NCBI GenBank assembly: GCA_020428795.1
Contig: JAGQME010000004.1
Location: 1 to 49,618, forward strand
Reading direction: 5' to 3'
DNA from: Candidatus Kaiserbacteria bacterium
GTDB taxonomy: Bacteria; Patescibacteriota; Minisyncoccia; Phycocordibacterales; UBA918
DNA: 49,618 nt
Shown here piece by piece: positions 1 to 49,618 of the stretch. Position numbers and translations under genes: made by a program. The notes beneath the pieces are model-generated. The model did no database searches. It was not told where the DNA came from and worked only from the letters and a program-made list of their open reading frames with translations. Within the stretch, counting starts at the first letter, position 1; every line of letters begins with the position of its first letter.

Positions 1-3000
1 GAATTCTGCATCATCGGCATCCGCATCCATGTAGAAATCAAAGCCTCCATACTCCCCTACTACTTCATCTTGGTTCGAATAAAATTTAACATTACTGTCA
101 CCAACTTCGATTCGCAGGTTCTCATCGTATGCATTACCACGGGTCACATACAGTCCACTGGTTGCATCTGATTCAACAAACAAACTATCTTTGACATTGA
201 GGATTCCGTTGAAGGTCGAGGTGCCACTACTTGAAACGTAGATATCACCAACTACAGAGAGTTTGTGTGAAGGTGTAGTAGTACCAATCCCGATATTACC
301 TAAACTGTTGATAGTAAAACGATAGTCTTCAGCACCTTCACTACCACCCCAAATAGCAAAATCATTACCATCTCCGAAGGAATCTCCGGTAGCAATTTCC
401 CAACGTGAATTTACCCCATTGTCATTTGACAATCTCAGCCTAGTATCAGCACCGTTTGCGTTATAAAACTCAAAATCGGTGTTTGGGGTTGAGGTACCAA
501 AACCGATATCACCATCAGCCTGAATCGACAGTAACGAATTCCAGGTTGCACCAGTATCAGCCGAACGGCCGATTCCAAAAATAGTGTCATTGGCCAAACC
601 ATCAGAAAACTGAAGACCAACCTGTGTAGCACCGACTAAACTTTCCAAGGTAAACCGACGAGCTGAATAACCAGCGACTGTACTGACTCCTATATTAAAC
701 GGATCGTCCAATTCATCAACCGAATTATTAAAACGTAACCGCATGTTATCGTCACCAGCCACTAAGAGAGAGTCTGGGGTAGTAGTACCAATCCCGACGT
801 TGCCACCACCGAAGAAAATATCCGAACTAGTGGCGGTCCAAAGATTACTACCACCACCAACCGTGTTATAAGCTCTTCCTTGGGTATAGAGAGTGGTAAT
901 ATCAACAGTACAAGAAGTCAATGATCCCCAAGTGCCTGAATTTGAGACATAATCACCATTGGAATCAAAAGAGACCCAGTCAGCTCCTTTGGAGTAGTAG
1001 TAATATCCATCAGCCACGTAAGGGGCGTTAGCCAGATCAATCACTCGTTCACCATAACTAGTTGAAGAACAACGGATTCTGTCCGGCCAATTAGTTACCA
1101 TAGTTCCGCCCGAACCGCCACCAGTAGCGGTGGTCTGAAAAGTGCCGTCAGCAAAACGAATACCAGAGGTGGTTTGAATGGTACCGGCAACAGTTAGCTT
1201 ACTCGCCGGAGTAGTAGTACCAATCCCGACATTACCGCCGCCGATTTGGAAAAACGAATCTTGTCCATCGACGCCGATTTGAGCATGAATAGTTGATGAG
1301 TTATCACCCTTAGCTAACTGAAAGAGTTTAACACCTGTTGTGTTCGTGTTACGAAATAGTCTGATGGTAGCGTCACTAGCACCATCTACTGCCCGAGCAT
1401 CGATAGAAAGTAAACTGGCTCCAGTTAAAGCTCTGGTGGCTAATAAACCACCATTACTGGTTTCAGCTAGTTCAAACCAAGTACCAGTATCAGTGGTGTC
1501 ATCGATACGAATATATGGCGAGACGTCGCTTAGGTGTAATAATGTAGCTGGCGAGACAGTACCAAGTCCAACTCTTTTAATCGCCGGGTTTGCATATACA
1601 AGTGGTGTAGTGCTTGTGCCAACCTTAAAGTCACCCCAGACATCAAGAAGTGAAGTTGGCGAAGTGGTACCAATGCCGATGTCGCCAGAAGAAGTGACTA
1701 CGAACAAATCACCGTCAGTGTTAGCGGTCGAAGAAATACCAAAGTCACCGATCACTTCCAGTTTAAAATCAGGACTGAGTTCACCTCCACCAATACCGAC
1801 ATTACCGCCACTACTCTGTAGCACCAAAGGGTTACTGCCACCCCATGTCTCAAGCACACCTCGAGCACTGGCAGCTGTCGCATTGTAGTCCCACCAAAAG
1901 TTCAGACCGTGAGTGCTATCTTGACCAATAATAAAGGTAGTGTCATTATCGCCATCCCCTACTACTATCTGTGTACGATTGCCAACTGCGGAAAAGGCAA
2001 TTTCATCACCAAAATATGCCAGGTTACCAGTAGCCGGCTTTGCTATTGAAAGCATAGCGTTAGGGCTGGTCCTACCAATCCCGACGTTGCCGATATTGTA
2101 ATAGATATCAGCACCACTTTGGGTCCAAAAATTAGTAGAGGTGCCAGCTAGAATACCTAGAGAAGAGGTAGCGATATCGGTCCATTCAACACCATTAAAA
2201 TATAATAAGGAGCCGGCCACGGAGTTGGCATTTACATTGGTTAGATCGTTTAAGACTGTGACCGAGCTAGTGGCTCCTCCAATAATACCCAGACTCGAAG
2301 TAGCCACCCATTTGGTGCCAGTGGCGGTCGTTTGCAAAACCATTCCTGAAGTCCCGACACTGTTGCTACTATCCTTAAAAGCACCGGAAACATAAATGTC
2401 ACCGTTTACCGACAGAGCGCTTGTCGGCAAGGTAGTGCCTATCCCAACTTTGCCGGTACTGCGATAAACATTACCGGCTGATTCTGACCAATAATTACTG
2501 GTCACTACCGTATCAGAATCAATATCTTGTATGGAGTCATAAACTTTATCCAATGATTTTAATAATAAATCATTGGTGACATAATCAGAATCAGAGTAAG
2601 ACTTGGGTAAAGTAGCTATTGGATGTAAAGTATCAATGTAATGTAGAACCTCACCAATCCTTTGAGCGAGGAGATTTTCTACAATACTAGTATTGTCTGA
2701 CACAATGTACTCATTGGTTATATATTCAATGTTTCCGATCGGGACTTCCGTTGCCGATGACGAATTATTAGATATGGATTCACCGCCCACCGCCAAGACC
2801 TTATTAGAATCAAGTGAATTTGGATCAGTGGTTTGTACCAATACTGATTCATTACCGACATTTTCAGTGTTAAAATCCTTGTTATCTAATTGAGATAATC
2901 CGTACTTACAAAAACCAAACGGTCGCACAAACCAACCTACTGTGCGACAAAATTTTTCGTGAAAGGTAATTTCTACCGGCGATCCAGCCGCTTCAGTAGT

Positions 3001-3075
3001 CTTATAAATAAAAACCGAAGTTAGCGAAAAAGCCAAAACCACCAAGAATACCATCGTAATTACAATACGGCCCAT
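1..3075 (-). CDS. Tail-fibre-like repeat surface protein; N-terminal 1025 aa present, 3' end cut by the window edge
   Basis: The minus-strand frame is open from ATG (3075..3073) to position 1. It is absent from the ORF track because it runs off the window; the + ORFs 1340..1888, 2141..2395 and 2693..2893 are its shadows. N-terminal TM helix MGRIVITMVFLVVLAFSLTSVFIY. Nine copies of a G(N/D/K)(V/I)GIGTT(T/S)Pxx(K)LxVxG motif, e.g. GNVGIGTTTPASKLTVAG and GNIGIGTTTPSHKLSVVG. Confidence 0.75.
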   Translation of the reverse strand, partial: MGRIVITMVFLVVLAFSLTSVFIYKTTEAAGSPVEITFHEKFCRTVGWFVRPFGFCKYGLSQLDNKDFNTENVGNESVLVQTTDPNSLDSNKVLAVGGESISNNSSSATEVPIGNIEYITNEYIVSDNTSIVENLLAQRIGEVLHYIDTLHPIATLPKSYSDSDYVTNDLLLKSLDKVYDSIQDIDSDTVVTSNYWSESAGNVYRSTGKVGIGTTLPTSALSVNGDIYVSGAFKDSSNSVGTSGMVLQTTATGTKWVATSSLGIIGGATSSVTVLNDLTNVNANSVAGSLLYFNGVEWTDIATSSLGILAGTSTNFWTQSGADIYYNIGNVGIGRTSPNAMLSIAKPATGNLAYFGDEIAFSAVGNRTQIVVGDGDNDTTFIIGQDSTHGLNFWWDYNATAASARGVLETWGGSNPLVLQSSGGNVGIGGGELSPDFKLEVIGDFGISSTANTDGDLFVVTSSGDIGIGTTSPTSLLDVWGDFKVGTSTTPLVYANPAIKRVGLGTVSPATLLHLSDVSPYIRIDDTTDTGTWFELAETSNGGLLATRALTGASLLSIDARAVDGASDATIRLFRNTNTTGVKLFQLAKGDNSSTIHAQIGVDGQDSFFQIGGGNVGIGTTTPASKLTVAGTIQTTSGIRFADGTFQTTATGGGSGGTMVTNWPDRIRCSSTSYGERVIDLANAPYVADGYYYYSKGADWVSFDSNGDYVSNSGTWGSLTSCTVDITTLYTQGRAYNTVGGGSNLWTATSSDIFFGGGNVGIGTTTPDSLLVAGDDNMRLRFNNSVDELDDPFNIGVSTVAGYSARRFTLESLVGATQVGLQFSDGLANDTIFGIGRSADTGATWNSLLSIQADGDIGFGTSTPNTDFEFYNANGADTRLRLSNDNGVNSRWEIATGDSFGDGNDFAIWGGSEGAEDYRFTINSLGNIGIGTTTPSHKLSVVGDIYVSSSGTSTFNGILNVKDSLFVESDATSGLYVTRGNAYDENLRIEVGDSNVKFYSNQDEVVGEYGGFDFYMDADADDAEF

Positions 3076-3160
3076 TTAATTATTTTAACACCCAATCAGT
3101 TTTTCCTAGCCCGATATAGTTAATAACTACTAGACAACATTTGGAGATATGGATTCAATC

Positions 3161-5797
3161 TTAGCTACCTTTAAGAGCTTTCTTTAAGTATTGCCCAGTG
3201 TGAGATTTTTCAACCTCTGCTACCGCTTCGGGAGTACCCTTGGCGACTAAATTACCACCATTTACACCTCCTTCCGGGCCAATATCAATAATATAATCAG
3301 CTGATTTAACTAGATCGAGATTATGCTCAATTACCATAACGGTATTACCACGATTTACTAATTCCTGCAGTATTTCTATTAGTTTTTTTACATCCTCGTA
3401 ATGCAAACCAATAGTCGGTTCATCAAGTAGATAGATGGTCTTTTGCGTGTGTGGTTTGTATAACTCAGATGCAATTTTTACTCTCTGCGCCTCTCCACCA
3501 GACAAAGTAGTGGCGCTTTGACCTAATTTCAAATAACCAAGCCCGACTTGGAGTAAGGTATTTAGTCTTTCGTGTATGGCTGGGACCTCTATAAAAAATT
3601 CACCCGCTTCTTCAATGGTCATTTCGAGCACTTCATAGATATTCTTGCCCTTAAAATAAACCTCTAGCGTTTCTTTGGTAAATCTTTTACCGTCACAAAC
3701 GTCACAGGTCACATAAACCGTTGGTAAGAAATGCATTTCAACAGCGATTACACCATTACCTTGGCAAGCTTCACAGCGACCGCCTTTGACATTAAAACTA
3801 AACCGACCCGGCTTCCATCCCCTAGCTCTGGCTTCTGAGGTACTAGCAAACATATCTCGAATATGCGTAAAAGCGCCGGTGTAAGTAGCTGGATTGCTCC
3901 TTGGGGTACGACCAATCGGTGACTGATCAATCAAAATCGAACGACCTAGGTACTCAGTACCGGTAAACGAAGTGGCGTTATAGGTTTTTGGGGTTCGATA
4001 CTTTCTATCCAGTCTTGATTTTAGATTTCTGTCTACAATTTCATACATAAAAGTTGATTTACCAGACCCTGACACCCCAGTGACACAGATGAGTCGGCCA
4101 AGTGGTATATCAACATTGAAATTCTTGATATTGAAAGCTTTACCTCCCCTTATCTTAATCGAGCCTTTTTCAGCCGAACGTCTTTCTGGAATTTCAATGG
4201 TTTTACTACCTCTTAAATAATCCAAAGTGACTGATTGACTGGTATTTTTCTTAGCGGCTAGTAAGTCACCAAGCCAATCGGCTACCACGACCTCACCGCC
4301 ATGAGTCCCCGCCCCCGGGCCAATGTCAACCAAGTAATCAGAAGCAAATATCGTATCTTCGTCATGTTCGACCACAATAATAGTATTTCCAAGATCACGT
4401 AGTTCAGTCAGGGTTTGAATCAACTTAGCATTATCACGTTGGTGCAAACCAATGGTCGGTTCATCCAAAACATAGAGAGCGCCAACTAACCCAGACCCTA
4501 ACTGTGAAGCCAATCTGATTCTTTGAGCCTCACCACCAGAGAGAGTGTTGGCTCGACGATTTAGAGTCAGGTATTCAATACCGACATTCTGCATAAAACT
4601 GAGACGCTCAATCACTTCCCTAAGGGCTGGCCAAGCTATCTCCTGTTCTTTTTTGGTAAGTTTCAAATTAGTTATAAACTGACCAGCTTCAGCCACCGTC
4701 ATATTGGTAAAATCAACAATATTTAATCCAAGCTTTTTACCACTATCGCCACCAATATAGACACGTAGCGCCTCCTTACGTAATCGACCACCCTTACAGA
4801 GTGGACAGACATCACTCTGAAAAATACCGACTGTACCCAGACCATTACATTCCGGACAAGCACCATAGGGTGAGTTAAATGAAAAAAGTCTCGGTTCTAC
4901 CTCTGGAAACGAAGAACCATCAACCGGACAAATAAATTTTGCCGAAAGGGTTCTGGTATTTCCGTCCGGACTTTCAATTTTTACTAAACCATTACTTTCT
5001 CGTAACGCCAACTCAACGGCCTCTGACAATCTTTCGTGGGAACCTTTTTTATCGGTAGTAAACTCACTAACGTAAATTTCGTCTATCAAAACGTCAATAT
5101 CATGACGTTTGGTTTTGGTGAGAACGATTTTTTCCCGTAGTTGCTTAGTCTCGCCATCAATTTTTACCGTTTCGTAACCCTTAGCCAGCAAGTCATAAAG
5201 AAGCTGATAATATTCACCCTTACGACCCACAATCACTGGTGAAAAAATAGAAACCCGACCCTTAGAGACATTGATACCCATCACTTCTTCGGACTGTTTT
5301 TTGGTAGCCTCCACCACCTCCTTTTCTTCAATTGATTTCAAAACTATATTCAAAATCTCATCTTGTGATAATTTTTCAATTGCTACGTCAGTGTCTAAAC
5401 AATAAGGTTTGCCAATTCTGGCGTAAAGGATTCGCAAGTAGTCATATATTTCAGTAATAGTGGCTACCGTCGATCTTGGATTTCTGGAGGCTGATTTTTG
5501 GTCGATGGAAATAGCCGGTGAAAGACCACTTATTTCATCAACATCCGGCTTTTGCATTTGTCGTAAGAACTGTCTAGCGTAAGGTGATAATGACTCTACG
5601 TATCGGCGCTGACCCTCGGCAAAGATGGTGTCAAAAGCTAGAGATGATTTACCGGAGCCAGAGGGTCCGGTAATAGCCACCATCGTATTACGAGGCATAC
5701 TGACGTCAATATTCTTGAGATTATGAGTACGAGCACCACGGACTACAATTTTTTGACTACCCTCCTCCCAAGTTGTTTTTGTATTTTTCTTTACCAT
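3161..5797 (-). CDS. uvrA: Excinuclease ABC subunit A (UvrA)
   Basis: 878 aa. Two ABC modules: [28 protein letters not shown] and [15 protein letters not shown] Walker A sites; [12 protein letters not shown] and [12 protein letters not shown] signatures. Zinc-finger cysteine pairs CPVDG...CPECNGLG and CEACQGNG...CDVCDGKR. Confidence 0.97.
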
Positions 5798-5902
5798 ATA
5801 AATACCGCTCTGGTTGGCGCCAGAGACTTATACTGTGTTGAGATTCTAACATAATATGTGAGTCGTCACTACCAAATTCAATATATAAAATATACTTGCT
5901 AG

Positions 5903-5946
5903 AAAAGCTGAGGTTTAATCCAGAATGGATTAAACCTCAGCTTTTT
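5903..5946 (-). terminator. Intrinsic terminator after the REC-REC regulator gene (bidirectional geometry)
   Basis: Perfect 16-bp stem gctgaggtttaatcca / tggattaaacctcagc with a 3-nt loop. It is flanked by aaaa upstream and ttttt downstream, 18 nt past the stop at 5964. Confidence 0.8.
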
Positions 5947-5963
5947 CATTAAGGGATAGCTCT

Positions 5964-6809
5964 CTAACTCTTAGCGTACTTCACCAATTCTCGGATAAAT
6001 TCCGTCAAATCAGTCATCGCTTTAACAAAGTATGCCTCAGCTCCAAGTTCCGTCACTCGCTTTCTATCTTCGTCACTGCTATTGTTTGAGAAAATCACCA
6101 CCGGAATATCTTGGTATTTTTCAGATGACTTTAGGTCTTTTAAAATTTCAAAACCATCTTTACCGGGCAATTTTAAATCTAGAACTATTACGTTAGGAGC
6201 AAAAGAATCAATAAGCTCATTCACTTGTAGACCATCATTACTAAACATGGCCGGGCAATTTGAGTTAGACAATTTCATTGATAACAGATTTCTTAGCAAA
6301 GGATCATCTTCCACAATCAAAACTCTTGGTAACTCATTTTTTACGGTATCGGTTGGCATATTTGTATCATTGATTAAACCACTGGTCGAACCTTCACTTG
6401 ATCCACTAAATTTAGATGGCTCTACTTTTAATACTTTATAAACTTTCTCAAGTACATCATCAGCGCTAAATTCAGCCTTTACTAGGTACTCACTAACTCC
6501 TAGCTCCTTTATTCTATCAGCTTCAAGTGTCCCACCGGAATTAGATATGACAATAACCTGTGTTTTCTCGGTCAAACCTTCACTATGCATGACCTGTAAG
6601 ACCTCATAACCATTCATGACCGGCATAATAATGTCTAAAATTACCAAGTCAGGTTTATCGGTACGAACAGCGGCTAGACCTTCAAGACCATTAGAGTAGG
6701 CACTAGCTTTTGCACCATGGATAGACAATTTCTGTGATAATACTGAAGCTAAAAAAGTATTGTCTTCAATAATAAGAATCTTTTTATCTTGTAATGTGTT
6801 ATCGGACAT
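5964..6809 (-). CDS. Response regulator with two tandem receiver (REC) domains and no output domain
   Basis: 281 aa. REC1 is KKILIIEDN...DLVILDIIMPVMNG. REC2 is PRVLIVEDD...NVIVLDLKLPGKDG. A Ser/Thr-rich linker joins them. No HTH or enzymatic domain. Confidence 0.9.
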   Translation of the reverse strand: MSDNTLQDKKILIIEDNTFLASVLSQKLSIHGAKASAYSNGLEGLAAVRTDKPDLVILDIIMPVMNGYEVLQVMHSEGLTEKTQVIVISNSGGTLEADRIKELGVSEYLVKAEFSADDVLEKVYKVLKVEPSKFSGSSEGSTSGLINDTNMPTDTVKNELPRVLIVEDDPLLRNLLSMKLSNSNCPAMFSNDGLQVNELIDSFAPNVIVLDLKLPGKDGFEILKDLKSSEKYQDIPVVIFSNNSSDEDRKRVTELGAEAYFVKAMTDLTEFIRELVKYAKS

Positions 6810-6811
6810 AT

Positions 6812-7639
6812 TTACTTTTCACTCTTTGGTAACTTGATTATAAAGGTTGATCCACCAGCGTCATTATTTTCAAACCTAATTGTACCATTGTTTGATTCAA
6901 TTATTTTTTTGACTATGTATAATCCCAATCCGGAGCCATTAGGGTCAACTTTTTTAGCATTTTCTGCTCTTGAAAAACGACTAAATAAATTACTGGCGTA
7001 TTCCTTCGGTATCCCGATTCCTGTGTCGGAGATACTAATCTCTATATCATAAGCCTCTTTAGTGACTGATAGGGTTATATTGCCATCAACTGGGGTGTAC
7101 TTAATAGCATTATCAAGCAAATTCGTGATTACGTCTTTCATTTTATCTACATTAGAGTCAACAAAAGCTTGATCATTAGTCTCATTAAAAACGAGCCTAA
7201 TTCTCTTCTCGGTGGCTAATTGATATAAATTAGCAATAACCTGATTTATAACTACGACCACATCTATCTTAGAAATAATGACTTCATTCTTACCAACCTC
7301 CAGTTGATCTACAATCAGTAAATTAGTTACCAAAGTAACCAGACTATCAACACTTTGGAGGGTTTGTTTAACAATATTTTTTTGATCCTGATTTAGGGGG
7401 CCGAACTCATCATTTAAAATCATCTGTTGAGACCATCTGATAGCTGAAAGAGGGGTTCGCATTTGATGAGCGGCAATAGCTACGAACTCTGATTTGTTCT
7501 TATCCAAACTACTTAATTTCTCATTAGCTCTCTTCAAATCTAAGTCCCGCCTTACTAGTAGCATAGCCGACTTATCCATATCTTCGATAATGGATTCTAA
7601 TTCAGCAATTTTCTTTTCTAAATCTAAGATGTTACTCAT
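6812..7639 (-). CDS. Soluble histidine kinase (coiled coil + HisKA + HATPase_c, no TM or sensor domain)
   Basis: 275 aa. H-box HQMRTPLSAIRW, N-box NLLDNAIKYT, G-boxes DTGIGIP and GSGLGLYIVKKI. 3-nt gap to the downstream regulator. Confidence 0.9.
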   Translation of the reverse strand: MSNILDLEKKIAELESIIEDMDKSAMLLVRRDLDLKRANEKLSSLDKNKSEFVAIAAHQMRTPLSAIRWSQQMILNDEFGPLNQDQKNIVKQTLQSVDSLVTLVTNLLIVDQLEVGKNEVIISKIDVVVVINQVIANLYQLATEKRIRLVFNETNDQAFVDSNVDKMKDVITNLLDNAIKYTPVDGNITLSVTKEAYDIEISISDTGIGIPKEYASNLFSRFSRAENAKKVDPNGSGLGLYIVKKIIESNNGTIRFENNDAGGSTFIIKLPKSEK

Positions 7640-8859
7640 AATTCTGATTCGGCTAATAGTACCACTACAATGGTTTCGTTTTGAAATTCAGATTTAGCTA
7701 ACTCACTTGTATCAGAAGTACCATTTGCGGGAGCTTGTTCAGCGTAGGTATAAAAACCAGCCAGAGGCACATCCTTTCCAATCACATCTTGAATAGCTTT
7801 TATTTCAGCACTAGACTCTTCACTCGAGGCAAATAGGGATTTACGAGCGTGATTGCTAAATACGAAAGCCACCTGTGGGGTTTGTTTAAGGGCCTCAAGC
7901 GCTGATTTGGCCGCTTCTTTGGCCGCTTCAACAGCGTCTTCTTTTGAGCCAACCATCATTCTAACGTTTTCGCCCTCTTTAATCTCGCCGCCAAAAATAA
8001 TCGAACCATCCAAACCGGCTGTAAAAGGGGCCCTCAAGAGAGTGTCACCACCCTGACGGCTTTTTAGACCAAGTGGATACGACTGAGCTATGGAGCCTAA
8101 TTTTTTATCCTTAAGACTGGACACTTCATCAACTCCCAAATACTGCTCATAAAACGATATGGCCGGTTTGTTATTTATTTCTATTATTTTACTACCCTCT
8201 GACTTAGTTACTTGTCTAGGGGCACCAACCGGACTCCAACCATGTTTTATTCCCACCGAAAAATGCAGAGCGCCGGAGAGTCCAACGGCCACTACTGAGT
8301 TTGTTAAGACCTGTTCTTGAAAGAATTGTTTGGATTCAGTAAAAGCACCGTTGTCACTAGCTGATCCACCAATCACTGGAAAATTTTCACCGAGGTTGTT
8401 GGTCAAACCAGCGATTATACTTGAACCATTACCATTTAAGCCGTCAGGAAAAATCATTAGTAACTTACTATCTTGTGGTGAACTACCCATGATAGCCAGT
8501 GAAGCGTCCTGACCAGCCTTATATGAATCAGCCTGCAAATCATCAGCGTAGGTAGCTGTAAACTGAATGGTATCTGAATATAAAAACAAGACAACGACTG
8601 ACTGCCTTTTGGACGGTCCATCATTTGATATTTCACCAGAAGTGGTTGTTCCAACAATAATAGAATTCTCCCCGACCACCGACCTTATACCTGACAACAC
8701 TTGTTCGTGCTTATAGTCAATCGAAGCAAAGACATAGACGATTTGTGGTAAAGCTCCCGCTACCTTAGCTTGTAAAGCAGACAAAGCTTGGCCGGCCACT
8801 TCAACACCAACCACCATATCATCTGTACCATAATTAACCGCTGAGGTAGCTATAAACAT
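7636..8859 (-). CDS. FIST-domain sensory protein (FIST_N + FIST_C)
   Basis: 407 aa. FIST_N-like VYVFASIDYKHEQVLSGIRSVVGENSIIVGTTTSGEI. FIST_C-like YPLGL...LDGSIIFGGEIKEGENV and GFYTYAEQ. ATGA overlap (7636..7639) with the kinase gene. Confidence 0.8.
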   Translation of the reverse strand: MFIATSAVNYGTDDMVVGVEVAGQALSALQAKVAGALPQIVYVFASIDYKHEQVLSGIRSVVGENSIIVGTTTSGEISNDGPSKRQSVVVLFLYSDTIQFTATYADDLQADSYKAGQDASLAIMGSSPQDSKLLMIFPDGLNGNGSSIIAGLTNNLGENFPVIGGSASDNGAFTESKQFFQEQVLTNSVVAVGLSGALHFSVGIKHGWSPVGAPRQVTKSEGSKIIEINNKPAISFYEQYLGVDEVSSLKDKKLGSIAQSYPLGLKSRQGGDTLLRAPFTAGLDGSIIFGGEIKEGENVRMMVGSKEDAVEAAKEAAKSALEALKQTPQVAFVFSNHARKSLFASSEESSAEIKAIQDVIGKDVPLAGFYTYAEQAPANGTSDTSELAKSEFQNETIVVVLLAESEL

Positions 8860-8931
8860 TTTTATATTTTACACCCAAAGTAACGACAAACTCTAATTTG
8901 TCACCATTTTTGATCAATTAACCTTAAGTGT

Positions 8932-10287
8932 TTATTTACCAGAATCTTCAATTTTGGTTGGTAGAGTTAGCACGATATGAGTACCAACTCCTCGAATCGA
9001 TTCAACCCCAATCTTGCCATTCATAATTGAAACTAGCTGTTTGGTAATCCACATACCAAGACCAGAACCGGTTATAGCGGTGACATCAGAATTTTTAACT
9101 CGGAAAAACGGAGCAAATAATTTCTTCTGATCGTCAGCTTCAATACCCATCCCAGTGTCCTTGATTCTAATCTCCAAAGAGTTTCTCTTCTGTGTAACCT
9201 GAATCTCGATCTGTCCCTGATTGGTGTATTTTATTGAATTATTGACAATGTTGGTTAAAACTTGATGTAGACGTCCCTCATCCGCTATAGCTTGGTGTGG
9301 AGTTTCGATTCCTGACGAGACTAGCTTGATTGATTTTTCACCGGCGGTAATCTCAAGTTCTTTCATAACTGTCTCTACCACTAAAGATACATTTACGTAA
9401 GCCAAAGTGACTGACATCGAACCGGATTGAATTCTGGCCACATCAAGTAAGTCAGTAATAAGGTCTAACAATCGCTCAGAAGAAATCTCTATTCGCTTAG
9501 CGTATTCAGGGTGCGAAGTATCTTGCCTAGAGTCTTGGAGCATTTCCGAATAACCTCTGATGGCTGTTAGCGGAGCTCTCAGCTCATGAGCCATCATGTT
9601 TATAAAAGTATCTTTAGCATTATTGCTATCCATCTCTTTTCGATATAAGTAACGATAGTCAGTCATTCTCACGTGCCAATAGGCTAAGACAATGATAAAT
9701 ACAAATATATACATCAATGAAAGAAAGGCCGAACGTTCTCTTTGTGTAAAGAGTTTGTCTATAGTTTCGAGCGAAGTAACGGTGTGTATAACGTAAAAAG
9801 TCCCATCAATTGATTGAATCGCTCTGTAGGCGTACCATTTTCGTCCAGCCGGGGTGGATACTTCAAAAATAAAAGATTGATTAGTATTAGCGGCAGCGCT
9901 CACATAACCATCAATATCTTCTTCGATTTGGCCAATCTTTGATCTATCAAGCGAGGCAATCGGAGTAAATATTCCTCGATCAATCTTTACCACCATAAAC
10001 TCGACCAAGTCATTATTCAAAAAAGCAATTCTTTCAATTTCATTTTGGATAATATCTTGATTAAAATTAGACGAAGACACCAATGAGGCAAACACATCAT
10101 GCAAGACACCTACTCGGTCTTTCTGCAACCGATCCTGGTTACTACGGCCAGCATCTAAAAACTGTTGGCCGCTATACAGAAATAAAAGCGGTATAACAAT
10201 CAATAAAGTGAGCACAAACAACAACTGCGGATGCTCTCTTAGATAGCGAGCTCCGTTTGAAATGTTGTCAACTATGTAGGAAATCAT
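8932..10287 (-). CDS. Membrane sensor histidine kinase (two TM helices flanking an extracytoplasmic domain)
   Basis: 451 aa. TM helices LLFVLTLLIVIPLLFLY and FLSLMYIFVFIIVLAYW. H-box HELRAPLTAIRGY, then NNSIKYT, DTGMGI and GSGLGMWITKQL. Confidence 0.9.
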   Translation of the reverse strand: MISYIVDNISNGARYLREHPQLLFVLTLLIVIPLLFLYSGQQFLDAGRSNQDRLQKDRVGVLHDVFASLVSSSNFNQDIIQNEIERIAFLNNDLVEFMVVKIDRGIFTPIASLDRSKIGQIEEDIDGYVSAAANTNQSFIFEVSTPAGRKWYAYRAIQSIDGTFYVIHTVTSLETIDKLFTQRERSAFLSLMYIFVFIIVLAYWHVRMTDYRYLYRKEMDSNNAKDTFINMMAHELRAPLTAIRGYSEMLQDSRQDTSHPEYAKRIEISSERLLDLITDLLDVARIQSGSMSVTLAYVNVSLVVETVMKELEITAGEKSIKLVSSGIETPHQAIADEGRLHQVLTNIVNNSIKYTNQGQIEIQVTQKRNSLEIRIKDTGMGIEADDQKKLFAPFFRVKNSDVTAITGSGLGMWITKQLVSIMNGKIGVESIRGVGTHIVLTLPTKIEDSGK

Positions 10288-13046
10288 ACTGCAGTGATAG
10301 CCGAATCATCACTTACCAGATATTCCTTTCGTCTTGAATTTAAAAACATTCCAGTAAGCAATAAGACAAGACCAACCGCCACCACAGCAAAGGATAGAAC
10401 CAGATAGATAAAGGTTGGTGAGAATAGTTTATAATCAGTTGAAACTGAACCGATTCCCGATACTAAAGGATTTTCATTGGAGACCGGCGTAAACGCTTGT
10501 GCTTCCTTGATAAAGTTGAATGGTAAACTTCTGGCAATAATCCGTCCGGAGTTGTCAGTCAGAGCAACGTAAACCGAGTGAGAACCATCGTCCAATTCTT
10601 TTTCAAACCGATACTGCCAACTACCATCGGCTTCTGTTTTTACTGTCACTACAACCGGATTACTGAAGATATACAAAGTAACAAAACTATTTGGCAACGC
10701 CTTTCCAGTAATCACGGCTGGAGTAACAGCTGTCTCTGGTTGTTGTGGAGTATCTGGTGTTACCGGTAATACACTCTCGACTAGGAGCAGGTCTTCTCTA
10801 ATGATTCCGGTCTCCTTAGGCGATTCAAAGACAATTGATTGATCTTTTTCGGTACTAAGCGGATCAAGACCGTTTAATATAGCTACTCCATCAGGCACTC
10901 CGTTGCCACTGGTGTCAGCTTGGAATGGATCAGTACCATAAATATACAATTCATCAAAGTCCGTAACTCCATCAAAATCTGTATCTTTTTGTAATGATTC
11001 AGCATCACGCTCGGTCAAAATTTTATCAATCTTAGCAATGTCTATTTTGATCCTATCTTTAACTTCGGCTATATATTCATTAAATTGTAGGACCAATTCA
11101 TCGGCCTCTTCTTCGTCTCGGACAAATCTTTTGAATTCATTTTGAATACCCTGCAATCTAGTATTGGCAGTAGTCAGAGCCAAGTCATTACCTGAACGTA
11201 AGGCTATGGCGTATTTTTGAAATTGTTCATTTAGACGATCAGTATTTTCAGTTTTGAAAACTTCTAATAAGTTCTCAGGTGTAGTCGAAGCATCTGGTTT
11301 AGCCAGCAATTGATTATAGAAAATATCTTCACCAATTACCTCATTATAAACCTCCTCTCTTTTAGCTAGGTCTGTGGTCTGATTAGGAGTTGGCTGACTA
11401 ATTCTTACGTTATTGATTGTGGCTAAAACTCGGTTTGATTCATATTTATCTTGACCTTTACCAACCACAGCAAACACATGATACTTACTATTTGGGGTTT
11501 GAGTTGTGTCCCAGTTGAACAACCAGATCCCATTACTGGTTTTTCTTGCCAGACCCAAGAAGAAACTATTTACCGAAGCAGTATTAACAGCGTATAGTTC
11601 TACAAAATCTGCCTCTGGCACCTCAACGATCACATCAGCGAACCCATTTAGTGATGAGGCATTAAGGACGGTTAGATGAGCTGAAGAGTCTACCGTCTCG
11701 ACTGGCGCTGGTGGCAAAGGCTCTCGATAAGTCAAAGTTACATTGGTAGAAGCTTGACTAACCACCTTACCGTCTCTAATTCTCTCTATGTACAATTTAT
11801 AATTTCCGGTTTCAATCCCACTAACTGCAATAACCTCTTTCCAAAACACATCAAACTGAAGGTAGGCTAAAGGAAACAGTAAACTCTCCTTAAGGAGGAT
11901 TTTTCGATTAGTATCTCTATTGATTAAGTAAATTATCACCTTGTCCTTAGAAGTGATTTCCCCAAACATCTGTGAAACCGTTAGACTTTTAGCGTCACTA
12001 GAAAGTTTAACCTCAAGATCACCATCATCGGCCACCTTAACCTCTTCCTCTACTTCTGGCACTGGGGCGTGTTTTACTTCAACGTAATTCTTGGCTAGCT
12101 GTTCATAGCTACCAGTACTGTTTTTGATTAAGGCTTTTAACTTGTAATTACCATCTTCGAAATTTTTAGTGTTCCATTCGTAGGACCAAGTACCATTTAT
12201 AAACTTAGCCGATCCTAGAGTTATATTTTTATTCCATTTTTCGTAATAGACCGTAATGGTAATAGCTTCAGCGTCAGCTACCGTGATAGTGATTGGTACC
12301 ACACCATCGAGTGGTTCAGGTGAACCAACGGTAAAAACCGCTGGTGGTTGAGACACACTTTGGCTGGTTGTCTGAGTAGTGTCAGTTAGATTTTGCTGTT
12401 GTGTCTCAACCGCAGTATTTAAAGCCTCTTTCTGTTCATTAATGGCTTCTTCTAAAGTTCGTTGTTGCCATTCGGCCGCTTCTTCGAGATCCTGTTGACT
12501 ACTGCTACTTTTTTCGGCTAACTCAGCTTGTTGTTGCTCTGCCAAACAATCCAACGTATTTACACAACCAAGCAAAGCTTGTCCTGACATGGTTACTGGT
12601 GAACTAAACATGAAGAAAAGCGCCAAGCTAGCTCCCGCCAAGACCAAAGACAAACCACCAAACCTGGCAGTTTGAATAGCCAATCTTTCTGTATCCAAAG
12701 GAAATCTAAACGTTGATAAAGTGGCTAGACTACGCCCTGCTTGGTTCTGATTTCGTTTGCCGTCGATTTTAATCGACTTATTGACATCGCTTTTTCTTGA
12801 ACTATGCAAGGCCACTACTTTTGACATTTTGTGTTCAATGTCTTTAGCTTCCTTAGCCAAATCTTTTATGGTCACTTTTTTGGCAACATTTTTTGTAACC
12901 GACTTTTTAATAGCCCTACTTTTTGTGGCCTTAGGTTTAGTTTTACCAACGCTCTTTTTAACAGCCACCTTAGCGGATGCTTTTTTCTTTACCTCAACGG
13001 AGTCCGGGGCCACTGACTTGGTGGATTTCATATGCATAGTATACAA
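10284..13046 (-). CDS. Large bitopic envelope protein: Lys-rich N-terminal tail, TM, coiled coil, Ig-like repeats, thrombospondin-type-3-like Ca-binding repeats, C-terminal TM
   Basis: 920 aa. N-terminus is rich in K/A/V (KKKASAKVAVKKSVGKTKPKATKSRAIKK). TM GGLSLVLAGASLALFFMF. DTDFDGVTDFDELYIYGTDPFQADTSGNGVPDG. C-terminal TM FIYLVLSFAVVAVGLVLLLTGMF. ATGA overlap (10284..10287) with the kinase. Confidence 0.7.
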   Translation of the reverse strand: MYTMHMKSTKSVAPDSVEVKKKASAKVAVKKSVGKTKPKATKSRAIKKSVTKNVAKKVTIKDLAKEAKDIEHKMSKVVALHSSRKSDVNKSIKIDGKRNQNQAGRSLATLSTFRFPLDTERLAIQTARFGGLSLVLAGASLALFFMFSSPVTMSGQALLGCVNTLDCLAEQQQAELAEKSSSSQQDLEEAAEWQQRTLEEAINEQKEALNTAVETQQQNLTDTTQTTSQSVSQPPAVFTVGSPEPLDGVVPITITVADAEAITITVYYEKWNKNITLGSAKFINGTWSYEWNTKNFEDGNYKLKALIKNSTGSYEQLAKNYVEVKHAPVPEVEEEVKVADDGDLEVKLSSDAKSLTVSQMFGEITSKDKVIIYLINRDTNRKILLKESLLFPLAYLQFDVFWKEVIAVSGIETGNYKLYIERIRDGKVVSQASTNVTLTYREPLPPAPVETVDSSAHLTVLNASSLNGFADVIVEVPEADFVELYAVNTASVNSFFLGLARKTSNGIWLFNWDTTQTPNSKYHVFAVVGKGQDKYESNRVLATINNVRISQPTPNQTTDLAKREEVYNEVIGEDIFYNQLLAKPDASTTPENLLEVFKTENTDRLNEQFQKYAIALRSGNDLALTTANTRLQGIQNEFKRFVRDEEEADELVLQFNEYIAEVKDRIKIDIAKIDKILTERDAESLQKDTDFDGVTDFDELYIYGTDPFQADTSGNGVPDGVAILNGLDPLSTEKDQSIVFESPKETGIIREDLLLVESVLPVTPDTPQQPETAVTPAVITGKALPNSFVTLYIFSNPVVVTVKTEADGSWQYRFEKELDDGSHSVYVALTDNSGRIIARSLPFNFIKEAQAFTPVSNENPLVSGIGSVSTDYKLFSPTFIYLVLSFAVVAVGLVLLLTGMFLNSRRKEYLVSDDSAITAV

Positions 13047-13114
13047 GAGAAAAAGTGGCTTTTTTGTTTACTATGTCGATAACTTTTTACCAAACCGACT
13101 TAAAAGAAAATATT

Positions 13115-13480
13115 CTACTGTAGATGTCGATTGATAACCGCCAACATTTCAGAGAAATCAGTCTGTGATTTATTGAAAAAATCATTAGCTCCCGAAGAAA
13201 TTACTTTTTGAATAATTTCTGGCGCATCGTTATTTGAAAATATTATAAACGGTACCTGGGCCAAAGCTTGGTCCTTTTTCATTTCTGCCATTACCTCAAG
13301 CCCGTACATATCCGGTAAATCCAAATCCATCAAGACCAAGTCTGGTTTATTTGAGGAAACTTTCGATAAGGCGTCTTCGCCGGATGAAGCGGAAATAATT
13401 TCAAATGCCTCATTTTGCAGTCTAGTTGCCGTCACATCTCGTATATAAACATCGTCCTCTACAAGCATTATTTTTTTCAT
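13115..13480 (-). CDS. Single-domain CheY-like response regulator
   Basis: 121 aa. KIMLVEDD...DLVLMDLDLPDMYG. No output domain. Confidence 0.9.
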   Translation of the reverse strand: MKKIMLVEDDVYIRDVTATRLQNEAFEIISASSGEDALSKVSSNKPDLVLMDLDLPDMYGLEVMAEMKKDQALAQVPFIIFSNNDAPEIIQKVISSGANDFFNKSQTDFSEMLAVINRHLQ

Positions 13481-13514
13481 AGTAACTCGATTATATCACG
13501 ACAAATCAGCCTTG

Positions 13515-15533
13515 TTATTTAATACTCTCTAAATACTGAATCTCATCACGTAAAATGGCCGCTGTTTCAAAATCAAGCCTAGATACCGCTTCATCCATTT
13601 GACGTTTTTTATCCCTGATAACTTTCTTAGGATTTCGTTTATACAAATCAACATCAACCTTAAGTAGACTTTCAACTGATTTGTCATGTTTGGTCTTTAA
13701 TTGATCAGCAATCGATTTGATTTCTTTAGAAATGGTAACCGGAGTTATATTATGCTTGGTGTTGTATTCAAGCTGAATTTGTCGTCTTCGTTTGGTTTCG
13801 TTAACTGAATTAGTAAGAGCTTCAGACATTTCCTCAGCATACAAAATCACCCGCCCTTTCACATTTCTAGCCGCTCGGCCGATAGTTTGAATTAAAGCAG
13901 TTTCACTTCTTAGAAAACCGGTCTTATCAGCATCTAAAATAGCCACTAATTCCACCTCCGGCAAATCAAGACCTTCACGCAACAGGTTTACACCAACCAA
14001 ACAATCAAACACTCCCTTTCTAAAATCAGTCAAAATCTCGATTCGTTCAATAGTCACAATATCACTGTGTATATATTTGGTACTAACTCCCCTCTCCGTC
14101 AAGAACTCAGACAGGTCTTCGGCCATTTTCTTTGTTAACGTAGTCACCAAAACCCGACCACCAGTTTTGATAACTGATTCAGCGGTCTCAATCAAATCCT
14201 TTACCTGACCTTTGTAAGCACCTCTCTCCTCAATTGGACGTAGCTCTATCTCCGGATCTAACAAACCAGTAGGTCTAATGATCTGCTCCACCATTTCTAC
14301 CTTAGTTTCCTTTGCTCTTTCTATCTCGTATTTTCCAGGAGTAGCTGAGGTATAAATTCTTTGTCCAATATCTTCCTCAAACTCTGCAAAGGTAAGCGGT
14401 CGGTTGTCCACCGCACTTGGTAATCTAAAACCATGCTCTACCAAGGTGTTTTTTCTTGATCGATCACCAGCGTACATACCGTTTAATTGTGGTATGGTGA
14501 CATGTGACTCATCAATAACCGTAAGAAAATCTGGTGTTCCATCGGCCAAGTGCGGAAAATAAGAAAGTAGAGTGTAAGGTGGCTCACCGGACTGTCGTCG
14601 ATCAAAATGTCTGGAATAATTTTCAATACCACTACAATAGCCAACTTCGCGCATCAAAGCGATGTCGTGTGTGGTCCGTCTTTTTAACCTCTCAGCCTCC
14701 AGTATTTTACCCTCACTTTTAAATTTACTTAATTGAGCATCAAGCTCAGCCTTTATATCATCAATAGCCACCTTTCTTTCTTCATCTGGGGTCACGAAGT
14801 GTTTGGCTGGAAATAAGAAAAAGTTTTCGAGTTCAGCTATTATCTCTCTGGTAACACCATCAATCTTAGTAATTGAAGAGACCTCATCATCTTGAAAACC
14901 TAATCTATAAATAGCTCTTTCGTTGGTTGGCATTATTTCAACCATGTTACCAACGGCTCTAAAATGAGCTGGAGTTAGATCAGCATTGGTTCTTTCAAAA
15001 TACATGCCAACCAAAGTTCGAATCATGGTCGCTCTAGTTATCTTAGAACCTTTTTCAATTTTTAAGTGTTGCTTTAGATACTCTTTTGGTGAACCTAAAC
15101 CATAAATACAAGATACTGAGGCAACAATAATCACATCCGGTCTAGTCAATAAAGCCTGAGTAGTGGCGTGTCTAAGTCTATCAATCTCTTCATTGATTTG
15201 TGCCTCTTTCTCAATATAAGTATCGCTAGTTGGCATATAAGCCTCCGGCTGATAGTAATCGTAATAGGATACAAAGTAATGCACGGCATTATTGGGAAAG
15301 AAGTCACGATATTCTTGAGCCAACTGAGCGGCCAGTGTTTTGTTGTGAGCAATCACCAAAGTTGGTTTCTGAATTTGTTGAATTACGTTAGCCACGGTAA
15401 AAGTCTTACCGGATCCAGTTACCCCAAGTAGAGTTTGGTGCTTATGTCCCGTCTTCACACCTGCCACCAATTTTTCTATCGCTTTTGGTTGATCACCAGC
15501 GGGATGCTTATCTTTAGATATCTGAAATTTCAC
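13515..15533 (-). CDS. uvrB: Excinuclease ABC subunit B (UvrB)
   Basis: 672 aa, GTG start. Helicase motifs GVTGSGKTFTVANVI and IDESHVTIPQ. C-terminal UVR motif LDFETAAILRDEIQYLE. Confidence 0.97.
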   Translation of the reverse strand: MKFQISKDKHPAGDQPKAIEKLVAGVKTGHKHQTLLGVTGSGKTFTVANVIQQIQKPTLVIAHNKTLAAQLAQEYRDFFPNNAVHYFVSYYDYYQPEAYMPTSDTYIEKEAQINEEIDRLRHATTQALLTRPDVIIVASVSCIYGLGSPKEYLKQHLKIEKGSKITRATMIRTLVGMYFERTNADLTPAHFRAVGNMVEIMPTNERAIYRLGFQDDEVSSITKIDGVTREIIAELENFFLFPAKHFVTPDEERKVAIDDIKAELDAQLSKFKSEGKILEAERLKRRTTHDIALMREVGYCSGIENYSRHFDRRQSGEPPYTLLSYFPHLADGTPDFLTVIDESHVTIPQLNGMYAGDRSRKNTLVEHGFRLPSAVDNRPLTFAEFEEDIGQRIYTSATPGKYEIERAKETKVEMVEQIIRPTGLLDPEIELRPIEERGAYKGQVKDLIETAESVIKTGGRVLVTTLTKKMAEDLSEFLTERGVSTKYIHSDIVTIERIEILTDFRKGVFDCLVGVNLLREGLDLPEVELVAILDADKTGFLRSETALIQTIGRAARNVKGRVILYAEEMSEALTNSVNETKRRRQIQLEYNTKHNITPVTISKEIKSIADQLKTKHDKSVESLLKVDVDLYKRNPKKVIRDKKRQMDEAVSRLDFETAAILRDEIQYLESIK

Positions 15534-15561
15534 GTCCGTACTATAACGCAGAGTAGGTAAT

Positions 15562-15597
15562 AAAAAAAGTGTGGATCGGGCTCAACGAGCCCGCCAC
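15562..15597 (-). terminator. Possible intrinsic terminator overlapping the stop of the small membrane ORF
   Basis: The minus sense reads GTGG-CGGGCTC-GTT-GAGCCCG-AT-CCAC-AC-TTTTTTT. That is a GC stem with a 3-nt loop and a 7-T run. Confidence 0.45.
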
Positions 15598-15800
15598 AAC
15601 CTTACCACTTTCCGGCCAAGCCAAGTCACTCCCGAATGAATCGGAATAAGCAATATAAAACCTAATATCGCACCCAAGCCATCTAGTGTCTTGAAGCACG
15701 TCGGCAAATCACCAAACAGCCACCCACATCCGGTCACAAAAGTGAACATAATTGCCAAATAAATCGGGAGCGAGACAGCCAGGAAGAGAACCGTTTCCAT
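15582..15800 (-). CDS. Small two-TM membrane protein (hypothetical)
   Basis: 72 aa from ATG at 15800, preceded by GGAGGTG with 5-nt spacing; the track starts it at GTG 15812. Two hydrophobic helices. Visibly GC-richer than its neighbours. Confidence 0.4.
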   Translation of the reverse strand: METVLFLAVSLPIYLAIMFTFVTGCGWLFGDLPTCFKTLDGLGAILGFILLIPIHSGVTWLGRKVVRLWRAR

Positions 15801-15843
15801 CAACACCTCCACTGTATCCTAAAAGCAGGATCATACTGTATGA

Positions 15844-17094
15844 TTATGAATTTATCAATATATCTTCACGAAGACGCTCGGTAAAACTAACTATAAAATT
15901 TAAGTTATGGATAGAAGCCAAATGTGGACCAAGGATTTCGCCCGCTCTAAACAAATGTGCTAAATAAGCTTTCGTGTAATTCTTAGCTACATAACCGTCA
16001 CTTAATTCATCTATAAGTGAGTGATCCGTCTTGTATTTAGTATTTAAAATATTTATCTTCTTAGTTTCGGGATAAACCAAACGGCCACAGGGCGAGGTTT
16101 TCATAACACCGGTTTTTACATAGATACAACCGGTTCGGCCGATTCTGGTTGGGGCCACACAATCAAAAGTGTCACAACCCATCAACACGCCAGCCACAAT
16201 GTCCTCCGGTTCCCCAATTCCCAAAAGATGTCTAGGCTTGTCGATTGGTAATATTTCATTAACCACTCTCAATGAATCTCCCAAATCATCCTTAGAAAAA
16301 GAGCCACCAATAGCAAAACCATCAAAATCCATAGCTGACAAAGTATTAGCGCTTTCCTGTCTTAAATCCAAATACTTACCACCCTGTATCACGCCATACA
16401 AACCTTGTTTTTTTAAGGCTTGATAATTTTGTTTATGAGCCATAATGGAACGCTTGGCCCAACGATGAGTTCTATCCATGGCTTCTTTTTGATAACTCTT
16501 GTCGGCCGTTGGTGAGGTACATTCATCAAAAGCCACAATTATATCGGCTCCAATAGCGTGCTGAATCTCAATCGAGCGTTCAGCTGTAAAGCGATGCATT
16601 GAGCCATCTATATGTGAAGTAAAAGTGACTCCTTCCTCGTCAATCACGCAAAGCTTACCGTGATCAGTGGCAAACTTTTGACTATAAACATTGAGACCGG
16701 ATTTGGCCGGCCGATTATTTATTTCGTCCTCCTCTCCTTTCGCAAACTTAGTCACCCCCTTACCAAAGGCTGCTCCCAATGAAAAAACCTGAAACCCACC
16801 GGAATCAGTCATAGTAGGAGTCTCCCAATTAGCAAATTTGTTTAAACCCCCAGCCTCAGCGATGACTTCATGCCCCGGCTGTAAAAACAAATGATAAGTA
16901 TTGGCTAAAGTAACCTGATTACCGACATACTGTTTAAGGTCCTCGGGCATCAAGCTCTTAACACTGGCCTTGGTCCCCACCACCACAAAGGCCGGTGTTT
17001 TGATTTCACCGTGGGGTGTTGAGATAATACCTGCCCTAGCCAGTGAACCAGCCAGTGATTTCTCGACCGCAAATTTTACAGCACCGGTAGACAT
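15844..17094 (-). CDS. tgt: tRNA-guanine transglycosylase family protein (divergent: zinc site lost)
   Basis: 416 aa. DSGGFQVFSL, VAFDECT, LLGIGEPEDIV and FDCVAPTR motifs are present. The CxCxxC zinc motif position reads SDGYVAK. Confidence 0.9.
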   Translation of the reverse strand: MSTGAVKFAVEKSLAGSLARAGIISTPHGEIKTPAFVVVGTKASVKSLMPEDLKQYVGNQVTLANTYHLFLQPGHEVIAEAGGLNKFANWETPTMTDSGGFQVFSLGAAFGKGVTKFAKGEEDEINNRPAKSGLNVYSQKFATDHGKLCVIDEEGVTFTSHIDGSMHRFTAERSIEIQHAIGADIIVAFDECTSPTADKSYQKEAMDRTHRWAKRSIMAHKQNYQALKKQGLYGVIQGGKYLDLRQESANTLSAMDFDGFAIGGSFSKDDLGDSLRVVNEILPIDKPRHLLGIGEPEDIVAGVLMGCDTFDCVAPTRIGRTGCIYVKTGVMKTSPCGRLVYPETKKINILNTKYKTDHSLIDELSDGYVAKNYTKAYLAHLFRAGEILGPHLASIHNLNFIVSFTERLREDILINS

Positions 17095-17102
17095 CAGCTG
17101 AA

Positions 17103-17639
17103 TTATTTTTCAACCTCTAACAATTCAATTGAAAATACCAAGGTAGAATTTTTGGGAATAAGACCAACACTGTTTGAACCGTAAGCAAGTTTTGGTGGAA
17201 TAACCAAGATTCTTTGTCCCCCTACTTTCATCCCCAAAATACCTTGATCGAGACCAGTGATGACTTCATTATTATCAACGGTAAATGAAAAGGCTTCACC
17301 TTTTTTGTGAGAGTTATCAAATTCTTGACCATCAACCAAAGTACCAATGTAGTCAATTTTTACAGTATCACCAGCCTTAACCTCTTCACCAACACCCAAT
17401 ACCACATCATCAATAATCAAATTTTGCACCTCACCATCATCATTAACTGAACCGGCGATGGCTTTATACAAATCGTCATTTTGACCCCCTTCTGACACTA
17501 CCGCTATAGCGGCCTGATTTTCATTTTCAATACTTGCTAATATTGATTCATCTGTGGTCTCCAAACGCAACAAAACCAAAGTGATAGCCATAATAGCAAC
17601 ACTTAAACCAATTCCTACTGCTTCAAATTTATTTAACAT
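17103..17639 (-). CDS. Membrane-anchored FKBP-type peptidyl-prolyl cis-trans isomerase
   Basis: 178 aa. N-terminal TM. GDTVKIDYIGTLVDGQEFDNS and GLDQGILGMKVGGQRILVIPPKLAYG. Confidence 0.9.
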   Translation of the reverse strand: MLNKFEAVGIGLSVAIMAITLVLLRLETTDESILASIENENQAAIAVVSEGGQNDDLYKAIAGSVNDDGEVQNLIIDDVVLGVGEEVKAGDTVKIDYIGTLVDGQEFDNSHKKGEAFSFTVDNNEVITGLDQGILGMKVGGQRILVIPPKLAYGSNSVGLIPKNSTLVFSIELLEVEK

Positions 17640-17687
17640 ACAATTTTATTATTCGAATATACTAGGCAATTTTTAAACAATTGCAAG

Positions 17688-18740
17688 CTAAATACTTAAC
17701 TGAATTTCATTTCCATCAATATCACCTTGCAAACTATAACTACTTTTAGCTTTTAAATTAGACCAAAAAGACGATATTTCAACCTCATTCATCAATCTTG
17801 GTGAACTCTGTTTATCTAGGCTGGTGATCGGTATAAGCGACAATTTTGGTTCATTGTCTACATAACGTACTTTTAACAAAATACCATTTTGAACTTCATT
17901 ACTAAAATACTGATCAAATATAAAATTCCCAAGTGAGTAAAAGACCGGCACCCCATTGATAACCTGAATGTCTTGTACAACGTGTGGATGGTGTCCGACA
18001 ATCAGATCGACACCATTCTCTACCAGCCAAGTCGCCATATTTTCTTGCTTTTGATTATGGACATTAGAATACTCCTCACCCCAGTGCAAATAGGCAAATT
18101 GTTTGTCACTATGTTTTGACATTTCTTCCAGAGTTTCTTTCAACAACTCTACTTGATAATCTGTATCCACCAGATTCAAAGCCAATACGGAAATTTTCTG
18201 TCCATCCACTAACACCGTAAAGACTGAATTTTGATCTAATGTTTTAGCGTTACCAAAACTCGCAACTTTATTTTCACTCAATTCAAACTTAGTGTTTAAA
18301 AAGGCGTCGTCACCAAAATCTAGTGAATGGTTGTTGGCCAGATTAACCGCCTTGATACCAAATTTATCTAAATTATCCAAAAATATCTTATCGACAGAAA
18401 AAGCGTATTTATAATAAGCAGTCGGCACGTGTTCCTTTGGAACAGTGGCTTCAAAATTAGCTATTACGAATTGATTATTCAAAAAAGGTCCTATCCGTTC
18501 AAAGGGATAATAATCCCCATAATTCCTCATATAAAACTCTACTTTTCTGGCCAAAAGAATATCGCCGGTTAATACAATTTCGGTATATAGACTATCATCG
18601 ACTTCTTCATCAGGCTTTATTGTCAAAGATGTAGTTGATGATATTTCTCCAAAAGAATAAACCACCGAATGATTTGGTTCAGCAGAATTAAAGAGTATAG
18701 CCACTAGCAAAACTAGTACAAAAAATGAAGCTCTGTGCAT
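17688..18740 (-). CDS. CapA/PgsA-like metallophosphoesterase-fold protein
   Basis: GDILLARK, ANFEATV, NLANNHSLDFG, LHWGEEY and GHHPHVVQ motifs. Start placed at ATG 18740 (MHRASFFVLVLL signal/TM). The track start at 18794 would overlap the upstream gene by 50 nt. Confidence 0.8.
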   Translation of the reverse strand: MHRASFFVLVLLVAILFNSAEPNHSVVYSFGEISSTTSLTIKPDEEVDDSLYTEIVLTGDILLARKVEFYMRNYGDYYPFERIGPFLNNQFVIANFEATVPKEHVPTAYYKYAFSVDKIFLDNLDKFGIKAVNLANNHSLDFGDDAFLNTKFELSENKVASFGNAKTLDQNSVFTVLVDGQKISVLALNLVDTDYQVELLKETLEEMSKHSDKQFAYLHWGEEYSNVHNQKQENMATWLVENGVDLIVGHHPHVVQDIQVINGVPVFYSLGNFIFDQYFSNEVQNGILLKVRYVDNEPKLSLIPITSLDKQSSPRLMNEVEISSFWSNLKAKSSYSLQGDIDGNEIQLSI

Positions 18741-18744
18741 AAGA

Positions 18745-19158
18745 TTAAACCGAAGTAAAATGGAAAAAACCGACCTGAAAGTACCACATCGCAAATAAAA
18801 TTGCCAACATCGACAATACCACCGAAAAAACCACCAGACGCACTACTTCATAGATATTCAAAACCCCTTTGTTTTTTCTTCTGGTTTCTACACTTTCCGG
18901 GTCAATATTCATTTCAATACCAAGCAAAGACGAGACCATCTCCGGCTTTAGGTGTTCATCTTTTCTAAAAACCTTGTTAAAAGTATCAACTCTCGATTCC
19001 TTACTCTCAGTATTCTCACGCAACACCATAATGGCTGTCTTAACGTCATCTAGGTGCCAGCTGGCACTTATTAAGACCGATTTTATTTCTTCATCGGGAG
19101 CGGTTGGACTAACACCGTTTAGTCTTAGCATTTTTTCTACGTGGGTACGATCAAGCAT
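18745..19158 (-). CDS. Hypothetical protein with C-terminal TM anchor
   Basis: 137-aa ORF packed 2 nt after the upstream stop and 4 nt before the next start. C-terminal helix VVRLVVFSVVLSMLAILFAMWYF. Confidence 0.5.
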   Translation of the reverse strand: MLDRTHVEKMLRLNGVSPTAPDEEIKSVLISASWHLDDVKTAIMVLRENTESKESRVDTFNKVFRKDEHLKPEMVSSLLGIEMNIDPESVETRRKNKGVLNIYEVVRLVVFSVVLSMLAILFAMWYFQVGFFHFTSV

Positions 19159-19160
19159 AT

Positions 19161-20204
19161 TTACTTTTTCTTTTGAACGCTATATTTAGCAATATTACTC
19201 ATATATATTTCAATCAAGACCACCAACAAACTGATAACCACCGGACCGATAATAAAACCAATTGGGCCAAAGACTGAGATACCGCCAAGTACCGCCAAAA
19301 GCACCACAAAAGGATGTAGATTGTTTCCCCGACTCATTAGATACGGACCGAGTAGATTATCTACCAATGCAATCGCTACAATGGCCCAGACGGTTAGACC
19401 GATGGCATTGGTTAGACTGCCAAAGAAAAACAGATACAACACCGCTGGTATCATAATCCCAGCTGTTCCGATCCCTGGCAGAAGGGCTCCTAAAGCTGCT
19501 ACCGAGCCAAGCAGAATCGCCCTGTCGATACCAAAGAGACTAAAGCCAATCGCAGCTACCGTTCCCTGTACAATCGATAAAAGTAAGGTGCCCATGGCGA
19601 TCGATCTCAAAGCTCGCTCCAAGCGAGCCAAAATTATCTTGTCCTCATTATCAGGTAGCGGACTAACCTCAACCACCCATTCCATAAATCGTTTCCCATC
19701 TTTAAACAAGTAGAAGGAGCCTAAAATAGCTATCAAAAAAGTAAAGATAACTGACACGGTGCCGGCAAAAATAGCTCCAATGTTTGGCGCCAACCACTCG
19801 GCACTCTGTTTGACCTGCTCAGTTATATTCAACTCAAAAGTGGGCACATAGGCCTGGATCATTGATTCAACGCCACCAAGCGATTGTTCAAATGAAAAAT
19901 TTTCGGTGGAATCAAGTGACTTATAAAAAGAGACAAATTCATTGACCAGTAAAGTAGACAAAATAAAAGTCGGAATAACAATCGCAAAAAACACCAACAA
20001 AGTCGTCACCGCCGCTGCAAATGATCGGTTTTTCTTTGGCGAAATCTTAATTATTTTTTCAAAAAGCGGATAGCAAAGAATCACCATTATTGATGACAAA
20101 ACTAGGGCTGCTATAAACGGAAAAAAAATAAGCCAAGCGATGTAACCAACAATCGAGATAAGACCAAAGAAAAATATATATTCAGTAATACGTTTAAGAT
20201 CCAT
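19161..20204 (-). CDS. AI-2E family transporter (PerM/UPF0118)
   Basis: 347 aa, multi-TM. Family-typical C-terminal LGPYLMSRGNNLHPFVVLLAVLGGISVFGPIGFIIGPV. Confidence 0.85.
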   Translation of the reverse strand: MDLKRITEYIFFFGLISIVGYIAWLIFFPFIAALVLSSIMVILCYPLFEKIIKISPKKNRSFAAAVTTLLVFFAIVIPTFILSTLLVNEFVSFYKSLDSTENFSFEQSLGGVESMIQAYVPTFELNITEQVKQSAEWLAPNIGAIFAGTVSVIFTFLIAILGSFYLFKDGKRFMEWVVEVSPLPDNEDKIILARLERALRSIAMGTLLLSIVQGTVAAIGFSLFGIDRAILLGSVAALGALLPGIGTAGIMIPAVLYLFFFGSLTNAIGLTVWAIVAIALVDNLLGPYLMSRGNNLHPFVVLLAVLGGISVFGPIGFIIGPVVISLLVVLIEIYMSNIAKYSVQKKK

Positions 20205-20240
20205 GACGTTAACATGATACTACAGAGAGTACGGATTACA

Positions 20241-20273
20241 CAAACAACAAAGCCGGCACAGGACTGTGTCGGC
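20241..20273 (-). terminator. Possible terminator after the 82-aa ORF
   Basis: The minus sense reads GCCGACACA-GTCC-TGTGCCGGC (one A.C mismatch), followed by TTTGTTGTTTG. Confidence 0.4.
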
Positions 20274-20281
20274 TTGCGGTC

Positions 20282-20530
20282 TTATTGATTAGCAGATCTG
20301 ATCATCTGCGCTTCTGAGATTTCGGCGGCTGTTTCTATGGTATGAAATGTCGCCACCATGGCTGATTCAAAAGCGCTGAATCCACCGTCAACAATTTTAG
20401 TGACTGCATAAAGAGCAATCACGAAACCAATTGATTTGAACATAATGATGAATTTTAGCGAAACCTGATCTCCTACCCTGACTGATGGTAAGAGCCTAAA
20501 TAATATTAGGGGTGACGCAAAATTCTTCAT
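20282..20530 (-). CDS. Small hypothetical membrane protein
   Basis: 82-aa ORF with one hydrophobic helix (FKSIGFVIALYAVTKIV). A consensus-like promoter lies directly upstream. Confidence 0.4.
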   Translation of the reverse strand: MKNFASPLILFRLLPSVRVGDQVSLKFIIMFKSIGFVIALYAVTKIVDGGFSAFESAMVATFHTIETAAEISEAQMIRSANQ

Positions 20531-20547
20531 CTCTACCTACTCTTACT

Positions 20548-20576
20548 ATTATAACATACTTTTATATATTTTACAA
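20548..20576 (-). promoter_or_regulatory. Sigma-70-type promoter for the 20282..20530 ORF
   Basis: The minus sense reads TTGTAA, a 17-nt spacer, then TATAAT. The -10 hexamer ends 17 nt before the ATG at 20530. Confidence 0.5.
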
Positions 20577-20593
20577 GGTATGTGTAATTTCGC

Positions 20594-20621
20594 TTGATTT
20601 CAAACATAAATTGCATAATAT
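20594..20621 (+). promoter_or_regulatory. Candidate plus-strand promoter, the only outward-facing one seen
   Basis: TTGATT, a 16-nt spacer, then TAATAT. It is followed by GAGGGAG (20634..20640) and ATG at 20648. Confidence 0.35.
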
Positions 20622-20943
20622 AGATGATTCTTAGAGGGAGAAAGCTAATGCTAAGGGTGCTGAGTTGTTACAAATTCTATTCGAACTATTCTGCGTGAAC
20701 AATATTAGGATATGTAGATACTGTGGAAGGATGAGGAATATTTTCAAAGAAACTTGTTGCGAGGAAGATAGGTGGCTGGCCGGTCAAGAAAATCATCACC
20801 GTTGAAATATCACGATAAGTGATAGCCTGATGCATTCTTGAAGTTTTGCTCTTTATACTAATCAAAAATCTGATTCTAGAAATCTTTGATCAAACCAGTC
20901 ACACCACTATTGCCCCCGGCGGATTACCAGTCGGGGGTACATT

Positions 20944-21498
20944 TTAATCAGTTCCAGCCAAAGCCTCTTCGATATACTTAACCACTTCCTCCTTACTTAA
21001 AACTCCTCGTTTATGGAAAATAAGATTACCCTCTTCATCATAAAAAACTGTTTCAGGCATAGCATAACCAGATAGACTGCCGTATAGTTCATCCGTCATA
21101 TCTTGTACAAACCTTATATTTGCTAGTTCCGGTAAGGTTTTTAGATAGGCTTCTATTCGGCCTGATGGCTCATTACGGTTAATAGCAAAAACTAGCACTC
21201 CCTTATCTTTATACACAGAAGCCACTTCGTTAAGCAGAACTAGCTCCGTTCTGGAGTGAGGGCTCCAAGTAGCCCAGGAATTTATCACTCTTACTTTTTC
21301 TTTAAATTCAGTAAAATCAACCTCTTGACCGGATTGATCGACAAAATTGGTTGGATCAAGCGCAGTCAGAACTTTATCCGCCTCAGAGGTAGGGGCTTTT
21401 CTAGCGTTAGTGTAGGTTAGATAAGCAACCAAAGTCACCGCTATTAAAACAATAACGATGATGCTTAAAAACCAGAAATTAAATTTTTTGTCTTCCAT
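20944..21498 (-). CDS. Membrane-anchored TlpA/ResA-like thioredoxin-fold protein with degenerate active site (SPHS instead of CxxC)
   Basis: 184 aa. N-terminal TM. INSWATWSPHSRTE aligns to the WxxWCxPC redoxin motif. Confidence 0.85.
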   Translation of the reverse strand: MEDKKFNFWFLSIIVIVLIAVTLVAYLTYTNARKAPTSEADKVLTALDPTNFVDQSGQEVDFTEFKEKVRVINSWATWSPHSRTELVLLNEVASVYKDKGVLVFAINRNEPSGRIEAYLKTLPELANIRFVQDMTDELYGSLSGYAMPETVFYDEEGNLIFHKRGVLSKEEVVKYIEEALAGTD

Positions 21499-21502
21499 AG
21501 TT

Positions 21503-22168
21503 TTAGTTTATCAGCTCAAGCCACTCTTCATAAGCCAAAGCTCCGGACACATTCTTGGTTTGGCCATCAGGGAAAATAATAACACTAAAAGGTGTTCCTC
21601 TCGCTCCCATCGAATTAGCTACCCTAGCATCTTCCGAGACCAAGGCCGAAGCTTGACCATCATCAAGACAATCACTAACCGACTGTGGTGAGAGATTAAG
21701 ACCGACCGCCATTTCATGCAAATAACTTGACGAGAGATTTTTTTGGCTTTCAAAAATCTGTTCAGCAAAAGTCCAAAACTGATTATCGTCAGTGGAAAGT
21801 TTAGCTACACACTCTGAGATTTCAGCCGCCAACCTTGAGTTTGCGCTTAAGATTGGTAAATGTCGATATTCCCAAACTACTCCACCATCCGATTCATCAA
21901 CCAATCTTTTTAGAGTAGGATGAAGTTCAGCACAAAAATGACAAGAAAAATCAGCAAACTCAACAATTCGAAGGGGAGCTTCTTTATCTCCGTAGGTATG
22001 AGCTAAATCTGGAGTTCGTTTTATGGAAGCAATATCTTCTATCACTGATGATGGACCAGATAAAAAATCATCTTTGTTACTGGCAAAAATGACTAAGTAA
22101 CAACCCGCAATCACGGCTAAGGCTGTCAACAAAATTTCTTTTTGCAAAACAGAAAGACTCATTACCAA
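21503..22168 (-). CDS. DsbA-family thiol:disulfide oxidoreductase (membrane-anchored)
   Basis: 221 aa. N-terminal TM. VEFADFSCHFCAELHP carries an intact CxxC. The track start is TTG at 22168; an in-frame ATG at 22162 is the alternative. Confidence 0.85.
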   Translation of the reverse strand: MVMSLSVLQKEILLTALAVIAGCYLVIFASNKDDFLSGPSSVIEDIASIKRTPDLAHTYGDKEAPLRIVEFADFSCHFCAELHPTLKRLVDESDGGVVWEYRHLPILSANSRLAAEISECVAKLSTDDNQFWTFAEQIFESQKNLSSSYLHEMAVGLNLSPQSVSDCLDDGQASALVSEDARVANSMGARGTPFSVIIFPDGQTKNVSGALAYEEWLELIN

Positions 22169-22171
22169 ATA

Positions 22172-22654
22172 TCAGCCCTTAATATAAACCTCAAACTCAT
22201 CGGGTGTCTCTCCCTCACCAGCCGGTATCAGATTTAGAGTCACCCGCTCACCCATAAAGCGAGCGTTAAAGGTGGCCTCTTCTGAAACCTTAGCCGTAAC
22301 ACTAAATCTCTGCGAAGTTAATTTTTCTTCACAATTTTGACTAGTATTTATAACTCCAAAGTCAATAGTGACTTGCTCCGGATATGACTCAGCCACCATC
22401 ACATCAGTATCCAACAAGTCGCAAGGAGTGGGCATTATTATCTCACCCACAATAGTGTGTGTACCGTCAATAAAATAATGTTTACCGGTAATTTCCGATA
22501 CATTATATTTATCAACCTGACTGATCACATCATTGTCTGTTTCCGGTTCGGTGTTGTTCACCATTTCTTGTTTTTTGATGTAAGTAAAAGCAAAGAGACC
22601 AACCACAATCAACAAAAATATAACCACCACCGCTATCAATGATTGTTTGTTCAT
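22172..22654 (-). CDS. Hypothetical membrane-anchored exported protein
   Basis: 160 aa. N-terminal TM LIAVVVIFLLIVVGLFAF. 3 nt from the downstream gene. Confidence 0.6.
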   Translation of the reverse strand: MNKQSLIAVVVIFLLIVVGLFAFTYIKKQEMVNNTEPETDNDVISQVDKYNVSEITGKHYFIDGTHTIVGEIIMPTPCDLLDTDVMVAESYPEQVTIDFGVINTSQNCEEKLTSQRFSVTAKVSEEATFNARFMGERVTLNLIPAGEGETPDEFEVYIKG

Positions 22655-22721
22655 AAGCTAGAGTTAAAATAATAATCTGTATTATAACTCAATTTAGCTT
22701 AACTTACTAAAACCAATCTGG

Positions 22722-24377
22722 TTATTCAGGTAATAAATCTTTACCAATGTAGACAGTGATAGTTGGATCGGTGTCAGCGGTGGCATCATCAGCAGATAGC
22801 AAAGCGTTTTCTAATTGTTTACTTAGAGCCAAAGCGTCTTCACTAAACTTAGGTGAATAAACTATGACCGTGCGGTCTTTAATATTCTCGGCATCAGACT
22901 TTAAATCACCGACTTGATAACCTAATTCCTGCAACTTAAAGCTAAGTGAAGCCGCCACACCAGATTTTCCACTAGCATTTACCAAGACCAACTCATACTG
23001 TTGATTATTACCCTCTTCCACGGTGAATTCAGACGATATCTTATCTCCACCGCTGGTTCTTTCGTAAATAACCTGTTCTGAAGACACGACAATGTCCTCA
23101 CCTCCCCGTTTTATCACAATTTCGTAAACTGAATCTGAATCAGTTACTATCAAGATAAATTTCAAAATTATAAAAACCATAAAACCAACAGCCAAGAGTG
23201 AGTAGAAAAATACCTGATAACGTCTAACAAAGCCAACTAAAACAAACAGCTTATCCTTCAGACTCTTAACGGTACTTAGTTTAGTAGACAAATCCTTATA
23301 GCCGGAGGTGATCGGAGTAGTCACCAACAGGCGTCGCTGGATTTTTATGTCTGAACCTTTCAACTTAGAAGTTGAAACCGGAACACTCTTTCGCATATTT
23401 GGATCCACACCAGCCAATACCAACATCCTTCTCACGTAAGACCTAATAGCAAATCTAATGAACCAAATCAGCGATACAAGAACTATTATAAATAACAGTA
23501 TGCCTTTTAGGGGTAGTACCCAAAAATGAGTAGCTCTTGAACTAAACTGCTTAGCGTCTTGTCCATAACCAAGAGTCACCTCAGCCGTATACCGACCAAT
23601 ATCAGCCAAAGAATACTGACCGTTCCAAGTAAACTCAAATTTTCTAATACTATTTGGCAAGACATTTCCAAAGTGAGTTTGTCGGTTAATTGGGATAATC
23701 CCTCTTTCCTTTCCCCACATGTTGGTGATGGTTATTTCACCCCTTGGTTGTAAATGAACATTACCGGTGTTCTCAAACCTAAGTTCAAAGGTGGTACTTG
23801 GCTTATCTACCAATCTCTTTACCGAACGAAATGACCGAACATTTCCAGACTCAACCACATCACCGGCCACTCGCACAAAAAATAACGAAGTGACCACCTG
23901 AGAGGTGTGTACCGCTGAACCCTCTGTTTTTGGTGGCTCGGTACTAATCAAAATAGCGGCGTAGTGACCCCCGGGAGCCGCTTCTTTTGGTACCTGTAAT
24001 TTAACCGGAATCTCAGCACTAGATTCGCGAGGGATTTTTATAACCCCTTTGGGTGTATCAATCCACTCACCTAGAGTTGAACCGTCTAATTCATTTTTAT
24101 CGAGTGGGATAAATTGTCCCTGTCCAGTTTCGCCTTGTGGCGAAAAATTAACCACCGTAGCATAAACCGATAAATCAAATGGGTTATTATTGATAACCCT
24201 AACCGAACTTGTCCAAGACTGCTCCGGTTCGGCTGACATTTCAAACAGAGTTGGCGTAACACTGAGTGAAAGTGACTGAGCCGAAACAGAGTTTAAAAAA
24301 AGTATGAAAAAACCTAAGACTAAAATAATATAGCCCGTTAGGTAACTAATCCGTTTTTTTGGAAAGTTTAATATCAT
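22722..24377 (-). CDS. DUF916/DUF3324-like surface anchor fused, through two TM segments, to a LytR_C domain
   Basis: Start placed at ATG 24377 (MILNFPKKRISYLTGYIILVLGFFILFLNSVSAQS signal); the track start is 24449. The two-lobed beta-rich ectodomain resembles ORFs 24346..25371 and 41068..42003. TM helices GILLFIIVLVSLIWFI and FFYSLLAVGFMVFIILKFILIV. The C-terminal YELVLVNASGKSGVAASLSFKLQELGYQVGDLKS...TVIVYS matches the LytR_C pattern. Confidence 0.7.
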   Translation of the reverse strand: MILNFPKKRISYLTGYIILVLGFFILFLNSVSAQSLSLSVTPTLFEMSAEPEQSWTSSVRVINNNPFDLSVYATVVNFSPQGETGQGQFIPLDKNELDGSTLGEWIDTPKGVIKIPRESSAEIPVKLQVPKEAAPGGHYAAILISTEPPKTEGSAVHTSQVVTSLFFVRVAGDVVESGNVRSFRSVKRLVDKPSTTFELRFENTGNVHLQPRGEITITNMWGKERGIIPINRQTHFGNVLPNSIRKFEFTWNGQYSLADIGRYTAEVTLGYGQDAKQFSSRATHFWVLPLKGILLFIIVLVSLIWFIRFAIRSYVRRMLVLAGVDPNMRKSVPVSTSKLKGSDIKIQRRLLVTTPITSGYKDLSTKLSTVKSLKDKLFVLVGFVRRYQVFFYSLLAVGFMVFIILKFILIVTDSDSVYEIVIKRGGEDIVVSSEQVIYERTSGGDKISSEFTVEEGNNQQYELVLVNASGKSGVAASLSFKLQELGYQVGDLKSDAENIKDRTVIVYSPKFSEDALALSKQLENALLSADDATADTDPTITVYIGKDLLPE

Positions 24378-25371
24378 GATCCTGTGGTTCTGAAGTGGTT
24401 TCTCTGACATAGACCGGTAGGCTACTAAAACTATCAAATTCATCATCACTGACAGAATACTGACGGTGAACTCTAAGAGCCAAGAACAAAGCCAGTATCA
24501 ACAGTATAATAAATACCCCGATAAGCTGATAGAGTGGCACAACGTAGAAAAATGTGGTGTCTTGCAGTTGGGCTAACTGTGAATCTCCATATTCCAAAGA
24601 AAGAAGGGCCTTATACTTACCAAAACGCATATCCTCCGGCAAATCGACGGTCAAAGTCTCCTGCTGATCTTTATTTATAGTGATATGACTCTCGTTAACT
24701 GGTGTTGCAAACACTTCGTTGCCAGAGGTGTCATAAAATATTATTTCACCATTAGGGTTTATATCCTTGGTACCAGCGTTTTTTAGAATTATTTCGGCTT
24801 TTGACTCTTCACTACCAGTAATAAAACGGTCGATCGAAAACTTGGCCAAACGCAAAAGCGTAACTGATTTGTCTTTTACCTCAATTCTAACAATCGTCCC
24901 AGGAACTTGGCCATTTTTTACACTAGCCTCAGCCTTGGGTCGATTACTACCGGAAGCGAAAGATATTAAAGCGTGATATTCCCCCGGCTTGGCTTGAGCT
25001 GGGATTTTAATTTGTAGATCAGCCACATGTTTCTCCCCGGGCGGTATTTCAATTCTAGCTCTTGAGATAGCAGTCCATGACGTTACCGTCTTTGAATTAT
25101 CAGCAATCGCCGGTTGGATAAAATCGGTTATGTTGCCATCGGCATCTACCGCAATTTCGTTTACAGTTGTATAAAGGCGCAAAGGAGTAGAGCCGGTATT
25201 GGTAATGGTAATTGGGACTGACTCAATCGATCTTGGCTCTAAGGTTTTATCTATTATCAGTGGAGTGACTTGATAAGCGTACGCTTGGTGAGTGACAGTT
25301 AAAAAAAACAAAGCAATAAACAAACTTAAGTACCTTAGTTTTAGTTTGAATTGTGGGATAACTAATTTCAT
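24346..25371 (-). CDS. DUF916/DUF3324-like surface protein with C-terminal TM anchor
   Basis: 341 aa. Signal peptide. Lobe 1 is VTPLIIDKTLEPRSIESVPITITNTG...SWTAISRARIEIPPGEKHVADLQIKIPAQAKPGEYHALISF. Lobe 2 is AEIILKNAGTKDINPNGEIIFYD...FGKYKALLSLEY. TM LIGVFIILLILALFLAL. Confidence 0.7.
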   Translation of the reverse strand: MKLVIPQFKLKLRYLSLFIALFFLTVTHQAYAYQVTPLIIDKTLEPRSIESVPITITNTGSTPLRLYTTVNEIAVDADGNITDFIQPAIADNSKTVTSWTAISRARIEIPPGEKHVADLQIKIPAQAKPGEYHALISFASGSNRPKAEASVKNGQVPGTIVRIEVKDKSVTLLRLAKFSIDRFITGSEESKAEIILKNAGTKDINPNGEIIFYDTSGNEVFATPVNESHITINKDQQETLTVDLPEDMRFGKYKALLSLEYGDSQLAQLQDTTFFYVVPLYQLIGVFIILLILALFLALRVHRQYSVSDDEFDSFSSLPVYVRETTSEPQDHDIKLSKKTD

Positions 25372-25376
25372 AAAAT

Positions 25377-28300
25377 TTAGAAAGTTGGAACGGCGATATA
25401 GGTTATATTACTTTGGTATTCGCCAGGTACGTTATCTTCTGTGACCGATATTCCATATACAATATCATGAGTATCATTGGTTGGCACTGCGCTATACATG
25501 ATTTCAGAAGCGGTAGTAGCCAAAGCTGCAAAAGTATCATCTGGCGCAAATCTAGCCGATCCGCCCTGCAAAACATCATCACCAACATGATAACCGAAAC
25601 AACTAGTGGTGGTAGCACTACAACCATTAGCCCAACTAAGTGGCGAGGCGTTGGTGCCCGTTACCGGCAGAATGGTGTTGGCGTACTCATCAGTGAGTTG
25701 TTGATCTGTCATCATTAAGACTTGATAACCATCGGTGGCGTTGGTATTGACGGCTAATCGGTGACCAGTGTAGACCACGCTATTAAATGGCAACACTGAA
25801 AACGGCAGAGTGGACGGAGTGGAAGTTGCGTTAATAGTGAAACTATTGGTAGTAGTACCAGCTGGCAGACCCAAAATATCAAAGGTCAACGAAGCCCCAG
25901 CTGTTACCAAACTAGGGTATGATGAGCTTGCATAAACCGGCTCATTGTTAACCATATCCCAAAGCCTAAAGTAATAAACGGCGTTAACTCTGGTCAAACC
26001 TTGAGCGATTCCAAATTCAAACTCCGTGGTAGCTAAGGCTGGTTGTGTGACTAAGCTGGTACCACCGGTTGATTCATTGTGAGCCCCACAACCATTTCCA
26101 ATACCAGCAAAACAAGCATTACTATCTGATATTACTGAATTATCAATAATCTCATTATCACTACCAGCCACGTCCGCATAACACCAAGTCGAGGTACTGG
26201 TACAACTACTGGTACTAGTTAGAAAAGTACCGCCATCAGAAAAGTCAGCTGATTGTGAATACTGAAGGCCGAATTTGGTATTAACTCCTTCAGCATTCTC
26301 GGTTTCTTTTAGCGAAACACGGAGTTTTAATATTTCGTCCTCAACATCAATCGGAGCGGTATTTTCGGCCGCTAAGGCCGAGCTCGGGGTAAGATTGTTT
26401 TCGTCGGTAAACCAGCGCCAACTAGAGGTTAATGGAGTGTACCCGGAACTGCGCAGGGTTGGATAATTGTTATAGACAGACAATGGTGTACCATCACCAA
26501 AAACCATGCGCAAACAGTAATCAGCTCTTTGTACTGCTCCGTTTTGTTCAATCAACCAATCATATTCAACGTCTTCTCCGGCTGTCGCACTGTTGGGGTT
26601 AATGGCCGAATTGTTTGCTGATTCAAAAGTACCGGCTACATCAGAAACCGAAAATAGCAACAAAGATGGTAGTTCGGTACCATCGCTTGGTGTGGCATTA
26701 TAACCACGCCAGACTACGCCTGAACCAGGAGCACCAACATCAGTCCAAGTATTAATAGCCGAACAGGTACTAGACCTTAAGCCAAACTGTAATTTAAATC
26801 CTTGATTGGCTTGTGGCAAGGAAGCATTGACCACCTTAAGAGACATCCTCACTCGCACCCTCTCCCCTTCACCCAAAGGCTCATCAGCAATAGAAATTGA
26901 GGTGTTTTCACCAATATCACTAGCGCCCGCCGGCCACGGATCAGTTGGAGTTATCAGATCATTATCAACATAGAATCGGTAATAGTTCTGCCTGAAAGCT
27001 AATTCTGCTATTGGCCATTCCACAATCTCCGCTCGATAGGTGAGGGTGTTGCCGGTATCACTACGCCATAGGTAAAAGGCGGTGGTAGAAGCTAATCTAA
27101 AACCAGCAATTGGTCTTGGGAAGTTGGTTCCAATTTGTGAAAAACGGGTATTAGCAAAGATTGAGCTGTTTGAAGTACGTTCTAGGGTGTCACCAATATC
27201 AACTGAGAGAGTCAGTGGCTCCGTGCCGCCTCTGGTTGAGCCATTGACCTGGTGTACATTCATAGCCCCAGTTGTTACTTGAGTATTCTCAATCACCCAA
27301 GCCACAGAGGTGTGACCACCCGGTGTGGTAGCTAGCGAATCGATTTTAAAAGTAAGTTGACCCATACCGGATATAAACACCTCATGACCAAAATCAGCCT
27401 GTGTCTGTAGTCCATTAGTCATTCTCTTTTGAGTATGTAAAAAAGCTTGTGTGGTACTAATGACAGGGTTAGGAATATCAACTAATTCCAAATCACCGGC
27501 GGTCGAATAAGTGTGTTCAACTCTTTGTATATTCCAGTTTATACCAACAAATTCCACCACCGCATAACTAACTACTACCGCATCGCTACCAGAAGCCCCT
27601 CTTTCAAAGGTAGGTTGATTGGTCGATGAGGCCCAGTTTGAGGTAGTCTGCATGGTTTCATAATCTGCCCTAGCAACATCTGGGTTAGCAATACCGGTTA
27701 TAAAAACCACCACGTCATCATCGTCAAGAACGCCCGCCACAGCACTACCAGACATAGTGGTTGAATTTATACCGAAAGTAGCTGTAGACTGACCTCTAAC
27801 TACCATCTCGTTATCCGCTCCCCCGTCACCAATATATTCTATAATCTCCCAATCAACCTTAGTGTCATTTAAGGCTGTAGCCGGTCGAGTGAAAGTGATA
27901 GAGGTTAGTAAGTTTTCTGGATTAGAAATATAAGCAGTAACATCGTCTGTATTCTGATTACCACCAGCACTACTTTTTCCAGCTCCAGTGTGATGAGAAT
28001 TAGTTATACGAATAAAGGCGGTCGAAGTTGAAGCGGGAGCATCGTATTCTGAACCAGCTGTGATGGTGGAACCAGTTCCACTCACAAAAAGGGTACCTCT
28101 TTGAATCTTAAAGTCTTGTTTGGGTGAAGTTGATAATTCAGCGTATTCTATGTAGTTGTTTAAATCAACACCATTGTTAGAAACCCGAAAACAATAATTG
28201 GTGTCGTAGCCAGCCTTATCAGTTATCTCAAACGAATATTCGAGTTCCAAAAATTGTGAGCTGGTCAATGTCGTAGTAGCGCTAACCGCTGACGTATCGT

Positions 28301-31300
28301 TTTGTGCACCATTTGGAGAGAGATGAGATGAATTTTCATTAGTCATACCACCAAGACCAGCTGACACATCGGTGGTATCGCTACCTTGAGTTAGGTTGGC
28401 GATATCCAACATAGCAAAGGCCGCATCGGTATCACTAACTCTAGTCCACGTACCAACATTATTACAGGTTGTCACCTTGGTCCCATACTCCAGAGTAAAG
28501 CCAGCTGGAGCTGAAGTGTTAGTACCTTCGTTTGATACCTGTAAACGTAAACGAACTGGATCAAGTATTTTCATTCCGTACAGAGGCGTATCTTCAACCC
28601 CACCAGTAGCCGAAGTAGCAGATGCTTCATCACCATCGTCGTTTCTAAAATGATAATGAGTTTGAGTTAGATCAGCCCCCAATAAAGTGGTACTGCCACT
28701 AAGAGAAACAATGGTACTCGGGGCCACTGCGGCTCCACCCGTTACCACAATATCATCATCGGGAGAATTGATGGAAATATCAACAGTCTCACCATTTAGC
28801 GCACTATCAGTTACGTCGAACACAGTATAAAGACATATCGATTGCGTAGTAGAGGCCGTCACACCATCACTAAAAGTAGAGGTGCCGTTGGCGCCAGAAA
28901 AACCGTTAGTATCAGTAGCCCCAAATTGAGCCTCGCCACCACCATAGGACTGATCGTCACAAGTATAAGGATTAGTTATATCTAGGTCATAAAAAAGTTT
29001 AATATTTGAAAGACCGACACTAGCATCGACCGAACCAGACTCAGTAATTGTTACATCGGTCAGTTGTCTGCTACTGGAGTTTTCTTTGATAACAAAAGTA
29101 CCACCAATGTATTGATCAGTCGCTGGTATATTTATATTAGAAACCTGTGTACCGGTGGCTGATAGGGTTACATCAGCCGCTATCGTGGCCCGTGCGTAAA
29201 TATCATAGGCTCGTAATTCTGTACCAGCGTCGGTCAACCTAAAACAATAAGTAGTACCCTCTGCGGCCGAGGACGAAGCTACCAAAGAATACTCTAACTC
29301 TAGAAAATTATTGGTATCCAAGACAAGGCCAGTAGTTTGTGAGGTAGTATCCAACAAAGCCCCGTTTGGACTAAGGTGGACAGAATTACCATTAGTCACC
29401 CCACCGATGCCAATACTAATGTCAGTAGAATCTGTGCCGTTGGTCAGATTAGAAGAATCGTACATAGAAAAGTCATCATCGGCCGTATCAATATCAACCC
29501 AACCGGAAGCTAGGCTACAATTACCGGCCGCTTCGGCATATTCAATCCTAAACGACGTGGCGTCTGAGCTGGTAGAACCCTCATTAGAAACTCCAAAACG
29601 TAATCTAAAGGGTGTCTCAGTCTGCAAGGCACTGAGGTTAGTATCTTCACTACCGTTTGTCCTTGAAGTGGCACCACTTTCGTTTCCATCGTCGTTTCTA
29701 AAATGAAAGTGTTGTTGAGTAAGAACAAAATCCCTTACAGTGGTATTACCGCTTGGAGAAACCAACGTATTTGGTACTACAGTACCACTTGAAATAACCA
29801 CATCGCTACTCGGATTAGCAATGTCAACCGACAGTGTCTTGGTATCTGTTTCTTCATTTAAGATATCGAGTGTAACATAAACACATAGTGCTGAGGTAGT
29901 CGATATTTCTACACCTGACTGAGTAAACGAAGCCGTCCCTCCGTCACCGGTAAAACCACCAGTATCGGTTGAACCGAATTGTGATTCTGTAGCGTTATAT
30001 GATTCACTTTCACAATTGTAGGGACTAGAAGTATCGTATTCATAATAAAGCCTTATATTATCAACTCCCGTATCACCATTTATGGTTCCACTTTCAGTTA
30101 AAGTAATGGAACTTACAGTTCTGGTGGCTATATTTTCATTAAAAACAAAACTCCCACCTAAATGAACACCGGTGTCGCCGGCTCTAACCTCAGAGATTTG
30201 AGTACCGGTAGCACTAACCGTTACTCCACCAAACACATCGGCGATAGTGTCACCGTAAATATTAACAGCGGTGGCATCGAACCAAGTGGCGTAAATTCTT
30301 TCATCGGAGTAATTATTCAAATCGACCCCCCATAAGTCACCAGAACTGGTATTGATGGGTCCGGTCTCACTTCCCCATGAACTCATAGCGTTGGTAGAAG
30401 AATTCCAGTAAACATCCGCTGTATCAGCGGTGGCGGGAACACTTCGTCCAGTATAGGCCACGTAGACATTGTCAGTGTTTGCGTCTAAAGCCATCGCTAT
30501 CTGAGTGAGACCCAGAGCACTATCAGTCACCATATCGGTAGTATTGGTCCATGATCCATTATAGACAGCGCTTCTAATGTCATCATTAGTACCAAGGGTG
30601 TTGGCCTGAGCTATGTAGGCTAGATAAACAGACCCATCGCTTGCAGTAACGGCCGCCATAGCCACGTCGTAAGTACCGTTCTCCGGAGCGTTAGTATCCA
30701 CATCAGTCCAACTTCCATCCCATGAACTACTACTGTTATGCCAAACTTGTGATCGCACACTATTAGCAGATAAATCTCGATTAATAAGTAAAACATCACC
30801 ACCGGTAAGTGGTACTAAAAGACTCCAATCGTTTACCAAATCTTGGGGTGAAGTCCCAGCTTCTGTCCAATTAGTACCCACATTACAAGCACTACTACAC
30901 CTCACCACAATTGAGTCACTAGCGTCATCCACAGCTGCAAATAGAGTACCGTCGGTAGCTTTGGTTATAGTTGGGCGATTGGCTCCTAAGGCTAGGGTAC
31001 CGGAAAATCCAGCATTGGCAGTAATATTGAGAGCAGTCGATCCCATCAACAAAGTGTCGTTACTGGTGTCAAGGCGATTATAAAACAAATCATCATCTCC
31101 TTGGTCCATGGTTAGGATGTGGATATAGCCACCAGCATCACCCGGCGTCCACGGATCATAATGAACCGAAATCGAGTTACAGTCAGTCTGAGCAGCTTGA
31201 TCATCAACGTTAACTGGCGAACCCCAAGAAGCACCACCATTAGTAGTCTTTACATATGAACACTCCCCAACACTGTCTCGGAAAAATTTGTAACCAATGT

Positions 31301-31625
31301 CATCCGAAATAAAAACCGACTGCGGTCCAGTATGAATATGAGAAGTACCGCCAGAGTTTGGGCTACTAGCCACCACCACTTCAGCCGCCTCGGCCTTTGG
31401 TACCTTGGGCATTAGTGGCACCACATTAGCTAAATCACCAAACAAAAATATAGTTACCAAAAATACAACACCGATCTTACACAAGACTTGTCCAAAGACT
31501 CCTTGAAAAAACAAGAAGCTTGAGTTTCTGGTCGCTCGACCGAGCTTAGTTATTTTTTGCTGGGTCTGTTGAATATGTTTTGACACATTTAAGAGACCTC
31601 GCCATTTGTTACCAATGCGATTCAT
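25377..31625 (-). CDS. Giant (2082 aa) modular surface protein: TM/signal, BNR-like beta-propeller, tandem ~351-aa repeats, unassigned beta region, two more HFRNDDG-type modules, WxL-like C-terminal domain
   Basis: Single uninterrupted ORF. Asp-box-like TTNGGASWG, VGTNWTE and STNAMSSWG. Repeat signatures HFHFRNDDGNE, HYHFRNDDGDE, YYRFYVDND and WRWFTDENN. Ends ...PGEYQSNITYIAVPTF. Confidence 0.85.
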   Translation of the reverse strand: MNRIGNKWRGLLNVSKHIQQTQQKITKLGRATRNSSFLFFQGVFGQVLCKIGVVFLVTIFLFGDLANVVPLMPKVPKAEAAEVVVASSPNSGGTSHIHTGPQSVFISDDIGYKFFRDSVGECSYVKTTNGGASWGSPVNVDDQAAQTDCNSISVHYDPWTPGDAGGYIHILTMDQGDDDLFYNRLDTSNDTLLMGSTALNITANAGFSGTLALGANRPTITKATDGTLFAAVDDASDSIVVRCSSACNVGTNWTEAGTSPQDLVNDWSLLVPLTGGDVLLINRDLSANSVRSQVWHNSSSSWDGSWTDVDTNAPENGTYDVAMAAVTASDGSVYLAYIAQANTLGTNDDIRSAVYNGSWTNTTDMVTDSALGLTQIAMALDANTDNVYVAYTGRSVPATADTADVYWNSSTNAMSSWGSETGPINTSSGDLWGVDLNNYSDERIYATWFDATAVNIYGDTIADVFGGVTVSATGTQISEVRAGDTGVHLGGSFVFNENIATRTVSSITLTESGTINGDTGVDNIRLYYEYDTSSPYNCESESYNATESQFGSTDTGGFTGDGGTASFTQSGVEISTTSALCVYVTLDILNEETDTKTLSVDIANPSSDVVISSGTVVPNTLVSPSGNTTVRDFVLTQQHFHFRNDDGNESGATSRTNGSEDTNLSALQTETPFRLRFGVSNEGSTSSDATSFRIEYAEAAGNCSLASGWVDIDTADDDFSMYDSSNLTNGTDSTDISIGIGGVTNGNSVHLSPNGALLDTTSQTTGLVLDTNNFLELEYSLVASSSAAEGTTYCFRLTDAGTELRAYDIYARATIAADVTLSATGTQVSNINIPATDQYIGGTFVIKENSSSRQLTDVTITESGSVDASVGLSNIKLFYDLDITNPYTCDDQSYGGGEAQFGATDTNGFSGANGTSTFSDGVTASTTQSICLYTVFDVTDSALNGETVDISINSPDDDIVVTGGAAVAPSTIVSLSGSTTLLGADLTQTHYHFRNDDGDEASATSATGGVEDTPLYGMKILDPVRLRLQVSNEGTNTSAPAGFTLEYGTKVTTCNNVGTWTRVSDTDAAFAMLDIANLTQGSDTTDVSAGLGGMTNENSSHLSPNGAQNDTSAVSATTTLTSSQFLELEYSFEITDKAGYDTNYCFRVSNNGVDLNNYIEYAELSTSPKQDFKIQRGTLFVSGTGSTITAGSEYDAPASTSTAFIRITNSHHTGAGKSSAGGNQNTDDVTAYISNPENLLTSITFTRPATALNDTKVDWEIIEYIGDGGADNEMVVRGQSTATFGINSTTMSGSAVAGVLDDDDVVVFITGIANPDVARADYETMQTTSNWASSTNQPTFERGASGSDAVVVSYAVVEFVGINWNIQRVEHTYSTAGDLELVDIPNPVISTTQAFLHTQKRMTNGLQTQADFGHEVFISGMGQLTFKIDSLATTPGGHTSVAWVIENTQVTTGAMNVHQVNGSTRGGTEPLTLSVDIGDTLERTSNSSIFANTRFSQIGTNFPRPIAGFRLASTTAFYLWRSDTGNTLTYRAEIVEWPIAELAFRQNYYRFYVDNDLITPTDPWPAGASDIGENTSISIADEPLGEGERVRVRMSLKVVNASLPQANQGFKLQFGLRSSTCSAINTWTDVGAPGSGVVWRGYNATPSDGTELPSLLLFSVSDVAGTFESANNSAINPNSATAGEDVEYDWLIEQNGAVQRADYCLRMVFGDGTPLSVYNNYPTLRSSGYTPLTSSWRWFTDENNLTPSSALAAENTAPIDVEDEILKLRVSLKETENAEGVNTKFGLQYSQSADFSDGGTFLTSTSSCTSTSTWCYADVAGSDNEIIDNSVISDSNACFAGIGNGCGAHNESTGGTSLVTQPALATTEFEFGIAQGLTRVNAVYYFRLWDMVNNEPVYASSSYPSLVTAGASLTFDILGLPAGTTTNSFTINATSTPSTLPFSVLPFNSVVYTGHRLAVNTNATDGYQVLMMTDQQLTDEYANTILPVTGTNASPLSWANGCSATTTSCFGYHVGDDVLQGGSARFAPDDTFAALATTASEIMYSAVPTNDTHDIVYGISVTEDNVPGEYQSNITYIAVPTF
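28113..30218 (-). repeat. Intragenic tandem duplication, 2 x ~1053 nt (~351 aa), within the giant gene
   Basis: Unit 1 starts VSATGTQISEV (30218). Unit 2 starts LSATGTQVSNI (29165). The units are collinear through ...FLELEYS...YCFR(L/V)..G..L. DNA identity survives only in patches such as catcgtcgtttctaaaatga. Confidence 0.8.
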
Positions 31626-31651
31626 AACTTTACTCTTACATTGTAACGCAT

Positions 31652-33475
31652 TTAAGCGCTATCTATAGTTTGGGAACTGGGAATTACTAAATCCTCAATT
31701 TCGACTGGCCTGGTGGTCGAAGCTTCAGTATCACTATCCGGCACAAAAACCGGTACTATCAAATCCTCAAATTCAGTGGTGGAAGTAGCTGTTAATTCTG
31801 TATTACTACTAGTTGGACTAGTAGTGGCACTCGGCACTGGATTTACAACCTTGGTGGTAGTTGAAACACTTATACCACTATCACTACTGGTGGCCTGATT
31901 ATTCTGATTATCAGGCGGTGATGTTTTAGGGGTAGTAACAACTATTTCAGACTCTTTACCAGTGGGTTTGGTTTGAATCAAAGCTCTTGTCTCACCAGTC
32001 TGGTCAGAATTAGGAATTTTTTCCGGCACCTTATGGGGTTGGGCCGACAATGGAACCACTACTCTTGAAGCCAAATCAAAACCCTTAGTAACAATATCAC
32101 CGTTTTCAAGCGCTGTTTCATAAACCAATACCATGCGAGGATTCTGGACCGAAGAGCCTCCACCGTCATCAATAATAGAAAGTTCTTCAGTGGCTAAATC
32201 ATAAAGAACAATCTGTTGCTTACCAGTTTTGTCGGTTGTATTCCAAATAACCAAATCCTCATAGACAAGCGGAGCCACATCATGTGATTGTGAATTACTG
32301 ATGATTCGTTCATTCTTACCATCGTGCAGAATAATCTCCCAATTGTTTTCTACCCACCGTTGCCAGGCTATGTAGTCATCATATCTGGACGGCTCCATAT
32401 TATTTACACTTCCATTGGTTAGTTGGACTTCTTTACCACTATCTATATCATAAGAAATTATTTGATAACGATCATTTATCAGACGATGCCAAACGATGGT
32501 GTTTGAAACCGGATCGAAGTAAGGAGCGGCGTCGTCTACTTCGTTATGAGTAATCTGGGTTTGCTCACCATTATAATATAAGAAAATCTCCAAATCGCCG
32601 TCTTTATCAGGAGCAGATAATAGACGGTTTTCTTCTGTGTCCTCAGTTTTTTCGGTGTCACTAATACCACAATAAAAAGAGCCATCCTCTACTCTGACAC
32701 ACTCTTCCCGGCTAAACTGGTAATAATTATCGGCATTATTTACAACGTCTACCCTTTCAATTATTTCATCTGAGGTAGTAGCTTGGGTTTCGTCCGAGAC
32801 TTGTTCATCGGTACTTGAACCTATATCAGTCTCTATTTCATTAACGATATCTTTCTCTACATCGCCACCGGAATCACTATCTACAGACGAAGAGTCTCCG
32901 CCATCGCCAGATTCGTCATTCTGAATAGTTTCAGCAACGTCTTCACTACCATCCTCTGTGACTGAAGAAATTTGATCTTGATTAACATTTTCATCACCAC
33001 CATCGATTGCAGGCTCAGCTTGATCAATTGACTGATTATCATGGCCACCAGTTTCCACTTCACTAATCTCAGTATCAGACACACTTTCTGGTTCATCAAG
33101 ATCAATTGCTGATGATAACAAATCCGACTCAGACTGATCGGTTGCATCATCAAAATCCTCAGCGAGATTATCTGATTCTGATTGACTTTCTGATTCGGTA
33201 TTTTCTATATCGGCCGGAGGCGGTGATTCCTCAGCTGGTACCTCAGATATCTCTCCTTCAGTTGTCTCCAGCCCCTCACTAGATGCAAAAACATACGAAA
33301 CAGAAGACAGCAGTAAAGCCAGACCTAAGATCAAGATAGCTAACACCGAAAAGACACTGCTATAGACAAACCGATACAGAATGACGTTGGCTAAGGCAGG
33401 TGTATTATTATGTTTTTTTGTTATTTTTGGTTGCACCACAAACAATAGTCCTAGAAAATTAGAACTTCCCATCAC
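31652..33475 (-). CDS. Membrane-anchored protein with acidic low-complexity region, TolB/PD40-like beta-propeller repeats and Ser/Thr/Pro-rich tail
   Basis: 607 aa. TM VFSVLAILILGLALLLSSV. D/E/S-rich stretch of about 170 aa. Repeated blades such as EIFLYYNGEQTQIT, YQIISYDIDSGKEVQLT, WEIILHDGKNERIIS and QIVLYDLATEELSII. Confidence 0.7.
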   Translation of the reverse strand: MMGSSNFLGLLFVVQPKITKKHNNTPALANVILYRFVYSSVFSVLAILILGLALLLSSVSYVFASSEGLETTEGEISEVPAEESPPPADIENTESESQSESDNLAEDFDDATDQSESDLLSSAIDLDEPESVSDTEISEVETGGHDNQSIDQAEPAIDGGDENVNQDQISSVTEDGSEDVAETIQNDESGDGGDSSSVDSDSGGDVEKDIVNEIETDIGSSTDEQVSDETQATTSDEIIERVDVVNNADNYYQFSREECVRVEDGSFYCGISDTEKTEDTEENRLLSAPDKDGDLEIFLYYNGEQTQITHNEVDDAAPYFDPVSNTIVWHRLINDRYQIISYDIDSGKEVQLTNGSVNNMEPSRYDDYIAWQRWVENNWEIILHDGKNERIISNSQSHDVAPLVYEDLVIWNTTDKTGKQQIVLYDLATEELSIIDDGGGSSVQNPRMVLVYETALENGDIVTKGFDLASRVVVPLSAQPHKVPEKIPNSDQTGETRALIQTKPTGKESEIVVTTPKTSPPDNQNNQATSSDSGISVSTTTKVVNPVPSATTSPTSSNTELTATSTTEFEDLIVPVFVPDSDTEASTTRPVEIEDLVIPSSQTIDSA

Positions 33476-33525
33476 ATATATATTTTACGTTAGTTTAGCC
33501 TTTCAATACCGACCACTTATCAACA

Positions 33526-34287
33526 CTATTGAAAGAAATATCTGGCCAAAATTATACCGAAATCTCGAAAAGTCATCTTAGAATCACCACTAAAATCATA
33601 AACTTTACTTTTTTGGTGCCAAGCTGACATAAAAGCACTAATATCTTTTAGGGTTACTCTTCCATCATTATCTATATCACCAACAATACCAAGACCACCC
33701 TCACCAGAAATAGACACATTTGGCACGAAAGTACCATCTTCCCTAGCAATTGCTAGCTGGGTACTATCTTCACCAACATCAGTCACCGTAACCTCGGCAC
33801 CAGTTCCGTCTCCAGCGTAAAGTACCGCCTCACTCACTTCAATGTAGGCTAGGCCCGAGGTCTTGGCTTCTGCTTTAATAGTAGCAATTCGGTGTTTACC
33901 AATAAAACCTTTGCGGTAGGTACCACCAGAAAGGAAAACGGTACCACTATTAAAGTATGGTTCTTTGGTCCACAGGGTTATCACTGAAGTTCCAGTATCA
34001 ACACCAAGAATCTTAACCTGTGTGGTCGGTAGCTTCACCTTGATGTCAACAGCGTTAACTGGCACCTTAGCTGTTACATAAACATCGATTGAAAAATTCT
34101 CACCAGCTAACACTGTTTCTCTATCGGGTTCGATCGATATATAAGTAACATCCTCAGACAAAAGAGCGGCCGCTCCCAATACTGAAACTAAGGTCAAAAA
34201 CAACGGAAAGGCATGACGAACTGTTGGCGTTGATTTTGTGTAAAACCAAGGAAACAGCCACCTTTTTAGCCTTTCAAAAAAAATCAT
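33526..34287 (-). CDS. Cohesin-like domain plus C-terminal dockerin protein
   Basis: 253 aa. TM/signal. Cohesin-like GENFSIDVYVTAKVPVNAVDIKVKLPTTQVKILGVDTGTSVITLW. Dockerin pair GDIDNDGRVTLKDISAFMSAW and YDFSGDSKMTFRDFGIILARY. Confidence 0.75.
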   Translation of the reverse strand: MIFFERLKRWLFPWFYTKSTPTVRHAFPLFLTLVSVLGAAALLSEDVTYISIEPDRETVLAGENFSIDVYVTAKVPVNAVDIKVKLPTTQVKILGVDTGTSVITLWTKEPYFNSGTVFLSGGTYRKGFIGKHRIATIKAEAKTSGLAYIEVSEAVLYAGDGTGAEVTVTDVGEDSTQLAIAREDGTFVPNVSISGEGGLGIVGDIDNDGRVTLKDISAFMSAWHQKSKVYDFSGDSKMTFRDFGIILARYFFQ

Positions 34288-34949
34288 AGCGAATTAATTT
34301 CCGAATGCACCGTGAGAATCTCATCTCTGGTCTCTAAAATTGATTTACTAAGTTCCCTAGCTTGGGCAATCTCAGAAATAATAACTTCGGAATCTGTCGA
34401 TTCACCACTAGAAAGATAGTTGATGATGTTTTTTTGAGTTTCAACCAACTCCAGATCCAAATCCGCTCTTCTTGCCTCTAGAGCAACCACTTTCTTCCAA
34501 AGGTTGGTTTTAACCTCGTTAGGACCAACAAATTTGCCACTCTGATCAATTATTTCCATCAACTCAATATAGTCTGACAAAAGATTCTGACTAACAGAAA
34601 CCAGATAAGCTCGTTGCAACGGATAGAAGTAAGCACATCTTTCAAAGGCTAATTGCAGGTCTGATAGCTCTGTCTTATTTAGATTACTCAAATTACCTAA
34701 ATTGGTATCAAAAGAAGCCCTCTCTTCGATCGGACAATCCCTAACCAAACCCCGTACCCCACCTGGCGAGGTATTGTTTTTTAGATGAGTTGAAAGTTCT
34801 ATCAGTTTGGTTTCTTTCTCACCAGCCAATTGTTTAACCTCTGACAAATATCGATATTCTAGTGTGGCATAGGCTGCCACCACAAGCAAAACGGCAATAG
34901 CTATTATTGATAAGGTTTTTATTAATTTTTTATTATCAGACAATTTCAT
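34284..34949 (-). CDS. Hypothetical membrane-anchored helical protein
   Basis: 221 aa. N-terminal TM LSIIAIAVLLVVAAYA. ATGA overlap (34284..34287) with the downstream gene. Confidence 0.6.
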   Translation of the reverse strand: MKLSDNKKLIKTLSIIAIAVLLVVAAYATLEYRYLSEVKQLAGEKETKLIELSTHLKNNTSPGGVRGLVRDCPIEERASFDTNLGNLSNLNKTELSDLQLAFERCAYFYPLQRAYLVSVSQNLLSDYIELMEIIDQSGKFVGPNEVKTNLWKKVVALEARRADLDLELVETQKNIINYLSSGESTDSEVIISEIAQARELSKSILETRDEILTVHSEINSL

Positions 34950-34959
34950 ACAAATAATT

Positions 34960-36723
34960 CTAATCTACTATATCGGTAACATCATCAATTTCTTTCATAA
35001 CCCTGACCTTTGATTCATTAAGAGCGTGACTCAACTCATCTACCAACTCCTCCTCGGACTTAGTTAGTTTTGATGATTTTCGTGACTGTTTTAATATCTG
35101 AGCCTGAGCCATCAACAATGATTCTAACTCTGAAAATTCTCGAACCAAAATCGCTTTAGCTTCTCTTGATTCTCTATAAACACCCTTTCGTAAATTTCTG
35201 GCTTTAAGGAGTATAAACCAAATACCAAAGATTAGTAACGCCACCAAAGCAATTAGTGGTACAACCACAGACAACAGACTGACTGCAAAGGAACCAATCC
35301 TAACATAACCGGGTTCCGCTACCACCACTCTAATAGTGTCTGAGCGGTCACTCCTAGCTCCATTTACATCTATCGCCACAGCTGAAATTTCATAGACTCC
35401 GTAAGTCAACCGTCCATCTGGTATCACAACAAAGACTCCTTCTTCGTTACTAACCACTTCGTAGGTCTTTACCGCATCGGCACTTGATACCCCTAATCCA
35501 ATCTGAGTGAAGTCTACCTGTACCTTAGCCTGAGGCCTTGTCATACCTTTTATAACCGGTATCACGTTGGACCCGATTTTATCAGGATAATCAGTGAAAA
35601 CAGGTTTATCAAAAGACAAAATGTTAAGAGAACGAGTACCAACAGTGCTATTTCCAGCCTCATCATAGACCTCCACCATTACTGAATGGTGTCCTGGTTC
35701 TAATTCTGGTAACTGAATGAAACCACTTTCCTCTTCATCTATATACTCAAAGACTTCACCACCATCAATAGCAATCAAGAACCTAATAGCCTTCGAAGTA
35801 TCATCCTTAACCGCGTAGGCTAATTTTTGAGCTGGCTGAGTCAGATCGGCCGCTTCAGGGAGGGACAAATTAAAATCATAAGGTTCACCCGTATCTACCT
35901 TAAGACTATAGTGGGTTATCTTTCCCCAGCCATCACTATTTTTGAACTGTATGTGAAAGTACGAAACCCCTTCATCAAGATCAGAAAGATTGATATTTCG
36001 GATTGGTGTATCATAAACTTTTGAAGGTACTGAACTTGGGCTAGTATCAAGAAGTGTTCTGACCGCCGTTACTCCATTTGGAATCTCCCAACTTAAACTA
36101 GCTTCTTTAATACCATACCAAGCCTCTTGATCACCATGCGTAGCAGAAGTGATTTTAGGGGCTGCTGGAGCATTGGTTGGTGAGACATATTCAACGATAA
36201 CCTCCGCTTCCGGCGTAGTGGCTTTTGATGAAATGGTGTAACTACCGCTATTCATCGAATTCAAAACATTGGTTCCTTTTCCGTCAGCAGCCAAGACTGC
36301 TCCGTTTGAAAAACTCAATTTTGAAGCACCACTACCGTTGGCCCTGAAGGTTATGGTTAGTACCGTACCGGCACTTCCGGTATAACCAGCCGGATTACCT
36401 CCACTAAACGATATCGTACCAGCGGAATTAGAGAAAGCCGGTTCGGCCGTCCATAAGTTAAACAGAGAACCCTTAGCCACTGATACCACCGACATCAAAC
36501 TAGGATTAAAGGAAAGCGTACCCTCGGCTGCGTTTATTGGTTTACCTTCAGTATTGATTCTGACACTAACAGAGAAAGTCTGACCGGAGGTGTAAACACC
36601 GGTGTTTGGACTTAATGATAATGTAGCCGCTTCAGCAAACTGAAATAGACTAAGATAAAAAATTACCGCTAACAATGTTAATAAAATCCTAGGATAAATT
36701 GCATTGATTTGAAAACTAAACAT
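34960..36723 (-). CDS. Cohesin-like domain surface protein with Ig-like repeats, TM anchor and coiled-coil cytoplasmic tail
   Basis: Start placed at ATG 36723, 1 nt after the upstream stop; the track start is 36762. ATLSLSPNTGVYTSGQTFSVSVRINTEGKPINAAEGTLSFNPSLMSVVSVAKGSLFNLWTAEPAFSNSAGTISFSGG. TM LLSVVVPLIALVALLIFGIWFIL. Confidence 0.75.
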   Translation of the reverse strand: MFSFQINAIYPRILLTLLAVIFYLSLFQFAEAATLSLSPNTGVYTSGQTFSVSVRINTEGKPINAAEGTLSFNPSLMSVVSVAKGSLFNLWTAEPAFSNSAGTISFSGGNPAGYTGSAGTVLTITFRANGSGASKLSFSNGAVLAADGKGTNVLNSMNSGSYTISSKATTPEAEVIVEYVSPTNAPAAPKITSATHGDQEAWYGIKEASLSWEIPNGVTAVRTLLDTSPSSVPSKVYDTPIRNINLSDLDEGVSYFHIQFKNSDGWGKITHYSLKVDTGEPYDFNLSLPEAADLTQPAQKLAYAVKDDTSKAIRFLIAIDGGEVFEYIDEEESGFIQLPELEPGHHSVMVEVYDEAGNSTVGTRSLNILSFDKPVFTDYPDKIGSNVIPVIKGMTRPQAKVQVDFTQIGLGVSSADAVKTYEVVSNEEGVFVVIPDGRLTYGVYEISAVAIDVNGARSDRSDTIRVVVAEPGYVRIGSFAVSLLSVVVPLIALVALLIFGIWFILLKARNLRKGVYRESREAKAILVREFSELESLLMAQAQILKQSRKSSKLTKSEEELVDELSHALNESKVRVMKEIDDVTDIVD

Positions 36724-36724
36724 A

Positions 36725-37777
36725 TTATTCTTCTTCACTGTAATTATCTTCATCGTCAGCAAACTCTGTGTTTTCTTGTTTTCGTCTACGTCCTAAAATC
36801 ACAACCGTTGTAATCACAATCACAACAATAAGTAGTCCTACCCCAAACACCACCGCCACTATCATCAATTCTTGCGGCAGAGTTCTCTGCTCTTCTCCTG
36901 GCACCAGTACCGCTACGTATTCGTTACCGGCCTTATCAATGGCCCTAACTCTAATGGTTATATTAAGTGACTGATCTTTTAGAACATAAGGACTGGTAGC
37001 TTTTACCCAAGGCGCTGTCGCCGCTCCCCAAATAAAACGATTTCTAAATTCTGACGGCTCTTCCATTACTTCGTAATAAGCGATACCGGACTGTTTATCA
37101 GTGGTATTAAAAGTTATAAAATATTTATTACTAAAAGCGTTCGGGGTTTGTTCTAGATTGATAGTAAAGTCCTCCGGTGGCTGAGTATCATCGTTTATAG
37201 CATCGAGCCAGACATTATCCACTCGACTACCCGCCTCCTTGCTCAAAGAAATCTTGGAACCAAATAATTGCCGACTGGCCTCGGTACCAAAACCATCGTT
37301 CAACAACACCCTAGTCTCATCACCATAAACAATATCTACCTCATTTCCACTAGCCGTAGAGCCGATCTGTAGGCCCGGTGACATAAATAAAATATCAAGC
37401 AAATTGTTGGTTAGACGAGGATCACCAGCGATCCGACCACAATAACCGTTAGGAACACCTCCCGCAAAAGTAATTGTTCGATTAGCCTTATCAATAATCG
37501 GTTCTTCCAACCAAATCGATAAAATAGACTTACCTCTTGAGGTATCAACCGGCTCAATATTGTCACTGTATCTTATCGTAGCATCGACGGCGTTTATACA
37601 TTCTTCTGGATCAGTATTTATTCGCAAAGAAACCACTGTCGTATCCCCTCTTTTTAGTTCAGATTGATTGGGGTCCATATACAAAACAGCCGCTTCTGTT
37701 TTTATAACCAAGCCAAAAAACATCAACAAAAATAAGCCGAATATATTAACCCTCTTCATGTACCTTAAGTATAACAA
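36725..37777 (-). CDS. Cohesin-like domain surface protein with C-terminal TM anchor
   Basis: 350 aa. Signal peptide. LYMDPNQSELKRGDTTVVSLRINTDPEECINAVDATIRYSDNIEPVDTSRGKSILSIWLEEP...ITFAGGVPNGY. TM MIVAVVFGVGLLIVVIVITTVVIL. Confidence 0.75.
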   Translation of the reverse strand: MLYLRYMKRVNIFGLFLLMFFGLVIKTEAAVLYMDPNQSELKRGDTTVVSLRINTDPEECINAVDATIRYSDNIEPVDTSRGKSILSIWLEEPIIDKANRTITFAGGVPNGYCGRIAGDPRLTNNLLDILFMSPGLQIGSTASGNEVDIVYGDETRVLLNDGFGTEASRQLFGSKISLSKEAGSRVDNVWLDAINDDTQPPEDFTINLEQTPNAFSNKYFITFNTTDKQSGIAYYEVMEEPSEFRNRFIWGAATAPWVKATSPYVLKDQSLNITIRVRAIDKAGNEYVAVLVPGEEQRTLPQELMIVAVVFGVGLLIVVIVITTVVILGRRRKQENTEFADDEDNYSEEE

Positions 37778-37864
37778 TAACTACTATTTAGTATCAGTTT
37801 GGTTGTGTATACCTTACCTTAAACCACCTATTTATATAGCACTGAGTTGTAAAAACATAATAAA

Positions 37865-37887
37865 CAAAAAACCCACCTCGTGGTGGG
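37865..37887 (-). terminator. Intrinsic terminator of the 376-aa surface protein gene
   Basis: The minus sense reads CCCACC-ACGA-GGTGGG followed by TTTTTTGTTTATT, 67 nt past the stop at 37954. Confidence 0.75.
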
Positions 37888-37953
37888 AGATAGGGTTCTT
37901 TGTAGCTCTGCTATTGCAATTGAGAGTGTTTTATAAGCTAGTTATAAAACGAA

Positions 37954-39084
37954 TTAGAATGATGGTGTCGCTACGTAAGTTAGGACGGCAGAGTAGTCAT
38001 CACCAGCTTCTTGCAAAGAGGTAATTTCAATCTGATATCCAACTCGAGCTGCACCGATCCCAGCAGTTGTACTGTCTGCTGGCCCATTGTGACCCATAAC
38101 TAGACGTGGGGTGGTGCTAGCAGCGATAAATCTAGCTGAGAGGAAATCTGTTCCTCGGCCAGGAATCGCCAAGTCGTCCGATGTAACTCCCCAGTGTCCA
38201 TAGGTATCTGGAAGACCAAGGGTGCCAGATGGAGCTGACCATAGCGCCGGCACATCTGTGTCTGAGCCATCAGCGAAGCCGTTAATATCGGCTCCAGTTG
38301 ATGATTGAAGGGCACCATCGAGCTGTACTGTTACAGAGTAGCCATTACTTGCGTTAGTGCCTACCTGCAAATCTTGTGCAGTGGTGGTGGCCGAACCATC
38401 GGATAATTCACCAAATGGAATAGTCGTGGCGGTTGTTGCTCCAGTGGTAGTTGCCCCATTGACAACCTGACCACCAGCGACACCAGCTACTGAAAAAGTA
38501 AAAATGGTGTCAACAGCAGCCGTAACCGTAACCTCGTCTACAATAGCAACTATTGTAGATCCGGAATCATTCGGTCCGCTGGTAATATCAATATCATACG
38601 TACCCACGGCTGGGTTAGTAATTTTATTGGTACCACCAACTACGATGGTTACTTCTTCATCTGCCTCTATCTGCCCTCCGTCATCTTGACACAAAGTCAG
38701 TGTCAAAACATTTCCGGCAAATACAGCACTCATATCTTCACCTCCAGTACAGTCGGCAGCAGGCACACCTGCTGTACCAAACGAACCGTAGGTAGAGCCA
38801 CTTACATTTACATCAGTCTCATCGACCGAACCCATTGTAAAGGCTGGATCAAAGGTGACGGTAATTGTAGAGGTACTCCCATAAGCGCCATCAGCTATGA
38901 AGTAGATCGTGTGGTCCGCTTCTGTTGACGGAGCTGAGGTTGATAGAGTATCGCTAACTTCTGTGATGTTAGCAGCTCCAGCAAGCTGGAGGTACGGTAG
39001 TCCTAGTGACCAAAAAATGATCGCCAATCCTACAACCATTGCAATAGTTTTGAGCGTTCCAACGGTGTTTTCCGTTTTGAACAT
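37954..39084 (-). CDS. Secreted Thr/Gly/Ala-rich protein with WxL-like C-terminal domain; candidate major surface subunit
   Basis: 376 aa. Signal/TM LKTIAMVVGLAIIFWSLGL. C-terminal domain ...TIFTFSV...IPFGEL...VGTNASNGYSVTVQL...GHWGV...VGYQIEITSLQEAGDDYSAVLTYVATPSF. Has its own terminator and an 850-nt upstream non-coding region. Confidence 0.8.
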   Translation of the reverse strand: MFKTENTVGTLKTIAMVVGLAIIFWSLGLPYLQLAGAANITEVSDTLSTSAPSTEADHTIYFIADGAYGSTSTITVTFDPAFTMGSVDETDVNVSGSTYGSFGTAGVPAADCTGGEDMSAVFAGNVLTLTLCQDDGGQIEADEEVTIVVGGTNKITNPAVGTYDIDITSGPNDSGSTIVAIVDEVTVTAAVDTIFTFSVAGVAGGQVVNGATTTGATTATTIPFGELSDGSATTTAQDLQVGTNASNGYSVTVQLDGALQSSTGADINGFADGSDTDVPALWSAPSGTLGLPDTYGHWGVTSDDLAIPGRGTDFLSARFIAASTTPRLVMGHNGPADSTTAGIGAARVGYQIEITSLQEAGDDYSAVLTYVATPSF

Positions 39085-39469
39085 AGCTCTACGTTGTATT
39101 TTAGCCTATCAACTTGTTGTCTTGAGTTGTATGGCTCAATTAACAAGATTTGGTGTGTTGTGGTGAAACAGACACCGAAACTTAACAAAGGTCTCCACAC
39201 CTTCTATAAGCTATTTGATAAGCATATTTGTTACATAACACCCGGCTGAAGTGCCCGTCGCATACGCGACTACAACGCAGTATGATTAAAAAATACCTCT
39301 GCAACAAATACTATTACATTGTAACTTGTGTTTATTTTTTATAATAAAAACTTATACACATTTTTAGATTTTTAGACATAAACTACACAAACCAAGCTAC
39401 ATAAACGTAAGAAAAACACTGATTCTACCTTGTACAAAAAATATAAAACGAGGTCTGGATCAAAACACC

Positions 39470-39507
39470 AAAAAATAAAACTTCGGTTAACCGAAGTTTT
39501 ATTTTTT
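39470..39507. terminator. Perfect palindromic hairpin with bidirectional terminator geometry
   Basis: aaaaaataaaacttcgg-ttaa-ccgaagttttatttttt. 17-bp arms that include an A-run and a T-run. Confidence 0.7.
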
Positions 39508-39541
39508 GGTGTTTGGTAGTGTATAAATTTAGCTACGTGGG

Positions 39542-39567
39542 TATTTACGTATTTAGTTACGTAAATA
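39542..39567. promoter_or_regulatory. Operator-like inverted repeat
   Basis: tatttacgta-tttagt-tacgtaaata: 10-bp perfect arms with a 6-bp spacer. Each arm contains the palindrome tacgta. Confidence 0.25.
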
Positions 39568-39658
39568 TTTTATATTTCTCTATACTCTTTTCTATTTATA
39601 TAAATAATTTGAACACCAGATACATAGAGGGGTTGTTGGAATTAAAATATAAATCCCT

Positions 39659-39704
39659 AAAAACAAATAGTATGATATTACATAATATCATACTATTTGT
39701 TTTT
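39659..39704. terminator. 22-bp perfect inverted repeat with bidirectional terminator geometry
   Basis: aaaaacaaatagtatgatatta-ca-taatatcatactatttgttttt. Confidence 0.7.
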
Positions 39705-39717
39705 AGGTCCCATATCG

Positions 39718-39801
39718 AAGGTTTGACTGCGAGTTCCTAATTTTCTCAAGGGGAGAAAAAATTAGGAACAAAATTCGCAATATGCCCTGCGGGCATTTGC
39801 T
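39718..39801. repeat. Structured intergenic repeat A, copy 1 (84 bp identical core)
   Basis: Identical to 39851..39934. Contains a long hairpin gttcctaattttctc / gagaaaaaattaggaac, extended by tgcga/tcgca, and a GC hairpin atgccc-tgc-gggcat. Degenerate similarity extends about 9 bp further 5' (from 39709). Confidence 0.9.
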
Positions 39802-39850
39802 GCGGAGTATAAAGTAAAAACAGGCTCTGTCTGGTTTATCACCTATACCA

Positions 39851-39934
39851 AAGGTTTGACTGCGAGTTCCTAATTTTCTCAAGGGGAGAAAAAATTAGGA
39901 ACAAAATTCGCAATATGCCCTGCGGGCATTTGCT
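39851..39934. repeat. Structured intergenic repeat A, copy 2
   Basis: 84/84 identical to copy 1, with a 133-bp period. It ends 4 nt from the stop codon (39939..39941) of the dockerin gene. Confidence 0.9.
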
Positions 39935-39938
39935 CATT

Positions 39939-41057
39939 TTACCCGGTCCAGTTGAATAGTAGGATGGAGAAATCTTCAATCCCAACTCGACCGTTACCAT
40001 TGATATCAGCTGGAGGGTCAGAGTCGCCACCATTCGTTTGCCACCAGAAAATCAAAATAGAAAAGTCTGTTAGATTAACCTTACCATCTCGACTTAAATC
40101 AGACGGGGTACTAGCCTGCCCTTCTACTCCCACAAATAACTGCAAGGTGGTACTGAAATTCGTCTCGGTTCTTAGTGGTGGTGTACCAGATAAATATCTA
40201 GCCTTGACCGGGTAGGCCTTAGCCGATAGTGATCCGGTGTTATAGGTCAAAGACCATTTTCCGTTTTCATCAGCAGTAGCAGTCTGCACAATCCGACTGC
40301 CATCAATATGTACCTCAACCGTTACCCCTGGTAAGGCTTGACCGGAAAAAGTAACCACTGCCCCCGGATCAACCTGAGTCGAACTGAGTCTAAGAGTTGG
40401 TGGTAATAAGATACTGGCAATATTAGTTATAGCACCCTGAGTAACATCAAAAGTGTTATTTAGGGTTATAGAACGTGTGTTTTGATCGTCAGTCGACCAA
40501 AAACCTAAAGACACCGTCCCAGGTGAAGCATCGGTAGTAAAATTAAAACTTCCCTGACTATTGGCTCGTACACTACCCACCTGTTTGCCATCGAGCAAAA
40601 TATTAATTGTCCGATTAGGATAACCTCGTCCTGTTACGCTTATTTGCGTATCACCCAAATCTGTATTTGATCCTCCTCTTGACCCGCCACCACCGGAAGA
40701 ACCACCGCCTCCTGAACCAGCCGGTTCAATGGTACAAGTAGAACTGCAAAAGTCACCATCATCATTGTTCCCGTCATCGCATTCCTCAGCATACTGAGTT
40801 TGTAAAATACTGTCGCCACAATAAGGACCGAACAAGCACTGACTATTACACTGACGACCGGCAATCGTTGTACTGTACTGACCCGTCTCTCCAGGCACAT
40901 CACATTCTTCACCAGGGTTCACAATCAAGTCACCACAGATACTAAGATCAATGGTAGTAGTGGCCAGATAAGTTTGAGCCACTGATGTATTTGGTATAAA
41001 CCAAAAACTGATACTGACTAAAAGAAAATAATAAGAGAGTGGTGACTTCATAGACAA
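39939..41057 (-). CDS. Secreted protein: two Cys-rich (CGDxxxxxxEECDDGN-type) repeats, Gly-rich linker, Ig-like domains, C-terminal dockerin
   Basis: 372 aa, TTG start with ATG two codons later. CGDLIVNPGEECDVPG and CGDSILQTQYAEECDDGNNDDGDFCSSTC. GSGGGGSSGGGGSRGGS linker. Dockerin pair SDLSRDGKVNLTDFSILIFWW and ADINGNGRVGIEDFSILLFNW. Confidence 0.8.
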   Translation of the reverse strand: MSMKSPLSYYFLLVSISFWFIPNTSVAQTYLATTTIDLSICGDLIVNPGEECDVPGETGQYSTTIAGRQCNSQCLFGPYCGDSILQTQYAEECDDGNNDDGDFCSSTCTIEPAGSGGGGSSGGGGSRGGSNTDLGDTQISVTGRGYPNRTINILLDGKQVGSVRANSQGSFNFTTDASPGTVSLGFWSTDDQNTRSITLNNTFDVTQGAITNIASILLPPTLRLSSTQVDPGAVVTFSGQALPGVTVEVHIDGSRIVQTATADENGKWSLTYNTGSLSAKAYPVKARYLSGTPPLRTETNFSTTLQLFVGVEGQASTPSDLSRDGKVNLTDFSILIFWWQTNGGDSDPPADINGNGRVGIEDFSILLFNWTG

Positions 41058-41067
41058 CCTTCGCAGC

Positions 41068-42003
41068 CTACTTAATACGATTGCGACGGCGTGAAATGTA
41101 CATAAGGATGATCACAACAAATATAGCCAAAATCGGTAGTATTACGGATATCTTATGAGGCAAAGATAACCCAGCAAAACCGAATCCAGCCGCCTGTAAA
41201 GTACCATACGGTAAAATATTCAAATTAACTTCTCCTTCCAACTTAACATCATCATGATTCATGATTTCAAATCTAGCCATGTAGGCACCGGCCGGTAATC
41301 TGGTTGGAATTTCGGCCACTACTTGTTCGGTAGCGAATGGTTTAACTTTAGTAATCTTACCTAGGTTTTTAGTTTCTTCTAACAAAACCTTGCCAGAGGC
41401 ATCGTAAATCCTAAAGGCCACTTTAGACGGTGCCACATCAACGTTACCAGTGTTTTCCAACATCATAGAGAAATTTATTTTTCCAGGGAAGAACAACCAA
41501 CCGATTTTTTTACCTTCATTTAAATCACTGATACCAATCTTACGAATCTTAAAGTCTTCAATTACTTTATCAATTACATTAAACTCCAAATCAATCAAAG
41601 CTCCCAGCGAAATATTTACAGCACCAGCCCCCACAGCGTTATCAACCGCTCCAGTCTTTATACGCAAGGCACCATTGTAGTTTTTAAATTCAGCATCACT
41701 CGGTACCTTTACCCTAACAGTCATTGGAACCTTCTGCTCACCCCGAGGTAATATAAATTCATCACCCTCCAAAACCTCAACCCAATCAGAAAAACCAGGC
41801 GCATCTACCAATATAGAAGCTTTTAATTCGGTATTGGGATCACCACGCACAATAAGAATCTGTTGCTCGTAGGTTGAATTTCTGGTTAAGCTGGTATTTC
41901 TAACATAAGGTGGTGTGACACCAAATCCAGCAAAAACAGACTCCGTTGATATCACTAGAGAAAACAATACGATTAAGCCAACTGAAAGAAATCGAAACAT
42001 CAT
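41068..42003 (-). CDS. DUF916/DUF3324-like surface protein with C-terminal TM anchor (third paralogue)
   Basis: 311 aa. Signal peptide. GVTPPYVRNTSLTRNSTYEQQILIVRGDPNTELKASILVD...WVEVLEGDEFILPRGEQKVPMTVRVKVPSDAEFKNYNGALRI. Second lobe MMLENTGNVDVAPSKVAFRIYD...LPAGAYMARFEI. TM ISVILPILAIFVVIILMYI. Confidence 0.7.
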   Translation of the reverse strand: MMFRFLSVGLIVLFSLVISTESVFAGFGVTPPYVRNTSLTRNSTYEQQILIVRGDPNTELKASILVDAPGFSDWVEVLEGDEFILPRGEQKVPMTVRVKVPSDAEFKNYNGALRIKTGAVDNAVGAGAVNISLGALIDLEFNVIDKVIEDFKIRKIGISDLNEGKKIGWLFFPGKINFSMMLENTGNVDVAPSKVAFRIYDASGKVLLEETKNLGKITKVKPFATEQVVAEIPTRLPAGAYMARFEIMNHDDVKLEGEVNLNILPYGTLQAAGFGFAGLSLPHKISVILPILAIFVVIILMYISRRRNRIK

Positions 42004-42039
42004 TACTCGTTATAGGTTGTATTTAATTATCGCAATTAA

Positions 42040-42080
42040 AGGTAATAAAGCAAGAACCACTGCTGGATAACAGTGGTTCT
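42040..42080 (-). terminator. Likely intrinsic terminator of the 627-aa gene
   Basis: 10-bp perfect stem agaaccactg / cagtggttct (42053..42080) with an 8-nt loop. The minus-sense tail is TGCTTTATTACCTTT. Confidence 0.6.
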
Positions 42081-42116
42081 AGCTGGTTATTTTGGACTTA
42101 TCTAATCTAACCTATC

Positions 42117-44000
42117 CTACCATTGAGAAGCATCGCTGGCTGCTCCAATAAAGGTGTTTTCTCCAGTATAAGCTCCTGAGTAAGTAATCGTTCCCGGAAC
42201 GGCAATACCCCAATAAGTTTCCTTCTCAGCCTGCGTGTTAGTAGCGGTTGACTTAGAAATATTTAAGTCAAGATACTTGTAAGTTGATGATGAAAGGAAG
42301 TTACCGGCCCCCAGAGCTGTTGCGTAAGTAACTGATGAGGTGGCAAACACCTGCTCTGTTTCAGGAATAGTCGATGTCGCTGAATTAGGACAACTGAAGG
42401 CTCCTGAGTAAGTGCTACACATGGCTTGACCGGACAATTCTTGGTCCAGACCAATGTTACCGGTCGCTCTAAAGGTAGTAGTGGCTACTAGAGGGTCGGT
42501 CTGTTGACCTGGCTCAAGCTGTTGGTAAGCGATCACAAAAGTATCAAGGGCGTAGGCTAAGAAACTAACCAATTCTTGTCCGGTATTACTTTGTACGTAA
42601 GAACTGGTAGCCAAATCATCATCAACTCCTCTTACGGCTACCGACCAGTCAGTAGCAAAATGAATCGAAGTGGTGGCAGACCCATCAGTTGGATCGGCAA
42701 CATACCAAAGCGGGAAGGTACAGTCGTAGACCATAGTGGTATCTATACCGTCAACACCAAAAGTACAACTGGTTGAAGAAGCGGTACAAGACAGATTCCA
42801 AGTAGAAGTAGCCAAACCGCTTGGATAACAATTGTTTGGATTGTAATCAGCTGCGTCTGGTGTACAGGTAGTGGTACCAACGGTAGTTCTATATACAGCC
42901 AACTCATAACCAGAAATCTCTGGACCAGAAGCAGCGTTTTCACAACTATTGTCGTCAGAAACAGAGAATTGAATCTGGAAACCAGTGGTCTCGCCAGCAT
43001 CTTGAGTTAAGATGATGTCTTGACCGTCGTTAAGGGTAATTTGGTTTGATAGAACCACCGGTGGCGCATTTGAAACAGTAATATCTGATTGACCACCTTG
43101 AGCACCACCGGAAGCAGCGTGTCCGTGTTCATCAATAATATACAGGAAGACCGGATAATCATCGTCTTGAGTTGGGATAGTAATAGTATAGGTAGCGGCT
43201 GGATTTGAAGCCGACAAAGTTGAACTAGCTAGCTCAGTTGCGGTACAGGTTGAACTAGCCACATTGAAAGAAGCAGTTGAACAGACAAACAACTGAACAT
43301 CATCCTGAGCTGGCACCACGTCTGGATCACTTGAAGTAGCAGTGATAGTTACCACGCTACCCGGCAAGACCGGTGAGTCGTTACTGTAGCCAGTAAAGAC
43401 TGGACGACTGTTCATATTGAAAGGAGAAGCGGTTAGACCAGTTCCTTGTTTAGAGACAGCGTTACATCTTGGTAGGACAGGATCATCGTCACAGATCCAA
43501 GCGTACCAAGTGTTCTGCTCGTTAAAGTCATCACCGACTTCAGTGGTGGTAGTGGCGGCTCTAGCTTGTACACCACTGGTAGCAGCTGGTGAAACCGCCC
43601 ACTGAGTTGAAGTAGCGGTACAGCTAGGAGGTGCGGTTCCTAAAGAACCATAGCCAGCCGCTGCGGCCGGTACCGCTGAGTTAGGGCTATCACAGACCAG
43701 TAAGAAATAAGGTTGGTTACTAGGATCAGTGGCCGTAGCTACCCAAGCTACTTCATCACCAGAATTGGTCGGATTGGCATCTGAAGATTCAGACTCTTCT
43801 TCAGCGTCAACCGTCCAGCCTGGTGGAGTGTTTAAAACCGTAATACTGGTGGTAGCAATATTACTTTGGGCTTCTACTTTTTGGAGTTCTTTGGCTCCAA
43901 AATTAAGAATGAATATAGCAGCAAAAATGACCACCCCAACTAAACCAGTGATGATGGTAATCTTACCAGCCGAATTTTTTATTAATGACAGCTCTTTCAT
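42117..44000 (-). CDS. Cys-rich secreted surface protein with Ig-like repeats and type-2 WxL-like C-terminal domain
   Basis: 627 aa. Signal/TM ITIITGLVGVVIFAAIFIL. C-terminal ...YQQLEPGQQTD...GNIGLDQELSG...IPETEQVFATSS...ETYWGIAVPGTITYSGAYTGENTFIGAASDASQW. Its last ~300 aa are collinear with ORF 48594..49618. Confidence 0.8.
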   Translation of the reverse strand: MKELSLIKNSAGKITIITGLVGVVIFAAIFILNFGAKELQKVEAQSNIATTSITVLNTPPGWTVDAEEESESSDANPTNSGDEVAWVATATDPSNQPYFLLVCDSPNSAVPAAAAGYGSLGTAPPSCTATSTQWAVSPAATSGVQARAATTTTEVGDDFNEQNTWYAWICDDDPVLPRCNAVSKQGTGLTASPFNMNSRPVFTGYSNDSPVLPGSVVTITATSSDPDVVPAQDDVQLFVCSTASFNVASSTCTATELASSTLSASNPAATYTITIPTQDDDYPVFLYIIDEHGHAASGGAQGGQSDITVSNAPPVVLSNQITLNDGQDIILTQDAGETTGFQIQFSVSDDNSCENAASGPEISGYELAVYRTTVGTTTCTPDAADYNPNNCYPSGLATSTWNLSCTASSTSCTFGVDGIDTTMVYDCTFPLWYVADPTDGSATTSIHFATDWSVAVRGVDDDLATSSYVQSNTGQELVSFLAYALDTFVIAYQQLEPGQQTDPLVATTTFRATGNIGLDQELSGQAMCSTYSGAFSCPNSATSTIPETEQVFATSSVTYATALGAGNFLSSSTYKYLDLNISKSTATNTQAEKETYWGIAVPGTITYSGAYTGENTFIGAASDASQW

Positions 44001-44132
44001 GTTGTACTACATAATATTTACTAAACTTTATACTATTGTAACGAACTATCACCCCCACTGGGGATGAGTTATACACAAGCAGACCAAGACTGCGAATAAG
44101 TGACAGTATCTATAATCAAGGAAAAAATACTA

Positions 44133-45341
44133 TTATTCGTACCTTATAGCATCCAACGGATTAAGAGTAGCCGCTCGTCTAGCTGGAAAAATACCTGTTA
44201 GGTACCCAACTGTGGCTGAGAACAGAGCGATAAAAACCAAAAACCACATTGGGAAGGAAAACAGATTGACTGACTGACCACCAAATTGACTAGCGGCTAG
44301 GTTCAAAAGAAGATTAACCACCAACCCGAGAGTCACACCCATCAAAATACCTGACAGTCCACCAAGGAAACCGACGATGATTGACTCAGACACAAACAAC
44401 CACTTAATGTCAGCCGGAGCGGCCCCAATGGTACGCATGATCCCGATCTCCTTGGTTCTTTCAAGCAAAGTCACCGTCATGGTGTTAAACATTCCAATTG
44501 CCGACACTAATAAAGCAATTCCACCAAAAGTGGCTAAGACCACCTGTACTCCTTGGAATATCTTAGAAGCCTGTTCCACTGTTTTCGAGAGGGCTGTGAC
44601 TCGATACCCGTCTTCGATCAAAGCGTCTTCCACGGTGTTTAAAAATTCGTTACTCTCCACCCTAACTTGAACCCGCTCAAACTCCTCAATACCAAGATGT
44701 GAACGCAACTCTGGCAACATCATCAGAGCATTAAGTACCCCCTCTTCTTTGGTTATACCCTTTACCACATACTCTTTATCAATCACCACTTCGTTAATAG
44801 TATCGGTTCCATCGTTGGCTGGCACCAAAATCCTAAATTTAACCTTTTCGCCTATAAATGAATCAAGATCTTCTATTCCAAACAACTTTAAAACCGCTGG
44901 CGAAAGCATGACGCTATTTTGATCGCCAGCATCTTCATCAGTAAAAACATCACCAGCTTGAGCGGTCACACCAGCGTATCTTAGGTAAGGTGGTTCGGCT
45001 CCTTGCACAAATACGTTACCAGTCAATCCTTTGTAAGTAATGAGGGCCGGAAATCTAGCCAACGGAGCGGCATCGAGCACGTTATCCATTTCTTTGAATT
45101 TTGTCACCGTCTCTGGTGTTAGACGTAAATTTTGAGCTCCGGTGGACGAGACGCCGAGTGAAAGCAAGGTCTCACCGAACACAATCTGTTCAAGAATGAT
45201 TTGCTGAAGACCAAAACCCAGACCCACCAAAACCACCACCGCTCCGGTACCCACCCCCATACCTAAGATGGTAAGCCAAGTACGTAACGGATTGGTCTTA
45301 AAAGCTCTAGTTGAAAGTTGGGCTAAATCTCGTAATCGCAT
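44133..45341 (-). CDS. MacB/FtsX-type ABC transporter permease
   Basis: 402 aa. TM1 WLTILGMGVGTGAVVVLVGLGFGL, a large extracytoplasmic loop, then the FtsX motif IGIMRTIGAAPADIKWLFVSESIIVGFLGGLSGILMG and two more TM helices. Confidence 0.9.
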   Translation of the reverse strand: MRLRDLAQLSTRAFKTNPLRTWLTILGMGVGTGAVVVLVGLGFGLQQIILEQIVFGETLLSLGVSSTGAQNLRLTPETVTKFKEMDNVLDAAPLARFPALITYKGLTGNVFVQGAEPPYLRYAGVTAQAGDVFTDEDAGDQNSVMLSPAVLKLFGIEDLDSFIGEKVKFRILVPANDGTDTINEVVIDKEYVVKGITKEEGVLNALMMLPELRSHLGIEEFERVQVRVESNEFLNTVEDALIEDGYRVTALSKTVEQASKIFQGVQVVLATFGGIALLVSAIGMFNTMTVTLLERTKEIGIMRTIGAAPADIKWLFVSESIIVGFLGGLSGILMGVTLGLVVNLLLNLAASQFGGQSVNLFSFPMWFLVFIALFSATVGYLTGIFPARRAATLNPLDAIRYE

Positions 45342-45398
45342 TTTATAATTTAAACTTATTATACTTTATTGTTTACTAAAAAGTTTTAGAGATGCACA

Positions 45399-46721
45399 CT
45401 AACTCTTATAACTAACATCAACCCCTAAGGCAATTATCTTTTCAAAATACCTAGTCAAATCATCTGCCTCCTTTTCTGACAAAGCCAAACCACCAGCGGT
45501 GACACCCTTCATCATACCGGCATTTAATTCATCTTCACCACTAACACCAACTACTCGATCAGCAATCAACTCCGTGAGATTTTGATCTTGCTTCTTAGAC
45601 AACTTTAATCTATGCGCATGTAACAAATGATCCTTAAGGCGCTCGGCTAGTTTATGTTGACCGAAGAAAGCATGGTCGTTGTTTTGTTGTTTACGAAAAC
45701 GACGAATATCGTCAGCGTTACCGATTATTTTGGCCGAAGTATGTACCATTCTCCTAGCATCTTTCTCCGGCAACCCAACTCCACCCCGTTCATACGGCAT
45801 AATTAGAGCCTTCATAACCGCCACTTTATCTACCTTACCAGCAATAAAATGACTGATGATTGACTCCATTCTTACCAACTGATCGTACGTATAGTCCTGA
45901 GTTAATAGGTTGACCAGACTTTTTACCCTTAAAGTATCAACCGAATCATACGGAAAGAGTCTGGCCAATTGTTCTAACTCAGTAACAATGGTCTCCCCTT
46001 CTTTGACCGGTTTTATTTGTTTTCTTTGCGGATTCACAACCTCACGTACAATCGCACCATCTTTTAGGTAATACACACGGTGAGCGTAGCTTAAGTGAGC
46101 AGCGTTGTGTGACACCATGATAATAGTCCGTTTATCAAAAGTATTGATTTCATCAATCTTATCCATTACTTGTTGAGTGGACACGGAGTCTAGGTTTCCG
46201 GTTGGCTCGTCAGCGAGCAATATTTTAGGATCATTGACCATCGACCGAGACACTGACACACGTTGTTGCTGACCACCGGAAAGCATCGGAGTAATTTTAT
46301 GAGACACCATACCCACTCCAAACCGATCGAGCAACGATTGCGCCCTTCTTTCTCTGGTTGGTTTATCGACGTTAGCAAAAATCATTGGCAAAGCCACGTT
46401 ATCAAGCACCGTCAAAGATGGGATTAGGTTAAATTGCTGAAAGATAATACCCATCACATAGCGCTGGAAGTAAACACGATCCTCAATGCGAAGAGCATAA
46501 ATATCCTCACCACCAATACGCATCGTTCCACCACCCGGCGGTAGCGAACCCTGTATGGCATACATAAGAGTGGATTTTCCTGAACCAGAGGCTCCGAAGA
46601 GAATTATGTACTCACCTTCGTAAATATCGGTACTAGCATTAGACAGAGCCCTAAACTCGTTTGACTTACCTTTGTTATATATAATGTCAAGGTTGCGACA
46701 GATAATTAGTGGTTTGGCCAT
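45399..46721 (-). CDS. ABC transporter ATP-binding protein (MacB/LolD/FtsE-like) with unassigned ~210-aa C-terminal extension
   Basis: Start placed at ATG 46721 (MAKPLIICRNLDIIY); the track TTG is at 46769. GASGSGKSTLMYAIQG, LSGGQQQRVSVSRSM and ILLADEPTGNLD. Residues after ...YYLKDGAIVREV (nt 45402..46037) match no motif I recognise. Confidence 0.9.
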   Translation of the reverse strand: MAKPLIICRNLDIIYNKGKSNEFRALSNASTDIYEGEYIILFGASGSGKSTLMYAIQGSLPPGGGTMRIGGEDIYALRIEDRVYFQRYVMGIIFQQFNLIPSLTVLDNVALPMIFANVDKPTRERRAQSLLDRFGVGMVSHKITPMLSGGQQQRVSVSRSMVNDPKILLADEPTGNLDSVSTQQVMDKIDEINTFDKRTIIMVSHNAAHLSYAHRVYYLKDGAIVREVVNPQRKQIKPVKEGETIVTELEQLARLFPYDSVDTLRVKSLVNLLTQDYTYDQLVRMESIISHFIAGKVDKVAVMKALIMPYERGGVGLPEKDARRMVHTSAKIIGNADDIRRFRKQQNNDHAFFGQHKLAERLKDHLLHAHRLKLSKKQDQNLTELIADRVVGVSGEDELNAGMMKGVTAGGLALSEKEADDLTRYFEKIIALGVDVSYKS

Positions 46722-46811
46722 AGAAAAATTCGGCGAAAAAATCTCGTTTCTATAATTAGAACATACCAACCCTCTTTACCTTAGGGGTAGTATCCACACA
46801 TATCATCGAGA

Positions 46812-46910
46812 ATAAATAATTAACACTGGTCCCCTCCTCGCCCTGCTTCGGCTGAGGCCTCAGATCGGGCGTCCTCGTTCTCACTCGGAACGGATAAAAC
46901 TTCCCGAAGG
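46812..46910. repeat. Structured GC-rich intergenic repeat B, copy 1 (99 bp)
   Basis: 98/99 identical to 46946..47044. Much more GC-rich than its surroundings. Nested and pseudoknotted complementarities: CGCCC/GGGCG, CUUCGG/CCGAAG, CGUUC/GAACG and CUG/CAG. Confidence 0.9.
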
Positions 46911-46945
46911 ATTAACTACCAGATTTAAAACTAAGCAGCACAAGG

Positions 46946-47044
46946 ATAAATAATTAACATTGGTCCCCTCCTCGCCCTGCTTCGGCTGAGGCCTCAGATC
47001 GGGCGTCCTCGTTCTCACTCGGAACGGATAAAACTTCCCGAAGG
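46946..47044. repeat. Structured GC-rich intergenic repeat B, copy 2
   Basis: 134-bp period. The single difference is c46825 versus t46959. It begins 7 nt from the stop codon (47052..47054) of the Fn3 gene. Confidence 0.9.
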
Positions 47045-47051
47045 GGAGGTT

Positions 47052-48569
47052 TTATCCCGTGATGTTTTTGACCCAGCCGAAGGTACTTTCAAAGTTTTCT
47101 AGAATCAAATCAATGATGTTTTTTTCTTGAATCGGAGTAAACAACACAAAGTTTTCTGACTGAACAGCGTTTCCAGCTTCGTCCGTACAATTAAGCCAAA
47201 ACTGATAGACCGTAGCTGGAGCAAAATCAACCACTACCTGAACGTGTCGTTCAGTGTAATTAATTTGCTCATCCTCAACCACAATCGGATCAACTCCCCC
47301 GGCCACCCCTTCTCGATAAGTCATCGAACAATAAGCCGGTTCGTCGGTACGCCACTCTACAATCGTTTGAATCCTTGATTCACCACCCGGGAAGATAGTG
47401 GACTCATTCGTTACGTTACTAATAATCGGCGGAGCGGTATCGCGAGAAGTAATAAAAGTAATTGGCTGACTCCTTACCCTGTCACCACCAGAATTTTCTG
47501 AAATAGCGAAAGCAACGTATCTGGTACCTAAAGTAAGATCAGCTATACGCATCTGATGAGTAGTAGCTAGTGTGGGCCGACCGATAGAATTTTGAACACC
47601 TGTAGTCAAATCTTGGTACTCAATCAAAGCCTTGGCTGGTACGGTTGTATCCCAAGCAATCGTGGCTGAATCTTCTTCTACCTTTACAATTCGTAGGTTT
47701 CTAATGTCCGGTAAAGAAGCCTTCGTCTTAAAAGTAAAGTTTCGACTCTCACCTTCCACTCCCACCGAATCGGTTGAAATAACCTTAAAACTATAATCAG
47801 TGTAAGACTCTAATCCAATCAATTGGACTTCATGTTCTTGAGTTAGACCAGCCGTACTTGATTGTGAAAACTCATAATTTGTACCATCAAAGGTACTGGT
47901 TTTTGAAAATAACACCGTAGAATCAGCCTCACGATCAGTGGACCACTTAACCAAAGCGGTGGTAGTCTCCGGTATCACAGTTGGTGGACCGATGATGGTT
48001 AGATCGTCAGTAATACCTTGAATAGCCTGGATGGTGACATCAAGGATTTCTTGCAATTGTGTGACCTCGGTTATTTCTTGAATTTGCTCGATTATTTCTT
48101 CGGTGGTGGTATCACTTTGGTTTCCACCTTGCCCAGGAGCTTGGCCACTACCCTCTCCCGTACCCTGACTTTCAGACTGTCCTTCGCCCTGACCCTGTCC
48201 GGTATCTTGAGTAGTTTCGTTATCAGTCTGGATTTTATAATCAGCCGAAATACCTTGGTTACCCTCTTCATCGGCCGAGACAACTCGGAAATAATACTGC
48301 CGACCAGGTTCTAAATCGTCCAGTGTCACACTGTGAGACTGGCGATTAGCTTCCGGTATACGAACAATACCGTAATCGGGCTTCAAACCGTAGTTAACCA
48401 AGGAATCAGCGTCTTCATCGGTCTGCCACTTAATCTCAACTTCAGTTGGAGACACGATATTTATTTCAACGTTGGATATCTCTGGCGGAGTTACATCATT
48501 CGACTGAGCGTAAGTGAGGGTAGCCACCAAGAAGAATGAGACTAATACTGAGAAAAAACTTTGCTTCAT
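47052..48569 (-). CDS. Secreted protein with four fibronectin-type-III-like domains
   Basis: 505 aa. Signal peptide. Repeated pattern PPEISNVEINIVSPTEVEIKWQTDEDADSLVNYG...LEPGRQYYFRVVSADEEGN, seen four times with variation. Q/G/E-rich linker TGQGQGEGQSESQGTGEGSGQAPGQGG. Confidence 0.8.
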   Translation of the reverse strand: MKQSFFSVLVSFFLVATLTYAQSNDVTPPEISNVEINIVSPTEVEIKWQTDEDADSLVNYGLKPDYGIVRIPEANRQSHSVTLDDLEPGRQYYFRVVSADEEGNQGISADYKIQTDNETTQDTGQGQGEGQSESQGTGEGSGQAPGQGGNQSDTTTEEIIEQIQEITEVTQLQEILDVTIQAIQGITDDLTIIGPPTVIPETTTALVKWSTDREADSTVLFSKTSTFDGTNYEFSQSSTAGLTQEHEVQLIGLESYTDYSFKVISTDSVGVEGESRNFTFKTKASLPDIRNLRIVKVEEDSATIAWDTTVPAKALIEYQDLTTGVQNSIGRPTLATTHQMRIADLTLGTRYVAFAISENSGGDRVRSQPITFITSRDTAPPIISNVTNESTIFPGGESRIQTIVEWRTDEPAYCSMTYREGVAGGVDPIVVEDEQINYTERHVQVVVDFAPATVYQFWLNCTDEAGNAVQSENFVLFTPIQEKNIIDLILENFESTFGWVKNITG

Positions 48570-48593
48570 AGCTTGTCATTATAATAACACCGA

Positions 48594-49618
48594 CTACTCA
48601 CCAACAGCATAGAGGGTGTTGACTCCTTGGTGCGAGGTGGCGGCAGTACCAAACGGAACATTTATACCCCAATACAGCACATCATTTACAAATGGCGCTG
48701 GGGTGCTTGGTTTTGGTAGATCCAGTGGCACTGATTGAATGGTACTCGAGGATAGAGTTCCACAATCACCACAGGAGTTGTAGGTGAAAGTAGAGGTCGA
48801 GAACTTTTGTTCAGTGGCTGGGATGATTGAGGACAAACCATTACTCAAGTCAGTGGCTTCGATATCAATGTCCAGATTATCATTACCTAGGTTATAAATA
48901 GTGGTACTGGCATTATTGGCACCGGTGTCTTGCGCCGGTTCGAGTGTTCCGTAATCAATTCCTTGATTGGTTGATATATACCTTAGAGTCATCAGTTCCA
49001 CTCCCATCGCTGAAGAGAAATCATAACCACCCGCCGCATCTTCGACCTCTACGTAAGCCAACCATTCCTCACCCTCGTAAATATTGTCATCGGTTGGATC
49101 AGCGTTGTAGTAAATATCAGCCTGACACTGAATAGTACAAGTTGAACCAGCACAATCGGTAAATGAACAAGAACCAGCACTGGTGTTGCTTATATAGCAA
49201 TTATTTGTATCAGCCACACAAGCTGCTCCCGCCCCACTTCTGTAAATAGTAGAAGTAGCCAAAACCAGATCAGAGTAGCCATTAAGGTCACTTACTGTTC
49301 CGGTGGCGTAAACCGTAGTAGTAGCCCCTGGCTGTAAGGTAATCGGGTTTCCTTCGTTCAATATAATCGAACTGATAGTCGGATCAAAGCTTAGACTCAT
49401 CTCAGCCACTGTAGCGTAGGAATCAAGATCAGTGCCATTATTAGTCACCCGTAGACAGTAGCCATCTGAAGCATTAATAGTTGAAACTATGGCGTACTCT
49501 AATTCGGTATAGAAGTTTTGATCAACATCTAATGACGAGGTTATGGATGATGGACTAGTAACAACCGATCCGGCACTGAAGGCTCCGTTAGTTCCGGACA
49601 GTAAATCGGTGGTTGACT
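48594..49618 (-). CDS. Surface protein, 5'-truncated by the window edge: HFRNDDG-type module end, Cys-rich Ig-like region, type-2 WxL-like C-terminal domain
   Basis: The track lists 48594..49448 from an internal GTG, but the frame stays open to 49618. The upstream part reads ...NFYTELEYAIVSTINASDGYCLRVTNNGTDLDSY, matching FLELEYS...YCFR..G..L of the giant protein. The C-terminus IDYGTLEPAQDTG...IPATEQKFSTST...VLYWGINVPFGTAATSHQGVNTLYAVGE is paralogous to ORF 42117..44000. Confidence 0.75.
   Translation of the reverse strand, partial: STTDLLSGTNGAFSAGSVVTSPSSITSSLDVDQNFYTELEYAIVSTINASDGYCLRVTNNGTDLDSYATVAEMSLSFDPTISSIILNEGNPITLQPGATTTVYATGTVSDLNGYSDLVLATSTIYRSGAGAACVADTNNCYISNTSAGSCSFTDCAGSTCTIQCQADIYYNADPTDDNIYEGEEWLAYVEVEDAAGGYDFSSAMGVELMTLRYISTNQGIDYGTLEPAQDTGANNASTTIYNLGNDNLDIDIEATDLSNGLSSIIPATEQKFSTSTFTYNSCGDCGTLSSSTIQSVPLDLPKPSTPAPFVNDVLYWGINVPFGTAATSHQGVNTLYAVGE

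Follow-up and report, generated by a model that had tools for sequence, protein, structure and literature searches.

Two groups of described surface systems lie closest to the locus presented here. The Pam system of Ca. Mycosynbacter amalyticus comprises the pilins PamA/B/E/T, the membrane-anchored chaperones PamC/D, and the anchor PamR; in its pilins, which form filaments seen by cryo-EM, a donor linker joins an N-terminal sandwich to a truncated-Ig domain at the C-terminus, and its chaperones are PapD/FimC-like, with a C-terminal transmembrane (TM) helix (bioRxiv 10.64898/2026.03.03.709456). Pam proteins are represented in NCBIfam by the models NF058581 (CPR_Pam_pilin_C) and NF058579. The WxL/Csc clusters of Firmicutes encode a small WxL protein, a large WxL protein, and a WxLIP protein with the layout DUF916-DUF3324-TM (PMC10599100; PDB 9i1y, 9i25). 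The core principle of the present locus is already published for these two systems, in the case of Pam pili in a 2026 preprint.

We analysed a stretch of 49,618 nucleotides (the window) in which a Pam-like cluster of 27 kb, from ultra-small Paceibacteria (Parcubacteria), occupies positions 22172-49618 on the minus strand. The most likely product of this cluster is a surface fibre or an adhesin complex. It is probably, on balance, the Paceibacteria (Parcubacteria) version of a strand-complementation surface-fibre/adhesin system, kin of Pam pili and of WxL/WxLIP.

In an ORF scan, every long ORF between 20944 and the end of the window lay on the minus strand, to which all coding coordinates below refer; plus-strand ORFs in this interval reached at most 131 aa and were all nested within minus-strand genes. 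From 22172, 17 complete ORFs and one 5'-truncated ORF were found. A first-pass annotation, made from the sequence, had counted 20 CDS from 22.1 kb, all on the minus strand; the strand was right, and the number is reached once two genes just outside that start are included, which encode a DsbA-like protein (21503-22168; CHFC motif) and a TlpA/ResA-like protein (20944-21498; no cysteine) and between them match Pfam Thioredoxin_4, DSBA, and Redoxin. These two genes are variable neighbours, as the DsbA-like gene is missing in locus L010 and both are missing in L005. The first gene of the block proper encodes a small, N-terminally anchored protein of 160 aa (22172..22654), always found after o22722 and with no significant family match in Pfam or NCBIfam. 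In hydropathy scans, TM helices or a hydrophobic segment at the N-terminus were detected in all products but two, the ABC ATPase and the truncated edge ORF, whose start is absent; this agrees with the earlier claim that everything but the ATPase carries a signal peptide or TM segment.

Gene order was identical in all 36 metagenome loci of at least 12 kb, which came from many environments; the same order was found in seven independent assemblies and in genomes labelled Kaiserbacteria and Nomurabacteria, so that the synteny the first-pass annotation had proposed to look for proved very strong. Such an order might also be a property of the lineage, with only the pilin-like and chaperone-like genes cooperating and the ABC pair, the cohesin-dockerin proteins, and the FN3 and propeller proteins acting separately. 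Indeed, the housekeeping genes downstream (AI-2E transporter, PGA_cap, FKBP, TGT, UvrB) are also syntenic in these relatives, and membership of the cohesin genes and the ABC pair in the system is therefore not proved by synteny alone. In addition, the ABC pair belongs to a generic transporter type (type VII), and o41068 was at least 57% identical across all loci, which places them in one broad lineage. However, in L005, where the whole middle block is missing, the ABC and MacB genes still adjoin the propeller, giant, and chaperone genes; moreover, the products are exported or membrane-bound throughout, with the ATPase itself lacking such a segment, the cluster has no strand switches and short intergenic gaps, and none of the 36 loci, which represent many environments, departs from the order. 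We therefore regard mere lineage-wide synteny as distinctly improbable.

The proteins of module (a) are three two-lobed paralogs, each with a C-terminal TM helix: o24346 (aA; 24346..25371), o22722 (aB; 22722..24377), and o41068 (aC; 41068..42003). BLASTP related o22722 to o24346 (E 3e-15), and hhalign aligned the o41068 and o24346 families over both lobes (96.8% probability, E 2e-10), as expected from the first description of three two-lobed, TM-anchored ectodomains. The accompanying label, "DUF916/DUF3324-like", was accurate for its first half: Pfam WxLIP_PGBD (DUF916) remained below its threshold of 27.3 bits in the window proteins (21.3 bits, and 25.7 bits for o24346) and was significant in orthologs, 12 of the 51 o24346 orthologs matching at E ≤ 0.001 (best 2.3e-7). 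DUF3324, in contrast, had no match in Pfam searches of any window protein or ortholog. With the o24346 family profile, the best match among PDB sequences was EfmWxLIP1 (E 0.056). In o22722, the chain continues beyond the ectodomain and TM helix with a cytoplasmic loop and returns through a second TM helix to an extracytoplasmic LytR_C domain (Pfam E 6.4e-12); its start at 24377 is consistent with ortholog lengths of 549-555 aa.

The third protein, o41068, consists of a signal peptide, two beta-sandwich lobes, and the TM helix, and has 1240 homologs (64-79% identity among the best 120 of the 1240). In a Foldseek search of the PDB with its AF2 model (mean pLDDT 80.3), the Vpr peptidase fibril 8jmw_A ranked first (E 1.8e-11), followed by the E. 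faecium WxLIP 9i25_C at rank 2 (E 7e-10); 9i1y appeared at ranks 6 and 15, and RbmA, FimC, CfaA, Caf1M, and DraB were also matched. The protein is a candidate membrane-anchored chaperone or anchor, its predicted fold fitting a chaperone and an RbmA-like anchor (PamR type) alike, without distinction.

The candidate shaft subunit is o37954, a protein of 376 aa (37954..39084). Its AF2 model (mean pLDDT 88.7) showed two beta-sandwiches, with a conserved joining segment that was modelled as coil in the monomer and at which pLDDT dropped. This highly conserved, extended linker between the N-terminal sandwich and the C-terminal domain, b1, reads VTVTAAVDTIFTF and, by analogy, has the appearance expected of a donor strand; linker and b1 together span 37957-38541. 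Forty of the 46 o37954 orthologs matched CPR_Pam_pilin_C (best E 5.7e-10), as did 38 of 67 members of the wider b1 family (best E 5.1e-13), one of which matched the PamT model. All matches in the window fell under the 55-bit family cut-off: o37954 itself scored 18 bits over 38 residues, and the C-terminal 183 aa of a giant protein (described below) scored 27.8 bits (E 2.2e-6; profile positions 20-148 of 148). As judged from these profile matches, b1 is homologous to CPR_Pam_pilin_C. The first-pass annotation had proposed an undescribed system, the core of which is overtaken by this homology to the Pam pilin C-terminal domain (NF058581). More than 800 homologs of o37954 were found (50-64% identity among the best 120 listed), and the b1 family comprised 1416 cluster representatives at E ≤ 1e-3; of the best 150 of these, nearly all carry the domain as their very C-terminal end. 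Foldseek matches of o37954 were generic two-Ig adhesins with low TM-scores; the Pam structures 25PZ and 25QA were not among the matches of either PDB search.

The second bearer of b1 in the window is a giant of 2082 aa (25377..31625), whose linker and Pam pilin C-like b1 domain (25380-25952) follow four copies of module (d). The C-termini of the two proteins aligned in hhalign with 99.7% probability (E 3e-25). Iterated HMM searches located the (d) copies at residues 635-818, 986-1169, 1544-1729, and 1732-1911 (29172-29723, 28119-28670, 26439-26996, and 25893-26432, respectively), and a further, partial copy was located by HMM in the edge ORF (49383-49616); the four copies and the one at the edge had been noticed earlier. 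By eye, a second repeated module was also seen in the giant, at residues ~470-640 and ~815-990.

A long intergenic region (39085..39938) lies upstream of o37954. It contains two direct repeats of 100 nt (39702-39801 and 39835-39934), two perfect palindromes (39463-39514 and 39656-39707), and terminator-like hairpins; Rfam and tRNA searches of this region returned no Rfam family and no tRNA. Because of this long upstream region and of a terminator-like hairpin directly downstream of the gene (37872-37894), o37954 looks like its own expression unit. An apparently separate unit encoding a highly conserved and widespread protein would also suit an S-layer or another two-dimensional envelope lattice, with o37954 as the lattice subunit and the other proteins as anchors, and o24346 did weakly match the NCBIfam model "putative S-layer protein" (E 9e-5, 21 bits versus a cut-off of 110). 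However, no S-layer family match was found for o37954, the significant matches go to the pilin model, and the two-lobed partners resemble pilus chaperones and WxLIP, which makes a lattice highly improbable.

A second C-terminal module, b2, is likewise shared by a small and a large protein. The small bearer, o42117 (627 aa; 42117..44000; b2 region 42120-43040), is exported and cysteine-rich, 10 of its 14 cysteines being invariant in six orthologs, and gave no Pfam, NCBIfam, or PDB sequence match. The large one is the edge ORF (48594..49618), the 3' end of a giant gene whose orthologs encode 5436-8128 aa and contain Pfam DUF2341, Laminin_G_3, and Pentaxin domains; in it, the b2 region (48597-49367) comes after the module (d) copy. 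These two proteins were related by BLASTP (E 1e-15) and hhalign (99.8%, E 2e-30), and b2 had no detectable relation to anything known in sequence searches. Between b1 and b2 there was no detectable relationship either (hhalign probability <5%). The four related C-terminal domains reported at first are thus two pairs (99.7% and 99.8%) and not a single family of four.

This small/large/two-lobed layout, which occurs twice, is also compatible with a static WxL-type surface complex without a filament, in which b1 and b2 would be docking domains on TM-anchored WxLIP-like proteins. The layout fits the published definition of a WxL cluster, AF2 predicts that a WxLIP strand enters the WxL domain, WxLIP stands at ranks 2, 6, and 15 of the o41068 structure matches, DUF916 is matched within the o24346 family, and the extra LytR_C domain of o22722 is otherwise known from cell-envelope (LCP) proteins. 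On the other hand, neither WxL (PF13731) nor DUF3324 was matched by any window protein or ortholog, b1 matches the Pam pilin model, members of which were seen as filaments by cryo-EM, and the conserved linker of o37954 has the look of a donor strand. We consider a complex of this kind rather unlikely. The analogy with WxL loci drawn in the first-pass annotation was sound as regards WxLIP (9i25_C at rank 2) and the repeated logic of small protein, large protein, and TM partner, and failed for the WxL and DUF3324 domains themselves.

Among the remaining genes, three encode cohesin-like modules. The type I membrane protein o34960 (34960..36762) contains a cohesin (Pfam Cohesin, 43.1 bits; cut-off 24.1), Big_13 (E 6.7e-9), a C-terminal TM helix (496-514), and a cytoplasmic tail. 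It was related by BLASTP to o36725 (36725..37777; E 6e-14), also a type I membrane protein, in which a cohesin-like module at the N-terminus is combined with a TM helix in the C-terminal part (304-322), and to o33526 (33526..34287; E 9e-11), whose 253 aa comprise a hydrophobic N-terminal segment, a cohesin-like module, and, at the C-terminus, a dockerin-like/EF-hand segment that scored below cut-off (Dockerin_1 17 bits, dockerin_GC 20.2 bits). The secreted protein o39939 (39939..41057) consists of a cysteine-rich DUF4215 repeat (E 1.1e-8; NCBIfam myxo_disulf_rpt, E 4e-11), Big_6 (E 5.9e-11) and other Ig-like domains, and a C-terminal dockerin above threshold (Dockerin_1, 24.6 bits; cut-off 22.9). 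Three cohesin-like and two dockerin modules, the number first reported, were thus recovered, the second dockerin below threshold.

The MacB/FtsX ABC pair and the DsbA/TlpA-like pair were also identified correctly at the outset. The ABC ATPase (45399..46769; Pfam ABC_tran, E 1.7e-30) probably starts at the ATG at 46721, which yields the length of its orthologs, 440 aa, and has a C-terminal extension of ~215 aa without family match; its closest NCBIfam models were DarD, MacB, LolD, and FtsE, all under their cut-offs. The MacB/FtsX-type (type VII ABC) permease (44133..45341) has four TM helices and an extracytoplasmic MacB_PCD domain (MacB_PCD, E 2.7e-16; FtsX, E 2.7e-17). Identity across loci was 74-88% for the ATPase and 80-87% for the permease. 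A secreted FN3 protein of 505 aa (47052..48569), whose position was constant across loci, has an N-terminal hydrophobic segment and repeated FN3/Pur_ac_phosph_N-like domains (fn3, E 2.6e-18; Pur_ac_phosph_N, E 1.9e-21). Two other proteins are N-terminally anchored: a propeller protein of 607 aa (31652..33475), with an acidic low-complexity region, TolB-like beta-propeller repeats (NCBIfam propeller_TolB, E 5e-6, far under cut-off), and a Ser/Thr/Pro-rich tail; and a protein of 221 aa (34284..34949), the least conserved member (25-34% identity across loci), with no family match in Pfam or NCBIfam.

For the strand-complementation system that we favour, we infer an assembly route modelled on the Pam, chaperone-usher, and WxL/WxLIP systems. 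Subunits would be exported by Sec, and their b1 domain, a beta-sandwich of ~190 aa, would be bound on the outer side of the membrane by o24346, o22722, and o41068, PapD/WxLIP-like two-lobed proteins kept in the membrane by their C-terminal TM helix. Composed of an N-terminal sandwich, the conserved linker, and b1, o37954 would polymerise into a shaft, each b1 domain being completed by the linker of the preceding subunit. The 2082-aa giant, with four lectin-like (d) modules ahead of the shared linker and b1, would be the large adhesin on or in the fibre. By position, the b2 pair (627 aa, and a giant of 5-8 kaa) follows the same logic, with o42117 immediately preceding the third chaperone-like gene. 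The membrane-anchored cohesin proteins and the dockerin proteins would provide a base or scaffold, and the MacB-type ABC pair, which appears linked to the pilus-like genes by position only, would perform ATP-driven mechanical work outside the membrane, such as freeing N-terminally anchored subunits. The assembled structure may serve as a host-contact apparatus, as first suggested.

Compared with cellulosomes, the cluster shares Cohesin and Dockerin_1 matches above threshold, cell-anchored cohesin bearers, and one secreted dockerin bearer; however, it has no glycoside hydrolase or other enzyme module, and its cohesin bearers are held by a TM helix instead of SLH or sortase. With type VII ABC systems (MacB, LolCDE, FtsEX), it shares an ATPase and a four-TM permease with extracytoplasmic MacB_PCD, an architecture of mechanotransmission and not of transport across the membrane, whereas its pair falls under every equivalog cut-off and its ATPase bears the long C-terminal extension. 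Chaperone-usher pili (Pap/Fim, Caf1, CFA/I, archaic Csu/CupE) resemble it in the two-lobed Ig-like fold (FimC, Caf1M, CfaA, and DraB among the Foldseek matches), in the tip adhesin logic of a binding part at the N-terminus and a pilin-type domain at the C-terminus, and in a separate, strongly expressed major subunit gene, for which o37954 is the candidate. They differ in that the cluster has no outer membrane and no usher, its candidate chaperones are membrane-anchored, its candidate donor strand is an internal linker and not an N-terminal extension, and no sequence-level membership was found for its proteins.

The likeness to WxL clusters lies in the C-terminal beta domain common to small and large proteins, a logic that occurs twice here, and in a TM-anchored partner with two Ig-like lobes, whose first lobe gives DUF916 sequence matches, for which, in the case of o41068, WxLIP is among the best structure matches, and a strand of which would insert into the client domain, as AF2 predicts for WxLIP. 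In contrast, the cluster lacks a WxL motif, WxL domain, or DUF3324 match, has three WxLIP-like genes, two client domains, and clients reaching 2-8 kaa, and comprises 18-20 genes versus 3-4; no polymer has been proposed for WxL proteins.

With the Pam system, the cluster shares a CPR host, Sec-exported two-domain subunits with paired cysteines (N-terminal beta-sandwich, conserved linker, and C-terminal Ig-like domain), a b1 domain statistically homologous to the Pam pilin C model, and two-lobed PapD-like partners with a C-terminal TM helix and no usher. It differs in its occurrence in Paceibacteria, Pam having been reported mainly from Saccharimonadia and Microgenomatia (bioRxiv 10.64898/2026.03.03.709456), and in that all window scores are under the family cut-off, with no match to PamT, PamR, or chaperone-specific models among the window proteins, and the ATP synthase neighbourhood of pam operons is not in the window. 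One of its b1 bearers is a 2082-aa giant, and a second small/giant pair carries the unrelated b2. Further additions are the MacB-type ABC pair, the FN3 and propeller proteins, and the three cohesin-like and two dockerin modules. The Pam paper makes no mention of giant subunits, a MacB-type ABC pair, or cohesin-dockerin proteins (bioRxiv 10.64898/2026.03.03.709456), and the Paceibacteria architecture that combines these is new, undescribed as far as we found. The cluster is distantly related to the Pam pili of other CPR bacteria and to the WxL surface complexes of Firmicutes, and is expanded in comparison with them.

From position 20944 to the end of the window, all substantial ORFs lie on the minus strand, and the plus-strand ORFs found there (≤131 aa) are nested in minus-strand genes. 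Counted from 22172, the island comprises 17 complete ORFs and an eighteenth that is cut off by the window edge; the 20 CDS reported in the first-pass annotation are obtained if the genes of a DsbA-like (21503-22168) and a TlpA-like protein (20944-21498) are included, and not from 22172 onwards. These two genes are the redox pair assigned in that annotation to the 3' end of the island, just outside its start. Complete ORFs are designated here by their lower coordinate. In transcription order, the minus-strand genes encode a giant of 5-8 kaa (gene 1, the edge gene, 48594-49618), an FN3 protein (2), an ABC ATPase (3), a MacB permease (4), a 627-aa protein with the C-terminal region b2 (5, o42117), the two-lobed anchored protein aC (6, o41068), a dockerin protein (7, o39939), a 376-aa protein with the C-terminal domain b1 (8, o37954), two cohesin-TM proteins of 350 aa (9) and 600 aa (10), a 221-aa protein (11), a 253-aa cohesin-dockerin protein (12), a propeller protein (13), a giant of 2 kaa carrying b1 (14), the two-lobed proteins aA (15, o24346) and aB, the latter with a LytR_C domain (16, o22722), and a 160-aa protein (17). 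An N-terminal hydrophobic segment was found, as anticipated, in every product except the ATPase and the cut-off edge ORF, with cleavable signal peptides and uncleaved anchors counted together; several products additionally carry C-terminal TM helices. Further 3' lie housekeeping genes (AI-2E transporter, PGA_cap, FKBP, TGT, UvrB). Past UvrB, on the same strand, 7636-13046 encodes a 920-aa Big_13 Ig-like protein, a histidine kinase and a FIST-domain protein, which may represent a further surface protein with a sensor.

Genes 1 to 14, as far as the beginning of the 2-kaa giant, were matched one-to-one (27-82% identity) in CP060228.1, a complete genome of 951,832 bp that carries the label Candidatus Kaiserbacteria, and in Nomurabacteria-labelled genomes; gene order was likewise kept in the other assemblies examined. 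In separate loci, the 3' genes encoding aA, aB and the 160-aa protein were also found in unchanged order. With o41068 as the anchor, a scan of metagenomes gave 80 loci, and a single order, the one seen in the relatives' assemblies, was identical in all 36 loci of at least 12 kb, in line with the synteny looked for in related genomes; the poorly conserved 221-aa gene sometimes fell under the detection threshold. The 18-20 genes are rigidly ordered in every locus examined. A scan of genome contigs with the single protein o24346 returned one locus.

Some loci differed in content. One locus labelled Ca. Kaiserbacteria (SKGH01000021.1, 1-13100) lacked, at this position, all of genes 5 to 12, the 376-aa gene included, so that the ABC and MacB genes directly adjoin those of the propeller, the 2-kaa giant, aA, aB and the 160-aa protein. 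Both redox genes were missing from this locus, and the DsbA-like gene was missing from some others. In two further loci, orthologues of the 627-aa, FN3, pilin-like and cohesin proteins were broken into two adjacent ORFs (L006, 7981-9895; L008, 3691-5198, 12468-13527 and 14756-16521), reflecting either frameshifts or pseudogenes, or assembly errors. The strong synteny is not independent proof of one machine, because the downstream housekeeping genes are also syntenic and a single broad lineage accounts for all loci. A cluster that is only partly a functional unit, for which this shared background speaks and against which the invariant order stands, is in our view improbable.

The four C-terminal domains previously described as related correspond to two pairs and not to a single family. 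The b1 pair joins the C-termini of the 376-aa protein and the 2082-aa giant (25377-31625; BLASTP E 4e-4; hhalign 99.7%, E 3e-25), and in the b2 pair the 627-aa protein and the edge gene are related over their last ~300 aa (BLASTP E 1e-15; hhalign 99.8%). One family of four was ruled out, as no relation between b1 and b2 was detected by hhalign or with a 150-sequence b1 profile. Because b1 versus b2 probabilities were <5%, the common ending ...G.Y....T(Y/F)(I/V)A is, at the sequence level, a motif resemblance and not a demonstrated homology.

The 376-aa protein matched the NCBIfam model NF058581 (CPR_Pam_pilin_C) weakly, with 18 bits versus a 55-bit cut-off, and this match led to the identification of the Pam pilus preprint. 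The C-terminal 183 aa of the 2-kaa giant aligned with positions 20-148 of the 148 of the same model, also under its cut-off (E 2.2e-6, 27.8 bits). Among the orthologues of o37954, 40 out of 46 matched NF058581 (best E 5.7e-10), as did 38 of the 67 members of the wider b1 family (best E 5.1e-13); one of these 67 matched the PamT model. The homology of the window b1 domains to the Pam pilin C domain is thus statistically significant, though under the curated cut-off. With clustering at 50% identity, the b1 profile retrieved at least 1416 representatives, of which 842 had E ≤1e-10, and in nearly all of the best 150 of these 1416 the domain occupied the extreme C-terminus. Bearers were mostly 340-400 aa long, some 570-1022 aa; the contig of a divergent 1022-aa member is short, with housekeeping neighbours, and is uninformative on context. 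One wider-family member matched NCBIfam TafC of haloarchaeal Tat-fimbriae (E 4e-11) and two matched choice-of-anchor B; strand donation has been reported as the assembly mode of a bundling pilus composed of Taf proteins.

The AF2 model of o37954 (37954-39084; pLDDT 88.7) comprised a helix (residues 2-26), a sandwich (41-181), a linker (182-194) and a second sandwich (195-374). The linker was a coil with a pLDDT dip in the monomer model and ranks with the best-conserved segments of the family (VTVTAAVDTIFTF); in this model, it looks as a donated linker should. Searched by sequence against solved structures, o37954 gave no match, PamA and PamB being absent, and the Pam structures 25PZ and 25QA were absent among the matches of both PDB searches. 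The b2 region had no Pfam match and its PDB profile search was empty.

Repeats and hairpins flank the 376-aa gene. Between the dockerin gene and this pilin-like gene lies an 854-nt non-coding stretch (39085-39938) with two 100-nt direct repeats (39702-39801 and 39835-39934; 94% identical), each with small hairpins, and two perfect palindromes, at 39463-39514 (26-nt arms) and 39656-39707 (25-nt arms). On the minus strand, several of these elements resemble terminators; the stretch matched no Rfam family and no tRNA. In orthologous loci, too, the two genes lie far apart, with a gap of about 330-900 nt. Directly 3' of the stop codon of the 376-aa gene, a terminator-like hairpin is followed by a T-run (37872-37894). 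Based on this hairpin and the long upstream region, the sequence suggests that the 376-aa gene forms a separate, strong expression unit; major pilin genes are often expressed separately and strongly.

The edge ORF encodes the C-terminal end of a giant whose orthologues measure 5436-8128 aa and match DUF2341, Laminin_G_3 and Pentaxin. The HFRNDDG module had been counted four times in the 2-kaa giant and once in the edge gene; an iterated HMM seeded with two copies recovered these four and a partial copy, with the alignment pattern HFRNDDG...RLR...SNEG...LEY...W...YCFR. A Pfam search of this module and of other giant segments gave no match, and the PDB profile search of the module yielded only a marginal galectin match (E 0.033). 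That the module is a copy of the pilin N-terminal domain was ruled out (hhalign probability 0.1%). The 2-kaa giant also contains a second module, present twice (residues ~470-640 and ~815-990; VSATGTQ...GG.F...E...R....T.TESG), an N-terminal region (~80-470) with SxxxGxxW-type, BNR/Asp-box-like motifs, and a unique region of ~380 aa (~1165-1545), all without a Pfam match.

The three two-lobed, TM-anchored proteins are indeed related. BLASTP linked o22722 to o24346 (E 3e-15), and the family profiles of o41068 and o24346 were aligned by hhalign over 211 columns spanning both lobes (96.8% probability, E 2e-10). Each paralogue has a C-terminal TM helix; o22722 has an extra TM pair in addition to its LytR_C domain. 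In the AF2 model of o41068 (pLDDT 80.3), a signal helix precedes two beta-sandwiches, and a long TM helix forms the C-terminus. Foldseek against the PDB ranked the Vpr peptidase fibril 8jmw_A first (E 1.8e-11), followed by the E. faecium WxLIP 9i25_C (E 7e-10; also 9i1y) and, lower down, PapD-like and ASH-type domains, RbmA and the chaperones FimC, CfaA, Caf1M and DraB. Since RbmA is among these matches, one copy could, on structural modelling, be PamR-like. DUF916 (PF06030, WxLIP_PGBD) scored 25.7 bits in o24346 and 21.3 bits in o22722 versus a 27.3-bit cut-off, and was matched by 12 of 51 o24346 orthologues at E ≤0.001 (best E 2.3e-7); DUF3324 (PF11797) had no match among the two-lobed proteins and orthologues searched. 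The best PDB sequence match of the o24346 family profile was EfmWxLIP1, at a marginal E of 0.056, and o24346 itself weakly matched an NCBIfam 'fimbria/pilus chaperone' model (E 0.012). Among the homologues listed, identity was 64-79% for o41068, versus 50-64% for the pilin-like protein and 35-55% for o24346. The mature N-terminus of o41068 (GFGVTPPYVRNTSLTRNSTYEQ) is almost invariant, which suggests a conserved interaction surface.

The three cohesin-like and two dockerin modules noted earlier were recovered, by Pfam in o34960 and o39939 and by BLASTP kinship of o33526 and o36725 to o34960. Cohesin (PF00963) scored 43.1 bits in o34960 (cut-off 24.1); Dockerin_1 (PF00404) scored 24.6 bits in o39939 (cut-off 22.9) and remained below cut-off in o33526. 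A cohesin and a dockerin above the gathering threshold are therefore carried by separate proteins, o34960 and o39939, which may pair. A cellulosome was ruled out, as the window contains no enzyme modules. ABC_tran, MacB_PCD and FtsX were all present in the MacB/FtsX-type ABC pair, as proposed; the pair is of generic type VII, and its nearest models (DarD, MacB, LolCDE, FtsEX) each scored below cut-off and gave no equivalog assignment. The ATPase (45399-46769) has a C-terminal extension of ~215 aa (residues ~245-456) without a family match. Its orthologues have a constant length of 440 aa, and the TTG start is probably wrong, with an ATG at 46721 fitting the orthologues. The TlpA/ResA-like redoxin has zero cysteines, with W-S-P-H-S at the usual WCxxC site, and two orthologues also lack them (WASWSPFS, WASWSPDS); from its sequence, this conserved thioredoxin-fold protein is therefore redox-inactive. 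In the neighbouring DsbA-like protein, a CHFC motif is retained.

Taken together, we lean towards reading the island as a strand-complementation fibre or adhesin system with membrane-anchored chaperones, in which the 376-aa protein would polymerise into the shaft and the giants would act as adhesins. Individual two-lobed copies could serve as chaperone or as anchor. The 2-kaa surface protein ends in a pilin-type domain and the 5-8 kaa giant in an analogous, unrelated module, which suggests how giants may mount on the cell; b2 would then have a comparable function. An S-layer, against which the pilin-type domain speaks, is in our view highly improbable. An extended form of the fibre reading, in which all 18-20 genes build one Paceibacteria-specific machine, is doubtful, if worth stating: an usher-less strand-complemented fibre with three anchored chaperones, 2-8 kaa lectin-repeat adhesins on pilin-type C-domains, a cohesin-dockerin root and power or remodelling from the MacB-type ABC pair. 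If true, it would be an energised organelle for host contact, possibly one that can be released or retracted, without a described counterpart. The locus further nominates, as fixed companions, the ABC pair and the set of cohesin and dockerin proteins; together with the 376-aa protein and the chaperone-like trio, these are concrete targets. To our knowledge, host attachment in Paceibacteria/Parcubacteria is essentially unknown. These bacteria are commonly reported among CPR groups and are dominant in seepage water (PMC11188291).

The system had been put forward as undescribed. In our literature searches, this Paceibacteria cluster was nowhere described; its core principle is already published for Pam pili, for which NCBIfam models exist. 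Described in a 2026 preprint on Ca. Mycosynbacter amalyticus, Pam pili have PapD/FimC-like chaperones, PamC and PamD, that keep a C-terminal TM helix, unlike classical ones, together with a tip subunit PamT, an RbmA-like anchor PamR and no usher (bioRxiv 10.64898/2026.03.03.709456). Pam pilins are reported there mainly in Saccharimonadia and Microgenomatia, with no mention of Paceibacteria, ABC transporters or cohesins (bioRxiv 10.64898/2026.03.03.709456). The present family would thus carry this new pilus class, as a distant relative, into another CPR class. In its predicted fold, o37954 shares the Pam pilin architecture of signal peptide, sandwich, single linker strand and Ig-like C-domain, and the three TM-tailed paralogues parallel the two-lobed Pam chaperones, as candidates for chaperone activity. 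Unlike Pam pilins, the window b1 proteins miss the 55-bit cut-off of NF058581, and no window protein matches PamT (NF058579).

WxL clusters are defined by a WxLIP (DUF916-DUF3324-TM) together with two WxL proteins, one small and one large, the large one bearing its WxL domain at the C-terminus; AF2 predicts a WxLIP strand inserting into WxL (PMC10599100). The resemblance to WxL loci noted in the first-pass annotation holds for this logic of small, large and anchored partners, which occurs twice: b1 is common to the 376-aa protein and the 2-kaa giant, whose gene is immediately followed by aA and aB, and b2 to the 627-aa protein and the 5-8 kaa giant, with aC directly behind the 627-aa gene. It does not extend to family membership, because no WxL domain (PF13731) was detected in the window proteins, in their C-terminal fragments or in the precomputed Pfam annotation of 120 orthologues. 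It is plausible that the island works like a WxL system; a static WxL-like docking complex, for which the WxLIP folds and this twofold layout speak and against which the Pam pilin homology stands, seems to us rather unlikely. As for chaperone-usher pili, the window has no Pfam match to an usher or to PapD (PF00345/PF02753), and the fibre reading relates to them through the fold of its anchored partners. One structural theme, strand complementation by two-lobed Ig-like partners, seems common to Pam, WxL and chaperone-usher systems, and this locus ties all three into it.

What the first reader, a model, noticed from the sequence alone, without database searches (positions are those of the whole stretch)
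33526..41057. Self-contained cohesin-dockerin network with membrane-anchored cohesins and no glycoside hydrolases
Three consecutive-operon proteins carry an N-terminal cohesin-like domain (36725..37777, 34960..36723, 33526..34287). Two of them end in a TM helix, so they look like cell-bound scaffolds.

Two proteins carry canonical paired dockerin Ca-loops:
- GDIDNDGRVTLKDISAF / YDFSGDSKMTFRDFGII in 33526..34287.
- SDLSRDGKVNLTDFSIL / ADINGNGRVGIEDFSIL in 39939..41057.

One protein has both modules, so it could chain or self-assemble. The other dockerin protein displays two Cys-rich CGD...EECDDGN repeats of the kind known from myxobacterial and eukaryote-like adhesion proteins.

No carbohydrate-active enzyme is present. 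The logic therefore looks like surface display or adhesion rather than a cellulosome.
Basis: partly seen in the sequence, partly recalled or inferred. Interest (0 to 1): 0.7.

Follow-up and report, generated by a model that had tools for sequence, protein, structure and literature searches.

The report
Cohesin-dockerin parts of a CPR surface-fibre cluster
The cohesin and dockerin modules are real, but they are fixed parts of a 13-gene cell-surface cluster conserved across Paceibacteria-type ultrasmall bacteria, next to pilin-like and pilus-chaperone-like genes, so they probably clip a surface fibre or its base protein to the cell membrane and have nothing to do with cellulose breakdown.

Summary
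Three adjacent minus-strand genes (253, 600 and 350 aa) carry homologous cohesin domains. The evidence is a Pfam hit at E 6e-11 for the 600-aa protein, a predicted cohesin fold for the 253-aa protein, and a profile match (E 6e-27) linking the 350-aa family to the 600-aa family. Two proteins end in paired Ca-loop dockerin modules. The 372-aa one passes Pfam's cut-off. The 253-aa one does not, but its Ca ligands are invariant in 118 homologues. No carbohydrate-active enzyme was found.

The network is not self-contained. It sits in a strictly colinear 13-gene cluster (about 22722..45341), present in 32-36 of 36 fully sampled Patescibacteria loci. The cluster also encodes:
- a 376-aa pilin-like protein and a 2082-aa giant that share one C-terminal domain, weakly similar to the CPR Pam pilin;
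- three WxLIP/PapD-like membrane-anchored paralogues;
- a MacB-type ABC permease.

The dockerins are the most conserved segment of their proteins (83% and 62% mean identity).

My best reading (about 0.45) is that membrane cohesins hold the secreted dockerin protein as the anchor or assembly platform of a Pam/WxL-like fibre. No pairing was tested. I rate it a new variant of known kinds.

The parts
33526..34287 (-). 253-aa protein: N-terminal membrane anchor (residues 25-47), cohesin fold (residues 48-181, nt 33745..34146), disordered linker, dockerin-like module (residues 203-253, nt 33529..33681).
   Evidence: It has 435 or more homologues, all about 250 aa long. The dockerin Ca ligands are invariant.
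34284..34949 (-). 221-aa protein: N-terminal transmembrane helix plus a coiled-coil-like region. It is the least conserved member of the cluster.
   Evidence: Present in 27 of 36 loci at about 28% identity. No family hit.
34960..36762 (-). 600-aa protein: signal peptide, cohesin (residues ~45-180, nt 36223..36630), middle domain, Big_13 Ig-like domain, further beta domain, transmembrane helix 485-524, ~75-aa cytoplasmic tail. An alternative start lies at 36723.
   Evidence: Pfam Cohesin E 6e-11. Big_13 is hit in 41 of 41 orthologues.
36725..37777 (-). 350-aa protein: signal peptide, divergent cohesin (residues ~28-180, nt 37238..37696) with a conserved Cys pair (C60, C113), Ig-like domain, transmembrane helix 299-333, short acidic tail.
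37954..39084 (-). 376-aa pilin-like protein: signal peptide, N-terminal domain, conserved linker strand 'VTVTAAVDTIFTF' (residues ~183-200), C-terminal domain ending in LTYVATPSF.
   Evidence: 32 of 44 orthologues and 34 of 52 divergent relatives hit NCBIfam NF058581 CPR_Pam_pilin_C (best E 1e-7 and 1.7e-8), none near the 55-bit cut-off judging by their E-values. The linker is more conserved than either domain.
39939..41057 (-). 372-aa secreted protein: signal peptide, conserved mature N-terminus 'ATTTIDLSI', two Cys-rich DUF4215 repeats (nt ~40722..40940), Gly-rich linker, two Ig-like domains, C-terminal dockerin (residues 316-372, nt 39942..40112).
   Evidence: Mean pairwise identity of the dockerin is 82.6% over 44 genomes.
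41068..42003 (-). 311-aa WxLIP/PapD-like protein: signal peptide, two beta-sandwich domains, C-terminal transmembrane helix.
   Evidence: The AF2 model has pLDDT 83.7. Foldseek hits E. faecium WxLIP (9i25_C, 9i1y) and the FimC, DraB and Caf1M chaperones.
42117..44000 (-). 627-aa Cys-rich surface protein. Its mature N-terminus carries the same 'AQ..ATTT[LI]' motif as the 372-aa protein.
44133..45341 (-). MacB-type ABC permease (MacB_PCD + FtsX) at the edge of the conserved cluster.
   Evidence: Median identity 81% across loci.
45399..46769 (-). 456-aa ABC ATPase adjacent to the permease. Whether it belongs to the cluster could not be checked, because it lies beyond the fetched flanks.
31652..33475 (-). 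607-aa protein: N-terminal anchor, acidic low-complexity region, TolB-like beta-propeller repeats, Ser/Thr-rich tail.
25377..31625 (-). 2082-aa giant surface protein. Its last ~180 aa are homologous to the C-terminal domain of the 376-aa pilin-like protein (ending in ITYIAVPTF).
24346..25371 (-). 341-aa WxLIP/PapD-like paralogue of the 311-aa protein, with a C-terminal transmembrane helix.
   Evidence: hhalign E 1.3e-14. WxLIP_PGBD scores 25.7 bits, just under the 27.3 cut-off.
22722..24449 (-). 575-aa protein: a third WxLIP-like module (residues 47-314) fused to two transmembrane helices and a LytR_C domain. It marks the other edge of the conserved cluster.

Best explanation
The cohesin and dockerin modules are conserved core parts of a Paceibacteria-wide cell-surface apparatus. 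That apparatus is encoded by a colinear 13-gene cluster (window about 22722..45341).

The cluster resembles the donor-strand fibre systems recently described as Pam pili (CPR) and WxL/WxLIP clusters (Firmicutes). It has:
- a small pilin-like protein (376 aa);
- a giant protein (2082 aa) with the same C-terminal domain;
- three membrane-anchored two-beta-sandwich, chaperone-like proteins (311, 341 and 575 aa).

Proposed mechanism.
1. The three cohesin proteins (253, 350 and 600 aa) are tethered in the cytoplasmic membrane with their cohesins outside.
2. The secreted 372-aa protein has no membrane anchor of its own. Its almost invariant C-terminal dockerin holds it on one of these cohesins in a Ca-dependent way.
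3. The dockerin of the 253-aa protein binds a second cohesin, cross-linking the platform.
4. The platform anchors or organises the fibre at the cell surface. The 372-aa protein may play the part of the Pam anchor PamR, with a dockerin in place of PamR's transmembrane helix.

Shown: the domain identities, the membrane topology, and the conservation and synteny of the cluster.
Inferred: every cohesin-dockerin pairing, the fibre itself, and the anchoring role.
For: Module identity.
- Cohesin.
- Dockerin.

Topology. All three cohesins are membrane-tethered and extracytoplasmic. The 372-aa protein has a signal peptide and no transmembrane helix.

Synteny. The gene order is the same in three independent contigs. 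Of 36 full-flank loci from the species-representative genome scan, 11 of the 13 genes are found in 32-36; the 221-aa gene is in 27 and the permease in 26, the latter limited by how far the fetched flanks reach. All 13 loci inspected for gene order are colinear.

Selection. The dockerins are the most conserved segment of their proteins: 82.6% and 62.1% mean pairwise identity. The cohesin is the most conserved part of the 600-aa protein at 65%. This fits protein-protein interfaces.

Fibre context.
- The 376-aa and 2082-aa proteins share a C-terminal domain.
- The 376-aa family is reproducibly, though weakly, similar to the Pam pilin C-terminal model.
- The inter-domain linker of the 376-aa protein is more conserved than its domains. 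The donated linker of Pam pilins is reported to behave the same way (bioRxiv 10.64898/2026.03.03.709456).
- The 311-aa model is a tandem beta-sandwich plus a transmembrane helix, and it matches WxLIP and the FimC, Caf1M and DraB chaperones.
- The 311, 341 and 575-aa proteins are paralogues.
- The Pam model also uses membrane-anchored PapD-like chaperones, plus an anchor with an N-terminal strand.
- WxL clusters pair a small and a large protein sharing a C-terminal domain with a DUF916-DUF3324-TM protein (PMC10599100).

From established knowledge: cohesin-dockerin bonds already anchor the adhesin CttA to the Ruminococcus flavefaciens cell surface and are very mechanostable.
Against: - No cohesin-dockerin pair was tested. 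No multimer prediction was available, and covariation inside the 253-aa family showed nothing.
- The dockerin of the 253-aa protein is below Pfam's cut-off.
- Similarity of the 376-aa family to the Pam pilin model is weak (best E 1e-7 and 1.7e-8; the window protein scores 18 bits), far below the 55-bit cut-off. It covers only the start of the model in the window protein. The family does not hit Pfam WxL.
- Foldseek TM-scores of the 311-aa model to WxLIP and FimC are low (0.2-0.4), and generic tandem-Ig proteins score as well or better.
- The Pam paper mentions no cohesin, dockerin or MacB component, and places Pam pilins mainly in Saccharimonadia and Microgenomatia.
- No fibre has been observed for these organisms.
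- Membership of the ABC transporter in the system rests on adjacency alone.
Confidence: 0.45

Rival explanations
1. This is an autonomous cohesin-dockerin display or adhesion network. Membrane scaffolds present the Cys-rich 372-aa adhesin. The 253-aa protein chains or self-assembles. There is no functional link to the neighbouring pilin-like and chaperone-like genes.
For: The module identities and membrane anchoring are confirmed. The 372-aa protein carries adhesin-type DUF4215 and Ig-like domains. Terminator-like hairpins separate the 372-aa gene and the 376-aa gene from their downstream neighbours, so the cluster may be more than one transcription unit.
Against: The cohesin and dockerin genes were found together with the pilin-like and chaperone-like genes, and in the same order, in nearly all of the 36 fully sampled loci (35-36 of 36; the 575-aa gene in 32). 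Their conservation (45-83% identity) is that of machinery, not of exposed variable adhesins. No covariation supports self-chaining of the 253-aa protein.
Confidence: 0.25
2. The modules do not pair with each other. The cohesin folds act as structural or ligand-binding beta-sandwiches at the membrane surface. The dockerin-like EF-hand pairs act as Ca-stabilised modules that bind something else, such as cell-wall or host glycan, or another protein of the cluster.
For: The dockerin of the 253-aa protein fails Pfam's cut-off and scores similarly against EF-hand models. The 350-aa cohesin is highly divergent, with 3 of 41 orthologues hitting Pfam. The cohesin-like fold also occurs in non-dockerin contexts, for example the CLIPPER domain 9ifr among the Foldseek hits. 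A dockerin-domain envelope protein is essential in a Saccharibacterium, and the paper that reports it names no cohesin partner (PMC10633639).
Against: Three cohesins and two dockerins co-inherited in one cluster across many species is hard to explain without mutual recognition. The 372-aa dockerin is the most conserved segment in the whole cluster and has the internally duplicated helix pattern of type I dockerins.
Confidence: 0.2
3. A cellulosome-like enzyme complex whose dockerin-bearing enzymes are encoded elsewhere in the genome.
For: Only 49.6 kb of the genome is visible. Membrane or cell-bound anchoring scaffoldins exist in true cellulosomes (general knowledge).
Against: No CAZyme or CBM domain was found in the window or in the syntenic loci. 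The only dockerins in the window are on non-enzymatic proteins. Each cohesin protein has a single cohesin. From general knowledge, the hosts are ultrasmall CPR bacteria with minimal metabolism.
Confidence: 0.05

Closest known systems
Non-cellulosomal cohesin-dockerin pairs, and cell-anchoring cohesin-dockerin pairs such as R. flavefaciens ScaE-CttA. Solved non-cellulosomal cohesins include those of C. perfringens (2vo8, 2jh2) and A. fulgidus (2xdh).
   Same: The cohesin jelly-roll fold matches; the best Foldseek matches include exactly these non-cellulosomal cohesins. The dockerin has duplicated Ca loops. No CAZymes are present. A cell-bound cohesin would hold a non-enzymatic surface protein.
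   Different: The cohesins are anchored by transmembrane helices, not by sortase or SLH modules. Each protein has a single cohesin. One protein has a membrane anchor, a cohesin and a dockerin in only 253 aa. The system is embedded in a pilus-like gene cluster of a CPR bacterium. Binding is untested.
Pam pilus system of CPR bacteria (Troman et al. 2026, bioRxiv 10.64898/2026.03.03.709456)
   Same: It is a CPR surface cluster. It has a pilin-like protein with an N-terminal domain, a conserved linker and a C-terminal domain that weakly matches NF058581. It has paralogous membrane-anchored PapD-like two-domain proteins. No usher or trans-envelope machine is encoded.
   Different: The similarity is far below the family cut-off. 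The taxon is different (Paceibacteria-type). There is a giant 2082-aa protein with the pilin C-terminal domain. There are three cohesin proteins, two dockerins and a MacB-type ABC permease, none of which the Pam description mentions. No RbmA-like anchor with a transmembrane helix was recognised.
WxL / WxLIP (Csc) surface clusters of Firmicutes (Hassan et al. 2023, PMC10599100; PDB 9i25, 9i1y)
   Same: A small and a large protein share a C-terminal domain. They come with an Ig-Ig-TM partner protein. The 341-aa family touches Pfam WxLIP_PGBD. The 311-aa model matches solved WxLIP structures.
   Different: There is no Pfam WxL match, and the C-terminal motif is TY[VI]A.P.F rather than WxL. There are three WxLIP-like paralogues instead of one. 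The cohesin, dockerin and ABC components are extra.
Adaptor scaffoldins of cellulosomes (cohesin(s) plus a dockerin in one protein)
   Same: The 253-aa protein combines a cohesin and a dockerin, the defining trait of an adaptor.
   Different: It is itself membrane-anchored, has one cohesin, and has no enzyme clients. It would link components laterally at the membrane rather than extend a scaffold outward.

Membership tests
Cohesin domain (PF00963) | Profile match at or above Pfam's gathering score | tested here: met
   The 600-aa protein scores 43.1 bits against a cut-off of 24.1, and 32 of 41 orthologues hit. This is not met directly by the 253-aa and 350-aa proteins. They are linked by BLASTP at E 6e-12 and 2e-15 and by hhalign at E 7e-10 and 6e-27.
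Cohesin domain (PF00963) | Nine-stranded beta jelly-roll fold | tested here: met
   In the AF2 model of the 253-aa protein, residues 48-181 have pLDDT about 90. The top ~43 Foldseek PDB hits are all cohesins, with target-normalised TM up to 0.83. The 350-aa and 600-aa proteins were not modelled.
Cohesin domain (PF00963) | Binds a dockerin | not testable with these tools
   No multimer prediction or experiment was available. Covariation was uninformative.
Dockerin type I (PF00404) | Two tandem segments, each a 12-residue Ca loop (D-x-[DN]-x-[DN]-G-x-x-x-x-x-D) followed by a helix | tested here: met
   Both proteins have them. The Ca ligands are invariant or nearly so in 118 and 45 homologues respectively. 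The model shows two helices after the loops, at residues 213-225 and 240-252.
Dockerin type I (PF00404) | Profile match at or above Pfam's gathering score | tested here: met
   The 372-aa protein scores 24.6 bits against 22.9, and 44 of 45 orthologues hit at E up to 0.01, best 2e-8. This is NOT met by the 253-aa protein (17.0 bits).
Dockerin type I (PF00404) | Ca-dependent binding to a cohesin | not testable with these tools
   Needs ITC or pull-down with and without EDTA, or multimer modelling.
Cellulosome | Dockerin-bearing carbohydrate-active enzymes and a scaffoldin with several cohesins and/or a CBM | tested here: not met
   No GH, CE, PL or CBM family was hit in the window ORFs scanned or in the syntenic loci. 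Each cohesin protein has one cohesin.
Pam pilus system (CPR) | Pilin matching the Pam pilin C-terminal domain model NF058581 at its cut-off (55 bits) | tested here: not met
   The window protein scores 18 bits. 32 of 44 and 34 of 52 relatives hit at E up to 0.01, best 1e-7 and 1.7e-8, far from the cut-off. This indicates a distant relation, not membership.
Pam pilus system (CPR) | Membrane-anchored PapD/FimC-like two-domain chaperones in the operon | tested here: inconclusive
   The 311-aa model is two beta-sandwiches plus a transmembrane helix. Foldseek finds FimC, DraB, Caf1M and WxLIP at E 1e-7 to 5e-9, but with TM 0.2-0.4 and among generic tandem-Ig hits.
Pam pilus system (CPR) | Donor-strand exchange between the linker strand and a truncated Ig-like C-terminal domain | not testable with these tools
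   There is only indirect support. The linker is more conserved than the domains, and a 'VTVTASVD' motif resembles the CfaB donor strand at a non-significant E of 0.54.
WxL / WxLIP cluster | WxL domain (Pfam PF13731, dual Trp-x-Leu motif) in a small and a large protein | tested here: not met
   No member of the 376-aa family hit the Pfam WxL model at E up to 0.1. The small-and-large arrangement with a shared C-terminal domain is present.
WxL / WxLIP cluster | WxLIP protein (DUF916 + DUF3324 + transmembrane helix) | tested here: inconclusive
   WxLIP_PGBD scores 25.7 bits against a cut-off of 27.3 in the 341-aa protein, and 8 of 40 orthologues hit at E up to 0.01. The 311-aa model matches the solved WxLIP structures 9i25_C and 9i1y.

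The most novel reading that the evidence does not exclude
Paceibacteria-type CPR bacteria build a donor-strand (Pam/WxL-like) surface fibre with an unusual base. The base subunit (the 372-aa protein) would be fastened to the cytoplasmic membrane by a Ca-dependent dockerin-cohesin clamp on a three-cohesin membrane platform, rather than by its own membrane helix or by sortase. Assembly would be coupled to a MacB-type ABC mechanotransducer. That would be a previously undescribed way of anchoring and assembling a pilus, and the first assigned cellular role for the widespread non-cellulosomal cohesin-dockerin pairs.
Probability: 0.25. Interest if true: 0.8.

Novelty: new variant of a known kind. 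Interest (0 to 1): 0.6.

Why it matters
- Cohesin and dockerin modules outside cellulosomes have been catalogued for years, almost always without an assigned function.
- Here they sit in a fixed position inside a strongly conserved cell-surface gene cluster of a huge, uncultivated bacterial group that is thought to live attached to other cells.
- That gives a concrete, testable hypothesis: three cohesins, two dockerins, one candidate fibre.
- It extends the newly described CPR Pam-pilus theme to Paceibacteria, with different anchoring parts.
- It may explain why a dockerin-domain envelope protein was found to be essential in a cultured Saccharibacterium (PMC10633639).
- A transmembrane-anchored, 250-aa cohesin-dockerin protein is also a compact natural part for surface-display engineering.

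Tried and rejected
1. Sequence searches of the PDB gave nothing usable. The queries were the 600-aa protein, the 376-aa family profile and the 311-aa family profile. The only hit was a non-significant CfaE/CfaB donor-strand match at E 0.54.
2. Pfam WxL was tested on the 376-aa family, with no hit. I therefore do not file the system as a WxL cluster.
3. MI-APC covariation was run between the cohesin and dockerin columns of the 253-aa family (192 sequences, Neff 168). The best inter-domain pair ranked 153rd with z 2.9. The result is uninformative, so self-chaining is neither supported nor excluded.
I repeated it with database homologues.
5. Rfam found no RNA family in the window. The sigma-70-like promoter scan was not above the shuffled background.
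6. Full-text searches for cohesin or dockerin in Parcubacteria, CPR or Patescibacteria found no description of this cluster. Most subscription-journal papers are not covered by these searches.
7. The cellulosome reading was rejected for lack of any CAZyme or CBM.
8. The CLIPPER (isopeptide) domain, one of the lower Foldseek hits (rank 44), was considered and dropped, because about 43 cohesins rank above it.
9. Many loci are labelled 'uncultured Candidatus Saccharibacteria' on TPA MAGs. I could not verify those labels, so I do not claim the cluster occurs in Saccharimonadia.

Full report
**1. Observation**

The region holds a run of minus-strand genes. I checked each claim in the finding.

Cohesins:
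- The 600-aa product of 34960..36762 matches Pfam Cohesin at E 6e-11 (43.1 bits, cut-off 24.1) and also Big_13.
- The 253-aa and 350-aa products have no direct Pfam cohesin hit. Their N-terminal domains are homologous to that of the 600-aa protein by BLASTP (E 6e-12 and 2e-15).
- Profile-profile comparison confirms this: the 350-aa family against the 600-aa family gives 99.7% probability, E 6e-27. The 350-aa family against the 253-aa family gives 96.5%, E 7e-10.
- An AlphaFold2 model of the 253-aa protein was built from 118 homologues (mean pLDDT 80.6, about 90 over residues 48-181). Its top ~43 Foldseek matches in the PDB are all cohesins. The best is the C. perfringens non-cellulosomal cohesin 2vo8 (E 2e-9, TM 0.83). 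The A. fulgidus cohesin 2xdh is also among them.

Dockerins:
- They are the only paired loops among all ORFs of the window.
- The 372-aa protein passes Pfam Dockerin_1 (24.6 bits against 22.9), as do 44 of 45 orthologues at E up to 0.01.
- The 253-aa protein scores only 17 bits. However, D204, D215, D231, D235 and D242 are invariant and D206 and D208 nearly so in 118 homologues, and the model puts a helix after each loop.

Other claims:
- The Cys-rich repeats are DUF4215 / TIGR02232, both above their cut-offs.
- No carbohydrate-active enzyme family was hit among the window ORFs scanned.
- A hydropathy scan shows that all three cohesin proteins are membrane-tethered. The 253-aa protein has an N-terminal anchor. 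The 350-aa and 600-aa proteins have a signal peptide plus a C-terminal helix, and the 600-aa protein adds a ~75-aa cytoplasmic tail.
- The 372-aa dockerin protein has only a signal peptide.

**2. What surrounds it**

The 253-aa protein has more than 400 homologues in public metagenomes. All are about 250 aa long and 45-66% identical, and the one that carries a taxon name is from Candidatus Nomurabacteria, a CPR lineage. The 350-aa and 311-aa families are even better conserved.

Contigs carrying three different homologues show the same gene order as the window:

MacB/FtsX permease, ~630 aa, ~315 aa, ~370 aa (DUF4215, Big_6, Dockerin), ~376 aa, ~355 aa, ~595 aa (Cohesin, Big_13), [~220 aa], ~250 aa, ~560-600 aa, ~1800-2150 aa, ~340 aa, ~550 aa (LytR_C).

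A scan of one genome per species gave 93 matches, and 80 loci were kept. Almost all are labelled as Patescibacteria lineages: Paceibacteria, Nomurabacteria, Kaiserbacteria, Parcubacteria, Elulimicrobium. Two carry other labels (Acidimicrobiales, Azotimanducaceae) and several are unclassified.

tblastn of the window proteins against these loci gave the following:
- The genes from the 575-aa LytR_C protein to the 627-aa protein are present in 32-36 of 36 full-flank loci. The exception is the 221-aa gene, found in 27 of 36.
- The permease is found in 26 of 36, limited by the reach of the flanks.
- All 13 loci inspected for order are colinear.
- Genes further out in the window are not conserved with the cluster.

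So the finding is the centre of a conserved unit at about window 22722..45341.

**3. What the neighbours are**

Pilin-like proteins:
- The 376-aa protein and the last ~180 aa of the 2082-aa protein are homologous (E 2e-7). Both end in TY[VI]A.P.F.
- NCBIfam's model for the C-terminal domain of the CPR 'Pam pilus' pilin (NF058581) is hit weakly by the window protein (18 bits). It is also hit by 32 of 44 orthologues (best E 1e-7) and by 34 of 52 more divergent relatives (best 1.7e-8). All of these hits are far weaker than the 55-bit cut-off.
- The Pam system was described in 2026 from cryo-EM of Ca. Mycosynbacter filaments. Its pilins have an N-terminal beta-sandwich, a donated linker strand and a truncated Ig-like C-terminal domain. 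Its PapD-like chaperones carry a C-terminal membrane helix. A membrane-anchored terminator, PamR, has an N-terminal strand (bioRxiv 10.64898/2026.03.03.709456).
- In the 376-aa family the inter-domain linker (residues 183-200) is more conserved (64%) than either domain (48% and 58%). The Pam paper reports the same for the donated linker.

Chaperone-like proteins:
- The 311-aa and 341-aa proteins are full-length paralogues (hhalign E 1.3e-14). Residues 47-314 of the 575-aa protein are a third copy (E 3e-15).
- An AlphaFold2 model of the 311-aa protein (pLDDT 83.7) shows two beta-sandwiches plus a C-terminal helix.
- Its Foldseek matches include solved E. faecium WxLIP (9i25_C 'bound to long WxL', and 9i1y) and the chaperone-usher chaperones FimC, DraB and Caf1M. 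TM-scores are low, and generic tandem-Ig proteins score alongside them.
- The 341-aa family touches Pfam WxLIP_PGBD just under its cut-off.
- WxL clusters of Firmicutes consist of a small and a large protein sharing a C-terminal domain, plus a DUF916-DUF3324-TM protein predicted to insert a hairpin into that domain (PMC10599100). The anatomy is parallel, but the 376-aa family does not hit Pfam WxL.

**4. How it most likely works**

Shown:
- real cohesin and dockerin modules;
- extracytoplasmic, membrane-tethered cohesins;
- a secreted dockerin protein without its own anchor;
- co-inheritance with pilin-like and chaperone-like genes;
- dockerins that are the slowest-evolving segments of their proteins (82.6% and 62.1% mean identity over 44 genomes), and a cohesin that is the slowest-evolving part of the 600-aa protein (65%).

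Inferred:
- The dockerin of the 372-aa protein clamps it to one of the membrane cohesins.
- The dockerin of the 253-aa protein cross-links a second cohesin.
- The resulting platform anchors or organises a Pam/WxL-like fibre made of the 376-aa protein and tipped by the 2082-aa protein.
- The 311, 341 and 575-aa proteins act as membrane-bound chaperones.

The 372-aa protein has a conserved mature N-terminal strand (ATTT[LI]x[LV]), which it shares with the 627-aa protein. It also has two Ig-like domains and a C-terminal dockerin. This layout recalls PamR, with a dockerin replacing the membrane helix. That is a hypothesis, not a result.

From general knowledge, cohesin-dockerin pairs already anchor an adhesin (CttA on ScaE) in Ruminococcus flavefaciens and are very resistant to force. 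That would suit a fibre anchor.

I give the whole model about 0.45.

**5. Rivals**

The invariant synteny and machinery-like conservation argue against it. Terminator-like hairpins after the 372-aa and 376-aa genes leave room for separate regulation.
- Modules that do not pair with each other (0.2). This is possible because pairing is untested and two modules are divergent. It is hard to reconcile with the co-inheritance of three cohesins and two dockerins.
- A cellulosome with enzymes encoded elsewhere (0.05). There is no CAZyme anywhere in the window or in the syntenic loci.

**6. Comparison and novelty**

- Domain membership in the cohesin and dockerin families is met for at least one protein each. 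For the others it rests on homology or on motif and fold.
- Membership in the cellulosome is tested and not met.
- Membership in the Pam system and in WxL clusters is not met at family thresholds. The cluster works like them in outline but is not a recognised member.
- The Pam description contains no cohesin, dockerin or MacB component and does not mention Paceibacteria.
- Full-text searches found no description of this cluster.
- A dockerin-domain envelope protein was reported to be essential in the Saccharibacterium Southlakia, and that paper names no cohesin partner (PMC10633639).

I therefore rate it a new variant of known kinds: a non-cellulosomal cohesin-dockerin system combined with a CPR donor-strand fibre cluster.

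**7. Limits**

- No interaction was tested.
- Only two proteins were modelled.
- The link to Pam pilins is weak at the sequence level.
- Taxon labels of many MAGs are unreliable.
- Membership of the ABC transporter rests on adjacency.
- The covariation attempt was uninformative.

Noticed in passing
window 39466..39934 (intergenic, between the 372-aa gene and the 376-aa gene): There is a 100-nt direct repeat (39702-39801 and 39835-39934; 94% identical, 133 nt apart) immediately after the stop codon of the dockerin gene. Each copy contains hairpins. A long palindrome lies at ~39655-39700, and a 20-bp perfect hairpin with a T-run at 39466-39511 on the minus strand. At 854 nt, the spacer is much longer than in the three syntenic loci whose called genes are listed (264-482 nt).
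   Followed up: partly
window 37872..37894 (- strand): A terminator-like hairpin with a T-run lies just after the pilin-like gene. This could be an attenuator giving a high ratio of pilin to downstream gene products.
   Followed up: no
window 40940..40975 and 43850..43885 (mature N-termini of the 372-aa and 627-aa proteins): Both secreted proteins, and their orthologues, start after the signal peptide with the same conserved motif AQ..ATTT[LI]x[LV]. This may be a shared donor or recognition strand.
   Followed up: partly
window 38485..38540 (residues ~183-200 of the 376-aa protein): The linker motif VTVTA[AS]VDT.FTF resembles the N-terminal donor strand of the CFA/I major pilin CfaB. It was picked up through the donor-strand-complemented CfaE structure 2hb0 at a non-significant E of 0.54.
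   Followed up: partly
window 22722..24449: The 575-aa protein is a third WxLIP-like paralogue (residues 47-314, E 3e-15 to the 341-aa protein), fused to two transmembrane helices and a LytR_C domain. The called ORF also overlaps the 341-aa gene by ~100 nt, so its true start is probably further downstream.
   Followed up: partly
window 48594..49448 and 47052..48569: The 284-aa ORF is a paralogue of the C-terminal half of the 627-aa cluster protein (E 5e-16). It sits outside the conserved cluster, next to a protein with fn3 and purple-acid-phosphatase N-terminal domains.
   Followed up: no
window 36725..37777 (residues C60 and C113): The divergent cohesin of the 350-aa family has an invariant Cys pair (ECINAVD ... 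GYCGR) that the other two cohesin families lack. It is probably a disulfide.
   Followed up: no
window 5964..13046: A separate module of signalling genes (double-receiver response regulator, two histidine kinases, a FIST protein) lies next to a 920-aa Big_13 surface protein. It is flanked by uvrA and uvrB.
   Followed up: no
window 45399..46769: The ABC ATPase next to the MacB-type permease is unusually long (456 aa). It has a ~200-aa C-terminal extension with no Pfam match.
   Followed up: no

Follow-up and report, generated by a model that had tools for sequence, protein, structure and literature searches.

Between the gene of an Fn3 / purple-acid-phosphatase-N domain protein and an ABC transporter operon, the 49.6-kb stretch of DNA analysed here (the window) carries two nearly identical units of about 100 nt. 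The question raised by this locus is what these units are; an earlier note on the sequence had suggested a tandem riboswitch or leader of the ABC operon or a pair of small RNAs. The locus comprises the following features.

47052–48569, minus strand: gene of the Fn3 / purple-acid-phosphatase-N domain protein (505 aa, Pfam domains); its 3′ end is the 5′ arm of hairpin P1
46943–47044, minus strand: unit copy beside the Fn3 stop codon, the upstream copy in gene sense, AUG variant, 155.7 bits with covariance model R1
46911–46942, minus strand: spacer S, 32 nt between the copies, not found in the one-copy allele
46809–46910, minus strand: second unit copy, downstream in gene sense, GUG variant, without the P1 5′ arm, 139.7 bits with R1
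46755–46763, minus strand: TGTTCTAAT, an extended -10-like motif of the ABC gene, downstream of both unit copies
45399–46723, minus strand: ABC transporter ATPase gene (Pfam domains), start ATG at 46721–46723
44133–45341: FtsX/MacB-type permease gene, which follows the ABC gene; the gene order is conserved in relatives

The units were first described as 99 nt long (46812–46910 and 46946–47044), 98/99 identical and 134 nt apart. This description was confirmed, and the direct repeat extends to 102 nt with one mismatch (46809–46910 and 46943–47044), with a start-to-start spacing of 134 nt and a gap of 32 nt between the copies. The sole difference is a C/T on the plus strand (46826/46960), which gives GUG or AUG in gene sense, and the micro-ORFs MLIIYSR and MLIIYPCAA read as had been described. 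Long sub-patterns of the unit have no third site in the window (0 expected by chance). The G+C-content of the unit is 50–53%, compared with 35–49% per kb of the window and about 44% around the repeats. Folding stability is modest, with a z-score of −2.0 for the copy including the stop-codon hairpin; the second copy folded alone shows nothing unusual (−0.08).

The number of copies varies within the population. Contigs L001 and L002, which come from the same population and are 99.9% identical to the window, contain a single copy and lack the second one. The lone copy has the same sequence as the copy at 46943–47044 (AUG variant), and the junction of the one-copy allele joins the A variant to the flank of the second copy. 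This junction does not exist in the window, so simple collapse of the window allele does not account for the one-copy allele. The 99% identity of the copies implies that the duplication is recent, and the tandem pair is most likely a recent A-B-A duplication (102 + 32 + 102 nt) that is polymorphic in the population. Given this polymorphism and a second copy without half of P1, the duplication looks like a recombination by-product at a very plastic spacer and not like a two-aptamer device. The suggestion of two aptamers acting together is not supported, in view of the near-identity of the copies, the absence of the P1 5′ arm from the second one and the existence of a one-copy allele.

Spacer S is identical at 16 of 21 positions to the segment that follows the element in the distant homologue L015 (p about 0.03). 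Other origins that were considered gave no significant similarity: a decayed Fn3 gene end, as around the X inserts of L016 and L024 (p = 0.47), and the flank after the second copy (p about 1.0). The spacer of a further window pair, D3, was compared with its own gene end with the same outcome. Neither spacer S nor the D3 spacer has a match in IMG/VR or among GenBank phages.

The search for the element in other genomes yielded one distant homologue. In L015, the element lies at the same site, adjoining the Fn3 stop codon, as it does in the window and in L001. No copy occurs in 11 related lineages that share the gene order (giant protein, Fn3, ABC, FtsX), the Fn3–ABC spacers of which measure 56–576 nt and contain other small inserts; hence, the element is dispensable for both Fn3 and ABC. 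The four contigs related to L015 (L023–L026) that were picked via a second protein search are all without it. Covariance model R1 detected no further copy in about 200 kb of related loci. In JGI metagenomes, a 22-mer of the core matched only L015, and a 20-mer of P3 gave one chance match in GTDB species genomes, inside a Flavobacteriaceae coding region. There was no match in IMG/VR for two unit patterns, one pattern of the X family described below and both spacers, and none in phage and plasmid BLAST searches. Judged by these sequence searches, the element is narrowly distributed and lineage-restricted.

Two further candidates were set aside. Inserts in other Fn3–ABC spacers (L004, L016, L020 and others) are unsupported as diverged unit homologues by the covariance model or by shuffled local alignment. 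A dispersed repeat of the REP or MITE kind does not fit two adjacent copies in 49.6 kb and none in about 200 kb of related loci.

The assignment to no known RNA family, made by eye in the earlier note, was borne out by Rfam 15, which gave nothing at gathering score over the whole window and chance-level matches (E > 0.8) in 46600–47200. The same holds for the seven related loci, where permissive scans gave chance and hairpin-like miRNA matches. A tRNA/tmRNA search found none.

The anatomy of the Fn3-proximal copy, including the hairpin that it shares with the gene, is as follows.

47026–47057, inverted repeat: P1, a hairpin (14 bp, 4-nt loop) across the Fn3 stop codon TAA (47052–47054)
46998–47033, minus strand: invariant core, 36 nt, UUUUAUCCGUUCCGAGUGAGAACGAGGACG(C/G)CCGAU, 35/36 identical to L015
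46973–47005, minus strand: P3, an interrupted hairpin (CGCCC/GGGCG, CU/AG, GGC/GCC) with a GAU bulge and a GA/GA internal loop, both conserved
46946–46972, minus strand: as read from the sequence, purine-rich AGGAGGGGA and then an AU-rich tail

The core stands out against its surroundings: the adjacent coding DNA is 72% identical to L015, and 49% at third codon positions. Homologues had been named as the test of the structure, by way of compensatory substitutions, and these were found. In a single pairwise comparison of the two independent carrier lineages, the window and L015, 7 of 28 pairs are changed on both sides, with 94.9% of cells paired. Shuffles gave a mean of 2.7 double-sided changes (1/500 reached 7), and slid controls gave 0–1. 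Three of the changed pairs lie in P1, where the C.A mismatch of the window is also repaired, and four in P3. RNAalifold recovered both P1 and P3 on the gene strand (−36.9 kcal/mol); on the opposite strand, the energy was −32.2 kcal/mol and P3 was not recovered. P3 was also found independently by single-sequence minimum-energy folds of the window and of L015. Two details also agree with the gene strand, namely the G-U pair in P3 of L015 and the tandem G.A loop. Taken together, these data support the units as a real, non-coding, structured element.

Several details of the fold proposed earlier can now be sorted. The pairing of the Fn3-proximal copy with the last codons of the gene stands, as the two arms of P1 (47026–47039 and 47044–47057; the stop codon is in the 5′ arm) are 14 nt long, 93% complementary and altered in a compensatory manner in L015. 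The CGCCC/GGGCG helix is likewise kept by compensatory changes in L015, the only homologue found. The long-range CUUCGG/CCGAAG helix, which would have formed a pseudoknot, is not supported: 4/6 pairs are present in L015, a figure matched by 163/500 shuffles, and its columns overlap those of P1 and of the inner P3 helix, competing helices that are both supported by the comparison. The idea of a structured element survives through P1 and P3, without the pseudoknot helix and with modest stability. The core includes a small hairpin or inverted repeat, GUUC-N7-GAAC (47011–47025), and the CGTTC-N7-GAACG repeat does not vary between the window and L015, its loop included. Because the CGUUC/GAACG hairpin lies within an invariant stretch, the comparison speaks neither for nor against it. 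Most of the purine-rich segment is retained in L015, as GAGGUGGGAC. The second copy of L015 is partial (36 nt, without P3) and lies 142 nt downstream.

P1 has the form of a bidirectional intrinsic (Rho-independent) terminator, with 14 pairs (6 G-C) around a G+C-rich centre, a loop of 4, an A-tract before and a U-tract after it, the tail UUUUAUCC and a position directly at the gene end; its stem covaries. Other terminators of the window are built in the same style. The terminator share of the unit is limited to its first 19 nt in gene sense (the P1 descending arm and the U-tract); unlike a terminator, the unit has a further 80 nt, core and P3, without counterpart, and its second copy has half a hairpin. 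Beyond the second copy, inspection and a terminator scan showed neither a terminator nor a sequestering helix.

The purine-rich segment had been read as a Shine-Dalgarno (SD) site serving the micro-ORFs. Its rarity in the window was rightly noted, since an SD-like motif precedes 0 of 32 window genes. No window gene thus uses SD, L015 lacks the start codon (CAGUAU where the window has CAAUGU) and the peptides differ after residue 5; the reading as an SD site with a micro-ORF is not supported. Open frames across the unit were inspected on both strands and rejected, as they either have no ATG/GTG/TTG start or are unconserved beyond the 36-nt core. The -10-like boxes of this genome lie 5–15 nt before the start codons of its genes, so long leaders are not the rule here; the genes of the lineage appear to lack both SD sites and long leaders. 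A literature search on CPR bacteria, SD use and leaderless mRNAs yielded nothing that bears on this locus.

Starting from the observed repeat, polymorphism, conservation and covariation, we tentatively favour, at somewhat less than even probability, a structured, lineage-restricted non-coding module attached to the Fn3 gene at its 3′ end, with a recent polymorphic duplication. The module would be made as a gene-sense RNA, namely as the 3′ end of the Fn3 transcript or as an extension of it by read-through. P1, which has the last codons and the stop codon in its ascending arm, may end or stabilise the Fn3 message, and a trans-acting partner (a protein or a further RNA) could recognise the invariant core and P3. 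The Fn3 protein itself has more than 1000 homologues, with a nearly invariant C-terminus.

Several points run against the favoured reading. The covariation comes from one pair of lineages, the second copy by itself folds with ordinary stability, and 11 relatives manage without the element. Two features of P1 are also adverse. Efficient termination at P1 would make gene-sense transcription of the core and P3 rare. In addition, P1 was called terminator-like by the scan on the plus strand only; the gene strand has one C.A mismatch, which on the opposite strand is a G-U pair.

A small RNA gene on the plus strand, convergent with Fn3, is a minor, though appreciable, possibility. A transcript of about 95 nt would begin from a -10-like box in the AU-rich end of the unit. 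Read on that strand, 46946–46972 is a CCUCC-rich stretch with the -10-like AATAAT before it, and the RNA would have a C/U-rich start (CCCCUCCUCGCCC) and contain the complements of P3 and P2, with P1 as its Rho-independent terminator. There would accordingly be two copies of the gene in the window, and transcription of the first would run on into the second. Promoter-like sites precede each copy (TCCACA-16-AATAAT at 46793–46820 and TTAAAA-18-AATAAT at 46925–46954), and L015 carries TATAAT at the position homologous to the plus-strand box of the unit. Like the promoter matches of the window, the terminator calls at 47026–47057 and 47034–47048, followed by GTTTTATCCC, are confined to this strand, on which P1 of the window is fully paired via G-U. 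The order promoter, body and terminator would also explain how the body is transcribed beyond the Fn3 terminator. However, on the plus strand, P3 of L015 acquires an A.C mismatch, the conserved GA/GA loop becomes UC/UC and RNAalifold misses P3. The hexamer matches occur near shuffled frequency (2 vs. a mean of 1.0; 31 vs. 40.8), the first copy has no terminator of its own and a genome without SD use offers few targets for an anti-SD seed. The earlier suggestion of a pair of small RNAs may hold.

A module acting at the DNA level, with no RNA role, is unlikely. In that case, the unit would have arisen by recombination or insertion, or would be bound by a protein, and the spacer around it would be a hot spot of small inserts; its hairpins would act as single-stranded DNA or as a cruciform, or the 5-N7-5 inverted repeat would serve as an operator, and a 134-nt segment that integrates and is excised would account for the A-B-A arrangement. 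The patchy distribution (two non-sister carrier lineages vs. 11 without the element) and the coexistence of one-copy and two-copy alleles in the same population agree with this. The invariance of CGTTC-N7-GAACG, loop included, equally fits a DNA operator and counts to that extent against the favoured RNA module. The same spacer holds unrelated inserts in other lineages, among them members of the X family (covariance model R2), a small structured element found in the Fn3–ABC spacer of related genomes. The X family is dispersed over several loci on both strands, shows no similarity to the unit by sequence or covariance model and also forms a pair with a 133-nt period in the window (39702–39934). 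A-B-A duplications with periods of 133–148 nt recur in window R, window D3, L015 and L016. Yet neither the 49.6-kb window nor some 200 kb of related loci contains the unit at a second locus, and the 20-mer and 22-mer found nothing else real in GTDB species genomes and JGI metagenomes. No terminal inverted repeats occur between the unit ends (CCTTCGGGAAG... and ...TTAATTATTTAT), and the flanks show no target-site duplication. Covarying helices with fixed loops and bulges take time, and fit long-term structural selection better than recent movement.

A bolder combination, which we regard as improbable, is that the unit and the unrelated X pair represent a new kind of cassette of about 134 nt, composed of a terminator, a structured RNA and a promoter. 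Such cassettes would be inserted or duplicated by recombination at the terminator hairpins of conserved surface-protein genes, in an uncultured bacterial lineage with putatively leaderless mRNA. This would explain the A-B-A periods of 133–148 nt, the promoter-like spacers, the copy-number variation between strains and an invariant core with a dedicated protein. If true, these would be tiny mobile regulatory RNA modules of a class not described so far.

A cis-regulatory leader or tandem riboswitch of the ABC/FtsX operon, the role first suggested for the pair, is very improbable. In its favour, the element does precede the ABC gene, and unpaired nucleotides between its covarying helices are conserved. 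Moreover, the segment after the first copy in L015 contains the best sigma-70-like promoter of that locus (TTGACT-18-TATATT) and shows homology to the region of L023 next to the ABC gene (p = 0.006), which would allow the partial second copy to sit in an ABC leader. Nevertheless, the complete element has its fixed place at the Fn3 stop codon, 230–400 nt from the ABC start, and 11 lineages possess the same operon without it. The ABC -10 motif, TG(T/G)TCTAAT, is invariant in seven lineages, 10–17 nt before the ABC ATG in six and 33 nt in the window, downstream of both copies; -10-like boxes in this genome typically lie 5–15 nt before the start codon. No expression platform or Rfam match is present, the second copy in L015 has just 36 nt and no P3, and a one-copy allele exists. 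An assembly artefact of a strain mixture, with a truly single-unit genome, has the slightest chance of all: two other assemblies of the population do show one copy, but the 32-nt spacer is unique sequence that must derive from reads joining two units, it resembles the segment after the element in L015, L015 independently has a partial second copy 142 nt downstream and a second, unrelated window pair has the same geometry.

The favoured structured module can be set beside several known systems. REP/BIME elements of E. coli are extragenic palindromes that lie between cistrons or in 3′ regions and stabilise the preceding message; REP sequences are about 35 nt long and occur in hundreds of dispersed copies, often more than one per site, with a strain-variable copy number. 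Like them, the unit is structured, directly follows a stop codon, separates genes of the same orientation and varies in copy number; unlike REP, it is about 100 nt long and found at a single locus in two lineages. Small RNAs derived from 3′-UTRs or sharing terminators are a candidate parallel: the unit overlaps the terminator of a coding gene and has a conserved single-stranded stretch beside hairpins.

Tandem riboswitches, such as the glycine riboswitch, similarly consist of two similar structured units in series upstream of an operon. In contrast, the copies here are 99% identical, one is incomplete, the pair is polymorphic, it is not in a 5′ UTR and it has no Rfam match. CRISPR repeats measure 23–50 nt and are separated by spacers matching mobile elements, usually with cas genes nearby. 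The geometry of repeat, unique 32–33-nt spacer and repeat, found twice in the window, is alike, but the window repeats are 100–102 nt long and only two in number. A CRISPR array with spacer acquisition was rejected, as no cas domains occur in the 26 neighbouring proteins scanned and the spacers are matchless in IMG/VR and GenBank phages.

The practical value of these results is mostly negative: annotation of the pair as a riboswitch, a leader peptide or a CRISPR-like array should be avoided. Should the module be a functional RNA, it represents an undescribed motif from a poorly known uncultured lineage, and the Fn3–ABC spacer would be a natural experiment in which differing small structured inserts are placed, lineage by lineage, between highly conserved genes, with copy number varying inside a single population. 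The X family resembles the unit as a small structured element of the Fn3–ABC spacer, and differs from it in being dispersed and dissimilar.

The repeat pair between the Fn3 and ABC ATPase genes is a direct repeat of 102 nt (46809–46910 and 46943–47044) with one mismatch, 134 nt from start to start and separated by a unique 32-nt spacer. The near-identical tandem pair described in the earlier note is confirmed, and its single copy difference and two micro-ORF readings match the sequence as described. Long sub-patterns of the unit have no further place in the 49.6-kb window. The large reading frames of the window are all on the minus strand, and the pair is flanked as follows.

47052–48569, minus strand: gene for an Fn3/purple-acid-phosphatase-N protein, 505 aa, the stop codon of which borders the repeat pair
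Start at 46721–46723, minus strand: ABC ATPase gene, on the other side of the repeat pair
Directly after the ABC ATPase gene: FtsX/MacB-type permease gene

Other genes of the window code for UvrA, UvrB, tRNA-guanine transglycosylase, two-component systems and many Ig-, cohesin- and dockerin-type surface proteins, which marks the stretch as part of a cellular rather than a phage genome. The window contains neither tRNA nor tmRNA genes. A search of the whole window against Rfam 15 gave nothing at gathering score, in line with the earlier statement that no known RNA family was recognised, and the region 46600–47200 gave chance-level matches only. The unit, in gene sense, is built as follows.

Positions 1–19: descending arm of P1 (a terminator-type hairpin over the Fn3 stop codon) and U-tract
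Positions 12–47: invariant core, with the inverted repeat GUUC-N7-GAAC inside
Positions 40–72: interrupted hairpin P3
Remainder: purine-rich stretch, then AU-rich tail

The predicted pairing of one copy with the Fn3 gene end was found as the 14-bp hairpin P1 (47026–47039/47044–47057), which pairs the final Fn3 codons, stop included, with the beginning of the adjoining copy. P1 fits the sequence definition of an intrinsic terminator, and its build (A-tract, stem with a G+C-rich centre, U-tract) is that of other strong terminators of the window, e.g., 39466–39511 and 42053–42080. The terminator scan flags P1 on the plus strand only, because the C.A mismatch of the gene strand is a G-U pair on the plus strand. 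The second copy starts inside the P1 loop, so that the ascending arm is missing from it; on its own, it folds with no greater stability than shuffled sequence (z = −0.08).

The Fn3 protein has over 1000 homologues, in which the C-terminus hardly varies, and the gene order giant protein–Fn3–ABC–FtsX is conserved among relatives. The length of the Fn3–ABC spacer is extremely variable across loci, and the longer spacers of relatives contain inserts not related to the unit.

Length of the Fn3–ABC spacer in the window and related loci
L019: 56 nt
L005: 62 nt
L009: 79 nt
L001: 196 nt
L020: 234 nt
L004: 302 nt
Window: 328 nt
L016: 576 nt

A ~220-nt insert with several hairpins, unrelated to the unit and to the X family described below, is common to the spacers of L004 (7513–7780) and L016 (8590–8900). 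In about 250 kb searched, a covariance model of the unit matched only the window, the contigs L001 and L002 of the same population and the distant lineage L015. Exact-pattern scans gave one chance match in GTDB species genomes, none in IMG/VR and one real match in JGI metagenomes, namely L015; BLAST of the unit against phage and plasmid collections gave no match.

L015 represents the same locus, with 72% identity to the window over the last 270 coding nt of Fn3 and 49% at Fn3 third codon positions. The homologous element lies directly 3′ of the Fn3 stop codon. Its 36-nt core stretch, UUUUAUCCGUUCCGAGUGAGAACGAGGACG(C/G)CCGAU, is identical to that of the window at 35/36 positions, and the flanking helices differ yet still pair. 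Three pairs of P1 are altered on both sides and the window's C.A mismatch is replaced by a G-C pair. P3 (CGCCC/GGGCG, CU/AG, GGC/GCC) has four pairs altered on both sides, so that the CGCCC/GGGCG helix proposed earlier keeps its pairing, and its GAU bulge and GA/GA internal loop are identical in both sequences. In total, 7 of 28 pairs show double-sided changes, compared with a shuffle mean of 2.7 (the observed value was reached in 1 of 500) and 0–1 in slid controls. Single-sequence folding gave the same P3 architecture independently for the window and L015. This one pairwise sequence comparison provides real evidence that the predicted structure is constrained. The otherwise conserved Fn3 gene carries an in-frame stop in L015 (about 905–915) and, in the related locus L026 (10001–10615), a frameshift near the 3′ end; these are either sequencing errors or pseudogenes.

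The reading that we tentatively place first is a structured 3′-end module in gene sense, recognised by a trans factor. RNAalifold recovers P3 on the gene strand (−36.9 kcal/mol, seven covarying pairs) and not on the opposite one (−32.2 kcal/mol); a G-U pair in P3 of L015 and the conserved tandem G.A loop also favour the gene strand. A convergent small RNA on the plus strand is possible but doubtful: promoter-like sites ahead of each copy, the terminator call for P1 and the simple order of promoter, RNA body and terminator speak for it, but such hexamer matches are about as common in shuffled sequence. A DNA-level module for recombination or binding appears unlikely; in its favour are the patchy occurrence of the unit, the spacer's behaviour as a hot spot and the invariance of the inverted repeat.

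The suggested riboswitch or leader of the ABC operon is very improbable. The motif TG(T/G)TCTAAT, invariant upstream of the ABC ATPase start in seven lineages (window, L004, L005, L009, L016, L019, L020), is probably an extended −10 promoter element. It lies 10–17 nt from the ABC ATG in six lineages and 33 nt in the window, where it occupies 46755–46763, downstream of both unit copies, and the unit is absent from 11 lineages that share the operon. The position homologous to the micro-ORF start has no start codon in L015. Shine-Dalgarno sequences are indeed rare, as had been noticed, with 0/32 window genes preceded by an SD-like motif, and TATAAT-like −10 boxes stand 5–15 nt before many start codons (e.g., Fn3, 13115–13480 and 44133–45341), which suggests that window mRNAs may be mostly leaderless or have very short leaders. 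It is therefore unlikely that ribosomes bind at the AGGAGG of the unit. The proposed long-range helix CUUCGG/CCGAAG retains 4/6 pairs in L015, no better than shuffles (163/500). Because it shares columns with P1 and with the inner P3 helix, it would be an alternative to these pairings rather than a pseudoknot on top of them. All these results argue against the leader reading.

Least probable is that the duplication is an assembly artefact. L001 and L002, from other assemblies, share 99.9% identity with the window across 4.2 kb and have one unit rather than two. At their junction, the A variant (the AUG version of the unit) runs into the sequence that flanks the second copy in the window; this junction is absent from the window, and these contigs therefore do not simply represent a collapsed window allele. 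Recombination between the repeats can yield the one-copy allele from the two-copy allele.

The window arrangement is A-B-A (102 + 32 + 102 nt). Simple slippage cannot produce the 32-nt spacer. The spacer matches the segment after the L015 element at 16/21 positions (p about 0.03); neither the end of the Fn3 gene nor the flank beyond the second copy resembles it significantly. A partial second copy is also present in L015: it is 36 nt long, has 92% identity, lies 142 nt downstream and likewise starts in the P1 loop. The segment between the L015 copies is homologous to the region next to ABC in the related contig L023 (p = 0.006) and contains TTGACT-18-TATATT, the best sigma-70-like promoter of the L015 locus. 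Hence, the unit seems to lie between the Fn3 terminator and an old ABC promoter region, with duplicated material beyond that promoter.

Compared with known systems, the unit occupies a position like that of REP-type 3′ stabilisers and terminator-sharing small RNAs but differs from them in copy number and length. An ABC-operon riboswitch, a leader peptide, a dispersed REP or MITE element and a CRISPR array each disagree with the unit on every testable point, and spacers had no match in IMG/VR or phage GenBank. The original observation is confirmed and its interpretation partly supported. The feature is real, with some support from comparison, a narrow distribution and a thin evidence base; a candidate structured non-coding element, new and narrowly distributed, is the most fitting label for it. 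More unusual are the plasticity of the Fn3–ABC spacer, the recurrent A-B-A duplications (period 133–148 nt) and the dispersed X family.

The period is near-constant in four A-B-A duplications: 134 nt in the unit pair, 133 nt in D3 (a second pair in the window), 142 nt in L015 (393–570) and 148 nt in L016 (8385–8587). The repeated part varies widely (102, 100, 36 and 55 nt, respectively). The D3 units (39702–39801/39835–39934) are 100 nt long and 94% identical, with 133-nt spacing and a 33-nt spacer containing a promoter-like CAGACA-16-TATACT on the minus strand. Their geometry is that of the unit pair and their sequence is unrelated; D3 begins 5 nt past the stop of the Big_6/dockerin gene 39939–41057.

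Members of the X family, which is not in Rfam, feature a 15-bp hairpin (CGUCY-AG-stem/stem-RGACG), six pairs of which covary, and after it an invariant UAAAUUC. They are dispersed on both strands, two with a loop insert of ~70 nt.

Locations of X family members
Window, 39725–39795 and 39858–39928, plus strand: one per D3 unit
L020: 3070–3142, 5836–5968, 10366–10403 and 12038–12171
L016: 8457–8529
L015: 122–194
L024: 1608–1680
L017: 18539–18572

In L016 (8385–8439/8533–8587) and L024 (about 1555–1575/1690–1716), X inserts in the Fn3–ABC spacer are flanked by a degenerate duplicate of the Fn3 end, comprising the last 25–55 nt of the gene. The L016 duplicate, spaced at 148 nt, is 55 nt long and has 84% identity; its start is closer to the window's gene end than to L016's own, which hints at possible recombination with another lineage.

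Two very long, AU-rich perfect hairpins at 39466–39511 (stem ~20 bp) and 39654–39709 are located inside an 855-nt AT-rich spacer (39084 to 39939) and received terminator calls and spurious miRNA-like Rfam matches. A 37-nt motif (GG.GTAGTAGTACCAATCCCGA...) occurs in seven copies at 272–2462, spaced 213–450 nt apart, and in a weaker eighth copy (68% identical) distant from the others at 38444–38480; the copies probably represent a repeated domain of a large surface protein running off the window start.
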